Source of the DNA: Moniliella sp. 'wahieum'
Lineage: Eukaryota
Direction of reading: 5' to 3'
Length of the DNA: 64,000 nucleotides
Assembly: GCA_003971905.1 (NCBI GenBank)
Contig: RSEE01000008.1
Location: 62,001 to 126,000, forward strand
Positions 1 through 64,000 of the stretch are shown here, one piece after another (the stretch's first letter is position 1; every line of letters begins with the position of its first letter). Under the pieces are notes generated by a model. It saw only the letters and a list, made by a program, of their open reading frames with translations. It searched no databases and had not been told where the DNA came from. A program made the translations under genes and the position numbers.

Positions 1-440
1 AGTGTTCTTGCACAGTACCCACCTTGAGCTTGAAGACCATTGCGAACGACTGAACAGTGCGGGCGGAGACGAGCGAAGCGGAAAGAAGGCAGGAAAAAGG
101 GAAAGAGAGGGGAAGGAGGTCAGATGGAAGAAGAGCAAATGCGACCGTCCGCTTCGCCAGCCTCAGGCCTCACCGTCGACGCCCGCCCCGCCTGCGCTCC
201 TTTCGTTCGCCAGCTCTGCTCCTCACCTTCCTTGCTTCCGCCTGGCTTTGCGCAATCGATATTCAATCTTCAATAGTCCCTCGCTTGGGCCTTGTGGGAA
301 GACAGGATATCTCCGAAATTGCATCATTGCACATCCGGCGGTACCTTCCCCGCACAACCCTACTTTGTTGGAATGAAATTGAAATAGAATTGGTAAACTG
401 CACGAGGGCCCTTTCTTACCAACAAAGAAATGGAGAGGAG

Positions 441-478
441 TCACTAGTCACTAGTCACTAGTCACTAGTCAAGCTTGA
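441..478. repeat. 7-bp TCA/TGA-N4 array: (TCACTAG)x4-TCA-AGCT-TGA
   Basis: Read directly; the spacer changes from CTAG to AGCT in register. Confidence 0.95.
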
Positions 479-492
479 AGAGACAAAAAAAT

Positions 493-791
493 ATGGTGCG
501 TGGTCGTGTAATGCTTGAACAAGCAGAATGCGACAAGAACGCCAAGTACCAGGGACGCACTCAAGAACCGTTTTTCCCCTGGTTTTGACGACGCGAGGAT
601 ACTACGGCACCAAGACGGCGGGCAAGTTGTTTGCGCATTGGAAGGAGTTGGCTACTAAATCTCAGTGGAAATGGTTCCTCGCTCGGATGTCAACCACGTT
701 CCTCCGTGTCCACACGCGCTTCCTCGGGTACGGGAACGGATGGCGAGAACCGGAGGGTCTCGCTATCCTGGCGATCCCGCTGGTTCCTTAA
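493..791 (+). mobile_element. 3'-terminal fragment of a CRE/MoTeR-like non-LTR retrotransposon (restriction-like endonuclease C-terminus), degenerate
   Basis: Across one frameshift (~579) it reads MLEQAECDKNAKYQGRTQEPFFP/LVLTTRGYYGTKTAGKLFAHWKELATKSQWKWFLARMS. This resembles the 'E..K..KY....F.PLV.(S/T)..G' tail of REL-endonuclease (CRE-clade) elements. No RT domain is visible upstream, which fits 5' truncation. Confidence 0.5.
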
Positions 792-1913
792 TCTTGGTGG
801 CGCTTCCAAGTAACCCCCGCAAGATGAACGGTTAGGTTTAGACCAGCGTTCCCCCTGTCCCAGCCTTAAGCTCTGTCAATGAAATGGACGTAGTAGTAGA
901 CGCGCTCTTCTCGTACAAAGTCGGCAAGGCAAAATCGACTCAGGCAAGTTAGTAAACTGCCCATCTTATCGTTCCGGAGTATACCTGACAAGGTGGTGTT
1001 GTTGGTCTCAGATCATGATCTCCACCCTAAGGGATATGATGTCGATGATGGAAAGGGAAAAAACCATCACTGGGCCCCCGCTCAAAAGTGGCGCCCTCTC
1101 CCCCCTCTCCCTCCACACGCGAGGGGCCAGGCTGGAAAGCCACACAACACAGCCTTTCATTCTCGCCACACATCTGTGCGCTTGTAACATGTAAGGGGGG
1201 ATAGGTCTGAGAAGGGCGTGCAATGAGCGCTGAACGCCCCATCGCCATCTCCACACTCCTCACGACTGTAGCCTTTAGTCTGCCCCGTCACTATGGCCCA
1301 ATCATTCTTCCCAAACAAAAAGGCGGGCAGCGATGGCGATCTGACCGTGAGAAACGCATGCAACAGGATGGAGGAATACAGCGGCGTGACGATGTACTGG
1401 CCCACCAGACCGGTATGAGGTTGAGGTCCATCTCCACGGAGCAGCAGCGTTTTCATATATATATATATCTTTCACCTAAGCTTTCCTAGCTCTCTGGGGG
1501 CTCATTAACCCTCTTCGGTCGTCCGAGACTCCTCGTGTGTTGGTTTCCGAGAGGACAGGGAGAGGCGTCCCCGGCCGTAGGAGAAACTCCGTGTGGCGTC
1601 CATTACACGGACCCCGAGGGACGAAATAGTACACCCGAGGTCATCGAACGTGCGTGTGCGGATTTGTACCAGCCTATTATACCGGCTCCGTGCAATGCTG
1701 TAGAGAATAGGGTGCCAGCCGCCCAGAATAGGCACTGGTGGGGGAAGTACAGGGTCTAAACTCAAAATGATTAATTAGGAAAGAAGGTTCGAAGGACTTT
1801 CATTAATCATTACTGAAAACGTACTAGATTATAGGACCTACATAGTATACTCAGTATGCAGGACTCAGTATTCATTATGAAGGGCACTCAGTACACTCAG
1901 TACTCGCCTATCA

Positions 1914-1957
1914 TCAGGCCTGAGCCTCAGGCCTCACATGTCACATGTCACATGTCA
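1914..1957. repeat. 7-bp TCA/TGA-N4 array (GGCC then CATG spacers)
   Basis: TCA GGCC TGA GCC TCA GGCC TCA CATG TCA CATG TCA CATG TCA. Confidence 0.9.
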
Positions 1958-1976
1958 CAGGACATGCTCCAACTGT

Positions 1977-2028
1977 GCAAAACATCTGCGCAAAACATCT
2001 GCGCAAAACATCTGCGCAAAACATCTGC
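1977..2028. repeat. 13-bp tandem repeat (GCAAAACATCTGC)x4
   Basis: Four exact copies read directly. Confidence 0.95.
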
Positions 2029-2828
2029 ATGCTATCAAGGATGTGCACTATAGTACACACTCTTTTGCTGGTGACTGTGTGAGTGACTACTTCTGGGGAG
2101 TAACCGGTAACCGCAGTTCCCGGCAGAGGCAGTGTGGCTACTCCCTGCTCCCTCCTACTCACTGGTGCCGAGCGGGTGGCGACGGGAGAAGTTCAAGAGA
2201 CACTAATGATTAAAGACGCGAGACAAACAACACACTCTGCAGCGTTGTGTTTGCGGCTGCAATGGTGGGTGCAAGCCGTCCATCATCAAGCTAAGGCTGG
2301 CCAAGGTGCGGGGAAGGGACGGGGTTAGTGTCGCCCTCGGCAGTGCTGGTTCTGCGGCCTGGTGCGGATGCCACTTGTCACGTGACTACAGAGGGCGCTC
2401 GAGTGGTTAGCGCCTAGCCGTGGCTAGCCTGGCTGCCCCCCCCCCCCCCCCCGGCTCGCCCGCCCTGTCCCCGCCGCCCGAAGCGTCTACCACCGTCACC
2501 CCTACTCCCTCTTTTCCTACCACCACCACCTCCTATTCAGCCCCCCCCCCACAGTATTCCACCCCTCTTGGGCCACAGTGGATTCCCATTCCAAAAGCTT
2601 TGGGGGTGTATATATACTCTTCTTTCTCTCTGTGCAAGTCACGCCCCACCCATATCCCTACGCGCGAATCGCTGCACAGCACCTATCCCTTGTTCCTCGG
2701 CAACGCCTCTCCCGCCCTCTGCGTGGCAACCCCACTCACCCTTGGCCTTTTCAACTCCCCAGCCCCGGTCTCCTTCAAATAATAAGACCAACATATATTT
2801 CGTTCCCCCCCCCACGTCAACACGCCAC

Positions 2829-4392
2829 ATGATGTCTGCCCAGCACGGCCGCTGCAGTCTCAGCCAGACACCCTATGTGCCTATAGGAAACGATACAGGC
2901 CCCCTCACAGTGATGTGCATTACATCCACCAACGTCGCCTAGGTGCCGGTTATTTCGGAACGGTCTCTCTATCCAAGCGCTCGTCTGACCACGCTCTGGT
3001 GGCAATCAAGATCGTCCGGCTCAATGGGCACAAAGGCGGCCTACCGAGCAACATGGTTCGGCCGCAGCTGAAGGCGGAAATCCGTGCACTTTCTGCCCTC
3101 GCCCCGCACGATAACATTATTGGCCTCAAAGCGACTTGGTTCAACTCTGTTCAAAAGTAAGCTTGACCTTCCTTTTCCCCCATTCCCTATAGGGACGGAC
3201 TGAGTGAGACAATGGTTCCTTCGTATGGCCGCTTCGCCTGCTCCTCTCACGTGTATCCCCGTCGAGATGCTAACCAATTTGATTCAGCGCTTGCGCCCTT
3301 GTGTTTGACTATGTTCCAGGTGGATCTCTGGGCGACCTTATTGCTAAACACCGAGACACCAGGAACGGGAACACCCATCGGGATTGGATAGCAGCTTGGT
3401 GCAATCGTTGATGCACCAGCTACTGCGCGCCATTGACGCTTGCCACAATTACACGGACCCGATACTGGCAAACAGAGTACCATCGTTCACTGTTACCTCA
3501 AGCCCGCGAGTATACTTCTGGACGAGCGGATGCGACTCAAACTCGCCGACTTTGGTCTGAACCGCTCCTACCCCCGCGGTAGAGGAGGTGCCAGAGTCTA
3601 GGTGGCCCGCTGCATTACCTCGCCCCCGAGTTGATCGGCTTCAACCTGAGGAGCGCATCGTGTGTCCGGCGACGGACATGTATGCGATCGGGTGCATCTT
3701 GTACGAAATGTGCACCCTTACAACACTATTCTCCCCCATCCGAGCGGCGGGAACTCCGTGTGCAGTGGCTCGCCCAAAGGAACTACAACCCGACCTTGCC
3801 CCCAGGCTACCCGGCCTGGCTGACAAAGGTGGTGCAACAGCTGGTCAGCAAACAAGCAAGTGACCGTCCCAGTGCGCGCCTGCTGTTGGCATGGGCCAGA
3901 TGACGGTCAGGGCACAATCTACCTCCGAGGCTCAAGGAATGATTCCCAGGTCGGACATGCGCTTGCTTAATCCTGATATGACCAAAGGAGCATCGTCCAA
4001 GGCCAGCACCAGCCCCCCGACGAAGAACAGCAGTTCCAATTGTCCAACGACCGTTTCGCCCCACGTCGTGGACTCAATGATCTTGTACAAAAAGTCCAAC
4101 ACAGCCCTGTCGAATGAGTTAGGAAGGCATATCATGGACGGCCTCAACTCTGAGGCGGAATTGAAGGAACTGGAGAAGCAGGGCGAGGAACTGGACACGT
4201 GGTTCACGCACTCTGATGCCCAAGCTCGGAATCATGAGGTGGGGAAAAGGTCAATGCGACGTTGTACGATCAAGGGGCCAAGGGTGCGGAGGTGCTGATC
4301 TGGGAAGAGGAGCTTGAGAAGATGATGCCCCGGGTGGCATCGTGCGAAGATCAAGTGCAGGGAACGAATTGGTCATACCTAACCCCAACTAG
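2829..4392 (+). pseudogene. NIMA/NEK-like protein kinase paralog 1, degenerate (pseudokinase or pseudogene) with C-terminal coiled coil
   Basis: Motifs LGAGYFGTV (Gly loop), VAIK, HDNII, intron (GTAAGC ~3157 to TTCAG ~3287), HCYLKPASILL (HRD Asp replaced by Tyr, Asn by Ser), KLADFG, YLAPE, TDMYAIGCILYEMCTL, RPSA. Several frameshifts. Confidence 0.8.
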
Positions 4393-4663
4393 ACTGACGG
4401 TCTCCGTCTATCCCTTCCCCCTTTGTGGGTTGTTTATATCGGTTTTGTCCCCTGTGATGATCACCATTAGAGTATTTTGTCATCATTCACACGCCTCTTT
4501 CCCAACCCATGACTTTGGCAAGCATCCTTTTTCAGTAACAACGGCAACAGTACTGTTCTTATTCTTATCCATAACCTTTGTCCCTTGAAGAATCAATCTG
4601 GCCCAGTCCGACTGAACTATCCCGCACTAAAAAGGTAGAACAGAGAGGTAGAAAATAAAAAAG

Positions 4664-4758
4664 TGACTTCGCCCGGGATCGAACCGAGGACCTTATCCGT
4701 TAACTTGGGCACTAAGCCAGTGTTAAGGATACGTGATAACCAACTACACCACGATGCC
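4664..4758 (-). tRNA. tRNA-Val(AAC) with 21-nt intron
   Basis: Reverse complement: GGCATCGTGGTGTAGTTGGTTATCACGTATCCTTAACA[CTGGCTTAGTGCCCAAGTTAA]CGGATAAGGTCCTCGGTTCGATCCCGGGCGAAGTCA followed by a T6 Pol III terminator. Confidence 0.95.
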
Positions 4759-5102
4759 ATTTGCTTTGCTTTCTTCAACATACATCTACCCCATATACCA
4801 CGTACCCGCCGTCTCAAAGGATGGGATGAGCGATGTCAGTTGTTTTTCGTCCTTTCGTCCTCTCCAGCCCGCCTAAACTCTAACAGAGAATTCAATCCAT
4901 GTGCCGGGGCCCCATAGGCCGTCCATATTTGAGATCTGGGATCTGATCGTTTGCGGATCTGGACCGGTCATTTGCCAAGATGGTCGATAGTATGGTGAGC
5001 CACCAACCCCTTCCCTTGCATGATGTTTTGGCTGTATTGGTTGTGGTATAGGAATGATTAATGAGCGAGCTTTTTTGGGTGGTTCTGTACGCGGCCTGTA
5101 AC

Positions 5103-5954
5103 TGTCACGGGCTGCGGCGGACCCAAGATGGTCCGACCCAAGCTAAGGCCCGCCTGCTCCGCACATGCCCAGTAGAGCGTGCACCGCAGGCCAACCAAGT
5201 GTGATGACGGTTGGCTAAATTAAGGACCGTGGCCCGAAGGGTCATGCTCCGTGCGACAACAGTCGCCCCCGCCCAAGTCCAAGTCGGCCGGCCTAAATAA
5301 GGCCACCGAGCTTCCAGTGCCATGGCGACGACTGTCGCCCCGTCCCCGTTTCCTTTTCCTTTCTCGGTCGCGCCTGCGGCGACCAACCCCGCTTTTGACA
5401 TGTCTTCCTTTCTACACCCCCTCTTGTATCCGTTTCCCTTTTGATCCTGCCTGTACCCCTGGTTGATGGGGATCTTTTCCCCCACCTTCCATTCTCGTCA
5501 TCCTCTCGTCTCACCCTCCATTTCGTCCCTTTCCCGCCTATCCTGTCCGACTCCTGCCCGTTTTCCAGCCAATTGATCCAGTACCGGCAGCTCCTCTTGT
5601 TAGCGTCCGACATCTCCTCCGACCTCGTCCTCCAGCCCTTCGTCAGTCCAATCGCGCGAGCCCTCCTTCGGTCGCGGCGATTCCCAGTCTCAGTTGAGGC
5701 AGTGTTTGTCCCCCTCTGTCTCCTCCCGTCCCTAAGTCCCGAAGGCTTCAGACACGTTACTACGGCCCAAGCCGGTGCAGACGCAGCCTTGCCACACGTG
5801 CAGCCGCCCCACCAAAGGTCTCTCCTCGTCCCTAGCTCCGCTCGGACACACAACCAGCCTAATCCCGAAACTACCGTGAGTCGACCTACCGTCGCCTAAG
5901 GGATTACCCCAAAAAACCCCAGGGCGGGCCCCCTGGCGGCGCCCGCCCGTGACA
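5103..5954. mobile_element. Solo LTR (852 bp) with 10-bp terminal inverted repeat and 5-bp TSD
   Basis: Starts TGTCACGGGC (5103-5112) and ends GCCCGTGACA (5945-5954); flanked by direct repeat GTAAC (5098-5102 and 5955-5959); TG...CA ends; homologous to 7928-8880. Confidence 0.9.
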
Positions 5955-6431
5955 GTAACATCGGAGTGCACAATGGTGTGCTATAATGAAGGGACGAGAT
6001 GCAGGCTCCTGGTCCGAGAAGAAAAGAATTCACGTACAGTGTGGCACACGGACGACACAGACACAGACACAGATACAGATGTGTTAAGAGTACTAGCAGG
6101 TGCTGATTGTTTGGATATAGGACACGAAAAGGAGGGACAGCAACACGGTAAGGGTAAGGAGGGTAAGGAACGATGTAGGAAAGAAGGATAAAACTCGATG
6201 AAGAATGGATCGAGGGAAATGGAAGAGTGAGAGTGTGAGAGGTTCGGCTCATCTCCTTTTACGACATGTGAAGACTGCGAACAAAGAGAGCGAAAAGGCG
6301 GGGGGGGGCATAACCAACAAACCCATCAGCCAAGGCAGAGTCAAAATCGTCCAAACCACAACCATCGAGGGGCAAGAGAAAGATGAGAGCGAGTGAACCA
6401 TTCGGAACGTATCAGCGTCAGTACAGAGTCG

Positions 6432-7452
6432 CTAGACATGTCGGATGGAGAAGGAAAAGTGTGAATCACTGCCACGAGCACGTACAATTTGTATGCTGGG
6501 TACGAGAGAAAGTGCGTACCAGAGGTACGCGCCGTTCATGACGGCGTTGCAAATGATGGCAATAAACACACCCAAGTGTAAGCGCTGACCCCGATCATCA
6601 CAAATGCAGTGAGCATGAAGATGGAAGGACAATCCGGACCGGTTTGAACATGATCTTCAGCTGGTCTACGTACTGCGGACCCAGCCACGGAACAGAACGT
6701 TGGTGCAGGAAAGATCAGAGCAGTGTTAGTATTTGGTGCCAATAAAAGGTAATTAGGGTTCGAAAAAGAGGAAAGGGGGGGTTGGGTGTTTGCTTACGTC
6801 CATCAAGAATCCGGATCCACAAAGAGCAAACGGAGCCTATTGGGTAAAAAACGTCAAACACCGGCTCGTATCTCGTGTCAAACAGATACAGCACGGCTGC
6901 CGCCATGGACACCTCGATCCCACAAGGAAACTGTGTCAAAACGCCAGTTAGGTCAGGACATCAGAAACCAGTATACTTGGATCGTTAGAGCCTCAGCAGA
7001 GGCGACAAGAAAGCGAGAGACGTACCATGCGGCAAAACAAGCTATTTGCTGTGGTCGACTCAACCCCATCGCTGGGGAGAGAAGAGAAGGGAAACGCGAG
7101 AGGGGCGAGAAAGGGATGGGCTTGCGACATCAGAGTCGACCTCAAAGGTATCGGACCAAAGGGAAGGCGAGGGGGAGAGCGGGGGGGAGGACTTGGTGCT
7201 GATGCAGTTCTTGCTGGATCGGACGCTGGCGTCAGATGCGTCGGATGCGCACACGCTTCCCGAATCGTCGTCGCGGAGGTAATGGTAGGCCAAGGACTGC
7301 GTCCAGGGCAAGGCGGTATCAGCGGTGCGGGATGTGCTGGCGAACGACCCTGTAAAGGTGTGGAACCATGATGCGGATTTGTGATGGAGGTAGATTGGGG
7401 CGTCGTTGTCGACCACATCGGATTGGGACGCGAGCGCGTCTTGGGGACGCAT
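6432..7452 (-). CDS. Got1/Sft2-family vesicle transport membrane protein (multi-exon, divergent, ends uncertain)
   Basis: Exons assembled across GTACGT/GTAAGC introns give VFDVFYPIGSVCSL..GSGFLM..YVDQLKIMFKPVRIV..FMLTAFVMIGVSAY..LGVFIAIICNAVMNGAYLWYALSLVP, matching the 'GFL.G...QLK.MF.P.R ... WY.LS.IP' Sft2-like signature. Confidence 0.6.
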
Positions 7453-7808
7453 GCGGTTGCTGGGATCCCTATGGTGGAGGGGAAGGAGGGAAGGAGCAGA
7501 GAGTGTAAACGTGTAAACGCAGTGCGAAGGTAATATAGCTAGTTGTCTTCCTCGTGCAGGCGGGGGCATGTGACATGCCCCCGGCCACGTGACAACTTAT
7601 TTCCTTTTTTACTGCCTCTGTTGGTACTTAGTACTTAGTACATAGTACGCTGTCTGTCGATCCGCTCGATTTCATGCAGCGCTCCGAATCCAGAGCTTGG
7701 CGCTTGGTGGATGATCCGCTTGATCCATTTGATGAACTTGTCCACAGTCGACCCGCCGGCCGGCGCACCAATTCACAGCTGCATTCCAGAGACGGGACCA
7801 GGTCGTCT

Positions 7809-7850
7809 TGAACCTTGAAGCTTGAAGCTTGACGCGTGACGCGCGTGACG
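7809..7850. repeat. 7-bp TGA-N4 array (ACCT, AGCT, AGCT, CGCG spacers)
   Basis: TGA ACCT TGA AGCT TGA AGCT TGA CGCG TGA. Confidence 0.9.
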
Positions 7851-7927
7851 CTTGTTCCGAACACGCCGGACGCAGCTCTGACTTACAGTGCTGTGGCTGG
7901 CCAGCGAAATGGCGCGGGGCCTGGCAA

Positions 7928-8880
7928 GTCCACGGCTGTTGATGACGTTGATGTCGTTGGACATGATGCATGAGATGGTCCGATCCAAGCCAAGCCCGCC
8001 CGCTGCGCTGCACATGCCCAATGGAGCGTGCTCCGCAGTCCAACCAAGTGTGACATGCATGACATGTGAATGTGATGATGGTTGGTTAACTTTAAATTAG
8101 GTACGGTGGCCCGAGGGGCCATGCACGACAAGAGTCGCCCCCCGCCCGGCAGTCGGCCCAAACCCGAGCGGAACTAGCGGAGCTAGCCGCTGGGTGGAAG
8201 TGGCTGGGAGCTTTTTGGCACACCGCACTAGTGTCCCAACAGACGACCGTCGCCTATCCCCGCTTCCGTTCCTTCTTGGTCGCGCGCCTGTAGCGACCAA
8301 CCCCTCTTTTGACGTGTCTTCCTTTCTATAACCCCCTCTTGTATCCGTTTTCCCTATTAATCTTGCCTGTACCTCTGCTTGATGGGGATCCTCTCCCCCA
8401 CCTCTTCCATTCTCGTCTTCACTCTTGTCCTTGTCCACCCTCTCGTCCCCTCCCGCCTATCCTGTCCGACTCCTGCCCGTTTCCAGCCAATTGATTCAGT
8501 AAGGCAGCCTCCTCCCTTCTTAGCTCCCGACTCTTCCGATCTCGTCCTCCAGCACGTCATCGGTCCAGTCGCGCGAGCCCTCCTTCAGCCGCGTCGATTT
8601 CCCTCTATCCGGTCTCAGTTAGGCAGTGTTTGTCCACCGCTGCTCCTCCCGTCCCTAAGTCCCGGAGGCTTCAGACACGTTACTACGACCCAAGCCGGTT
8701 CAGACACAGCCTTGCACGCGTGCAGCCGCCGCACCAAAGGCCTCTCCTCGTCCCTATTAGCTCCGCTCGGATCCACCAACTGCCTACGCCCGAAACTACC
8801 GTGAGTCGGCCTACCGTTTCCTAAGGGATCGTACCCCCCCAAACCCGGGCGAGCCCCCTGGCGGGGCCCGCCCCGGGGCA
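7928..8880. mobile_element. Diverged second copy of the LTR at 5103-5954 (same orientation)
   Basis: Colinear similarity throughout (AGATGGTCCGA.CCAAGC, GCACATGCCCA, CCAACCAAGTGTGA, CCTATCCTGTCCGACTCCTGCCCG, GGCTTCAGACACGTTACTACG, CCCGAAACTACCGTGAGTCG, CCCCCTGGCGG.GCCCGCCC); ends degenerate and no clean TSD. Confidence 0.85.
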
Positions 8881-9194
8881 AGGGCCGAAAGAGAAGTGTA
8901 AGACTCGATGCCTTGTTCGTATCAACTCAGTACTCAACATGGCTCATGCTTCAACCTGACTGTAGTAGCGGTTTTCGTTCGCCCAGCGCAAGGGAGAGAG
9001 ACGGGACATGTGAGGGTGACCAGTGAATGGGAATGGGAGTGCCGGTTAGAGTTATGAAGTGCCAAGCCACGCGTCAGTGACGCGCTTGGAGCGGCCGCGC
9101 AGTGGCCGTACTGGGTGACCTGCGCGGGGCCCTCGAACGAATTCTAGCATCGGCATCGGAAGCGCTCTGTCAGATCTCAAGAGTAAGATCACGA

Positions 9195-9245
9195 TCAAGC
9201 TGGAAGCTTCAAGCTTCAAGCTTCAAGCTTCAAACTTCAAGCTCA
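9195..9245. repeat. (TCAAGCT)n heptamer array
   Basis: TCA AGCT GGA AGCT TCA AGCT TCA AGCT TCA AGCT TCA AACT TCA. Confidence 0.9.
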
Positions 9246-9746
9246 AAGGCATCTGTCTACTGCAATTCAACTTCACCGGCCTCACCATTCAACCAGGTGC
9301 GCAAAAGGTGTACCATATCTACCACCACCAAGACAATGGACAGACGTTACACTGTGGCTTCAATCCATCCCCGTCTGCTGGATCCTAAAGATGCTACATT
9401 AAATTACACTCCTCGTCGTCCTATTAGCGCGTCGCCCCACGGACCAGACTCTGTTCAACGAGAAAGCAAGGAGAATGATAGTGGCGGGTGGCCCAGCTTT
9501 GTGTAGCAAAAAAAGAAGGAAGAGTTTGTGGCAAAGAATGGTTGCGATTGAGCCTCGTGCAAAGGCACTGCGTCAATGTGGGGGCAGGCCAAGTAAGAGT
9601 GGGTCGCGCATCTGCACCACAGATCAAGATTCAAGATTCAAGTACATCCGCATAACACCAAAGAGAAGAGAAAGAGGAAAAGAGAGAGAAATAGATCAGC
9701 GTTTCTTCCATTTGATCGCGTGCCACTCGGTCTTGGGCCTTACGCG

Positions 9747-11565
9747 TTACGGCAGCTCGCTCCATTTTGCAAACAAGGGACTACCCAAGCCGGACGGCAG
9801 GTCCCAGCCTGTCGTCGCGTTGAACGTGAGCCCAGGCTGGGGGCACCCACCCACGTCGCCCGAGGTAATGTCGCGCAACAGGTCTGGCTTGGCGTAGAAC
9901 GCCGGATTGACCCATCCCACCCGTGCCTTGCCCTCGAGTTTGCGCTGGTTGTTGAGCAAAGCAATCATACTGGCAAAGATGGGCGTCGCAGCACTTGTTC
10001 CGCCAATCAGTTGCAGCTCGTTATCAGTACCACCGTCAGGTTGAGCGACATGGCCGAGACGTCCGGGTAGGCACGGTTACTGGCATTGTAGTAGGATGAA
10101 TGGGCATAGTTAATCTGTTCCAAATACTTGGTGACGGATGCGTTCTACAGCAGTCCACATTTCATGTCAGTTCAAGGATCCGCGGTGACAGCCAACAACG
10201 ACCGGAGAGGGGTAGGGACGTGCCTGGTAAGCAGGGCGCTCAAAGAAGCCTGTGCTGGAGAACCCGGCTCCGCCAAAGAAGCCATCGGCCGAATTGCCGT
10301 TGACGACGACTTCGGGGAATCCCTGGGTGCCCCCGACCGATAGCACATAAGGACAGTCACCGGGCAGGGTCGGGTTGAACTTCCCATGGCAGGTCAAATT
10401 CTCATATGACTGCACCCCGTTCAGGCCATTATCGCCTGATCCGTACAGGACAGATGTACCCAAAGCAGTCATCTTTTGAATCGTGTTGCACAGTTGAACT
10501 GCATCAGCAGGCGAGTAAGACGACTCGTCGTCCACGTACGACGCAGTAATCACGCCGGGTCGACTGGTGTCATTGTAGTTGTCCAGGACCCAGTTGAAGG
10601 CCTGCAGGAACGGCTCGTTGGCAGATTGGTTGTCTGTGCCAAAGGAGAGAAACTGGGCATGAAGGGGAGCAATCAAGCCAGCAACCATGTCGACATCCAG
10701 CATTGCTTCGCCTCCGGGATTGTTAGGGTCGTTGGTCGAGTTGCCGGCTGAAATGATGGGAATGGTGTAGTTGGGGTAGTCGGTATAGTTTTTCATGTAG
10801 GTTGCCAGGTCGCTCGGCGAGACGTACTCGCCCAAAAACCCAAACACGAGCACATCCGTTTCCCCCTTTTGCGGAACAGGGGTAAAGTTACCCGCACCGT
10901 AATAGTGTTTGAGGCACTTGGTTGTCACCGCCGATGCATCGCACTCTGCGCCCCCAGCCTGAGCGGCAATCGCTGCGGGTTGTGCGTTGCCCTGCAGGTG
11001 AATGGGAGCCGAGGTACGCACGTTAGGGAACGAAGTAAAAGGGTGTACATTCACAATTGCTTCGTGCAGGATGCCGTCAGGAATCGAATATCCTTCCGCG
11101 GCACGAAGGATGGTGTGGCCCTGGGTAGTATGGGTGTAGGCCTGCAGCGAAGTGTTCCAGGCAGCATTGGCAGCAGCTACTGTGCTCTGCACCCGGAGTT
11201 CGTCCCCCCACTTGCTGGTGCTGATGTCCGATTCGTGCGTGCCATGGGCAAGCAGGTGGGCCTTGACAGCGGCAACGTGCTCTGGCTTGGGGCGTGTACT
11301 GTGCGAGCTCAGTCTCGGAGAGCCATGGGCCGCCATGGAGGGAGGTGGCCAGCATCTTGGCGTCCAGGCCGTCCTGGTTGCCCGGCGTGAGGGCAACGGT
11401 GTAGGTCAGCACGTGGTCCAGAGGCACGGGCGCCGAGTTGGCCGCATAGCTGTGGGCTGCTGGCGCGGCGGAAGCGACGGTGCGTGCGGCGGCGACGGGC
11501 GCAAGGGCCAGGCCCACGGCCAGGGCGGTGGCGGCGACGGGGGCGAGCGTAGCGGCAGGAAGCAT
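9747..11565 (-). CDS. Secreted sedolisin / tripeptidyl-peptidase (peptidase S53) with pro-domain
   Basis: Signal peptide MLPAATLAPVAATALAVGLALAPVAAA; GGEAMLDVD (catalytic E/D), SGDNG oxyanion Asp, CPYVLSVGGT, RAYPDVSA, GGTSAATP (catalytic Ser), DITSG, GWDLPSGLGSP; GC-AG intron 10145-10223; frameshifts near 11290 and 10025. Confidence 0.92.
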
Positions 11566-13134
11566 GGCGAGGCGGGAGAGGCGCAGCAGCAGCAGCAGCT
11601 GTGCGTGCGGCTATATTAGGTAGTGGAGGTAGTGGAGGGGGCAAGGACAAGGGGGGCGCCAGACCACATGGACGCTCCTTCGGACACGCGAGGCGGGGGG
11701 CTAATCGACGTAATCCTAACAGTAGGCGGCTGCCGATCCGATCAGCCATCATGCATCACGCACCATGCATCATGCATCACCCACCATGCCCCCCGCCTTT
11801 GCTGACGTCATAGCACCCACATGCCACCCGCGCCAGTCACCACGTCCCCCAGCAGGCAAGTGTGCCACAGTGCGCAGCCTGCGAGCGCAGTCCTTTCGCC
11901 CGAGCAGCGAGCAACCTCGTGGTGACCGGTCACCGGTCACCGATCGTCTTGATAGGGCCGTGCATGGGAACCCTAGCACTCCTCTCGTAGTTCTCAGCCT
12001 GTCAGATCTCACATCTCCTTCTCATTCTGATGGTCATTAACTTCATTACCAGGGCAAACGGACCCACCAGGGCCAATGGGAATCGATGATCTTTGGCACT
12101 CCACTAGAACAAAGCGACCGTTGGTCTACAGGGCCATCTCCGCCATTGGCCAGTTTCAAGGATCCTCTCTTCGTCCGTACAGTGGGCGTGTATATTATGT
12201 TGAAGCCACAGCAGCGGCAGAAGGATGCGCTCCCCTCTATCCATACACTTTTTGCGACGAGTGGAGAACAACCGACACTTCAACGCGAGTGTCGCGTTGG
12301 AGGCCATTCTGAGAACTTGTTGATTTTTTGATGGTAGCAACCCGATGCCGCGAATAACAGGAGATGGAGATGGGGAAAAGGATGAGGATCATATTCACTG
12401 AGTGGAAAGAGGGTGAGGTATATATACGCCTCGAAGAAGAGAACATACGAGCTGAATCACATGGAGGAAGAAGGAGATAGTCAAAGGGAAAAACAGAGTC
12501 TAGAACAAACCAGGAACCAGCCAACTTGGTGATCAAACAGTGCTCAAGTGGGTCTGATCCCGACAGCGAATGTTGGCAGTAGAGAGAGGCAATGACTATA
12601 GTGACCAGTAGACCCAGTATGGTGTATAGGTCCCACAGGGAATCATCGTCTGGCCCTGCCATCATGTGCCATCGGGAGGGTGTTGTGGGTGATGGAAGAG
12701 GGAATTGAATATTGATGTGGGCCCCGAAAGGGTAGAATACGATGATCTCCATGCCGGGAGAGTCTGGTAGTTATTAGGGGACGACTGTACGGACCGTTCT
12801 CCCAGACCATATTGGGCCACTTGGAGTGACCTACATCGCACTACAGGCATGGAGGGTAAGATTAGATACCGCAGGTCCGCAGAAAAAGAATCTACGGCGG
12901 AGCTTGAAGCTGGTTATGGCGGCCTCTCTTGCGGCATACTCCTGTGCGAACGAGCATGGGCTCCGGATTATTACGCTCGCATTCTGTTCCCGGTCCGGCA
13001 AGCTGCGGTTCTGCCCTTTTTTCTGTTCATTTGAAGCATCTGTGTTCACCTTCTGCGTCTGCATCTGCATAAGCGAGACACAAGCGGCATCTTGCTAGGT
13101 ATTGAAAACAAAACAATATCTTCCACTATCATAC

Positions 13135-13229
13135 GGCATCGTGGTGTAGTTGGTTATCACGTATCCTTAACACTGGCCAAGTGCCCAAGTTAACGGATAA
13201 GGTCCTCGGTTCGATCCCGGGCGAAGTCA
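13135..13229 (+). tRNA. tRNA-Val(AAC) with 21-nt intron (13173-13193)
   Basis: A box TGGTGTAGTTGG, anticodon stem TATCC/GGATA with AAC at 13169-13171, B box GGTTCGATCC, T7 terminator 13231-13237. Confidence 0.95.
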
Positions 13230-13317
13230 CTTTTTTTGGTTGGTCGGTTGGTCGCACCCAATCAACCCATCAACCGGCCAGGCCGAGGTGGTCTTGTTTT
13301 GGCCTCGACTGGCCCTC

Positions 13318-13381
13318 CATCCGTCATCGTCATCCGTCATCGTCATCCGTCATCGTCATCCGTCATCGTCATTCGTCATCT
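13318..13381. repeat. 13-bp tandem repeat (CATCCGTCATCGT)n
   Basis: About 4.5 copies read directly. Confidence 0.85.
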
Positions 13382-14275
13382 ACCACAGCCACCCGGGACG
13401 AAGCTGTTCGTCATCGTTCATCGTTCATTAAAGTAGCCCCCTCCAATTCCCCCCGTCGTACTAGCCACTAGCGAAGCTACTAGTCCACTAGTCCACCAGC
13501 CCACAACCACCTGCAATTTTTCGCGACGAACCGCGGCGCGGGGATCTGTTTGGCCAACGCGAGGCCGCGAGCCAACCGCGTAGCCAACCACGTAGCCAAC
13601 CACGTGGCCAACCAGCTAACCAGCGAGAAGAAACCGACCGGGATACCGAGATCGACAGATATTACTAGCGCGCGCGCAAGCCCAATATAATACATGTACA
13701 AGCTCCGACTCTGTCGTCAAGTCGTAGTGGAGGGGTCTCCCGGTAGCCATCCCCGAAGCGTACGACTATTAACGGCCCAGCACGCGACACGGGGCAAGGC
13801 GCTCAGCACATGGCACACGGTACACGGTAACGGTACACAGCATACAGCATGCAGCATGCAGCAAGAGGTGCGTGAGAGCGGGGTCGCGGTCGCAGGGGCG
13901 CGTGGCCGAGTCCAGGAACAAAAGGGAGGGGAAGAGAGAGGAGAAGGATCGAAATCGCGATGAAGATAAAGATGAAGATGAAGATGAAGATGGAGATTGA
14001 GATCGAAACAAAGCAAAACGAAACAAATCAAATCAAATCAAATCAAATCAAAACAACACCAAGCGCGAAGGGGAAGGGGGAAGGGGGAAGAGGGAACGAG
14101 GGCGTGGGAAGGGAACAGAGAAAGATCAAATACCAAATACCAAAGACCAAACCCTTCCTCCTAGTACGCACAGTACCGCCGAGAGCCGAGGCAGGTACGA
14201 GAGCCGAAGTACGACGCACGACGCACGACGCGCGAGGCAACAGGCACGAGGCAAGAAAGAAAAAAAAATAAACAA

Positions 14276-14336
14276 CCCACCCAGCCACCCAGCCACCCAG
14301 CCACCCAGCCACCCAGCCACCCAGCCACCCAGCCAA
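14276..14336. repeat. (CCCAGCCA)n octamer microsatellite
   Basis: About 7 copies read directly. Confidence 0.9.
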
Positions 14337-14482
14337 TCGAAAGGGGACTGAATGAATATTGAATCCACAACCGCTACCCCGCCCATCCGTTCCATCGGGT
14401 TTGGGTCTCCCCTTGGCCCTGGCCCTTATCCCCTCCCATACACACCCATACCCACCCACGCCCACACCCACACGGGCACACC

Positions 14483-16888
14483 TCAAACCTCAGCTCCCCT
14501 GGGGTTCGACTTGGGGTTAGATTTGGGTGTGGGACTGGCCAAGCGCGTGCCCGCGGCGCGTGCCGCAGCGGGCAAAGTCGGATCAAACGCCGACGATGGC
14601 GGGGTAGGATGCGCGCTCGGTTCAGCCGCTGCGACAGCAACAAGTCCTGATCTCCTCCCTAATCCCGATCCCGAGCCGGATCCTGTTCCTGTTCCCGGTG
14701 CAGAGCCGGATATGGGCAGAGGGAAGGAACTACGCGGCGGCTCGGCTGAGCCCAATCGACCTTGCGCATGCGAAGCGGAAGAGATACTGAGTCGGTGGGC
14801 GTGCACATGGGAGTGGGAGTGGGACAGCGAGTGGGATTGGGAGGGACCCCTTCGTCGGCCCAAAGGCGGGGAGTAAGGGTATTCCGAAGCCGATGCCGAT
14901 GCTGAGGTGGAGGCGGACAAAGATAAGGTACTGAGAGTGTATGTGCGTACGGTCGGTTCGGCCGCGTTCGTCGTCGTTTGGACCCGGCGGTGGTGGTGGA
15001 TCGGTCGCTGATTTGGCTAGGACTTAGTGCGCGCGTGGCCCGGTCCGCGTCGGCGTCCGCTTCTGCATCCATGCCCGATTCCGCGTCCGTCTTGCCCTTG
15101 CCCTCTGCCCCGGTCGGGCCTGCGCCGTTGGAGGGATAGGGGTGGGAGGGATGGGAAGAGGCGTAGGACCTCGTAGGGGGGTAGGACAAAGGTCCCGAGG
15201 CGCCACCAGCCGATGAAGACTCGATAGCTAGAGCGTGTCTCGTGTCCGAAGCTGAAGGATTCGGGCCTACCGTCAACGTTTCCTCGTGTGCGCGTTTACG
15301 CTGCAAGCCCACGGCGCGTAACCGGTCGACCCACAAATCCACCCGGTCCAGCGACTCGCCAAACACGACAGTCACGTTGCGTAGAATGTCGAGGCTCTCG
15401 ACCGTCAGGGTAAACACCTTGTTCGCTGCTGCTGCCGTACGTTCTGTCTCGCCCGACCCGATGGGCGCACTGTTGACGGACGTCCACCGGGCCGGGAGGG
15501 AAAGTATGAAGCCTTTGACTGTTGTGCGTGCGGCCGAGGGTAACGCGGCACCAGCGTACTTTGATACCACATCTACCACTCCCCGAATGGTATTCACCAC
15601 ATCGCCCTTGATCTGGACCAAGTTCGCTGCGATCGGCGCTTGAGCCAACGCCGACGCATCCAATTCCCCATGGTTGATTTGGACCATCACGTCACGCAGC
15701 GCAGTAATGTGGTGCTCAAGGTGCGCCGTGGCATATTGCAGCCACTGGAGACAATACTTGAGCGATTTGATCGACTCGGGTCGCGCAGCAATCGCACCTG
15801 TCAACCCTCCTGCCGTCACACCCGCTTCGACCAGCATGCCTGTCAGCCCCGATCGCCCCGACGGCTGCACACGGCGCGAAGAGAGCAGAGCGGCAGCCTG
15901 GGCAGGAGCGCCGTCAGCGTCCATGGCAGAAGGGGGCAAGTCCGCCGAGGTAGGGTAAGCACCCGGTGCGGTCCCGCTGGGATCCGGACTCAGCGCGGGG
16001 CCGCGGTAGCGCAGCCCGAAATGGTCCGGCTGGGGAGTGAGCGTGTGGGAAGGCGGGGAGGCGGATGGGGCAGCAGAGTTGAGCGGGTGAGGTAACCGGC
16101 CCATGTTTGCGTCCAGCTCGCGGCCCGTCGACGACGAGAGTGCAGGCCGAGCCAAATCGGGCCGACGGGCATGCAGCACATACAACCATGCTTGACGTTC
16201 TTGCACGTCTTGGTCAGCGGGAGATAGGTGGGCCCAGGTGGTAGCCCGCTGTTCGGCGACGGTGGCTTGAATTTGTTTCGCCTCGTGGGGAGCGAGGACG
16301 AGGTCGAGGGCGGCGGCCAGGTCGGGGCCCGAAGGGCCAGTGAGAAGGTCGGTGGGACGGTCGAGGGAGGAGGAAGGGTAAATCCAATCCAGTTGGCGGC
16401 GCGCAAAGCCATCTAGCTGTTGCACGTTCGACTCGCCCAGCACGCCCCCCACGCGTGCGATGACAGGCCGGCCAAGAGATTCGACCAGGCCAGCACTGTA
16501 TTTGACCAGGACGCTGTTTTGTTTGGCGCGGGCATAGGCATCGAGGGTGCCGCGCACGAGCGGATGGCCACCCAACACGTCGGGGGGAGCGTCCGAGTCC
16601 GAGTCGGCCGGGGCGGTGGAGGTGACGCGGCTGGGGAGGGTGAGGGAGGGCGGGTCAGAGTCGACGGTGGTGGATGAGGTGGTGGGCGGCGGGGAGGTGA
16701 GGAGGGCGCCCAGGAGGCGGTGCGCATGCTGCCGAGGGCGGAGGCAGCGAGGCGGACATTGTCGGGGTCGTCGGGCTGGTCGAGCTCGTCGAGCGGAGGG
16801 CGGACATTTGGCGGGGGAGGTGCTGGACGGAGGCCGGGTGGAGGACATGGTGGAGGTCCATGCGTTTGCGCCGCGGGGGGGACGCCAT
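14483..16888 (-). CDS. OPI1: Opi1-family transcriptional regulator of phospholipid synthesis
   Basis: DDPDNVRLAASALGSMR, LVKYSAGLVES, LDGFARRQLD, SLKYCLQWLQYATAHL, VVNTIRGVVDVVSKYAGAALP, FILSLPARW, ANKVFTLTVESLDIL: Opi1 domain motifs; frameshifts at the N- and C-termini. Confidence 0.85.
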
Positions 16889-18394
16889 GGGGGGTGGTGG
16901 TAGCGGTGGTGGGGGTGGTGGTAGCGGTGGTGGGGGTGGTGGTAGCGGTGGTGGGGGTGGCGGCGGCGGTGGTGAGGTGAAGACGGGCTGGCGAGCTGCG
17001 ACAGCCGGCGGCGGGTGCGGTTGGATGCGGCTGGATGCGGTTGGATGCTGGGGGTTGCTGGCTGGGGCTGCTGACGTAATGCACAGCTGATGTGTGGCGG
17101 GGTGCCTGCGTGCGCTGCGCCTGTGGAGAGGCGGGGACGCCGATGCGCCTGCGTTGGCCACTCGCTGCTTGCGCCGCGGCTGATTACTGGTTAGGACTGA
17201 GTCGTGGCCAAACGGGCGCCCCACGGTGACCATCTGTCTCGCCCCCTTGCCGTTCGTCCCAGCCCACGCGCAGCTGGGAGGGAGCGTGGACAGAGACAGG
17301 ACGGACAGCGCGATGGGGCGTGCCAGCCAACTGGCAACCCAAACAAACGCAGCGCCTCTGCGCCTCCCCCGCTGTGCCTGGGTCTCTGGTCTGGCCGTGG
17401 CACGCATGGCATGCATGACATGTGGCAGGCGAGCGGCCACCCTCGCAATCATCGGCCATTGCTCACGCATCATCATGTGACCCACTCGTTTCACGTCCGC
17501 TTGTCATGCATGCCATGTCATCACACGTCACGCGCAGACAGGCCTCCAGCCAGACTCAGCCTCCGGCGTCGGGGGATTCAAGCTTCACGCTTCACGCATC
17601 AAGCACCCAGTCCCTGGGCCTAGCAAGCGCCACCTACTAAATCGCAGGTGGCCGCCTCCCCACTCGGACGTGGGGCAGCGCCCGCTTTCACACGCCCCGT
17701 CCCGCCCCGCGCTGGCCCAACCATTTGATCTGGCCACCGGCCACCGCGCTCCCCCGTCCCCCGTCCAACGTCCAACACGCTCCCACCGCCCAATCTCATC
17801 CCCCTCCCAACACTCTCAGAACCGAGGGGGTGCCACACTGGCGCCACCCCATTGTGGCCATCGCCTCTCCTGCCTGCCTTGTTGGCCTTGGCCTTGTCTG
17901 CCACGACGTCGCCAGTAGCTCGTAGTGACACCGACCGCTCGTCTCTATAGCTTGCCTTGAGATGGACCCAACCACCTGCCTGCGGCGTCGCCTGGCTCAG
18001 TTGAACGTTCAACTCAACGTACTCAGTTGAGTTGAGCGCCAGGCCGCAGCAGCAACCCTAGCAGCGAGCATGCCGTGCCCGTCACATTTGCTCGTTTCAA
18101 CGTGCAACTTCCACAAGGGGCGGTGACGTGGCAGCCTGTGGGCTTCCTGCGCGCAGCTTGGCGCTTTCCGTCTCGTTCGGTTCAACCCGTGGTGCAACGG
18201 TGCGCTTGAACGTTCAAGAAGGCGGAGGATCGGTTGGAGCGTCCATCTGCCACGGCTTCCGCGGGCGGGCGTGGGTTGCCCCACTCGGCCTCGGCTAGCC
18301 TGGGCGTGGCTGCGGCGGGCTTTGTTGCTTCCCGCGCTCCTTGTCTGCGTCCTGCGCTTGCGCTTGCCCCTCCTCTTCCCGCCGCCGCCGCCGC

Positions 18395-19678
18395 ATGGAG
18401 CGTTTCTCCAAGTTCCGTGACCCCGGCACGGGGATCCAAGTCTTCCTCCCGCCCGTCGCCACGGGCCAAAGGGTGGCGGCCGTGCTGCTGGCGCCGCTTT
18501 GCTGGGTGGTCGGGGCGGTGCGTGCGCTGCTCCTGCTGCTCGTGGCAGGTGGGTACTTGGTTCTGCACCACACGCTCGGCCAAACCCATGCGCAGCTAGA
18601 CCGGCGCGTGACGCAGTGTTCTGCCCGTGCCGCCCTCGCCTGCCTCGGCTACCTCCGCCTGCACCCCGAAACAGCTTCTGTGTACCGTAAAGGTCCGCGC
18701 GCGCTGGCTGCCCTCCCGCCCGCGGCGACGGTGCAGCCCCAGCCAGGCGACTTGGTCGTGTCCAACTACTCGTCCTGGATCGACGTGTTGATCCTCACGG
18801 CGTGGTGGGCTCCGCAGTTTGTCGTTCCGGTTGTTTCCGAGCGCGGCGCGCGGCGTGAGCGCCATGGCGTCCGCAGCTAGTGCTGGTGCTGGTCCCACGG
18901 GCGCAGCGGCACGGCGAGCGGCCAAGCGCGATCCAGCGCGCAGCACCAGTGCGAATTCCAGTGCGAGTGCCAGCACGCCTACCGGTGCCAGTGGCAGTGT
19001 GCCCGACCGAGTCGGCGTACTGGGGTGGCGGATCGTATCGTGGTGGGAAGTGGTACGGAGCACGGGGTGTGCAGCCTCGTCGTCTGCGCCAGCCGGGTCG
19101 GGACGTATGTTCCCCAATGCGGTTGAGGCAGCCGAGAGTCTCAGTAAGAAAAGCACGCCTGCGCACGAGCGAACGCCATTGGTGTTGTTCCCTAACTGGT
19201 TACGTCCAACAACCGCGCCCTCCTAGCTCCAGCACCTTGCTTCCCCGTTTCGTGGCGTGGATTTTTACGTGTGCAGGGACACTTGCGTTTGGGTGCTGGG
19301 CAACCGGGCCTGACGCTCGTAGGGATCAAACATGCACCTCCTTCGTCGCTTTCGTGCTCGGCAGTAATGAGTGTCCCGGACGAAACGGCGTCGCCAGCGA
19401 GACACGCATGGAAACTGTGTGCTGCACTGACCTGGTCACGTGGCGTCGTGGTGCGCATCTTGGCCCCAGACGAGGTACCTACAGCCGAAGGGTTTTCCCT
19501 CGCCCACGTCCTTGGACCCGAAGGCGCCAGGGAAATCGTTTCTAATGCACCTACCTCGCCCAGCCGCGACGCAGTGGCAGAGACCTGCATGTCCCTCGTC
19601 TCGGCTATGGCGCGCTTGCGCCGCACACGCTTGTCCTGGCAGGACAAACAGGCGTTCTTGGCCATGTACCGACACTAG
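18395..19678 (+). CDS. LOA1: Lysophosphatidic acid acyltransferase Loa1/Vps66-like
   Basis: N-terminal MERFSKFRDPGTGIQVFLP (Loa1-type MEK...WRD.GTGI.PFLP), PQPGDLVVSNYSSWIDV, LVLFP..TSNNRA, C-terminal LSWQDKQAFL; frameshifted. Confidence 0.8.
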
Positions 19679-20651
19679 GCACTAGCGCGCAGATGGCAAG
19701 TTGGATGGGCATGTATCCTCCCCCGTCTGCTGGGGACCGGTTCGTTCCCCTCCATTCCGTTTTTCACCCCCATTGCCTTCCCTTCCATCCCACGTTCCTA
19801 CCCTACCCTGCCACGGGTCCAAATTCATTCTGTTTCCCATGGCGCACGGAGCGAAACGTACCCCACGCACCTAGGTGAGCGTGCAGTGTACGTGTACAGC
19901 ACAGACCAAACGCTTGTAATGCCGCCCCACCAGAGTGGGCAAAACACATCTCCCCCACAGTTGCAGGTCCTTCCCACCCTGCCTGGTCACCAGTCATATA
20001 TCCTAGCGCCTAGCTGCGAATGGAGGGAGAGGCTGTCCCCGCGTACCTACTGAGAACTGGTCGATGATCCCCCTACTACAGGTGCCCGTTCCGAGCGGGA
20101 AACGGGGGCGCAGGCAGATGCCTCGGGGGCCGTCTGTGAGGTCGGAGGTCGGAGGGTAGGCACAAGAACCGAAGACGAAGCAGGACCCGAACTTGGCTGC
20201 TACCCATGCAAGGCACCCCGGGGTGGTCGTGGTCGTTGTGGCGGCACTAGCTGCTGCCCATGGGTTAGTCCAATACGGTGGATAAAGTTGTGGTGGGCGC
20301 CGCGCGTCGGACCAGACAACCGACTTGGCAGAGTGAAATGGTAGGGAGGTGCGATGGGCGTGCCTGGAGACCTTTTTTGAAGAGAGGTTGTGGTGCATGG
20401 TGCATGGTGTATGGGTGCATGGGACATGACGCGCGTGCTGGCAGAACGTGTAAACCCGCATGGCGGGGACAGTAGGCCTACTTTCGTACTTAGCTTGATT
20501 GGTCACCTGCCCCCTGAGCCTCAGACCTGAGCTTCAGGCCTCAGCCGACGGCTGGCCCGACGGCCACAGTGGGACCAGCAGTCTGGGGAGGGGTCAAAAC
20601 TGGTACTATACTGCACGGTACTCGGTTCGAACACGTATACAGTCTTCTGGC

Positions 20652-20855
20652 AGAGAAGAGAAGAAGAAGAGAAGAGAAAGAGAAGAGAAGAGAAGAGAAG
20701 AGAAGAAGAGAGAGAAGAGAGAGAAGAGAAGAGAAGAGAAGAGAGAAGAGAAGAGAAGAGAAGAGAAGAGAGAAGAGAAAGAGAAGAAAGAGAAGAGAAG
20801 AGAAGAGAAGAGAAAAGAGAAGAGAAGAGAAGAGAAGAGAAGAGAAGAAGAGAAG
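20652..20855. repeat. Pure-purine (AGAAG)n-type microsatellite, ~200 bp
   Basis: Only A/G on the + strand, AGAAG/AGAGA units. Confidence 0.95.
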
Positions 20856-20993
20856 GCATCCTCTGGTGCATATTGCGCTGCCTATGCGTGTAACATGTAC
20901 GACGGATAACGGGGTGTGTTGGTAGCCCGCGCCGAGGACGCGCGTGGGAGTGCGAGATCCGAGTGCTGCGACTGGGATCAAATGCCAGAACTG

Positions 20994-21123
20994 TCAAGCT
21001 TCAAGCTCTCTCAAGCTCTCTCCAGCTCTCTCCAGCTCTCTCCAGCTCTCTCCAGCTCTCTCCAGCTCTCTCCAGCTCTCTCCAGCTCTCTCCAGCTCTC
21101 TCAAGCTTCAAGCTCGATCTCAA
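20994..21123. repeat. Decamer (TCCAGCTCTC)n array bracketed by TCAAGCT heptamers
   Basis: TCAAGCT, TCAAGCTCTC x2, TCCAGCTCTC x8, TCAAGCT TCAAGCT. Confidence 0.9.
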
Positions 21124-22851
21124 GAGACGATGCGGGGAGCTGGTCGCGCTGATCTGGGGACGCGCACGAGTTCTGAATCTTGAGTACTTTTAGTACTCAG
21201 GCGGAGTGAACTGTGTCTATTCAAGGCAGCCACACCATGTAACTTCGGACTTAAATCGTGCAGGGAGCGGATGATCGATTTGGTGAGCACAATGAGGAGC
21301 ACAACGATGAGCGCCAGCCGGGCAGTCCAGAGTCTGAGTCGGCGTGGCTGGCTGGCCAGCGTGGAAGATGGATGTGAGATGATTGCATGTGATAGGTCCA
21401 ACACCGTGGCTGGGAAGGGCTGGGATGCAGGATGGACGCGATGGAATCTGGAGCGATCAGAGGAGGTAAAAGGTGGTAAGCGATAAAGGGTAGTCTCGGG
21501 TACATGTAGCGAAAAGCCGTGGTAATGCAAATGTAACCACGGCGGCGCGAGGTTTGAGTGAGACGTTGGCGTTGCGGACAATGGGGGCTGAGTGGTACGG
21601 TGTACTGGTGGTGGGGAAAGGGGGCGCAGCAGGGGGGAGGGTGGGAGATCTTGGACCAGAAGCAGAATCCAATTACTTGGGTGTGACGTGTGGCACGTGA
21701 CATTACAGCGTACGGGGGATAAGTTGATGAAAGTTGAAAGTTGGACTAAGCACTGCGTATCCAAATCGGTTTGATCAGCTTAGCGCGTACTCAGCAACAG
21801 TACATCAGGTACGTGGTAGGGTTAGGAAAGGGTGGGCATTACGTCAGATGGATCTTAGCCGTCCGTGCTTAGTCAGGCTGAGCGGCTGTTGATGGAGCAG
21901 GCACGAGGGGGGCGGTTAGCGGGTGCTAGTTACGTTCAGTTCAACGTTCACTGGGCAGGCCTCCACCCTGAGCTCAGGCCTTACCTGTTACGCGTTACGC
22001 CGGTTGGGCCCACGGGCGGCAGGGCATGCCGACACCCCAGGCCGTTTGATTTGAAGCGCTGGCTGAGCCGCGCCGACTGGGGACCGCGCTGAGTTGCTCA
22101 GTGCGCTCGCACCAGGGCTGCGACTCAGCCTGAGCCAGGTCCAGCCAGAGCTCCTGGGGTGTCTGAATCTGAATAGTGCGTAGTGCGTCGTGCGTCGTGC
22201 GTCGTGCGTCGTGCCTAGTGCTGACTGGTATCGATTATCAACGCAGCACAGAGAGGGCGAGCGATGATCGATGATGGCGATGATGAATGATGGATGGGGC
22301 GATAATCGATAATCGGTAATCGATAATCGATAATCGGCACTGGTCGTGCTCGGGCTGGCACTGGCGCAGAGCGAGGCAGGCGACGGGGGACGCACCCGGC
22401 GGAAGCATCGCATGGTCGATGGTCGATGAGCGATGATCGATGAGCGCTTTCTTCGCGCTCTGGATCTGGATGTGGATGAGGACTGGGCTCTGGTTCTTGG
22501 CTCTGGCTTTGAATCTGAGTGAATCTGAGTCCGAGTCTGACTCTGTGAGAGTCACTAGTCAGGCACGCGGCGTGAGAGGGGCCGTGGCACACAGCCGCCA
22601 TGCGTCGCCGCTCGACTGGCCGCATGGCTATTAGCATGGCTGCTCGGTGGGAGTGGTCAGTGGTCAGTGTACTCAGTATGGTCATGTCACATGCACGTCC
22701 TCGGCCTCACCGCCCTAACCCTCACATCGCCCTCTCATCACCCCAGACAGCGGCCCAGCTGGGCTGGTTTGACTCTCTTTCTCCCCGTGCTCGTCCCTCT
22801 CGTCTCCCATCCGCTTCGTATCCCCCACGGCTCTCGCTCTGCGCTGCGCCC

Positions 22852-25701
22852 ATGCACGCCGCCGCCGCCCTCCAGCGGCCCCTCCCCACCCCCATCAGCC
22901 CCGCCAGCACCCCCGCCGCCGCCCCCGCGCCAAGCACCCCATCCTCCGTGCCCAGCCCCCCGCCTCCGCCTCCGCCCCTGCCTCGCCCGCTGCCGACACA
23001 CGCGCCATGGTCACACCCACCCGTCGCACCCCACTCGCCTCCCGCTCTCGCTCCCGCTCCCGCTCCCCGCCTCCGTCTCTGCCCCGTCGCCTCCCGCCCC
23101 TCGAAGCGCCTCGCCACCACACAACAAGAACACCAAGAAGGAGCCTGCCATGGCGTGTGTCAACTGCGGCACCGACACCACCCCCCTCTGGCGCAGAGAC
23201 GAAGACGGCAAGCCCAACTGCAACGCGTGTGGCTTGTTTTACAAGTTGCACGGCATCCAGCGCCCAATCAATATGAAAAAGCCAGTGATCAAGCGGCGCA
23301 AACGCACCCCAGCTAAGGACTCCACTGCTGCCGCCTCTGCCTCTGCCTCGGCTTCCATCTCTGCCTCTGCCTCCGCCAGCAACCACCCCGCCTCAGCCTC
23401 CCCCGCTGCCCCGCTCTCCCCAGCCTCGCATCCGATAACCTTCCTGCCAGCGACAGTGGCAGTGGCAGCGACAGTCCCCTGGCCCTGCAGCACCTGTCCC
23501 AGCACCATCCTACTCGCGTCCAATCTCCCGCGCCTCCTGCCTCCTCCTCCTCCTCGCCACCTCTGCCCTCTGGCACGCGCTGGCAAACTGCCCAACGCCC
23601 GACACCTCTCTCCCACCATCCCGATCGCGACCGAGAAGCGGCCATGGTGCTGATGGAGGTGGGCAGCGGAGCTGCCCGACGGCCTGCCGCTCCTCCGCCC
23701 GCCACTGTCCCCGCCTCGGGCTCGGGCACGGGCACGGGACCTGAACCTGGATCCGAAATCCGCTACACACCGCTCCACGCCGGTCAGATTCCAGCGGCGG
23801 TACGACATGGGCCCCCTTTGCCTGGGTACCCGTACGTGCAGCAGGATCCGGCAGTACGATCGGGTCGGAGTATGACTCGCATCACGGCCCCCCCTCTGCC
23901 CCGCCGGGCTCTCAACCCTCCACACCAGGCGCAGTCGCAATGGAGGTGGACTACGAGGTGGAGCGGACGTCCAAACGAGCGCGGGCATCAGCCGAGGCTT
24001 ACGGACCTAGCAAACCTAGCCAACCTCGCGAACCTGGTGGACCTGGTGGACCTGCTTCTATAGCCCTGGGCCCTACCGACCCGTTTAGTACTCGCCTTGC
24101 TGGTCGACCAGGCATACGCAACTCCACCATTCGCTCCACGTCCCAACCGGCCACACGACTGCGCTCGCGTCTCTTGCCCGACTCGTCGCCCGTGCTGGGG
24201 CGACGCACCCTGGCGCGCTTCCCTGGCGCACGGACCAGCCACTCACCCGAATTACCTTGCACCTCCACCGGCCCAGCGTCGTACTACGCCCCAGCTGGCC
24301 GGCACACGGACACCTTGCCTACCCATACCCATACCCGCACTCGCACTCGCACTCGCACTCGCACTCGCACTCTCACCCGGCTCATTTCGGCTCGGTCCTG
24401 GCCCCCGCGGGACAGGGCCATTTACCTCCGCTTCCTGCGCTCTCCTTCCCGCCGTACCGGGTGCACCCGCTGCACCCTGCTCATCCTGCTCACCGGCGCG
24501 ACCGAAGCGTGGACGCGTTCCCACCCCCTCACTGGACACACTTCCCGAAGCGCCTTCCCGGACCGGAAGCGGTACAGCCAGCAACTTGTCCCACTCCGTT
24601 TCCGTCTCGGGCTTGGCCGCGGTACCTAGCGCGCCTCCTCCCGGAGCGCCCGTGGACGACTGGGTGGGCACACTGGCTCTGGCATGCGAAGAGTTACGTG
24701 CAGAGCAGGACCGGATCGATAACTTACTAGCACAGTATCATACGCTTTTGGCTGATGCACGCGCGAGTGACCGGGACCGGAAGTGGGAGTGGGAGTGGGA
24801 TTGCGGTCGGGTGGACCGGGACCGGGTTCGGGAACGGGAACGGGTGCGGGAATGGAGGTAAGTTGGGCTTCCCGCGGGGTCCCACCGCGTCGAGCTTTCT
24901 CCCAGGCTCCACCTTATCTTCCTCTTCCTCTTCTTCGTCGCGTGCAGGACGGAGGTTACCGCCGCTCGCCGTCGCGCTCGATCCGTTGGTATCCGACTCG
25001 CATCCCCGCAGTCCTACCGCGCTCTTTCGTCCTGCCCCTGCCGCTGCCCCTGCGCCCGGACCCAGTTCCAGTTCCAGTTCCAGTTCCAGCCCCACCACCC
25101 ACACTCACACCCACACTCACACTCACACGCGCAACCCCGCCCATGCCCATGCTAGTGCCCATGCCCATGCTAGTGCCCATGCCCATGCTAGTGCCCATGC
25201 CCATGCTAGTGCCCAGGGTAGTACCAGCCTAACGTGTTGCACGCGCCTCGCTTCCCGCGCGCGCCGTTCCAACCTCCGTTCAACTCTAGCTCTATCTCTG
25301 GCTCTATCTCTGGCTCTGGCGCTACCGCTAGCGGGCCGGGTGGGACGGTAGCCCCGCGCACCTGGGACGGCGATACGTACATGGCCGAACCCGAGGGCGA
25401 AGCTAAGGGCGAAGCTAAGGGCGAAGCTAAGGGCGAAGCTGAGGACGACCGTACCGTGGTCCGTGGCCGGTCGCTCGGCCGGACGAGGGAGGAACGTACG
25501 AGTGCAGGGTCACCTTGCCCGCCCGGATCACCGTCAGCGTGGGAAGGTGCGCCGCCGACGAGTGTCCCTGTTGCAGTCCCAGCGGGAGCAGGGATGCAGA
25601 CCGGGACGGGAATAGAGATCGGGACGGGGACGGGGATGTCGTTGCCGCCCATTCGGTCGCGTCCGTTATCTCCCACCGAGGCGGGGCAACTGGCTTCGTA
25701 A
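22852..25701 (+). CDS. GATA-type zinc-finger transcription factor (low-complexity, frameshifted; ends uncertain)
   Basis: [50 protein letters not shown] (C-x2-C-x17-C-x2-C, ~23156-23305); downstream coiled coil [24 protein letters not shown]; His/Ser/Ala repeats. Confidence 0.8.
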
Positions 25702-26736
25702 CTCGTACGTGGTACTTCGTACCTAGGAACTAGGAACTAAGGACTAGGAACTAGGGATGGGAACCAGTACCGAGTACTGAGTACCGAGCAATGGGAAGCT
25801 CGGGTGTGGTCCATGCCCACGGCCACGGCCAAGGGCAGTACCTTTGTCGTTTATTTGCGTGGGACGGTGGTGGGGCAGCGAGAAGAGCGTGGTACCTGAG
25901 GCCTAAGGCCTAGGGAGGGATTCGAACGAGCCTCAGGTTTCCCGTGTCCGGTGTCCGTCGCCCCATCCTGTCTGGTCTATTCAATTACTGATTTTGCTTG
26001 GAGATGGGTCCTGGCAGGTCACCCGCCACGGTAGGCATAGCGGGTTGGAAGTAGAACTAGCTACCCAAATTAACAGAGAAGAGAAGAGCAGAGGAACCGA
26101 GGCAGGTGGACATGTTAAAGCAGAGGTCAATCTACTCTACTATCGCCTCTCCACTTTGCTCCGCTCCCCCGTCCTGCGTCTCATCTGTCATACTTATATA
26201 GCGCGCCTACGAGCGGTTCTGCCATCTACGCGTGTAGTGTGTTGGGCGAGTGTAGATTCTGAGTTGCTTGGGACAAGGGAACAAGGAACGGGGGACGGGA
26301 GACGGGGGGCGAGCTAACCAGAGTGAACCATCAGCGCAGTGAAGCTTGAAGGTGGATAGATGGATGGACCCATTAGCCAGTCAGATCTGTGTGTCGAGAC
26401 CGACGCTAGCGACCGTACAGCTACGTCTGCAACGGATACGCCTGTGCGTCCGAGGTTAGGAATGAACTACGGCACTGACGTGCGACATGTGCTGAGAAGG
26501 GGGGGAGACGAGAACGGAATGGTATGGATGGTAGGACGAGCGATGATATTGATATAGTTGAGAGAGGGAGCTCGAACACACAGTGGGCATGCGGGCGTAC
26601 GGGACAAGCCACCCGACACCATGGCTCTTCAAGGTGGAAAGAACAAGCCAAGATGGCAAGGGAGAAAAGGGTGTCGGATCAGATGGGAGAGGGGGAAGCC
26701 GAACCATTGCGCAGGTTCGTACAGGTAAGTTTTTGG

Positions 26737-28395
26737 CTAGAGGGGGTTGGGCGCATCAATGTTGATTGAAACCGCCTTGACCTGGACATAATTTTCCAGT
26801 GCATAACTTGCGTTTTCCCGGCCAATCCCCGACGCTTTGTATCCGCCAAAGGGGACTTGGGCCGAAAGGGCATTGTACGTGTTGACCCATACCGATCCGG
26901 CCTGGAGCGCGTGCGCCGTCTTGAGCGCATTGGAAATGTCTCGAGAAAATACGCCGGCGGCCAAGCCGTACATGGAATCGTTGGCCTTGTGCAACAACTC
27001 TTCTTGGTCTTTAAATTTGTGCACCACGACCACGGGGCCAAAGATTTCTTCGCGACTGATTACCGAGTCTTCGGCACAGTCGGTAAAGATGGTGGGTTCA
27101 ATAAACCACCCAGTTGGCGTGCCTTGGCCTACGTACCGCGTGGCCGGCAAGGCTCGGCCACCAGTCACGAGGCGCCCTTCGGTCTTGCCAATGGCAATGT
27201 AATGCAGAATGCGGTCGTACTGCGCTTCGTTGATTTGCGGTCCGAGGTAGGTATCCTTGTCAAATGGGTCGCCCACCTTGATGGCCTCAAACTTGGCTTT
27301 CAGGCCAGAGAGAAAGCGGTCGTAGATCTTTTCGTGCACGTAAATTCGCGTGCCGGCACAACAAGTTTGTCCCATGTTAAAGTTAACGCCCATCGTGCAC
27401 CACGACACGGCTTGCTCCAAGTCAGCATCCTCCAGGACCACCGAAGGTGACTTGCCACCCAACTCGAGCGTGACTTTTTTCAAGTTGGTGTTGGCCGCTG
27501 CCTTCATCACGATCCGACCCACACGCGTCGAGCCCGTAAAGGAGATCTTGTCAATATCCATGTGCTCCGCCATGGCGTTCCCTGCGCCAGTGCCGAGACC
27601 GGTGACGAGGTTGACCACCCCAGGTGGGAAACCAGCTTGGTGGATCAACTGGACCAACTTGAGTGCCGACAAGGGCGTAGCTTCCGCCGATTTGAGCACC
27701 ACCGTATTGCCCGTTGCCAAGGCCGGGCCCAATTTCCATGCGGTCAACATTAAAGGGTAGTTCCATGGCACGATCGCCCCGCACACCCCAACGGGTTCAA
27801 GACGAGTGTACTGGAACAAGTGTGGGTTTTCACCCGACAAGACTTGGCCCGAATGTTTATCGGCCCAGCCGGCAAAGTACCGAATCGCTTCCAATAGTTG
27901 TGCCACGTCGAACGCTTTCGCAATCGATAACGGTTTACCATTGTCCATCGCCTCGATCGCTGCTAGCTCATCCACGTTGTCCTCGATGAGACGGACGAGA
28001 CGATGAAGCATCACGGCGCGCTGGGGACCCGTCGTGTTTAGGCCCCAGGTCGTCTTGAACGCCCGTCGGGCCGCTTGCACCGCCAAATCAACATCGTACC
28101 CATCCCCTTGGGCTATCTCGGCAATCTTTTCTTTGGTCGCGGGATTGTATACCGCAAGCAACTCGCCCGTCATGGCGGAAACCCATTGTCCACTGTGATA
28201 CGTGCACCCACGCGAGCAGAAACAAACAGGTCCAGCGGTCTCCGTCAGCATCCATGCCAGGCAAGCAAACGTAGTAACAGGCAACAAAGAGAGAGGGAGA
28301 AGGAAAAGAAAAAGAAAAAGATACGTACTCAATGTACAGACCGCCGTGAAATTGGACTTGGTTCCGTCGGGGAAGGCAAGGTTGACTGTTGGCAC
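26737..28395 (-). CDS. Aldehyde dehydrogenase (ALDH1/2 class, Ald/Iad-like)
   Basis: EPVGVCGAIVPWNYP, KISFTGSTRVG, LELGGKSP (catalytic Glu), GQTCCAGTR (catalytic Cys), EEIFGPV, PFGGYKASGIGRE; probable intron near the 5' end (~28210-28327). Confidence 0.95.
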   Translation of the reverse strand: MPTVNLAFPDGTKSNFTAVCTLSTYLFLFLFLLPLSLLPVTTFACLAWMLTETAGPVCFCSRGCTYHSGQWVSAMTGELLAVYNPATKEKIAEIAQGDGYDVDLAVQAARRAFKTTWGLNTTGPQRAVMLHRLVRLIEDNVDELAAIEAMDNGKPLSIAKAFDVAQLLEAIRYFAGWADKHSGQVLSGENPHLFQYTRLEPVGVCGAIVPWNYPLMLTAWKLGPALATGNTVVLKSAEATPLSALKLVQLIHQAGFPPGVVNLVTGLGTGAGNAMAEHMDIDKISFTGSTRVGRIVMKAAANTNLKKVTLELGGKSPSVVLEDADLEQAVSWCTMGVNFNMGQTCCAGTRIYVHEKIYDRFLSGLKAKFEAIKVGDPFDKDTYLGPQINEAQYDRILHYIAIGKTEGRLVTGGRALPATRYVGQGTPTGWFIEPTIFTDCAEDSVISREEIFGPVVVVHKFKDQEELLHKANDSMYGLAAGVFSRDISNALKTAHALQAGSVWVNTYNALSAQVPFGGYKASGIGRENASYALENYVQVKAVSINIDAPNPL

Positions 28396-28928
28396 AGGGG
28401 CCGAACCGTATGGGGCGCTGGGAGCAGGGTCATTGTGTGTATCCCGAGACGAACAAGGACGAAAAGGAAGGAGATGGAAAGACAGTGGTATGACAGAACG
28501 AGATAGCGGAGAGGGCAGCTAGCCAACCTTATATATACCTTTTACTCACCAGAGGCATAATATGCATGCGACATGCCCAGGAAGGGGGACAAGGGCACAG
28601 CGACAAGGGTAGGTCACCGACGGCCCACCGGAAGATAACAACACTGCCGGATGGGGGGGAGAGCAGTTGCGCCCTGTGGCATGCCGCATCGCATCTCAGA
28701 TCTCAGATCTCATGTCTCATGCCTGATCGCAATCCTTTCGAGGGGCCACGGTGGGGGGGGGCTTGGCAGATCATGATGACCGATGACAGGGAAGGTTCGT
28801 GCGTAGTGGAGACATGGCGGATCGAGCATGGCTGTTAGGTCGCTGGGGCGTCGCGCTGTAGGCCCAACAATGTATGTGGGCAGAAGAAAAGAGAGCCTCC
28901 GTCGCGCTGGGTGATGGGCTGGGATTCA

Positions 28929-29001
28929 TGATTCATGAAGCATGAAGCATGAAGCATGAAGCATGAAGCTTGAAGCTTGAAGCTTGAAGCTTGAAGCTTG
29001 A
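28929..29001. repeat. 7-bp TGA-N4 array, 11 TGA in register (TTCA, AGCA x4, AGCT x5)
   Basis: Read directly. Confidence 0.95.
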
Positions 29002-29489
29002 AGGAAGGAATGACAACGGGGTTTGAGCTGCGCTGCCCTGAGGCCTGACGAGGCTTGCCTGTACTAAAACGCAAACGAGCGGACGCAGCGGTCGGACGGA
29101 AAGAAGGCTGGTTCGTCCGTAGGTCGTCGCTGTGGGTTTTGGAGTGGGAAGAACAAAAGTTGTTCTCGGTGTCGTTGCTCATCGCGCCCAAGCGGGGTGC
29201 CCAGCGAGTGACGTCAATACCCAGTTGAGTACTCAGTTGAGTACTCAGTGCGGGCCAAGCGGGTCAGCGCGGTGCTTGGGGCCGAGCTTGGCGCGTCGGC
29301 TTGCGCCCGTGCGGCTCCGGCGGGAGGGGGAGTTGGTTGGTCGGGCGCAACCCGTCTGTGCTGCCTCGTCCCACACTCGCGTTGGGCTGAATATTGAATG
29401 GCGCAGGTCTCACATAACCCGCTTCTCCTGCCTCGGTTCCGACCATCTCAAGCGACTAGTCACTGCTGAGCCGCCGCTGAGTCCTTGGA

Positions 29490-29534
29490 TCATCGATCAT
29501 CGATCATCGATCATCGATCATCCACCATGCATCA
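29490..29534. repeat. 7-bp TCA-N4 array (TCGA x4, then TGCA)
   Basis: TCA TCGA TCA TCGA TCA TCGA TCA TCGA TCA TCCA CCA TGCA TCA. Confidence 0.9.
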
Positions 29535-30011
29535 TTCCGCTGATTCAGCCTATTATGCAGCTTGCGTAATCAACACCAGCCCGCCATGGTTAAACGTTAA
29601 CCGTAGACGATTGGCCGATCCGCTGCTATCAAGCGACCCTTCGGCCCTAGAGGGGGGGGGAAGGGGGGGGGGGGTGGCATGTGCGAGCTAGAGAGGAGCA
29701 GAGATTCTGTCTCCCTCCCTTAGCTTGATGGTAAAGTGTTTGCTGGTTTCATATACCTCCCCTCACGCGTCACGTCCCGCTTGTGTTTAAATAAATCCCA
29801 GTGATGGGTATGAAAGTTTTAGGACCCACCCACAATCGATTGCCACTGCTCAGACGATCGATCTGATCGATGATCAATGATCGATGAGCCAGATGGACCT
29901 CATTAGCTCACTGGTCAGCGCCTGAGCGTGAATTTTTTCAAGCGACAATCGGCGACAAGTGATCGGCGACAAGTGCACCCGTTGGAGCTACGCATTCCAC
30001 CACCCGATCCC

Positions 30012-31714
30012 ATGTCGAGTCTGCAAGAGCGTCTGGCGGGGCTGGAAGGCGTACCGAATCGCGTTCCGCGCTACGTGATTTCGCAGACCCCAGACCAAGT
30101 CAACGTGAGGGTATGGTGTCCTGGGGCGGAGGCGGAGCCGCGGGCGCAGGTGGAAGGGAGGGCGTTCGGGGTCGTGGTGGGCCCTTACTACCTCCCCCTG
30201 TTCTTGCCTGACCTGGTCAAGTCGGACGTACGCCTTGAGCGTGGTGAAGAGCAGGGAGAATGGAATGTGGTATTGACCAAACAAACTTCCCGCCCTTTCC
30301 CTGGACTCGACACGCTCCAACCTGAAATTCTTCCCGTCGAAGGGATTGAGGCGCTGGCCAAGGCTGGCCAGGCTGGCTTGCAGGCACCTTCGGGACCCAG
30401 TGGTAGTGGTACCCCCGATCAAGCTGCGACCGAGGCGATGCTGAAGCGTGCGCTGCAACGGGAAAACGCATCGCGGTCGTCGCTGCACCAACCAGGGTTG
30501 GTGCTCACGTCGGACGAGGAGATGCGCGCGGTGGATGGTCATCGGGAGGCTGAAGAGAAAGTGTTGCATGCGCTGAGACAAGAGGCCCTCTCGGGGCCTG
30601 AGCCTGGCGCTGATCCTGCAATAGGGCCATCTACGTTGTGCACGTCGCCCAATGGGCCACGATACGGGTATGGTTTGGGCCAGGCGTTTGACCATCCTCT
30701 CGCACCACACCTGGTCCAGCTCACCAAGGTGTACCAGCTACAACAATCCGACCCCTCTGCTCCCCTTGGGCCAGAGAGACGCGATGGCAACCGCTGAGGA
30801 AAATGAAAAGTGGGATGAAGACTATTACTTGTACGTCCCCTCCGCTTGCTTCTTCGGCCCCTGCGTTGGACTTGGGTGCTGACTACCCTACCCGTGGCGG
30901 GGAACCTTTCAGGACGTGCATGGTCGACGAGGACGGCGAAATCCAGAGTCTGATTCAACTTGCCTTGCCTCCACTCGCTTCTTTGCCCGAGGTGACCGTG
31001 TCGAATGCACCGCCTGCGTTGCCGCTCAGTAAGGAGACTGGCGATGTAGGGTGGCGAAGGAGGAGGGAGGTGGAAAGTATGCTGGTGAGCTTATTGTTCG
31101 GGTACGCCTACGACCGCCGCACTACCCTCGCCGAGCCTACCGTCCAAAGTGCCTGGACAATTTCCCAGCTCTCGCGCGCGCTGACTCACTTTGCCCCGGC
31201 GGCAGGTGCCAGCATTGTTGCTCCTGCCACAGCGCCCCTACCGGCGGTCTTGGCGCAGCATCCACTTCTGCCCTGCTTGCTGGCCAGTTTCCGACGCAGT
31301 CTCACCGTGCCGCTCTACCGCTCCTATCTGTTGAGCTGCGCCGTGTGTGCCGTGCAAGATGTGGAGCAACTTTTGGCCGCGGGCGTGGCGACGACTGTCA
31401 CGGCCCTGGCTGCCGTACGAGCCATCTTCTTTGCCGCGGCGGGAGAAGAGGGAGAAGAGGAGGACAAAGGCACCGTCTTACCGGACCAAGACCCGTTCCT
31501 GCTTGTCTTTGTGCGTGTCGCGCTAGATCCACTTTTGGCCTTGCTCCAATCTAGCGAAGGGGAAGCCCTGGTGGCCCAGACTTTGGCTCACCTGCGAGCT
31601 CAGTTGAACCATCCCGATTGGGATCCGCGCAAACAAGGGTTCAAGGAGCAAGTAGGTGGTCTAGACCAGTGGGATCTCTTGACTCTGGACCTTTTGCTCC
31701 AGGACAACAACTAA
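30012..31714 (+). CDS. SHQ1: H/ACA snoRNP assembly factor Shq1
   Basis: CS-domain start VPRYVISQTPDQVNVRV...PYYLPLFLP; YGYG; ENEKWDEDYY; LLFGYAYDRR...EPTVQSAWTISQLS; RRSLTVPLYRS; intron ~30831-30912; one frameshift near 30785. Confidence 0.85.
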
Positions 31715-31821
31715 AAAAATACCAGTTTCCAGCCTAGGGAGGATCAAACAATCGCACCAAACTGTTATCTTATTTGCATGGTGGAGAGGGGGAGAGGAGG
31801 AAATAAACGTCCTCATTGTCT

Positions 31822-32813
31822 TTAGAACTTGTATACCTGTTCAATCGTGTAGCCCAGCTCCTTGAGGATACCCGACAGCTCGCCCTGGGTAAAGTTCTTG
31901 CCCTTGGGGCCCGACAGGGCCTTCATCTGCGGGGGCGGGCCACAGACAAAGACGTGGACCTTGTCGGCGCGGGCCGGGTCGGGGAGGTACTTCTTAGCAA
32001 TGTCGGCCGTAAGGTAGCCCTGGAAGCCAGTCCAGTTAGCCGGCACCTCGTCCAAACCGTACACCACCTTGAACTGCTCCGGGTTGCTCTTGGCCAAGGC
32101 GTCGAACTTCTCGCGCAGCAGAATGTCCTTCTCGGTCTTGTTGGTGTAGATGAGAGTCACCTTGGTCTTGTCCGCCTTGTCAGACGCAATGTGGTCAATC
32201 AGCTGCCACATGGGAGTAATCCCACTGCCACCGGCCAGCAGCGCAATCTCCTCAAACTGGTTCGTCTCGTACTTCCACTTGGGGATCGGGCCCTTGATCG
32301 CAATCTGGTCCCCGGCCTTGAGCTCGCCGACATGCTTGCTCATGTTGCCCGTCGGGTACGACTTGATCAAAAAGTCAAGCTCGCCCACCTTGTCGGGCGA
32401 GCTGATGGGCGTGTAAGGACGAATGACCTCGCGGCCCTTGTCGTCCTTCAAGCCTTCGGCCGCCTTGAACACAACAGCCGAGGCGGTGAAGGTACCGGCC
32501 TTAGCCCCCTTGGGCAAGTCAAACACGACCACGTGCGAGTCGTGGTTGTAGGGTTTGATGCTCTTGACAGTAAACGTGCGGAACTCCTCGGGACTGAGCG
32601 CGTCGGGAACGGGCTCAGCGGGCGTCTGGGTGTAGTAGTAGTACCCCCGCCCAGCGCCAGCGCACCGAGCACAAATGGAACGGGACTCGACTTGGCAGGA
32701 GCAGGGGCGGACGAGTTGAACCGCACCTGGCGCAGCGCGGCGCGGGGCGCAGCAGGACGGACGCTAGCACGGGCGCACGACAGGACGCTGGAGGCGACGG
32801 GACGGCCAAGCAT
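31822..32813 (-). CDS. MCR1: Mitochondrial NADH-cytochrome b5 reductase
   Basis: Presequence MLGRPVASSVLSCARASVRP, TM segment, PYNHDS, VIRPYTPIS, IKSYPTGNMS, KGPIPK, LAGGSGITPMWQ, VFVCGPP, SGPK...QGELSGILKELGY..EQVYKF; frameshift near 32645. Confidence 0.92.
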
Positions 32814-33647
32814 AGTGGATCGTTGGTGGTGGTGGGGGGGGAGAAAGTCGTCAACGGAGCTAGGACGGCGGGTCCATTTCTAATGCGCCCACGACCGAAG
32901 AAGCTTAGCTGCTGGGCGCTGCGCGCCGCACGGACCACGGAACCCGCGTTGCGTCAGTGCTCCGGAGCGTCACGCGTCATGAGCGCCGCGGAAACACGCA
33001 AGCACCGGCCTGGTGCCTGCCGATTGCTCCGGTCCGTGGGCCAGCGACCAGGCTCACGGGCACTGATGGGGCTGATGACGCAGATGCTGTCATAACCCTA
33101 GCGGGTCCGCTGACATTTTCGTTGCCACTCCGGCTTCGTATTGCATCACATCCTCGGCTACGGCGCAGGCTAATAACGCGAATCACGCTCCAATACCCAC
33201 CCCCCCGCCCCGGTGGATTCGATGACGAGCCTGAGAGCATCCCCATCGCCATCCAACTTCGCTTCATGCTTCACCCAGCGTCCCCGATGCTGATTAAGCT
33301 GTTTTAGGGTTGCAGTTCATCCAATGCATTGGCATTCTTGCGTATCGATCCTGCTCTGCAAAATGTGGGCGCGAAAGATGGCTGCCCGCTCTCTTGCACC
33401 ACTGGAAATGAGAACCCCCCATCGCCTGGGGAGCTGACCTCAGCGCCTTGAGCCCGATCCGAGGGAAAGGACGAAGAGCCAAAGGGAAACTTCGTCAAGA
33501 CGAATTCCAAAACATGCGTTTTCTGGTCGTACATTTCCACATCAACAAGAACGAAGAGGGCAAAGATTAGAGGCAAGAAGGGGCGAAAAAGACAAGGGGG
33601 TTAGGGGGAAGAGAAGGAGGGGAAGGGTACGCGGGGAAAATGAAGAC

Positions 33648-35741
33648 CTAGAAGAAAAAGTCGAGGATCTTCTTCCACCAGGGAAGCCGGCGGGCTTCTT
33701 CCCGCTCGGCCTGGAGCTGCTCGAGAGTAGGAGCCTCCCGACGACCCGTGTCAATGTCAATGTCTTCCTGCCGAACCCAGGAATGAAGCCACCAGCGGCG
33801 GGGTCCGTACCAGACCGGTGTCTTGCCCCAGTACTTGACCTGCCACCGAGTGCAGAAGACCGAGTCCCAGTCCATCTCCCCAAAGAGGAGGAAGACCATC
33901 ACCACAGGTACCGCAAGGTACGCTTGGAAGAAGGTGACTGCCCGCTCGCTGTCCGTGTCAGCGTCGGCGCCAATGGGGGCAATCGCAATGATCGCCTGAA
34001 AGACGAGCACGGCAAAGTTGACCACAAGGCCATACACTGCCCCGATAATCCCAACGGGCGAACGCCAAGGAATCAGCTCGACTGGCCGGCCAGCCGCCTT
34101 CCAGGCAGCACGGAAACGGAGGTGGCAAATACAGATCGTGCCTAAACAGCGAAACCAACGCGACGGAACGGGTCAGTAGGAATGGTAAGGGAAGGGGTCC
34201 ATAGCAAGAAAGGGGAGCCTGCAACGTACCCCATGAGAAAATGACAGCCAGACCACTGAGAGCCAAGAGCCAGTTGAAAACGTTGCCTTCGCTGGTGGAA
34301 TAGACGAGGAAAGCAAGGAAGCCAAAGGCCAGCGTAAGGGCAACGGCAGGCATGGGGCGACCTTCCCGGTCAATGTAAGCAAACCAGCGAGGGGCCTGAC
34401 CATTCTGGGCAAGGGCAACCAGAGTACGAGATGAGCCGTACACACTCGTATTGGCCACCGAGAGGGACGATGAGGATAACAGCGTTGACAATGGAGGGCA
34501 AGGCGTGGATTTGGGCGTGCTTGATCACCAACACAAAGGGAGAGCTGTTGGGATCGTTGCTGCTGGTTCCACTGACGAGAGCTTGATCGCCAGGACTGAG
34601 GTTGAGAGTGATGATAAAGAGCGAGCCAATGTAAAAGAGCATGATTCGCATAAAGATCTGGCGTGACGCCTTGGGCACCCTTGCGAGGATTGATTGTTTC
34701 GGCCGCCGTAATGCCAATCATCTCTGTACCAGAGAAACTGAACGCAGCACTGACCAGGACGGAACAGAAGCCCTTGAACCCATTAAGGAAAGCGCCGCCA
34801 TGGTGCCAGTACTGCAAGCCCACCGTGGTGTGGTTGGGGGCACCGCCTGCTGTGATGACAATGCCCGCCACAATGAAGCCGAGCGTCATGCTGCCAAAGG
34901 GCAAAGGAAATGCGTAAGTTAGTTGGAGATTTGGCGTCAAAGGAGGGCCACATACATGATCTTGAGCACCGAGCCAAATACCTCAAAGTCGGCATACCCA
35001 CGGACGCCAAAGATGTTGATGACCGCAATGACTACCCAAGCAATGATGACCCAGACACCAGGGGAGATGTGCTTGTCGGGATCCCAGTAACCAATGATAA
35101 TGGTCGCTGCCACCAGCTCGAGAGGTAGGGTGACGAACCATTGCATCCAGTCTGTGCAGAGAAAGGCAGAGGTCAGTTCCTTGCTTGCCGAATCGAACTC
35201 ATGAGGGCGGGGAAGGACGACGTACAGTTCCAGCCCATAGCGAAGCCCCAGGCGGGAGAGATGAAGCGGGTCGAGTAGGTAGAGAAGGAGCCAGACACAG
35301 GAAAGATAACCGCCAGTTCACCGAGGCACATGACGACACAATACAACATGGAGCCAATTAAGCAATAATCGATAATCAAAAAGCCTGGCCCGCCACTAGC
35401 GTAGACCGTACCAGAACCGATGTAGAGACCCGTACCAATGCTACCGCCAAAGGCGATCATCTGAATGTGGAACTGGCTTAGTTTGCGCTTGAGGCCCTCG
35501 GGGGGCGGTGTGATGTCCTGGATGGAGGAAGTGCCATCATGGTCGTCGTGTTCGTGGACGTAGGGAGAATTGGCGCTTTCGACGATCGAGGTCTTCTCGG
35601 CAGGGCGGTCGGTGGTAGAGGCCTTGGCGGTGTCGGGGTACTCGGCCGGCGGGACTGGGCTGCGGCGGACTCGGGGGTGTCGACGAGGGGGGCCGGATGC
35701 AGCCGAAAGCCCTCCAGCCAGTGGCGGACAGCGCTGGCCAT
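33648..35741 (-). CDS. General amino-acid permease (Gap1-like, YAT/APC family)
   Basis: LKRKLSQFHIQMIAFGGSIGTGLYIGSG, PVSGSFSTYSTRFISPAWGFAMGWN, LPLELVAA, FSFSGTEMIGITAAET.NPRK, SPFV, YIDREGRP, VFNWLLALSGL, DIDIDTGRRE; several introns. Confidence 0.92.
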
Positions 35742-37934
35742 GGTGGGTTAAGGCGAGGAGGGGAGGGGGTAGTGGGGAAGAACAAGAGAGACGAGCTCGG
35801 CGGTGGAGTGCAGGGACGTTGGGGGGGATGACGGGCACAGGTGCAGAGGTGCAGGTGATGGAGGCCGTTTGTCCCACGGCCCAGGGAGGCGCCAGGCGTT
35901 CAGGCTGAACCGTTAGCGTTAGGGGGCCGGCCGAGGCAGCACGGTTCACGGCACGGCGTCAGTGCTTGGCCGCGGCAAACACCTGTGGGGGTTCGGAGTG
36001 TAGTCGGGCGCTGGGCTGCGAGCGCCAAGGGCACTGCGACACACTGCCGGCTGGGCCATGTTGGGCGCCGAGCGCTGGCGAGCGTGTGGTGGCGGGGGAG
36101 GCAACACTGCCCGCGTGGCCCATGCGCCGGTTCAGCTCTGCCGCACCACGCCGCACTCGCCGCACTCGCCGCATCCGCCGCACCACGTCGCCCCCCGCCA
36201 CACCCCCCCTGCATGCAATGACTAGTGCTGCTAGTGCTGGTGAGTGACTGCGTCGATGAGAGATTTGAAAGTGGACTGCGGATGCTGGCCCTGTGCCCGC
36301 TGCCCGTTCCGCGATCCTCGGTGCTCGTTGGCTGGGCGCTGCGGTTGGTACTTGCTCTACCGAGTATGCAGCCGCCGTTCTGGGTCTGACGCGTGACGCG
36401 CGACGTACTGCCCTGTCTAGTACCTGTTTCTGCGATAGCTGCGATAGGACGAGAACAGCCGTGCTGGCTGCGCTACTGGCTTGCCTCGAAGAAGCACTAC
36501 ACGCCGCACACGGCAGACGAAGGGCTCTGGCCAACAGCGCAACCCTAGGATTTCAATTACCAGGCACTAGCTTAGTTCCCTTTTTGGACGCTTTAGTCAC
36601 TCTGCCACCCCATGGCGTTGCTCCGCATTCGACCGGTTTTTGCCCGGCGAACTACTAGCCTGCGAAGCGACCAGGATCAACTCGGGACTGGTGCCGAATC
36701 AATTAATCACCAGATCTCAGACGCTCAGTCATGGCCTCTTCAGCACCTCAGCCTCAGGCCTCAGTAGGGCCTCACACACCCACAGCCCGGCGCCTCAGGG
36801 CCCCAGCGTTGAGTTCGCCATGATGCATGACGCCATGCTCGAGCTAAGAATTCAATCCGAGTCGTCCGACGTCAGCGCGTCAGATCTCAGAGCTTCAGCG
36901 CCAGCTGAACGCCCGAAGCTCAAATGGTTCTCTCGCAGTGTAACGCAACCCACGTCTTATCAATCTTATCAGTGGATCGTTGATCGAATAGGCGCATGCA
37001 TAATCGGTGATCGCGTTCAAGACACCCCTACCATGTGCGGCCAAGTGCGCTGACCCCGACATTGAGTCCAGGGAAAGAGGAGGATTCGCGGTGCCTTTCT
37101 TTCCTTTTATTACACGTGGGAGTGGCCAATGGGCATGGTATCTCCACCTGTCCCTCTCATGAGCTTAATAACGGAGTCACATTAATCAGGCCTCGGCTGG
37201 GTCCTCGCGCCCGTCAAGCGCCAAAAGCCCCAATGAATGGTAACATCGAACGTGCCACATTCTGGCATCCTTGCCTTACTGGTGGCACGTTTGCCCAAGT
37301 CTCAGCCTCCACCTTTACAGTCTCGCAACCATCTTTGGCATCTTCTGGGGCATGCGATGCATCCCGGACGATGATTCTCACACCGTGATGAGAGTTAAAC
37401 CCATTTTTTCGTTGCCGACCGCCTCATCACGTTTATCTAGACCTTTTACGTTTCCCACCAAGTATTTACCAGCTCCCACAATCGTGACCCTTCTGCCCTC
37501 CATGTGCACCAACCCCAGCTTGACAACAGCATGATGGCTGTGATGGAGAGCGGCGAGAGCAAGGACGAACATAAGTCCGCCACTCCAGACCATCCTTGGA
37601 AAGGGTTCGGTACCTAACCCTCATCTTTTCCCATGAACGGTGATGCTCTGCAGCCTCGCCCTGCTATCCCACTTCCGTGGTTTCCTTTCTCACTTGATGT
37701 TGTTCTCTTGGTTGGCACGACTTTCCGAGAATAAGGCCTATACAGATCAACCCACGAAGTACTCCCCTTCTATTCGTCTTTCCGCATGCCAAATATCCCC
37801 TCGGGGGTAATCGATTATGCACGACGAACATCAGGACGAGGTTTCATGCCCATTTTGCACTGCCCATGAGGCTTGCTTAGAGGGCATGAACTGCCAGCGT
37901 CTGAGAAGTGGTCCACTAGGCAAGGATAAGCGAG

Positions 37935-38877
37935 TCAGGACAATGGGTAGGAAGTAGCCACGACAAAACGAGGGGGGGGGTTAGTACGTACCACTCGGTC
38001 CGGTAGGAGATGGACAAAGTCAACTAGGTGGCCTGGTGCAATCGCAAGGTACTCCGGTCCGCCAGGTGCAGAAAACTTTCCTGTGGTAGACACTGCCAAG
38101 TCGTCCAGGTCGGGACCACGGTGCATCTCCACTTTGCGTGCACTCGCCGGATCCTCAAAGGTGATGATGCGGCTTTCGAGCTGGGGGTAGATGCGGTGGG
38201 TGCTTTCGTGGTCAAGGCCGCACGCCAGGGTGATCTTGGGTTCTTGGTCTACTTTGGTCGCGCGCTGGGGTCCTTCAAGGTAGGTGGAGTGCGCCAAGCC
38301 TGTGACCCCAGCCTGGTCGGGCAGAGGGGTGAAGAGGTGGTTGACAAACGCGGCGTTAAATAGGGCCGGGTGGCCTGTAAGACCATCACCCTGGCCAGGC
38401 AAATGACGAACGCGGAAAAGGGTCTTGAGCGTAGCGTCCGTATCGGAGACGATGACCAACAGTTCGAGCAGTACGTGCCACGGGTACGCAGCGTGCCAAC
38501 GCGGATCGCTGCGCGAGTCGAAGCTCATGCCCAATTGCACCTCGCCCGCAGCTGCGTCGCACTCATGCGGCAGCTCGGCCAACTCAAACGTGCTCGTCCG
38601 TGCAAGACCATGCACAGGCAGCGAGGCAAGTTGCTCCCGTGTCTCCTGCGGCGCGTCCATCAGTGCCTGAACATTGGGGTTCGCGGCATCCCCCCAGACA
38701 GGAAAGATGAGCCCCAGACCACCACGGATGGGTTGGGAGCCATCTAAGGTGGCCGTGTCAGGGGTAAAGAGCTGTTCTTGGCCGTCGCGGACCCATGACA
38801 GTAGTACCCCCGAGGGTATGGATCTTGATGGCCGAGCGGCCTTGGTTGGTGGCGACTTCGATGATTTCTTGGGTCAT
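37935..38877 (-). CDS. Glucose-6-phosphate 1-epimerase (YMR099C / aldose-epimerase-like) family protein, catalytic motifs degenerate
   Basis: IKIHTLGGT/LLSWVRDGQEQLF, ATLDGSQPIRGGLGLIFPVWG, LPVHGLARTS, YLAIAPGHLVDFVHL (cf. CIEPGHV.DFI.L); frameshift near 38800. Confidence 0.75.
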
Positions 38878-39749
38878 GGTAGTGTTTGCACCTATTGTGA
38901 GAGGCCGTGAGGGATGGGCGCTGAGCAGTGGGAAGAGGAGAGAGAGGCGGTGGTGGAACGGTGGAGAGCATGCGTCTCTTCCTTTAGCATCTCGACCGCC
39001 CCAGCTGAGGCACCACTCAATGCCTCAATGCCTCTGCGCCTCGGGCCTCAGCGCCTCAGCATGGATGTTGTGATGGGGACGCTGGTGTGTTGTGCGCGGT
39101 GCTGAATCAATTAATCAACGTTCAACACAACACGGCCCACCGCGCCTGTTTCTCTCGGGCCTTTCCGCCCGCCCGGGCCAGGGCAGCGCAGGGCGGGGTT
39201 AAACGTTAAACATTAATTAACCCAAGCGAAGGATTAATGAGAAATTATTTTCATGTCATGCTGCACGCCGGGCTAAAGCTCCCTGACATATCTGCGTCAT
39301 TGGGGCTCTAGGGCTGTGCCTCCGTGGAGTGTGCGATTGGACAGAAGGCTTTGGAAAACAAATGAGACGGACGCTCGCGTTCTCGCTCTCTTCACCTTCT
39401 TCTCGTCTTATCCGCCCAAGACTCCGCCGGTCTTCCTTCCATGCTTTTTGCCAGCGGTTAACGCTAGTGGCGTCTAGCTTCAAGCTTCAAGCTTCAAGTG
39501 AAGCTTCACCCCTCAAAGGATCCGTTCCATTTTTTCTCTTTTTTAGTTGTTGGTGCCAGCCTTGTTGGGGGCCCTGCGCTTTAGGCCACCTATTACAACA
39601 AACGATCAATGTTCACAACGTACTGCAACGAGGACGTTGCTGACGCCTTGAAGCTTGAAGCTCAGCCTGAGCCCTCAGCCTGAGGCGACTTGAGCAAAAT
39701 TATGCATACAGAGACATCAAAAAAGTAGCGCGACTGAGAACCAAAAAAG

Positions 39750-39844
39750 TGACTTCGCCCGGGATCGAACCGAGGACCTTATCCGTTAACATGGGCACTA
39801 GGCCAGTGTTAAGGATACGTGATAACCACCTACACCACGATGCC
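39750..39844 (-). tRNA. tRNA-Val(AAC) with 21-nt intron
   Basis: Same exons as the other two copies except one D-loop T>G; intron CTGGCCTAGTGCCCATGTTAA; T6 terminator. Confidence 0.95.
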
Positions 39845-41151
39845 TTGTGAAAGGGTGGAATGTGGTGTGCAAAATGGGGTACAGTCTACACTCTCCTGCT
39901 GTTCTCTGATGCCAAGATTCGGACCTTGCCTTTTGTGCTCTTGGCGCCTCGTCCATCCTTTTGGAGGGATATGGAATAGACCAAGACATCCATCCCCTTC
40001 ACCAGTCACCTTTGTCCTTCCCCGTACCCAGTCTCCCACCCTATATATACCCTAGCATCGAGCATCCCTGTCTGTATCCGTAGCATCGAGCCCAGCCAAT
40101 CGGGGGGAGAACAACTGTACTATTTACTGCCGTGGGTCGAACACGGGAAGGAGAGGTGAAACTATGGTGTAGTGCCAGAGACACCGTATCTAAAGTGCGA
40201 ATGCTGCTTCGTCTCGGGTGGAAGTAACTAATGCGCGGGACTTAGTGAACAACGCTGTGGTGCATTTGTGCTGGCTGCTATATAACAACTCGGACAACCT
40301 GGACATGTCGGGGGCGCGGGCCGGCGTTCGGCCGCCGGGGAAGGCGCCCGCAGGAGGACCGGGTGTCATGGGCGAGCCCGGATCCGGCGAGGGGGCGGGA
40401 GGCCGCCAGAGTGGCTGAGGTGGTGTTTGACTTATTTATACGGGAAATACCGAGGCGGGTGTGGCGTCAAGATAGCTGTGATGGGGTGTGGGAGAAGCCT
40501 CTCTTGTCACCATGATGAGGCGAGCAAGGCAGGGGTCAGAATGGTGGGGGTGCAATCATGGGGGAGGCAGCCCGGAGGCGCAACGAAGGAGCGAACAGAG
40601 GCGGATCGGAGCCACCTCGCACAATGCTCCCAACAACCGTTACGCGTTACTCTCATGCAGGCACATGCCCTGCGTGTTTGGTTTCCGGCGGGCGGCGGGT
40701 GCAGAGGCTGCCCCAGTGGTGGATTCGACGTGACGCGTGACGTGTGACATGTGAGGCAAGACAATCCATGTCTCAGGATTTAAAAACTTGCTGCCGGCCA
40801 CCCACGACGCTCGCCCAGCGGCAGTGTGGTGATCCAAGTTAGTTAACGTGGGGGGAAGCGACGGGGGCAGTGTTGCAGCGGTGGTCGGGCAGGCGCACAA
40901 ACAGTGGCGGTGCTGGCTAGGATTGGAGGCCAGATGCAGCGGCCAGCGACCAGCCTGACTCCCGCTCCCACCGCGCCGTCCCTTCCCCCTCCTTAAAAGA
41001 CCAGATCAGTGTAGGCACTACTTGCACTTTGACCAACACCACCACCACCACTTCCAGCTGCAAGAGCATTTTCCCTGCCTTTCAACCAGGGCATCGCACG
41101 CCTACAAGGCCACCTCCCCCCCCATCAAGAACGATCAACTATCGAGCCATC

Positions 41152-42274
41152 ATGGTGCCTGCCCACGGCCGCACAGGCCTTCGTCAAATCCCCTACGTCC
41201 CCATGGGAGACGACACCGGCCCCCACAACAGCAACGTGCGCTACATCCCCCAACATCGCCGCCTTGGCCAGGGTGGATTCGGCACAGTCTCGCTGGCCAA
41301 GCGCTCATCCGACCAGGCTCTGGTTGCGATAAGTGTCATCCTCTGCACTGCGAGCTCAAGCCTAGCAACATCCTTCTGGACCATCAGCGGATGCGACTCA
41401 AGCTCGCTGACTTTGGTATGAGCCTCGCGTGCCCGCGCGACTCCCCCGGCGCCACGTGGATCGGTGGCACAGATTGCTACCTTGCCCCGGAGCTGGTCGA
41501 TCCTCCGGCCTGGTCCACCAGGCTTGCATCCACGGAAACGGACATGTACGCAATTGGATGCATTGCGTACGAAATGTGCACCCTCTCCCGCTTGATTTAT
41601 CCCGGGCCCGATGGCCGACCACGGCGTGCCGAGCCGATCTTGCCCCAAGTGTACCCACCCTGGCTGGGCCAGGTGGCGCAGTACCAAGTGAAAACGCAGC
41701 CAAGCGAACGTCCCCCCACGCGCCAGATCTTGGCGCTGGACGTGATGGCTGCAGAGGCACAGCAACCGGCTCTCGCCGAGGCCAAGGCCGATGCTGAAGA
41801 CCGCATTGCCCACCTGGAGCAAATGAGCCGTCACCACCAGACAATTATGCCCCCGCCCACGACCCCGAAGGTACCGGCCGAGCTAGAAATGAACGAGCAC
41901 GCACTTCTTTCCTTGCCCGCCGACGGGTCTAGCAGCGATGACTGCGACCGCGCCTATGACGATGAGTCACTCACGAGCCTCCTGCTCGAGCTTGCGAAGT
42001 ACATCAAGGCGAATGACAAAGTACAGAAGCAGCTCGAGGCGCTGGACGAAGTGGAGGAGGAAATGGGAGCCGCTTTGCAGGCGGCCGTCTTCCACGACGC
42101 CTTGGGGATGAATGGATCCAAAGGATTCGGGCCAAGTTGGACAACGAACGGGCCCAGGCCCAGGAGGCGCTTTGGATGGAGCAGGTGCTCGGCGATATGT
42201 CCCGCCGACTTGATTGGATCGAAGATAATGTGCTGCAGCAGGAATTTGCCCTTCTTGACGCCAACTATACTTAG
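41152..42274 (+). pseudogene. NIMA/NEK-like kinase paralog 2 with internal deletion
   Basis: MVPAHGRTGLRQIPYVPMGDDTGP...RRLGQGGFGTVSLAKRSSDQALVAI is joined at ~41332 directly to HCELKPSNILLD..MRLKLADFGMS..GGTDCYLAPE..TDMYAIGCIAYEMCTL; clearly paralogous to 2829-4392, including the C-terminal coiled coil. Confidence 0.82.
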
Positions 42275-42924
42275 ACATCCTTCGTCCATTCCTTCCTACT
42301 ATCATATTCTCCATCCCATGATTCAGGTTGGGCTTGGGCTTGTATTATCATATCGGAAAACGAAACATCATGTGCTTTTCTGGCTTCGATGATTGAAATC
42401 TGCATCCCTTTTTTGTGACCCCCACCATGGTGTTCTTCCTATACGTAGCTGTCCCCATATGATGTAGTGGAAAGGGTGAAGGTTTGCAGGTAGTACTCCG
42501 CTATCACTCCGCGCCACTTGATGATCGAGGGTTGAGTGTGACTTGTGGTACGTGTACTACGCCACCAAACACAACACACGATTGCGTGGGTAGAACAGCA
42601 CTGATGGGTATTAGGCAGAGGAGCAGGCGACTATAACTCGAGATCATCGAAGTACAAGGTTCGTGCCCACTCGTCCTGAATGACCTCGCACGGTGTAGGC
42701 GCTTACACCAACCTGGTCTATAAGAAAAAGGGCATCAGGACAGAAAAGATGGGAAACAAAGTGATTGCGGATGCGGGTAAAAAGCGGACACAGATGGTGA
42801 GCACAGAACTTGAAAAAAAAGGGATGTATAGGGGGTAGTGGGTGTGGATGTGGGTGTGGGTGTGGGTGTGGGTGTGGGTGGATCCGCACAGCGTGCATCG
42901 CACAGTGGGGAGGGATCACGCCAA

Positions 42925-45900
42925 TTAATAAGGCGGACGGAGATGGGAAGGGTCGTGGTACGGGCCGGGGGGTACTGTTGGTACCCATGCATCGAGGGGG
43001 CAGCGGAGGGGGGAAGAGAAGGTGCACCGTCGGGCGCAAATGTACTGGGAGCGTAGGTGCGGTCGGCGGGGTAGGCGGATGGTTCATGGCCAGGTTGGAT
43101 TGCGTAAGAAGTGGGGTCGGCCTGGGTGTAGGTACCTTCGTAGTAGGTAGAGGGATCGGGGTACCGTGGCAGCGTGGTGTCCGAGTGCAACGAGCTGGTG
43201 CTCGCTCCGCCCGGTCCAATTGGGGGCCGAAGGGTGCCCACAGCACTGGGCGCGCGGGGAGGGTAGGTCATCGGGGCCGGGCTGGCGGTGCGCGAGCCAT
43301 ATAACAAGTCCAGTTGCGAGACCATCCCCGCTTTCTCGGGATCGTACGTGTCGGCCAGGGTACTTGATCCGCCCTTTGAGTCCCCACGGGCCATGGAGAG
43401 AGCCATGCCAGAATCAGGGTAGAGCAACCTTTCCTTAGATTCGCCCCATGCCCCTTGTCCCACGGCCGTGTGGGTGGGAGCATGCACATTGCCCATCTCG
43501 TACTCCTCTGTCGGGACACCGGGGCCGCCAGCAAGGTACTTGGTGTACTGCTGTTGGAACTGGTCTTGGTAGTACCCGGCGCCCAAGGGCGACGGTCCGG
43601 TGGGCTGGCGCGATGGTCCGAGAGCGGTAGAAAGTGTAGTGGACGACATGATGGAACGAGTGTCGTCGTCCTTTTGCGGGTCGTACTCCAACTGGTCCTC
43701 CTCCACAAACGCAATCTTGATCCCGCCACCAATGGCAGCTGTCTCGACTTTGCGTCCATCGACCATGGCCATTTTCGTCTCGTCCAGCCGTCCATGGTAC
43801 ACTTGCGAAAGCAGGTCTTGCATCCGAGCGTGTACCATGGGCGTCCAGAGTTTTCCCGTCAAGTAAGGGTGACCAAAACGACGTTCGAGACGGTGATGCC
43901 GCTGGTCGCCCTTGTGCACCCGCACTTGAGCCGCCTCCTCGGTATCGGGGATATACCACTCAAACTTGCGTTCAAAAGCTCGGCGGATGTAGATTTTGAA
44001 ATGAGGACAAACAAAATAGGAGGCAGACAAGCTACTGCGCGGTAACCCGTCTTGATGTCTTCCAGCAGAACGGCCAAGACGAGGATGACTTGCATGAACA
44101 GCACATTGATCAAAAACCGATTGGAGGCAGCCGGCCAGAGAGCGCCACCGGCCTCATGCTTGGTTTGGTTGACGTACATGAGCTGGTACTTGTTGGCGAC
44201 GCTGTACGTCCAGCACACAATGGCGCCCAGCACCACGATCAGCGGCGAAAGCGTCGCATATACCATCGCCACCGCACCGACAAAGAGGACGTTGGCATAG
44301 TAGTTGCTGTATTCAAAAAAGGGTGGTTCCGTTAGCTCCCGCACGTCGCGGGGAGTCTTGCTAAACAGGCCTTTATGCAGCCACACAAACATGAGCTTGA
44401 TGACTTGAGCCAGATCGAGAAAGACGAGCATGACTTTCAGGGGCATCCAGGTCAGCCAGTAGTTGCCCAACATAAAGTACTGCTGTTTGATTGTCTGGGG
44501 CAGTTGCATCCTGTCCATAATCACCTTGAACTTGACCGACTTTTGTACCGAGGAGACAATCAGCGCAATCAAGTTGATGACCACTCCAATCAGGGTAAAG
44601 ACGATGAGCTGGGAAATGACGAGGTAGCCATAGTACTGCCCCAAAATCACCCGATCCGTCTTGATTTTGGACGTAATGCCGCGGTACTTGGCCAAACGGC
44701 GCATAGAAATGGGCAGCAGCCACCCGGCCACGGCTGAGATCAACGGGGGCAGGATACCGGCGACAGCAGCAAAGGACAGGTGGCTAGAGGTGTACCAGGT
44801 ATGAAGGAAAGGAATCAAGGCATGGTGTGCCGTCGTGTCGTCTGTCGTCTGACCCGACCCGCTGCCCGTCCACTGCACATGGTCACTGGCAAAGAGACTC
44901 ATGTTGGAGATCAAGTTAACCCCGGTCAAGGGAACTGCGTTGACGAACAAGAGAACGGTAAGCAACACGAATCCCAGTGCACTAGATCGGAAACGTTGCC
45001 ACGAGTCCAGTGTCAAGTTGCGCCAGATGATCGCGTTGGGGGGAGGGGCGAGCTGAATTTTGAGACCATGAGGGCGCTTATGCCTCAAACTGCGCGCAGC
45101 GGCATGCGCATAATGCACAGCCCCGGTACTGGCAAACCCGTAGCCGATCGGCCGCTTTTCTGTAATGCGTTGGCGCCATTCTTGAATCGAGCTCTCGACC
45201 TGCTCGATCTGTTCCGAGTAGTAATCGATCGCGTCGACCTTACGACCGCCCATACCGAGGAACCCGCCTAGGCGGGCGGTTGGCCGTCGAGTGCGAACTG
45301 TGGTGGGGGTGCGAAGGTACCAGACCAAAGCACGCTCCAGCTTCCGCACCAGAATCTTGTGCCTGTCGATCAGGTCTGGAAGGAGCCCCATGTCGCGTCC
45401 GATAAAGACTTCGGTGGTGGGATAGGGCATCTTTAGGCGCTGCAACACTCCGTATAAAGCCTCGTCGGACCGCATCGAGGATTGAACATGGGTAATGAGG
45501 AGAGTACGGGCGTACAAGGCGTCTTGGTATTCAGGCGATCGGAACCAGTCCCATCGCAAGCGCAACATGTGACGCCAGTTGAACCACAAAAAGACCATGG
45601 CAACCAATGTTCCAAAGTAGCTCATCACCACATGCGCCCACAAATCACTGCCATGCACGTCGCGCATGGTAATCATGAAGAGAAAGTTGTGTTGATTGTC
45701 GTCAGAAGAATTGCTGCTGGAGTCACGATCATCCACATTGAACATCACGTCAATGGGGATGAGCACGGCGCACATAACGAGACCAATGACAGTCAGGCAC
45801 CAGCGCATCATGCGGACAAAGCGGAGGTAAGCGACGGCGTCCAGCCCAATGATCGGAAGCAGGTCCTTCTCCTTCATCCTCCACAGGGGGGCAGCCAGCC

Positions 45901-46236
45901 AAAGGGGTTCCTGCCCATGGCTGGGCAGGCAGGTCGGCCGTCGGCGTATTTGAGTTTGGGTTCGTACACTATTCGGTTGCTGGGGCGCATGAACTGGAAA
46001 AGAAGCAGCATGACTGCGGCTGCAGCGGCATAGGTGGCGACGGCAATGCCAACCTGGGGGGCACTGATGGAGGACTGGGAGTTCTGGGGGGGGAAGGTAC
46101 GTCAGCGCGGCAGAGCGTCAGCATGTGGAGGGCAGGTGGGGATGAAGCGTACCAAGGCACAGATGATGATGGCACCCAGCTGCTTGAGGTTGCCTGAGAC
46201 CTCCTGGCAGGAGCCGGGCTGGTTCGAGGTAGACAT
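42925..46236 (-). CDS. CSC1/OSCA/TMEM63 (Rsn1-like) calcium-permeable stress-gated channel
   Basis: RPSNRIVYEPKLKY, GLDAVAYLRF, YQDALYARTLLIT, KVDAIDYY, GYGFAS, LAPPPNAIIWRNL, PRDVRELTEPPFFEYSNYYAN, KYQLMYV..TKHEAGGALW, RFGHPYLT; 5' intron and frameshifts. Confidence 0.9.
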
Positions 46237-46734
46237 GGTTCTGGAGGAGGGAGAGTGTGGGGGCGGGATGGTCAAATGGGCATGGCGTGGGGGCGTGCCC
46301 ACGAGCTAGCGAGAGGGAGTGGGGGCGGAGTGCGCTGGGTGGTGACGGCGGTGGTGGTGGGAGTAGGACAGAGGAGTAGGTGTGAGATGGGAGTAGCAGA
46401 TGCAGGAGTAGGAGCAGGAGCAGGAGCAGGAGCAGGAGCTCTGATCCAGCTGATCCACCGGTTCCTTTGGGGTCTCCACCACCGCCCCCCTTGGGTCTGG
46501 CCAGTCAAAAGGTGCAAAACCAGCTCGGATGTGCCGCGCGGTGCGGTGTGCGGAGCATGCAGCACGGGGGCTCTGTCGTGTCACGTGGCCATCCCATCAA
46601 CCAGCGATCGCCACTGTCACCTGTCACAGATGCCATGCCACACCAGCACCAGCAGCACGGCGCCAGTAACCCTTCCACCGGTCCCCTGCTATTGGCCGCC
46701 GGGCCGGCCAAGGCTGCCGCAGCCACACTGCCAG

Positions 46735-46830
46735 TCACTAGCACTAGTCACTAGTCATCGATCATTGCGTGACTCTCGTCACGCGCGTCACGGTCACATG
46801 CCACGTGTCACATGCCACACATGTCACAGC
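46735..46830. repeat. Mixed 7-bp TCA-N4 array (CTAG, TCGA, CGCG, CATG spacers)
   Basis: TCA CTAG TCA TCGA TCA ... TCA CATG CCA CGTG TCA CATG CCA. Confidence 0.8.
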
Positions 46831-49395
46831 CAATCGCCTGTCCAAGCACTGATGCTGATGCCACAGCAGACACGCACAGTGCCATGCGGCTGCCATTGGC
46901 ACCCTGGCCTTGCAGCTTTGGACGGCCAGCTGGACGGGTGTCTGGTGGATCCTTCCATAGTCCTTTGCCCGCACTCGGCAACCTTCGCCTTCTGCGCCCC
47001 CCTAATACATCCTCCCTACATGTCCGACGAGAACAGCACCCCCGAAGAATCCACCCCCGACCCACACGTCGAGCAGGGGGAGAAGGATGGGGTCGACCGA
47101 CTTGGGAATCAAGCCATCCTCCAGATGCGGCTCCAGCGTCATGTCCGACAGCGCCACCGTCTCCTCATCCCACCACGAACGGGAATGGTAATCGGTTTCG
47201 GCCCTTTCCCGCCTACTGCTCGCCTCTCCGGCGGCAGGAGAGGCAGGGTCGTACCCCAATCCTGCATTCGTCGAATCATATGGTGGTGGGGTGGAGGAGA
47301 GGCGCGGCACTTCCATGTCGGCCGTCGTGTCCCAGCGGTCAAAACAGGTCGCTACCAAGGCAGAGGTAGGCCGGCAGATGATTGAGAAGGGACCACTAGC
47401 CCAGGAACATGCGGCACAGACAACGTAGTTGTCGCGCCAGCAGACGGAGCCCAGGTTGTCATTGGAAAATGAAAGGCTGGCGATGGGTTTGGACTGGGCC
47501 GCCGAGTCTGTAACGCGAAAGAGATGCGGTTAGTGTGTCAGATACTTGGAACACGCGTTCTTCATCATCGCTTTGTTTTGGATCGGCACCGTCTCAAAAA
47601 TGGATAAACACTCACTGTGAACTGTCCTGGTGTATATTCTCTCTCAGAAGCAAGGGACTGCCGTGGTGAGTTTTCCCTTTCCGAATAAAGGAACCGGTCA
47701 CGCAAATCTATCAATGGAGACGCATCCATCATAGACGAGGGTTCGGACGGGGCAACGAGCTTGCGAAGGGGAACGCGCTCCACCGAAGAGTAATTCACAC
47801 CCCGCCCACGCCATGGCCTTGTAAGGAGGTATTAGGCAGGTCATCGGCATGGCTTTGCCAAGTTGTGCGCCCTCCCCGAGCGGCTGCATCAACCGAGTCC
47901 ACATCGTGCAAGACCGCTGTATGATGCGCATGAGATGGTACGGCTTTCTCCCTGCCCATTCCATCCATGAATGCGTCGGCAAGCACACGCTTTTGCCTGC
48001 CTTTCCTCCTCGGCTGCCTGGGATTGGACCGAACGCGACGAGTTTGAAGCAACCCCACAATATCTAGGTCGGGCGCAAGCGAACCCTGCTTGGGGGTGGT
48101 GGTGCGCTTCAGGACGTGCCCAGTTGTCTGGTGTCTTTCCAAGGGGGATCGATGTAGGTTGAGGCGTGTGTGGAAGCGAGCGCCCATTGGGAGCGAGTTG
48201 GTCAAAACTTGGGAATCTGACAGAGAAATCAGTGACCGCGAGCGAAAGGTGAGCAGGAAGAGGGGCGAAGAAAGTGAAGCATACCGCGCTGCGCTTGCCG
48301 TCGGCTTGGGTGGATGGGAAAGTGCACAGGCGCCCGGCCATACCCCGCCCTGTAAGCATGCCCACGATCAGCCGCCTCGGCTTCTTTCAAAGGCAAAAAG
48401 GAAAGAGTGAAGGGGAGGGGGTTCAAAGCTAACGCACGTGAGACTCCTCCTAGCTTCTTCCTGTTGCCCACCCTTGTGGAGAGGCACCCTCGGGTGGGTG
48501 ACTTTGGACGGAGCGACGGGCAAAGAAGAGTGCTGGGAATGGTGGGGCCTCGTTGCGGTCCGCTGCGGGTGCGCGTGCAGAGGAGTGAGGGGATGGGACG
48601 GACGTTGCTGGTGCTGCTGATGCTGCTGCTGTCGGTGCTTCCGGCGCTGCTCAAAATGAAACACGGCCTTGGGCTGAGGCGGCATTTTTCTGGTAGGGCC
48701 CGCTCCGTGCTAAACCGGGGGTGGTAATCAGGCGAGAGGGGGGCGGGAAGGAACGAGCCGGGAGGGGGAAGGGGAGGGGGAGGGTGGTCGTGAGTGGTTG
48801 TGGGTCGGTAATAGTGTGTGCACCAGGTAGTGTGTGCACCAGGTTAGTACTGACTAGGGGATTAGGGTGGCTATTCGGCGGGTTGCTTGCTATGCGCTTG
48901 AGCTTGAACGTTCAACTCGGCTTAATTTGCGGCTTGCTGGCTACGGCAGGGTCTGTCGCCGGACTTGCGGCATAATCGATCATCCGAATCGGACGCATCA
49001 CCCAGCCACGCCAGGGCACCTCCAGACAGCGCCAGGGTTAGGTGGGCGCATGACGCGTGAGGCCGTGAGGCGTGACACATCACGTGACGAGGGACTGTGG
49101 TGGCAGGTCGCGTGTCACATGTCAGCAATGATTAATGAGTGAACAGATTGGACGGTGCAACCTCGCATGAAACGTGAAACAATGAAAATGAAAGATGAAC
49201 AGTTCTTGCAGGTCGCAGGAATTTTGTTAGGGGGGGGGTCCAGCAAGCAGTGGCGCTGCCGGCACGTCGTCACGCGTCAAGGCTCTCCGGTCCGAAGGCG
49301 CTGACTTGGGCCGCCCAACCAGACGGCCCAAGAAGTTGCTCGGTTCGCTACCAACTTTCCTTCGGTAGCTGGCGCGCGCGTACAACACCCTCCAC

Positions 49396-50646
49396 ATGCC
49401 TCGCCTCCTCCCTTCTCTTTGCACATCCGCTCGGTGTTTCCCACACCTCGCCCGGCCTCCATCCCACCTCCCTCGCCGTGCCGTCTCCAGCGTCAGTACT
49501 CACAACGACAGCCGCCACTCCCCCAACCAAGATCCATCCATCCACACCATCACGCATCCACCAAATCGTGGCGGCCAATGTGAACATGATCGTGTGGGTG
49601 GTAGTGAAGAACCAAGTGACGGCCCCAGTGTGGTGGCAGCCACACCTTCTGAAGACGTGCACACCATGCCTGGCAAAGCGGTCAACCCATCGCCTCCGAT
49701 CCAGCATACAGGCGCTAGCCACCTTTTGCCCCTTTGTCCCTCCCTGATTCCATCACCGAGCAGTCCGCCTTCTTCTTCCACTTCTGTCCCATCCAACACT
49801 CGACCTCCACCCTTGTACAGCTACCTCACCGTCTTGAAGCGTGGCCGACTCCATGCACCCAAAGGCCACAGTCTCAATCTTTGGAACGTAAAGAAGGTAC
49901 CAACTTTGTCGTACCTGACCACGGCGGAAGCTGTGACAGAAGAACTTCGCTCTTTCAACTTGCTTGAACCGATTGGTTTTGATCTCGAGTGGAATCCCAA
50001 CTTTGTCAAGGGCCAGCCGGTGAATCCGGTGGCCTTGATCCAAATCGCTTCGCGCCAGCGCATCGTCCTAATCCAGCTCCCTCCGAGATCACCCCTGCCG
50101 CCTTCGTTGGTGGAACTCCTGGCGAATCCGGCCGTACTCAAAGTGGGTGTGGGCATCGACTATGATGTCAAGAAGTTGCTCCAGGACAATGGTGCGCGTG
50201 TGGAGGGTGCAGTGGACTTGTCCGCCATGGCGATCCGTCTGTTCCCTTCCCACTGGGAGACCGCAGAGGGTCTTCCAGCTGTCAGCCTCGCCCGTTTGAC
50301 TCAGCACTACCTTCAATCTCCGATGCGCAAGGGCAGGGTACGTCGCAGCACATGGTCCGCTACGCTGAAGTCCAACCAGCAAGAATACGCGGCGAACGAC
50401 GCATATGCTTCTCTAGAGATCCTGTACCGCTTTCTTTCTGCCATGGATCGCTCCACGCCAGACTCTTCCCGCGCCTCTCTCAGTCCATCCGAACAATCTG
50501 GTTATGGCACTGTCCAGAACCAACGTATCTTCCGCCTGATGCACACTTACTTTGCTGATCTCTTGACCCCGCTCACTCCGCCTCCCGATGCGGTGCCTTC
50601 CGATGACGCTATTTCTAATGTTGACCGGATTCAGACTGGAAGCTGA
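49396..50646 (+). CDS. DEDDy 3'-5' exonuclease, WRN-exo/EXD2-like
   Basis: Intact ORF; ExoI IGFDLEW, VALIQIAS, ExoII KVGVGIDYDVKKL, SLARL, ExoIII STWSATLKSNQQEYAANDAY. Confidence 0.9.
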   Translation: MPRLLPSLCTSARCFPHLARPPSHLPRRAVSSVSTHNDSRHSPNQDPSIHTITHPPNRGGQCEHDRVGGSEEPSDGPSVVAATPSEDVHTMPGKAVNPSPPIQHTGASHLLPLCPSLIPSPSSPPSSSTSVPSNTRPPPLYSYLTVLKRGRLHAPKGHSLNLWNVKKVPTLSYLTTAEAVTEELRSFNLLEPIGFDLEWNPNFVKGQPVNPVALIQIASRQRIVLIQLPPRSPLPPSLVELLANPAVLKVGVGIDYDVKKLLQDNGARVEGAVDLSAMAIRLFPSHWETAEGLPAVSLARLTQHYLQSPMRKGRVRRSTWSATLKSNQQEYAANDAYASLEILYRFLSAMDRSTPDSSRASLSPSEQSGYGTVQNQRIFRLMHTYFADLLTPLTPPPDAVPSDDAISNVDRIQTGS

Positions 50647-51513
50647 GGCAGGCTGCACTGCCGCGTACCCTGGCCAAGCTTGTGTGTGTGAGGCGGGATT
50701 GACATGGTCTCTCTCTCCACATGACTTTGGCTGTGCCCAGTACTGCCGTTTGGTGGCCTCTCTCCCCATCTACTTCGCATGTCTCAATTTTTCCCCTTGC
50801 TGGTATTAGTGGACGCGTGGTAGGAGTCTCCTGCATGCGACAACACGCGGTCTGTAGCTGGGAAATCACTAGCGTAGGGAGGCTAGTCACTAGTCTGGGA
50901 TCATTTGGTCTCCCCCCCCTTGGCATGGCCGTGAATGTGGCCCAAGCGGGTATGCGGGGGTATTGGTTTCGACACAAGGCATAAGAGGACACAGCGGATA
51001 CCACAAAGGAACCTCCGAGGGAATCGGTGGGCATAGGACGTGATCTGTTTAGGCTGCCCTTTGCCTTGAGCGCAACCATTCCTTGCCGCGGATCGCACAC
51101 CAATGAGCAGGAAGGGTATTTTTGCCAAGGGAGATGCAGCGTTCGTACTCGGTAATACTTCTTGACATCTTTCGGGCGTGGACCTCCTGTGAGCGCTTTG
51201 ATGGTGCGTGAGGCCTGGGAGGAGGGGGGCGAGAGCTACGTGAACATCCCGCTCTCCCTGCTGGCTGGGCTGGGCAGCGACATGGGGTCGGATCAATGTG
51301 TTTCCATGGGGATGCAGGATGGCGTATACGCGCCGTGGCGGGAGGGACTCAACGCACTGCTCTTGCCGCCGATGGGGCTCATCACGTGCACAGACCTCTG
51401 CCCAGGCAGTTTTGAAAGATTGGAGGTTGAATTGGAGTATCTGCCCATACTATTTGCCCCAGCGACCCCCACACCGACACGCACCACTCCGCTACGTCTG
51501 CCTGTCGGGCCCA

Positions 51514-53365
51514 ATGCGCTGCGCCCAAGTGCGCCACCAGGGCCAGCTGTACCATGTTTCCTACGACGCTGCCCAGCCACTGCCTGTCTTCCAGCACGCC
51601 GTCTTCACCGCCACTGGCGTGGCCGTCGAGCGGCAGAAGCTGCTGGCCAAGGGCCGGCTTCTAAAGGATATGAGTGCTTTGGCGGCGCCCCACCCCCCGC
51701 CGCCCCTGCTGCTGGTTGGCACATCCAGCCCGCTTCCACCGCGCCTCCACCGGCACTCACGACGACTGGTATGAAGGACGACGCAGACGCCCCGATGACC
51801 GAGGAGGCCGCCTTTGATCCCTCCCGCACAGGCCTGGTCAACTTGGGCCATACGTGCTACCTTAACTCCACCTTGCAGGTCTTGCGCGCGATCGCAGAGC
51901 TGCAGACCGCTTTGAACCTGGCCCAACTCGAGGGCAAGGACAGTCCCGATGTCTCCTGGCCTGCGGCCTGCGTGACTTGTACCAACGCATGAACAGCCAG
52001 CCAGATGCCATTCCCCTTCTGCCTTTCTTGCGGTCAGTCCACCGCTGTCCTCCTTCTCTTGTTCTAATGGGCCCGACTGACTTTTGGTCCTTGACGGGGG
52101 TCTGCATCGTACCAGGCGCTGCGCACTTTGGCTCCTCAGTTTTCCGAGCGAGCACCAGAGTCGCAAGGGGGCGAGTACCTCCCCAAGACGCGTCCGAAGT
52201 CTGGGCGGTGACGATGGCCGCACTGGAATCCAGCTTGCCTGCTTTGGTCGTTGGCGAGACCGGGGAGAAGACGGCAAGCGCTCATCCCGTCACCCCGACC
52301 CACACTTTGTCTCTCAGTTCTTAACCGGTCGCTTGGTTGTGACTCGATCGTGCCTCCAAGCGCCCGAAGAAGCGCCGAGCCAAAGCGAGGAAGCATTTAC
52401 GCTGCTCCCATGCCCCATCACCGGGGATACCAAGGAGCTGATGCAAGCTATCCTCGCTGGCTTGAGCCAAGAGATTGAGAAGCAAGTCCCTCTCTTGGTC
52501 GGACAGTGCCGTATGAGGAGTGTAGTCGAATTGCCCGCTTGCCCGCCTACCTCCCCATCCACCTGAATCGCTTTTATTGGCGGCGGGAGGTGGGACAGAA
52601 AACTAAGATTGTGCGTAAAGTCCAGTTCCCTCTCAACCTGGATACCTGGCCCTTGCTCAGCGACGATCTCCGACGTCGCACCCGGCCCGCGGCCACAACG
52701 TTGCGCCAAATTGAATGGGACCGACGCGAACGTGCGCTGGACCAGACCAGGGCACGCGCACGCCTCCATCGCCGTCAGCTGGCCCTGCGCTCGTGGGACG
52801 AGGAGCGGGATGGCACTTTGCCCAGTCCCGACGAATGGGACACCGCGGCCGGCCTGCCTGCCACAGCGCTTCTCACCCACAACAAGAGCAACAGCTACGG
52901 GAGCAGGAACGACTCGCTTTCCGTGCCAGTCTCGATCCCGACCTGGCAGCCGACATAGGGTGCAACCCTACAGGACTCTACGAACTCCTGGGCCTCGTGA
53001 CGCATAAGGGTGGGGCGACGGAGGACGGGCATTATGGGGTGGGTCAGGCAGGACCCCCAGCAGGACAGCCAGCAGGTCCCCCAGCAGGACAGCCAGCAGG
53101 TCCCCCAGCAGGACAGCCAGCAGGTCCCCCAGGACAGCCAGCAGGTCCCCAGCAGGACAGCCAGCAGGTCCCCCAGCAGGACAGCCAGCAGGTCCCCCAG
53201 CAGGACATCCAGTCGGGTCAGTCGAGCCAGCCATCCAAATGGTACCGCTTCAACGACCAGACGGTCGACGAGTTCTCGCAAGACGCGATTGTTGATCTGG
53301 AGGGTGGCACGACAGGCAACTCTCTGGCCTACATCTTACTGTATCGGCGCAAGACACTAGAATGA
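51514..53365 (+). CDS. UBP6: Proteasome-associated deubiquitinase Ubp6/USP14
   Basis: N-terminal Ubl (TGVAVERQKLLAKG), Cys box GLVNLGHTCYLNSTLQ, QDASE, IARLPAYL..RFYWRRE..KTKIVRKVQFP, GCNPTGLYEL..THKG..GHY, WYRFND, LEGG..AYILLYR; multiple frameshifts. Confidence 0.88.
53058..53207 (+). repeat. 24-bp coding minisatellite (CAGCAGGACAGCCAGCAGGTCCCC, QQDSQQVP), ~6 copies
   Basis: Read directly, between the GHY and WYRFND motifs of Ubp6; one unit is shortened. Confidence 0.93.
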
Positions 53366-53655
53366 CGACGAACGGGCATCCTTGTTAATGAGCTGCGCGT
53401 AGTCAGTAGACACGGGAACGGCACAGCGGCTGACAACAAAAGCCATTAGGCGTCTGTCCTATACGCTCAGTCTGTAGCCAGCCCTTTTCTATACACCACG
53501 TCTTCGGCATTGCGCGGTTCCCCCAGTTGAGAAAGTCCAGCTACCTCAGTCGATTCCAGCGGAGGAAGGCACCATAGGACCAGAGCACGAAGCAACGGCA
53601 CCAGGGAGAAATAGCAGTGCAGGAAAGAGTTAGGAGAGACTGCACATTTGGGCCG

Positions 53656-56070
53656 CTAACGCGAAGTGTGGTGCGCAGACAAGGCGTTGTTCGCATGCGA
53701 CAGCTCAGCATGCGATGGCCCCATCGAGTCGCGCATGTTGGCCGCAGCAGCCCGAGCTGCCAAAGCAGCCGCGGCGCCCGGGGTAGAGGCACCACTCATC
53801 GTACCGCGGCGAGAGTAAGCCGGCTTGACGGCAATAGGGAAGCGGAACCGTTCCTCGTCCTCGTCCTCCGCTTCAGGTTGGCCAATGCTGCGCCAGAACT
53901 GGCTATGGCCCGACTCGCTTCGCGATAACGGCACCCCCTCCTCTCCACCGTTCCAGCCCATTTGGCCCAGCGAGTCGGTGAGCGTACCAAAGTCCCCTGG
54001 CGTGCGCAGCCCCGAGAACCGGGGCGAGCTGGGGACGCTCAACACCCCGTACCGCTCCAGCGAGTCCATCTCTGACCCCTCCTGTGCGCCCAGCTGGAAG
54101 AAAGGGTCGTCGTCATCGTCAAAGCTGTCTGGGTACGCGCGACGGAGAGCGAGTTGGCGTGCCTTGGCGTACTCCAGCCCCAACTTTTTCCAGTCGAGCA
54201 ATTCAGACAGACGCTCGGTGCGGTTGCGCTGGTTGATACGCTGGCGCCGAGTTTTGGTCACAAACGATGCCATCTTGTCCGTCAACATCTCCACCGATTC
54301 CTCCACACTCTTCTGGCGCCGATCCACAATGTAAATCCCATAATCCTCTGCATCCTCAATCATATCCTCCATAAAACACCCAAAGCCCGAAAGGTTGCTG
54401 GTGATGCTTGGGATCCCGAGCACAGCACACTCGGCCGGCGTGTACCCCCATGGTTCGTAGTACGAGGGGAATACACCCAGGTGGCATCCTCGGACAAAGT
54501 CCTCATAGTCCATCCCCAAGATGGGGTTGTTGGCATTGAGGAACTCGGGATGAAATATAACCTTCACCCGGTCCTCCGGTCGATTGAAGAGGTGTACGCG
54601 GCGAATCTGGCTTAGGATCGGGTCCTTGGCATCATCCACCATATTGTGGGTGACAACGGGGGGAACGTCGTGCGGCGCATGGCAAACAGACGCCGCTTGA
54701 GCGCAATCTTGTCCTTGTCATCCAACAAGGATTCCGGATCAATCTGCTCCAAGTTGGCCGACGCTGAGCCGGCAGAACGTGCAGTGCGCTCAAGCAACCG
54801 TTGTCCGATCCGTGTGCTAATCTGATCCACCGTCTCTTTGAGTGCCTTGGTCACCGCCTGACCTTTTAGCGCTTCGGTCGTATAGCTTGTGGTGGCCGCC
54901 GGCATAATAATAAACGCCACCACCGTCGTTTTGGACCCCGACGCTTTCAGTCGCCCATTGAGGCGAGCCAGCGACTCGATAAACATGTCCACACCCTTGT
55001 TCCGGAACTCGTACCGCCCCGCCGTGAACATGAGAATTGTGTTGTCCAGATCAAAGTCATAGTGGCCGTAAAAGTGGCCGCGAACAAACTCGTTGATCTT
55101 GGCTTTAGAAAGGGCATGCAAGTTTTGGAACTCGTGCATGGCCGAGTACTTTACCACATTGAGGCCGTTGGGCGTCACGCCATCTGGACGGCGCTTGAGG
55201 AGGTGCTCGGCTTCGTACGCCGTAATGTCACTGACAGTGGTAAATACATCGGCGCAGTGGGCCGCGCCGCGCTCGATGCAGTACCGATGGTAGATCCCCC
55301 GCTTGCCGGCTTCGGCATCCACATCAAAGTACTGCAAGTTGTTGTAAAAGTCTTCCGAGCCCGCACACAGATACCGACCGAGCAGCGTGGCGTGGGTAGT
55401 AAAGATAGTTGTCACGTCCAGCCTGCGCTTGCGGATGAGGGGGATGGCGAGGCCGGCCTGCCACTCGTGGAACTGGGCAATGATCGCATGTTGACGTTCG
55501 TGGAAGGCAAACTCGCCCAAGAACCAGGCGACAAGGTACCCCAAAAGCACCGTGTCGTTCGTCTCCTGGTCGTGCTGCGGCGTGGGAATCTGTGCCACGT
55601 GCCACAAATCTTGCTTCCACTCGTCCATCCTGTACGCGACCGAGGCCAGATCAAACAAGAGCACATGGGGGGTGCGATCAATCAGCCAGCGACCATACAG
55701 TAGTCGCACCCCGCGCTCCCGCATCGAGGCAATAGTCGCCTTCATGGCCGCATTGCTCGGCTCGGCTTCCTCCACCTCCATCGACGCACTCTTGTAGGAA
55801 AGGGGACCGAGCAAAGTGTATCGCCCCCCATTGTACTCTTGCTCCGTGATGGGCGCCTTGGTCTTGATAACGGTGTAGATGCCACCGACTGGGATGGGGG
55901 CGTAGGAACGTGCGGCCCAAGGCCACATTCAGGTCAGTCTGGCGAACACTCAGGATCACGGACGGGGGCAGGGGAGAAGGAACATAGGAACATACCCTTG
56001 TTGGCCACTTCCCAGGCGCACTCAAAGAGATGGGGGCGTGGACGTCCCGAGTAGGGCTGGACAAAGCCAT
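53656..56070 (-). CDS. GSY1: Glycogen synthase
   Basis: [99 protein letters not shown]; intron ~55892-55995. Confidence 0.95.
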
Positions 56071-57761
56071 GGACGCGAGCTACGTGCGAATGGAGGGTGG
56101 GAGACGGGGCAAATGATACGGATGCGTCGGAGAGTAAGTGGGGCACTGTGCGGCGGCGACCGACTGTGGACGTCGACTCTAGCTCCAGCACAGGTGCGGC
56201 CGGAGGGCGGAGCGGGCAGATAGATGGGGGGGGAAGGGCAGCGAGCCGGCCGGGCGGACTGGCAGACAGTGGGAGGCAGCCGCAGACAGACGCTCCTAAT
56301 CGGGCTGGGCCGGAGCGTGCCGGAGCAGGCTGCCCAGCACATGACATGATGTGTCACAGACGCCCGCCAGACGACGCAGGGAGCTCGTCGCGTTCATCAG
56401 CATGTCGGTGATGGATGATGTCGATGATGTCGATAACGCCGTATCTCGTATCGCTTCTGCATTCTGCAAATAGATTGACTATGATGTCATACATGCATGA
56501 TGCATGATGCATGATGGGTACCGCCAGGTGCTGCCGCCTGCTGCCGTTGTCTACACCGGACGCGTGACGGCTGACTGGATGGAGTGCTGAGAGGTGGCTA
56601 GATATCCAGGGATTGCCGAGTGCTGGGCGATATGGATACGACCCAGCAGCTCCTACATGCAGTGCGCCGCCCAGGTGATCTGTGCTCCCGAGTCTCCTCC
56701 AGCGGAGGCCAGAATGTGGCCCGCGCACATGCGAGTTGCCACACCAGTGCGTATATGTCGAGCGACTTGGGACTACTGTTACATGTTATAATAGAGTGAC
56801 TAGTGACTCGAGCCACAGCGTGTCACAGCTGTCCTCCGTGCCCCTCCCGCCTCTCCCGCCGTGACGCGTGACGCTGGTTCGCAAGCAGCAGTGAGGAGTG
56901 TTATAGGGGGTGGTCGGTGGGAGGAGCGCAACTGCGCCTATAAGGGGTGTTAGGTCGATGTGGTGGAGATGAAGCCCTGAGGGATCACTCTGAGGCCTAT
57001 GGCCGTGAAGAGCATGGAGTGAAAGAGGTGGATCTCGCTACTAGAGGGTGTGTGTTCATTGTGAGCCACAGAGAATGAAAGGATAACTTCATGCCCCCCC
57101 CCCCCCCCGCCCCTATGAATACGATCGGCATCCAAAGAGCAAGGTTGAACGTTGATGTCCCTCCTAATAAACTGCTTTCAGTTCCCCATGGGCGGTCATA
57201 TGTTTATTGCGTCCCGAAAGGTGGCCTCCGATAGAAGCGGAACACCTTTGGACCGCCCGGCGAAGGAGCCGCCGCTACGACTGGAGCAAGCCAATGCGGC
57301 GAGAAAGCCAAGTGCCAACAGAGGCGCACCCACCAACCTCTTCTCCGGACGAACAGCACACACCTTGGAGAGAGACTGCTATAGTGGCAAATAGCCGAGG
57401 CGGGCTTGGTTTCGGATGGATGAGCATTATCAACCCCATCCCTCTAGAAATACGCATGTTTTCTTGGCAGTCAGGTCACGTAGTATTCTCTCAGCTGTAC
57501 TCTTAGAGCGTTCTTGGTTCGCTTCTAGCTACCCGGAACACTCATGCGAGGACTTCCCGTGATCGACTTAGTGAGAGTACCATAGCGGTCCCATATATAC
57601 TCACACTTGTGCTGCTGGCGACCTACGGTGTTACATCCAAGGGAATGAGGGCGAAATGACATCTATTCACGACGTTCACACACGATTCGCGAACGTGCTA
57701 ACGCAGACCAGTTTATCTGTACGAGATCCCTGGGAGGAGCTCCTCGGCGTCGGTAGAGCGT

Positions 57762-59323
57762 TCAGATTTCATCGGCGTTTAGCTTCGGGAGCAGGAGCGA
57801 CCAATGCGGATACGAGCTCACCGCACTGTCTCCAATCCCCAGATTCCTCAGCAACACGTTCACGTACGAGGCGGCTTGGGGGGGTGGGTGTGCCCGCCAC
57901 CTCACAAGGTCGGCCTCCACCCGCTCCCAATTGACTTTGACTTCCCCCTGGGTCGTGCGGTTGTCCTTTGTGAAAACGCCACAGCGCACCATGGCCAAAT
58001 GGACAAGCACAAACTTTTCCACGGCGCATACCGGAAATTTGGGCCGGGGCCCGATGCGCATAGCCAACTTGTTCCAAGTATCGTCAAGGTAGTAGCTTAG
58101 TCCTAACAATAAGGTCATGTTCGACTTGTCGGATGAGGACTTATTCGATTGTGGTACTGCACGGGGGTCATAGGAGAGGTTAGCCGCGATCCTGGGCATT
58201 GTGGGAGATGAGGCGCACTCGATTCAGTAGATCATGCCGAAGAGTGTTCCAATGGGGGGTCAGGACCTTCTTGAGCTCAAGGAGAAAGTCGTTCAAAGGT
58301 CCCTTCTGGTTGAGGTCAAGAGGGATGCGTAGGAGCTGCCGATCCTCAGCACGCAGTAGGAAGCGCCGCACACGAGACCACAGGTAGGTATTGTTGGTAA
58401 TGGACACACCCGGGGCACACCACACCGCGATCGCGAGGGCAGAAACCCACGGCTTCAGGGATCGACGTTAGTCAGATAGCCAACAAGGAATCCGAAGAGG
58501 CCAACATACCTTGTTCACGTCCAAGAATGACCGGTAACGCTGCGGGGTCTTCATGGAAGCTGATATCAACTCCCGATGATTGGTCTCCATGCGATCTACC
58601 GCATAAAGCATCAAGCGCCTGACGTAGTCGACAGCCTCCACAACCATCCCGACCGTCGCAGGTTCGTCTAAATCTTGTTCGTCGAGCAAGCCCTCGTCGA
58701 GCATTGGGGGGAGGTCTGGAACTGCTTCTCCCCACGGGAACCGCTGGTGCGTTGCTCCGGGCGATGTGTCGTCCCCGTCCCGGATATAGTCGGCCACTCG
58801 AAACTGCGGCCCAGGATTGCCCGTCACGGTACCCAATGGCAAGTTCTCGGGAGTGTCTTGGTTGCGACGGTCTTGCTCCACACGCTCATCCGGAGCGCCG
58901 CGTGGGCCGTCCTGCGCTGGCAGGCCGCCGGCGTCACGGCCGCGGACACTTTGCGACGGAGCACTGGACACGCTGGGCTGCGCTGGGCTTGGCTTGGCCT
59001 CGGCCATGGTCGTGTTGTCTGCACTCGAGGGTGCTTCGGGTGGCCGGAGGTTGCTCGTACTCTGCGCCACCTCATCCAGGCGTGACAGAGCTCAATATCG
59101 CGATGTAACACGTTACTGATGTGCTTGCCTGCCCTCGCATGCTTGATCGCGTTCCCCTGGTGCATCGGTCGAACTGTGCAAGCTAGGCACTGGTACCACA
59201 TTGTTCCCCTCAGCTTCATTGGGTGCCAGACCGCGGTAAAAGGCACCTCAGATGCCCTCGTCCTCTCGTGCACACGCGCGAGCTGTTGCCATCCGTTGGC
59301 GTCCGAGAGTCGACGTAGAGGCA
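57762..59323 (-). CDS. Hypothetical protein with N-terminal C2H2/U1-like zinc finger (possibly transposon-associated)
   Basis: Chain of same-strand ORFs: WYQCLACTVRPMHQGNAIKHARAGKH; acidic linker; helical domain VEAVDYVRRLMLYAVDRMETNHRE; apparent GTATGT intron near 58509; further exons to 57762. No family recognised. Confidence 0.45.
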
Positions 59324-60092
59324 TGGCGGTGGTGACTTTTATATTAGTCACTGGGGATGGGTTAATTGTGGTGGTGGTGGTGGTGGTGGCGGGATAAGCT
59401 CTAAGCCAGCCAACGATACTATTCTTACAGAGACAGCAAACAGCCAGGCGCCAACGGCCCTGGCTGTCAGTAGCCCCTGGATACAGGGAGGGACAAGGAA
59501 ACAAAGGCAGTAAAAGGGAAAGAACACGAGCGATCCTATAGACCTGTTCAACGTTCACGGGGGAGCGATGGTCCTTGGTCGATGGCCCCTGGTCCAAACG
59601 CACGAACCACCCTGTGGCTCGTCATCGCGTCACGCGTCATAGGCCATCTCTATAGTCATATCATTTACAGGGCATAAGACTGGGGCAAAAATGCTGCGCC
59701 CAAACCGATCTGCGCATCAGGCCTTGGTTGTTGGTGCCAAATCCGCTTTTGGAAACCACAGGGGAACTGTTACCGTAGATCAGGACCCTCTGGGGCCCGC
59801 CATTGAGATTTCTTCCTTCCCCGGTGGGGTTGCCTTGCCTGTGTCCCATTTTCCATATGCAATCCAGCCTCTACTGCGCAGGCGAGCCCAGGGGACACGG
59901 CCTGGACGGATGGTTACCTGATGGTGGCGGTGGCGTAGTAAAAAACGAGTGAGCTGGCACCTGCCGATAAGGCGTCGGTGTGGGAGAGTCGAGGGTGAAG
60001 AAACGTTGTGGAGCGCTGCAACTTGAAACTTGGAGCAGGCCGAAGAAACGCGTCGCGTGCAATCCATCGACGCTGGCGCCGTGCCGGAGGCT

Positions 60093-60124
60093 TGACGCGT
60101 GAACGCGTGAACGTTGAACGTTCA
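60093..60124. repeat. TGA/TCA-N4 array upstream of SMC5
   Basis: TGA CGCG TGA ACGCG TGA ACGT TGA ACGT TCA. Confidence 0.85.
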
Positions 60125-60308
60125 ACTCTCCGCAGTACGTCGACCCGCCTAGGGTTACCCGTCGACGCGCGCCACACTGGCGCCGTGCCGCCTGCTCGAG
60201 GCGCCATGCGGGGGCGGGCGATGGCCAACGCATTCGCCACCCTCGCCTCCCACGCGCCCTCGCCGCCCTCGCCCACTACCATCGTCCTCTGTCCCCTCCC
60301 GCGCGGCC

Positions 60309-63300
60309 ATGTCTGCTGTCCGCCGCCAGGCACCCGTCGGCAGCGACCCATCTGCCCCCCGCAGCAAGCGCAAACGCCTCGCCACCGCTGCATCCGTCCC
60401 TGCCTCTCCCCCCCCCGGCAATGCGACACAGGAGGAGGAAGACGAAGACGAGGAGCACGACGGAGAGCAGAAGAAGAAGAGAAGACACAAGGGGACGAGT
60501 GGGACGAGTGGGACGATAACGATGACGAAAACGACGCTATCCCTCACTACGAAGAAGAGGACTTGGACGAGAATGGTGGGCCGAGCAGCGCGAAGCCAGT
60601 GCCGACGCGCAGAGAGCGTGATCCTGTGGATGAGTATGTTCCCTCCCTCCCCCCCTTCGCCCACCTTTGCCCTCCCGCCCTCGTGGCCAAGGCTTCGAGG
60701 TTCCCAGGCTGACATAGTCTGCGCAGGTACTTGCCCGGCTCGATTGTGCGGGTGAAGCTGCAGCATTTCGTCACGTACGATCATGTCGAGTTCCGCCCCG
60801 GTCCTTATCTCAACATGATCATCGGCCCCAATGGCACAGGCAAGAGTACCATCTCGTGTGCCATTGCGCTCTGTCTGGGATACAAGCCCTCGCTGCTGGG
60901 CCGTGCTACCGACGTGTCGTCCTTTGTCAAACAAGGCTACGAACAAGGCTACGCCGAGATCGAACTCAAGGGTCTGCCCGGCGAACGGAACGCGGTGGTG
61001 CGCCGCTACCTCTCCACAGGTAAACTGAGCGCCAGCAAGACCTTTTACCTCAACGGAAAGGCCGTGCCGGGCAAGACGATTGCTGAGTTGATGCACAGCC
61101 TCCACATTCAGATTGATAATCTCTGTTCCTTCCTTCCTCAGGACAAGGTGACCGAGTTTGCGCGCATGACACCGGCCAAGCTCTTGCTTGAGACAGAAAA
61201 GGCATCTACCGAAGGGGATGCGCTGGTGGTGCGTCATGGCCGACTGATTGAGCACTCGAAAAGCTTGCGTGCCCTTTTGGGCGACTTGCGGCGTGAGAAG
61301 GAAGAGTTGGCAGCGGTCATGGCCCAGACCAACCGACTGCAAGGCGATGCGGATCGGCACGAGCGCCGTCGTGCGTTGGAGCAGCGCGTCAAGGTGTTGC
61401 AGACTGCTCGGCGTTTTGCCCGCTTTGGCGAGGCCCAGCGCTTGTACAAGGCCGCAGACAAGCGCAAAAAAGCATCATGGCGCGCGTGCAGAAGTGGGAT
61501 GCACAGAGTCGGCCATTTCAGAATCTAGCGGAAACGGCCAAGGAGAAAGTGCAGAAGGCTACTCACCGCGTCACTGTGGCCGATGATGAGCGTAGCAAGG
61601 CGCTGAACACGATCCGCAAGCTTCAAGAAGAATATGACAATGCCGATGCGTCTCGGGAAAAGATGGAGATGGAATTGGAAAGTTTGGCGGACTCGGAGCG
61701 TCGTCGGTTGGAACGCATCGAGCAATTGAAGCTGACAATTGAAGAGCTCGAAGCCCGTACTGCCACCCCCACCTCCCGATGTCGATATGTCCCACATCAA
61801 TGCGGAGCGACAGCGGATTGACCAAGCTGTTGCGTCGCAGCGCCGGGACGAGTCGGATATCCAAGCGGAGATGGGCACGGTGCAGGTTGCCGACCGAAGG
61901 AACAAACAGGCCCAAGAGTATACCCAGAGTGCGATGGCCAAATTGAAAGACCAGGCTAACGTCAAGCTTGCTCATTTGCGCAATTCGGATGAGAACACGT
62001 ACAAGGCCCTTCTCTGGCTCCGGGAGCACGCACATGAGTTTGAGGGAAAAATCTACCCGCCAGTGATGATGGAAGTGGAGCTCAAACCTAACTACCGCCA
62101 CTTGGCCGACGCGGTCGAAATGCCAATCCGTTGGGCGACGCTCAAGACGTTTGTATGCGAACATCGGGCGGACTATGACAAACTTTCTGCCAAGCTCAAT
62201 GACGAGATGGGCTTGCGGGTGAACGTGGCTGAGATTGAAGGAGTCACAACAGAGGAAGTGCAGAGTAAAATGCCGCTCTCGCTTGCTGAGTTGCACAAAC
62301 TGGGATTTGATGGCTATGTGGTGGATTTCCTCTGTGGCCCCCAAACCGTCCTCAACTTTCTCTGCATGGCCGACAATTTGCACCAGATCCCGCTCGCCGA
62401 GCACGAAGGTACGTTCGACCGTGCCCGAACCGAACAACTCTTCACTCGTTTCATTGCCGGCGACACGCTGCAGAACATTAATCGCAGTCAATACGTTGGG
62501 CGTAACGGGCAGCGCATGGTACAGGTCTCGACACGCATTGTTTCGCCTGCACGCAACTTGGTGCACAGCATAGACACCGATTCCATCGAGCGACATGAGC
62601 GGGAGTTGGCGCAGCATCGCGAACAAGAGCAAGTGCTCCGTCAGCGCTGGGAAGAGTTACAGGCCAAGCACGAGACCATCCGAACCACTCTCCAATCGCT
62701 TAAAGTCGAACGCGAGGCAATCAACCAACAGCGCCACAAGCCGTCGAAGCCAAGCGAGCGTACGAGCAGGCAGTGATGGAACTCCAGAGCAAACGGTCCC
62801 AATTGCATCGCGAAACCCATGCGCCATCCCTCGAAGGCCAACGGGACAAACTTCGTGCCAAAGTGCAAACCTTTACCGATCGAATGGCAAGCTTGGCCGA
62901 AGACATCTCCTTCCGTCTGACTGTGCTGTTTAACATGATGCAAAATTCGACCGAGATGCGCTTGGCCAAGATACAGGCCCAAGCTGATGCCGAGCACTTT
63001 GCCACCATTGTTGCTGAGATTACCGAGGAGGCCCAATCGCTCATGGTGGAAATTTCCGAAGTACGAGCGGATATCAAAGCGGCCAAAAACGCTTCGAGGC
63101 GCCTGCTCGAAGAAGCACAACGGGAAATGGCAGAGTTGCCCGCCGAGTTGCAGGAACAACTCAAGTTGCTTCATGACGAAGGCTTGCCCTCGGTCGATGA
63201 GCTCACGGCCCAAATCACCGAAGCACGGATCGACCTGGAAAGTGCCCCGAGCGTGTCGGCCGACGTGTTGCGGCGGTACCAAGAAAAGCTGGCGCAACAA

Positions 63301-63938
63301 GAAGAGTTGCAAGCCAAGGTGGCTGCGCACGATGCGGATCGAGCCAGGTTGCAAAAGAAGGTGGACAAGTACCGTGCTGCGTGGGAGCCAGCGCTGGAAG
63401 CGCTGATTGAACGTGTCAACGATCGGTTTGCCGACGCGTTTGATCAGTTCCAATGTACGGGCGAAGTACGCCTGGCCAAGCCGCAGCCGCCGGGCGGGAC
63501 TGGGCCCGAAGCTGAACGCGCAGCAGAAGATGCTGCGTTGGCATTTGAGGATTACACGGTGGAAATTCGTGTCAAGTTCCGACAAGAAGAAGAGTTGCAG
63601 TTGCTCACTGCCGAGCGTCAGAGTGGAGGCGAACGTTCCTTGTCGACCATCTTGTACCTCATGAGTCTTACCGAACTCTCTGCCGCTCCCTTTAGCTTGG
63701 TGGACGAGATCAACCAGGGTATGGACCAACGTGCCGAACGCTTGGTCCACGATCATATGGTCCGTACCACTTGTCGTCAAGCTGCCGGACAGTACTTTCT
63801 CATCACGCCCAAGCTCCTTACGGGCTACGGTACGACGAGAAGATGCGCTTGTTGATCATCAATGCTGGGGACTATGTGCCGGAACGGTTTTCGTTCAAGG
63901 ATTATGCCACGCCCGCCCGAGCGACGATTACGGCGTGA
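60309..63938 (+). CDS. SMC5: Structural maintenance of chromosomes protein 5
   Basis: PGSIVRVKLQHFVTYD..PGPYLNMIIGPNGTGKSTI (Walker A), IQIDNLCSFLPQDKV (Q-loop), coiled coils and hinge, QSGGERS, DEINQGMD (Walker B), QYFLITPKLL; intron ~60634-60727; at least 4 frameshifts. Confidence 0.95.
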
Positions 63939-64000
63939 TCCGAGTGGCGGCCCTGGGGGCCAGATTGGAACAGATCCCATTTTTGTACCAAGTGACGGGG

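Follow-up and report, generated by a model that had tools for sequence, protein, structure and literature searches.

A uniform 7-base, insertion-like pattern at T-any-A sites in intergenic basidiomycete DNA, possibly the excision scars of a DNA transposon

Results

Heptamer-pitch pairs and arrays in the intergenic DNA

The window, that is, the whole stretch of 64,000 nucleotides analyzed, is nuclear basidiomycete DNA and Ustilaginomycotina-like. The closest named homologues share 54 to 59% identity, and a paralogous segment is present inside it. The intergenic DNA is dotted with one precise 7-base, insertion-like pattern at T-any-A (TNA) sites (Table 1). An earlier note on this DNA had described TCA or TGA triplets at a pitch of 7 bp, separated by mostly palindromic 4-base spacers. 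All 21 positions that it cited carry the triplet-spacer-triplet given for them; several of them are single pairs and not arrays (e.g., 1224, 14353, and 49129).

T[CG]A pairs separated by four bases occurred 161 times in the window, compared to 60.1 ± 8.3 in 30 dinucleotide shuffles (z 12). Under the same control, separation by three bases yielded 94 pairs (59 expected) and separation by five bases 52 pairs (57 expected), which bears out the claimed 7-bp pitch. Chains of at least three TNA numbered 30 at pitch 7, as opposed to 4, 9, 1, and 9 at pitches 5, 6, 8, and 9, respectively. The spacer was palindromic in 112 of the 240 TNA-N4-TNA pairs (47%), against a background of 6.1% of all 4-mers, in keeping with the second claim of the note. 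Inside TNA chains, palindromic spacers were present in 55 of 88 pairs, and 12 of the 29 distance-7 arrays of at least 17 bp combined TNA with a palindrome. As an outside control, we used 122 unrelated metagenome loci with at least five T[CG]A at pitch 7, in which only 24 of 885 spacers (2.7%) were palindromic, whereas the corresponding value for the seven such chains of the window was 26 of 35 (74%). Palindromic spacers are thus not general to pitch-7 arrays, and the observation made in the earlier note is confirmed as real and very strong. The ATTCACG heptamer that the note had mentioned is not a feature of the window, since it occurs only four times on both strands together.

TABLE 1 Positions of arrays, isolated 12-mers, and variants in the window
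Feature	Position	Strand	Remarks
[AGTCA]-CT array	439..478	+	6 TNA at pitch 7, spacer CTAG; at its end, in-phase switch to spacer AGCT with flipped middle base (TCA AGCT TGA AG)
Compound array	1914..1959	+	TCA GGCC TGA, then TCA GGCC TCA (CATG TCA) x3
TGA array	7807..7842	+	Spacers ACCT, AGCT, AGCT, CGCG, in phase
(TCAAGCT)n array	9195..9243	+	~7 units; inverted counterpart of array at 7807
TGA CCGG TCA CCGG TCA	11923..11942	+	First pair is a flipped-middle-base variant
(TAATCGA)n array	22300..22336	+	Scaffold works with TAA too
TCA GATC TCA GATC TCA	28693..28730	+	Followed by decayed units
11 TGA at pitch 7	28929..29003	+	(TGAAGCA)x4, then (TGAAGCT)x6
(TCATCGA)n array	29486..29522	+	In divergent ALDH/SHQ1 promoter
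(TGATCGA)n array	29864..29891	+	Inverted counterpart of array at 29486
(TCAAGCT)x3	39476..39510	+	Followed by TGA AGCT TCA
TGA CGCG TGA CGTG TGA CATG TGA	40731..40757	+	Single transitions separate spacers
(TGATGCA)n array	56493..56516	+	Upstream of glycogen synthase gene
TGA CGCG TGA	60093..60125	+	Followed by TGA ACGT TGA ACGT TCA AC; last pair with flipped middle base
Isolated 12-mer TTACG-CG-TTACG	9740..9751	+	Two-base extension downstream on + strand (1 of 8)
Other 7 isolated 12-mers with downstream extension	14353, 26340, 29388, 29763, 29864, 36880, 39115 (starts)	+	
Isolated 12-mer TTACA-TG-TTACA	1183..1194	-	Minus-strand reading (1 of 18)
14 isolated 12-mers, minus orientation	5055, 7964, 8927, 12706, 21941, 22552, 29039, 29591, 36821, 40745, 49270, 56779, 57146, 59548 (first TNA)	-	
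Remaining three isolated 12-mers, minus orientation	11749, 49115, 49129	-	
Flipped-middle-base variant TGAAC-GT-TCAAC	18002..18013	+	Perfect 10-bp palindrome plus XY
Further flipped-middle-base variants	29226, 48905, 11923		Like that at 18002

The repeated unit is a 12-mer

The earlier note did not capture the full specificity of the anatomy. The pattern is built from a 12-mer, [TNAXY][Y'X'][TNAXY], in which a 5-base direct repeat encloses two filler bases, reverse-complementary to the final two bases of the repeat. There were 112 instances in the window, corresponding to 60 independent loci, compared to a mean of 0.25 and a maximum of 3 in 100 shuffles. The triplets of the palindromic-spacer pairs are direct, i.e., with the same middle base, in 93 of 112 cases, and have a complementary middle base in 10. 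This flipped-middle-base variant preserves the +7 geometry (10 instances versus 0.26 in shuffles).

Identity at distance 7 around the pairs reaches past TNA in 61 of 72 loci and has a sharp mode at exactly five bases (25 of 72 loci), which always consist of TNA and the two bases to one side of it; when runs at distance 7 are pooled without selection, they fall off monotonically. Most loci are single 12-mers; of the 26 isolated ones, 8 have one orientation and 18 the opposite one. Counts of inverted-copy 12-mers at pitch 7 and run 5 reached 33, for approximately 11 expected, and 26 of the 33 were of the TNA type. Pitch/run combinations of 6/4, 6/5, 8/5, 9/5, and 7/6 remained at the chance level, and those of 7/4, 8/6, and 9/7 were at about 1.5 to 3 times chance with counts of 5 to 12. 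Since a clear excess is confined to pitch 7 with run 5, the outcome is stereotyped.

From the 12-mer anatomy it follows that the palindrome is a copy of flanking DNA and does not represent transposon ends. This bears on an explanation that the earlier note had offered, namely, that an element with a 3-bp TNA duplication (Harbinger- or Tc4-like) left behind two bases of each inverted end. Harbinger (PMC12477816) and Tc4, the latter at CTNAG (PMC11071193), have TNA as their classic target duplication, so that the three-base target is the same as here, and Mariner-type scars retain element ends along with both duplications (PMC4561436). However, the first half of the spacer recurs behind the second TNA far above chance, which element ends cannot predict, and 14 different "ends" would be required, at frequencies that track the local dinucleotide content. 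In addition, excision of PIF/Harbinger elements is precise (PMC4561436), and the filler here, copied from the flank, resembles neither precise excision nor the element ends of mariner scars. We therefore consider this explanation very improbable. Excision footprints as such are the right kind of event and the closest of the three options in the note, but the anatomy of a 3-bp duplication plus element ends fails, as fixed ends would give neither an identity mode of five bases nor spacers that follow the flank dinucleotides.

The anatomy expected from excision scars would equally be expected from a host process in open promoter DNA without a mobile element, either a TNA-specific nuclease or a polymerase template switch. 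A double template switch would yield the exact 12-mer by taking Y'X'T from the opposite strand and returning at the T of TNA, and a longer inverted tract would result in the flipped-base variant. The 5- or 7-base direct duplication argues against such a process, as duplications of this kind are a classic mark of staggered integration. All in all, we regard a host process as possible but doubtful.

Triplet specificity and spacer spectrum

When the same triplet recurred at distance 7, the spacer was palindromic in 45 of 77 cases for TCA, 35 of 57 for TGA, 8 of 17 for TAA, and 5 of 13 for TTA, whereas the share was at most 17% for each of the remaining 60 triplets. The scaffold is thus TNA and not the T-S-A of the earlier note alone. 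No effect was observed for ANT, CNG, and GNC triplets (0 to 17%), at which a template switch that requires only pairing of positions 1 and 3 should work equally well. The note's proposal of a hairpin or template-switch process stands insofar as an inverted copy of two to three flank bases is made, but the complementary-triplet pairs that can fold back are a minority (10/112), and hairpin stability leaves the exclusivity of T-N-A unexplained.

Fourteen of the 16 palindromic 4-mers were found as spacers, the number given in the note; AATT and TATA were missing in the window. Spacer usage is broad and roughly follows the dinucleotides found behind TNA in non-coding DNA (0.3 to 2.1 times their respective frequencies), as would be expected if the flank is the source of the copy. 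T and A are the only fixed positions, and no flank consensus is visible. Neighboring units may differ at all four spacer bases and yet stay palindromic and in phase, as in the full changes from CTAG to AGCT at 441 and from GGCC to CATG at 1927, in agreement with the claim that arrays change spacer without loss of phase. Non-TNA triplets also show an excess of the same 12-mer, which is weaker (70 versus 9.2) and lies outside TNA arrays in 53 of 70 cases.

These data can be set against ordinary heptamer microsatellites, in which units that are self-complementary at six of seven bases form hairpins and hence expand more by slippage, the isolated short forms being decayed arrays. Palindromic arrays of 37 to 40 nt do fold modestly (-5.3, -10.4, and -7.7 kcal/mol), compared to -4.6 and 0 kcal/mol for non-palindromic arrays of similar length, and TNA plus palindrome makes up 12 of the 29 longer distance-7 arrays. 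Ordinary slippage acts on the arrays, because the non-palindromic unit TGAAGCA (x4, 28936) has been amplified whole. However, folding beat all shuffles in only one of the three palindromic arrays (z-scores of -4.3, -1.7, and -0.2), and hairpin stability should favor G-C closing pairs, whereas only T...A works. Array decay should leave random registers and smooth lengths instead of a peak at five matched bases in one fixed register. Adjacent units, moreover, differ at all four spacer bases while remaining palindromic and in phase. The pitch-7 TCA arrays of other organisms are not palindromic either (2.7% of spacers). Plain slippage, with an arbitrary unit and no rule of site or structure, does not describe the arrays, because their units obey a TNA-plus-palindrome rule that is absent elsewhere; the note was right that slippage alone is insufficient, even though it does copy whole units. 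A microsatellite origin thus appears quite improbable.

Placement relative to genes

Pfam-supported coding sequence makes up 38.5% of the window but contains only 2 of the 112 palindromic pairs (binomial p about 1e-20), in line with the placement of arrays outside conserved coding sequence in the earlier note. Such avoidance is as expected for a frameshifting insertion. Upstream of nine supported genes and in one divergent promoter there were 49 loci in 14.9 kb, compared to 3 in the 6.4 kb that lie downstream of genes or between convergent ones. The density amounts to 60 to 72 loci in approximately 39 kb of non-coding DNA, and several per cent of the non-coding TNA sites bear a scar.

The concentration upstream of genes would suit a host process in open promoters. 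Together with the strictly kept 7-bp phase, it would also suit another option of the note, in which the arrays are bound by a lineage-specific factor of promoters or chromatin, with TGA/TCA recognized at 7-bp pitch. But a conserved recognition sequence was not found: the spacer is conserved only in a self-complementarity copied from the adjoining flank, which is not a product of protein recognition. Furthermore, TAA and TTA work as well, and most loci are lone 12-mers. Binding-site arrays are therefore scarcely credible.

Discussion

A hairpin-type excision model

The interpretation in the earlier note is partly supported. We give a probability of about one half to the explanation that the 12-mers are scars left by a cut-and-paste DNA transposon on excision, and that these scars were later extended into short arrays. 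The anatomy, its statistics, its restriction to TNA, and its scarcity in coding DNA are read directly from the sequence. Judged from the pattern, the 12-mers would be insertions, and we infer a transposon as agent, a 7-bp target duplication, and a hairpin step. The element would insert at ab-TNA-XY and duplicate these seven bases, which are centered on TNA. On leaving, it would seal the flanking DNA into covalently closed hairpins, a chemistry that hAT, Mutator, Transib, and RAG share. Each hairpin would be nicked two (or three) bases from its tip and one strand ligated, giving ab-TNA-XY-Y'X'-TNA-XY or the mirrored form. Seven bases would be gained every time; TNA would persist, directly repeated, and the two bases beside the site, whatever they are, would be copied into a palindrome of four. 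Nicks at four to five bases from the tip would account for the less common variant, whose second triplet has a complemented middle base. If a further event struck a triplet within a scar, an identical unit would be added, and if it struck an edge triplet, a unit with a new palindrome in unchanged phase; slippage, which also copies whole units, would let scars grow into arrays. Two marks of a hairpin-type footprint are present, namely, a direct target duplication flanking the scar (93/112; 112 versus 0.25) and filler that consists of the reverse complement of the flank (P nucleotides) and not of element ends. The usual length of P nucleotides is two bases.

Several observations argue against excision scars. 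The scar density is very high, known hAT footprints are more varied than a single product, and the weaker 12-mer excess extends to non-TNA triplets. Among 1,793 inverted 9-mer pairs in the window, no pair was flanked by a TNA duplication; 31 had a flanking duplication of at least three bases, of which none was TNA. A scan of 162 reading frames in the window gave no match to a transposase family. In the proposed seven-base target, T would occupy position 3 and A position 5.

The lack of an element or transposase within 64 kb, the very high density, and the uniform product fit a host process. A domesticated transposase such as Kat1 would be an example of the nuclease, with breaks repaired by a fixed +7 templated insertion; Kat1 of Kluyveromyces is a hairpin-forming domesticated transposase. 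We know of no TNA-specific host nuclease of the kind required. That such a host-encoded hairpin-forming nuclease, or a dedicated repair pathway, is at work in open promoters today with no conventional transposon seems to us distinctly unlikely.

Relation to known systems

Ac/Ds (hAT) footprints are palindromes of flanking DNA made via hairpins (PMC4561436), and host enzymes open the hairpins of hAT, Transib, and RAG, whose repair by end joining leaves footprints (PMC5499845). The putative scars resemble hAT footprints (Ac/Ds, Hermes) and V(D)J P nucleotides in the retained target duplication and in a short palindrome copied from the flank by off-center hairpin opening (PMC4561436, PMC5499845). 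They differ in that the pitch is 7 and not 8, with T and A one base apart, a single product is almost wholly dominant, no element was found in the window, and the scars are so dense that they would shape the intergenic DNA as a whole and seed microsatellites. The canonical hAT target, which is duplicated over 8 bp and in which T occupies position 2 and A position 7, is not what we observe (pitch 7, T-N-A). Hermes likewise prefers a symmetric T...A target, nTnnnnAn (PMC10368747), but the proposed 7-base target is not a simple shortening of it.

Target duplications of 7 bp are described for hAT7, which groups with Ac/Tam3-type hAT elements, in basidiomycete rust fungi (Pucciniales) and for Kyakuja elements in Laccaria (PMC12730594). 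These belong to the same phylum, and their duplication has the length required by the 7-bp pitch; they were described from rusts and mushrooms and not from Ustilaginomycotina (PMC12730594).

As in microsatellite birth from proto-repeats, a 1.7-copy heptamer would be made in one step and then grow by slippage, but the seeds would come from a site-specific structured event and not from chance substitutions. The scars would be the seeds of the many intergenic 7-base repeat arrays. If a host nuclease or repair pathway were responsible instead, a lineage-specific mutational process would write +7 insertions and build heptamer arrays, and promoter spacing would be continually remodeled.

Pattern and outside control

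An earlier note on the window had described arrays of TCA or TGA triplets at 7-bp spacing, separated by usually palindromic 4-base spacers. This observation was confirmed, since all 21 positions that it cited carry the motif, several of them as single pairs and not as arrays. T[CG]A-N4-T[CG]A occurs 161 times in the window, as compared to 60.1 ± 8.3 in 30 dinucleotide shuffles, whereas the corresponding numbers were 94 versus 59 for N3 and 52 versus 57 for N5. The second harmonic, N11, was found 95 times (63 in shuffles). Among 32 triplet classes, the largest excesses at distance 7 were those of TAA/TTA (40 versus 6.7 expected) and TCA/TGA (161 versus 48.5). Chains of at least three T-N-A triplets numbered 30 at a pitch (distance between successive triplets) of 7 bases and 4, 9, 1, and 9 at pitches of 5, 6, 8, and 9 bases, respectively.

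The spacer was palindromic in 112 of the 240 TNA-N4-TNA pairs, against a background of 6.1%, and 14 of the 16 palindromic 4-mers are used, the very number reported initially. The proposed scaffold of T, C or G, and A held for TCA and TGA, for which 58% and 61% of direct triplets at distance 7 enclose a palindrome, but it was too narrow: TAA (47%) and TTA (38%) share this behavior, and the scaffold is T-N-A. For each of the remaining 60 triplets, this percentage was at most 17%. The 29 distance-7 arrays of at least 17 bp comprise 12 with TNA and a palindrome, 4 with TNA and a non-palindromic spacer, and 13 of other heptamers.

As an outside control, public metagenome contigs were scanned for five TCA triplets at 7-bp pitch, which returned at least 124 loci, most of them probably prokaryotic. 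Among the matches listed, 122 loci had chains of at least five T[CG]A, and 24 of their 885 spacers (2.7%) were palindromic, as compared to 26 of 35 in the seven such chains of the window, to which the control loci are not matched in composition. These data show that pitch-7 TCA arrays are as a rule not palindromic. No clear relative of the window pattern was present among the matches listed. In one control contig, L061 (60% G+C), inverted TGAC(C/T)(G/A)G heptamer arrays form two nested pairs ~2 kb apart, an arrangement suggestive of an element whose inverted ends consist of repeats and which is probably unrelated to the window pattern.

Anatomy of the 12-mer

The middle bases of the 112 palindromic-spacer pairs were C/C in 45, G/G in 35, A/A in 8, and T/T in 5 cases, and a complementary combination of C and G was found in only 10. 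The two triplets are thus direct repeats, and the structures are not simple fold-back palindromes. Around the pairs, the length of identity at distance 7, analyzed at 72 loci, peaked sharply at 5 bases (25 loci, against 7, 4, 7, and 11 loci for 3, 4, 6, and 7 bases, respectively), whereas pooled distance-7 runs fell off monotonically. The two extra identical bases beyond TNA are always confined to one side. This gives the unit [TNAXY][Y'X'][TNAXY], in which two direct copies of a 5-base sequence enclose the reverse complement of that sequence's final two bases.

On both strands, this 12-mer was counted 112 times (60 independent loci), as compared to a mean of 0.25 and a maximum of 3 in 100 shuffles. 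A variant in which the middle base of the second triplet is complemented, TNAXY-Y'X'-TN'A-XY, occurred 10 times (0.26 in shuffles). Of 26 isolated 12-mers, 8 have one orientation and 18 the other; once oriented, their middle base is C in 11, G in 11, T in 3, and A in 1. The bases surrounding these 26 showed no visible consensus, and by inspection the orientation of the 12-mers did not track gene direction.

An unbiased scan of all direct repeats for fillers that are inverted copies returned 33 cases at a pitch of 7 with a run of 5, where about 11 were expected, and 26 of these were of the TNA type. The pitch/run combinations 6/4, 6/5, 8/5, 9/5, and 7/6 were at chance level, and 7/4, 8/6, and 9/7 reached about 1.5 to 3 times chance with counts of 5 to 12. 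The excess is clear for the combination 7/5 alone, and the product is remarkably uniform. The same 12-mer showed a weaker excess at non-TNA triplets (70 versus 9.2), with 53 hits outside TNA arrays, which fits a strong, non-absolute target preference but agrees with other readings as well. Some non-TNA heptamer arrays with a palindromic 4-mer, included in the table, also follow the inverted-copy rule, though less frequently.

Spacer usage was broad, at 0.3 to 2.1 times the expectation from the dinucleotides that follow TNA in non-coding DNA; CGCG, ACGT, and AGCT were somewhat high, and AATT and TATA were absent, with about 4 and 3 expected. Because usage follows the flanking dinucleotides and identity extends past TNA at 61 of the 72 loci, the spacer filler is a copy of flanking DNA. 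This excludes the suggestion that a TNA duplication encloses two bases of each transposon end, according to which the bases past the second TNA should be unrelated. Binding of a factor to TGA half-sites, also suggested in the earlier note, cannot explain why the spacer varies freely in sequence but remains complementary to its neighbors.

Location relative to genes

The window, 64 kb in length, is nuclear DNA of a eukaryote, with ~58% G+C. Matches to Pfam revealed fungal genes, among them those of Opi1, glycogen synthase, SHQ1, aldehyde dehydrogenase, a GATA factor, an amino-acid permease, and an SMC-type protein. The aldehyde dehydrogenase is 54 to 59% identical to proteins of Tilletiaria, Ustilago, Pseudozyma, Exobasidium, and Testicularia, and identities of 81 to 85% were obtained solely with further assembly-derived proteins. 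Judged by these identities, the source organism is therefore a basidiomycete, probably in or near Ustilaginomycotina. The window also contains two paralogous protein-kinase genes (83% DNA identity over 54 nt) and two copies of an intron-containing tRNA gene that are 95% identical over 107 nt. A local Rfam scan gave a tRNA match of 43 bits, in which 24 nt are inserted at the anticodon region, and neither copy was detected by ARAGORN or by the whole-window Rfam gathering scan. A segment of ~750 bp without a Pfam match is present twice, 2.9 kb apart, with 78 to 95% identity in blocks and several small indels. It could represent paralogous genes, leaders, or an old repeat.

As the initial inspection had suggested, conserved coding sequence is nearly free of the pattern. 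Pfam-supported coding sequence accounts for 38.5% of the window and for 834 of its 2,418 TNA sites, but for only 2 of the 112 palindromic-spacer pairs (p about 1e-18 to 1e-20); one of these lies in the multi-exon permease gene, possibly within an intron. Nine supported genes have a total of 40 independent loci in the 1.5 kb upstream of them, and the divergent promoter of aldehyde dehydrogenase and SHQ1 has 9 within 1.39 kb. Downstream and convergent intergenic DNA, 6.4 kb in all, contains 3 loci, and some of this DNA may be unrecognised coding sequence, as the gene map is a rough one of Pfam matches on open frames. The 5' bias could result from insertion into open chromatin or from weaker selection there; insertion of the transposon Hermes into nucleosome-free regions is reportedly the subject of a paper.

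Arrays, slippage, and related repeats

The claim that spacers change without loss of phase is illustrated by the switches from CTAG to AGCT at 441 and from GGCC to CATG at 1927, in which all four bases differ. Ordinary slippage also acts on the arrays, since at 28936 a non-palindromic variant, TGAAGCA, has been amplified to four copies. A single substitution would turn many of the non-palindromic spacers into palindromes. Arrays can fold back, as the earlier note stated, if modestly: three of 37 to 40 nt gave -5.3, -10.4, and -7.7 kcal/mol, and only one of the three surpassed all its shuffles. Pure hairpin-driven slippage fails, as it leaves unexplained the fixed 12-mer register, the limitation to an A-T closing pair, and the in-phase neighbors that differ at all four spacer bases.

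Two pairs of same-unit arrays lie in opposite orientation, 1.36 and 0.35 kb apart, and their match is confined to the arrays, the surrounding DNA being different. An array with a 10-bp period, flanked on either side by TCAAGCT-TCAAGCT, looks as if a second repeat had grown within a heptamer scar. Three copies of a 15-mer with a perfect 12-bp palindrome inside it have unrelated flanks, and each lies upstream of a gene; they could represent a real regulatory palindrome or recurrent flipped-base scars at TGAAC. The Opi1 and GATA genes are followed downstream by very dense tandem repeats, which differ in kind from the TNA heptamers.

Features of the window and of control contig L061, with their positions
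Feature	Position	Remarks
L061 inverted heptamer arrays	1533-1563, 1668-1684, 3384-3400, 3517-3533	positions within L061
(CAGCATG)n array	13845-13863	CAG-CATG
(TGGTGCA)n array	20391-20422	TGG-TGCA
Non-TNA array	17732-17746	ACC-GGCC
Non-TNA array	17762-17776	CCA-ACGT
Non-TNA array	25723-25755	GAA-CTAG
Same-unit arrays, opposite orientation	7807-7842 with 9206-9241	1.36 kb apart
Same-unit arrays, opposite orientation	29486-29513 with 29864-29891	0.35 kb apart
10-bp-period array	20991-21120	(AGCTCTCTCC)x10
15-mer TTGAACGTTCAACTC	18001-18015, 48904-48918, 60114-60128	upstream of Opi1, an exonuclease gene, and an SMC-type gene
Dense tandem repeats	13000-14500, 24000-25500	periods 5, 6, 8, 12, 13, 18
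Protein-kinase genes	3525-3578, 41386-41439	
tRNA gene copies	4664-4758 (-), about 39750-39844 (-)	
Duplicated segment	about 5200-5950, 8110-8880	

Excision through hairpins as a possible origin

Transposons that excise via hairpins on the donor DNA are known to leave a direct duplication together with a short inverted copy of the flank (PMC4561436). According to PMC5499845, Artemis-like host enzymes probably open the hairpins of hAT, Transib, and RAG, and end joining follows. If the target duplication comprised seven bases, ab-TNA-XY, with the triplet at its center, the apparent asymmetry of the 12-mer would vanish. Both hairpins would be opened by a nick at a distance of k bases from the tip, and ligation of one strand would give the left copy, the reverse complement of the k bases at its end, and the right copy from base k+1, a product that for any k would exceed the empty site by 7 bases. 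A k of 2 or 3 would yield the 12-mer or its mirror image, according to the strand ligated, a k of 4 or 5 the flipped-base variant, a k of 0 a plain 7-base tandem duplication, and a k of 1 a 6-base repeat.

In these terms, the outcomes are almost exclusively k = 2-3 with a minority of k = 4-5, and k = 0 and k = 1 are unenriched. Plain 5-base or 7-base tandem duplications and 1-base inverted copies at TNA showed no enrichment in the window: T[CG]A at pitch 5 was found 51 times (61 in shuffles), TNA-ended 5-mer doublets were about at chance (6 of 63), central-complementary spacers occurred at 15 of 64 non-palindromic loci, and centered 7-base doublets were few. Scars with both inverted copies (pitch 11) were not seen in the window, where N8 spacing occurred 36 times versus 62. 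A new event at an internal triplet would add an identical unit, and one at an edge triplet could copy the outside flank and create a new palindrome with the phase kept; the model would thereby explain both the arrays and their phase-keeping spacer changes.

Known systems match in part. PMC12730594 gives the required 7-base duplication length for hAT7 (Puccinia, Melampsora) and Kyakuja (Laccaria), which are from the same phylum, and its supplement lists hAT7 consensus sequences without target duplications. Hermes, a hAT element, has a symmetric T...A target, nTnnnnAn (PMC10368747), and the target inferred for the window is not a simple shortening of it. The classic TNA target duplications of Harbinger and Tc4, as given in PMC12477816 and PMC11071193, resemble the window scaffold, but the excision products do not fit; PIF/Harbinger excision is precise, and mariner-type scars carry element ends (PMC4561436).

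Scans of the window revealed no inverted repeats flanked by TNA duplications, no occupied site with an element within half-scars, and, by Pfam, no transposase among 162 reading frames. A comparison of both copies of the ~750-bp segment found no indel that represents a scar in one copy only. Two further weaknesses of the excision reading are a density that is very high for transposon scars and a single product more dominant than expected, as hAT footprints are less dominated by one product. In view of the missing element, transposase, and occupied site, the density, the uniformity, the target mismatch, and the non-TNA excess, we assign a probability of about 0.5 to the 12-mers being transposon excision scars, and consider a host-encoded process with the same chemistry less likely. 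The analysis covers one 64-kb window, one outside control, and the literature.

Novelty and implications

No description of the pattern was found in the literature searched for Ustilago footprints and heptamers and for footprints with microsatellites, a search outside which most subscription journals lie. Footprints with flank-derived palindromes are already known, whereas the anatomy (TNA, +7, single product), the density, and the seeding of heptamer arrays in basidiomycete promoters appear to be new. The pattern is easily counted in any assembly, so that its phylogenetic spread and its tie to element families are directly testable. If the excision reading is true, several per cent of the non-coding TNA sites bear the mark of one stereotyped event, equivalent to ~1.5 to 2 scars per kb of intergenic DNA, and the stretch, which now shows no element, would hold an unusually clean record of past transposon activity. 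It would also be a concrete case of site-specific microsatellite birth and a source of promoter length and spacing change, and the uniform 2-base inverted copy would report on how DNA hairpins are opened and joined in this lineage.
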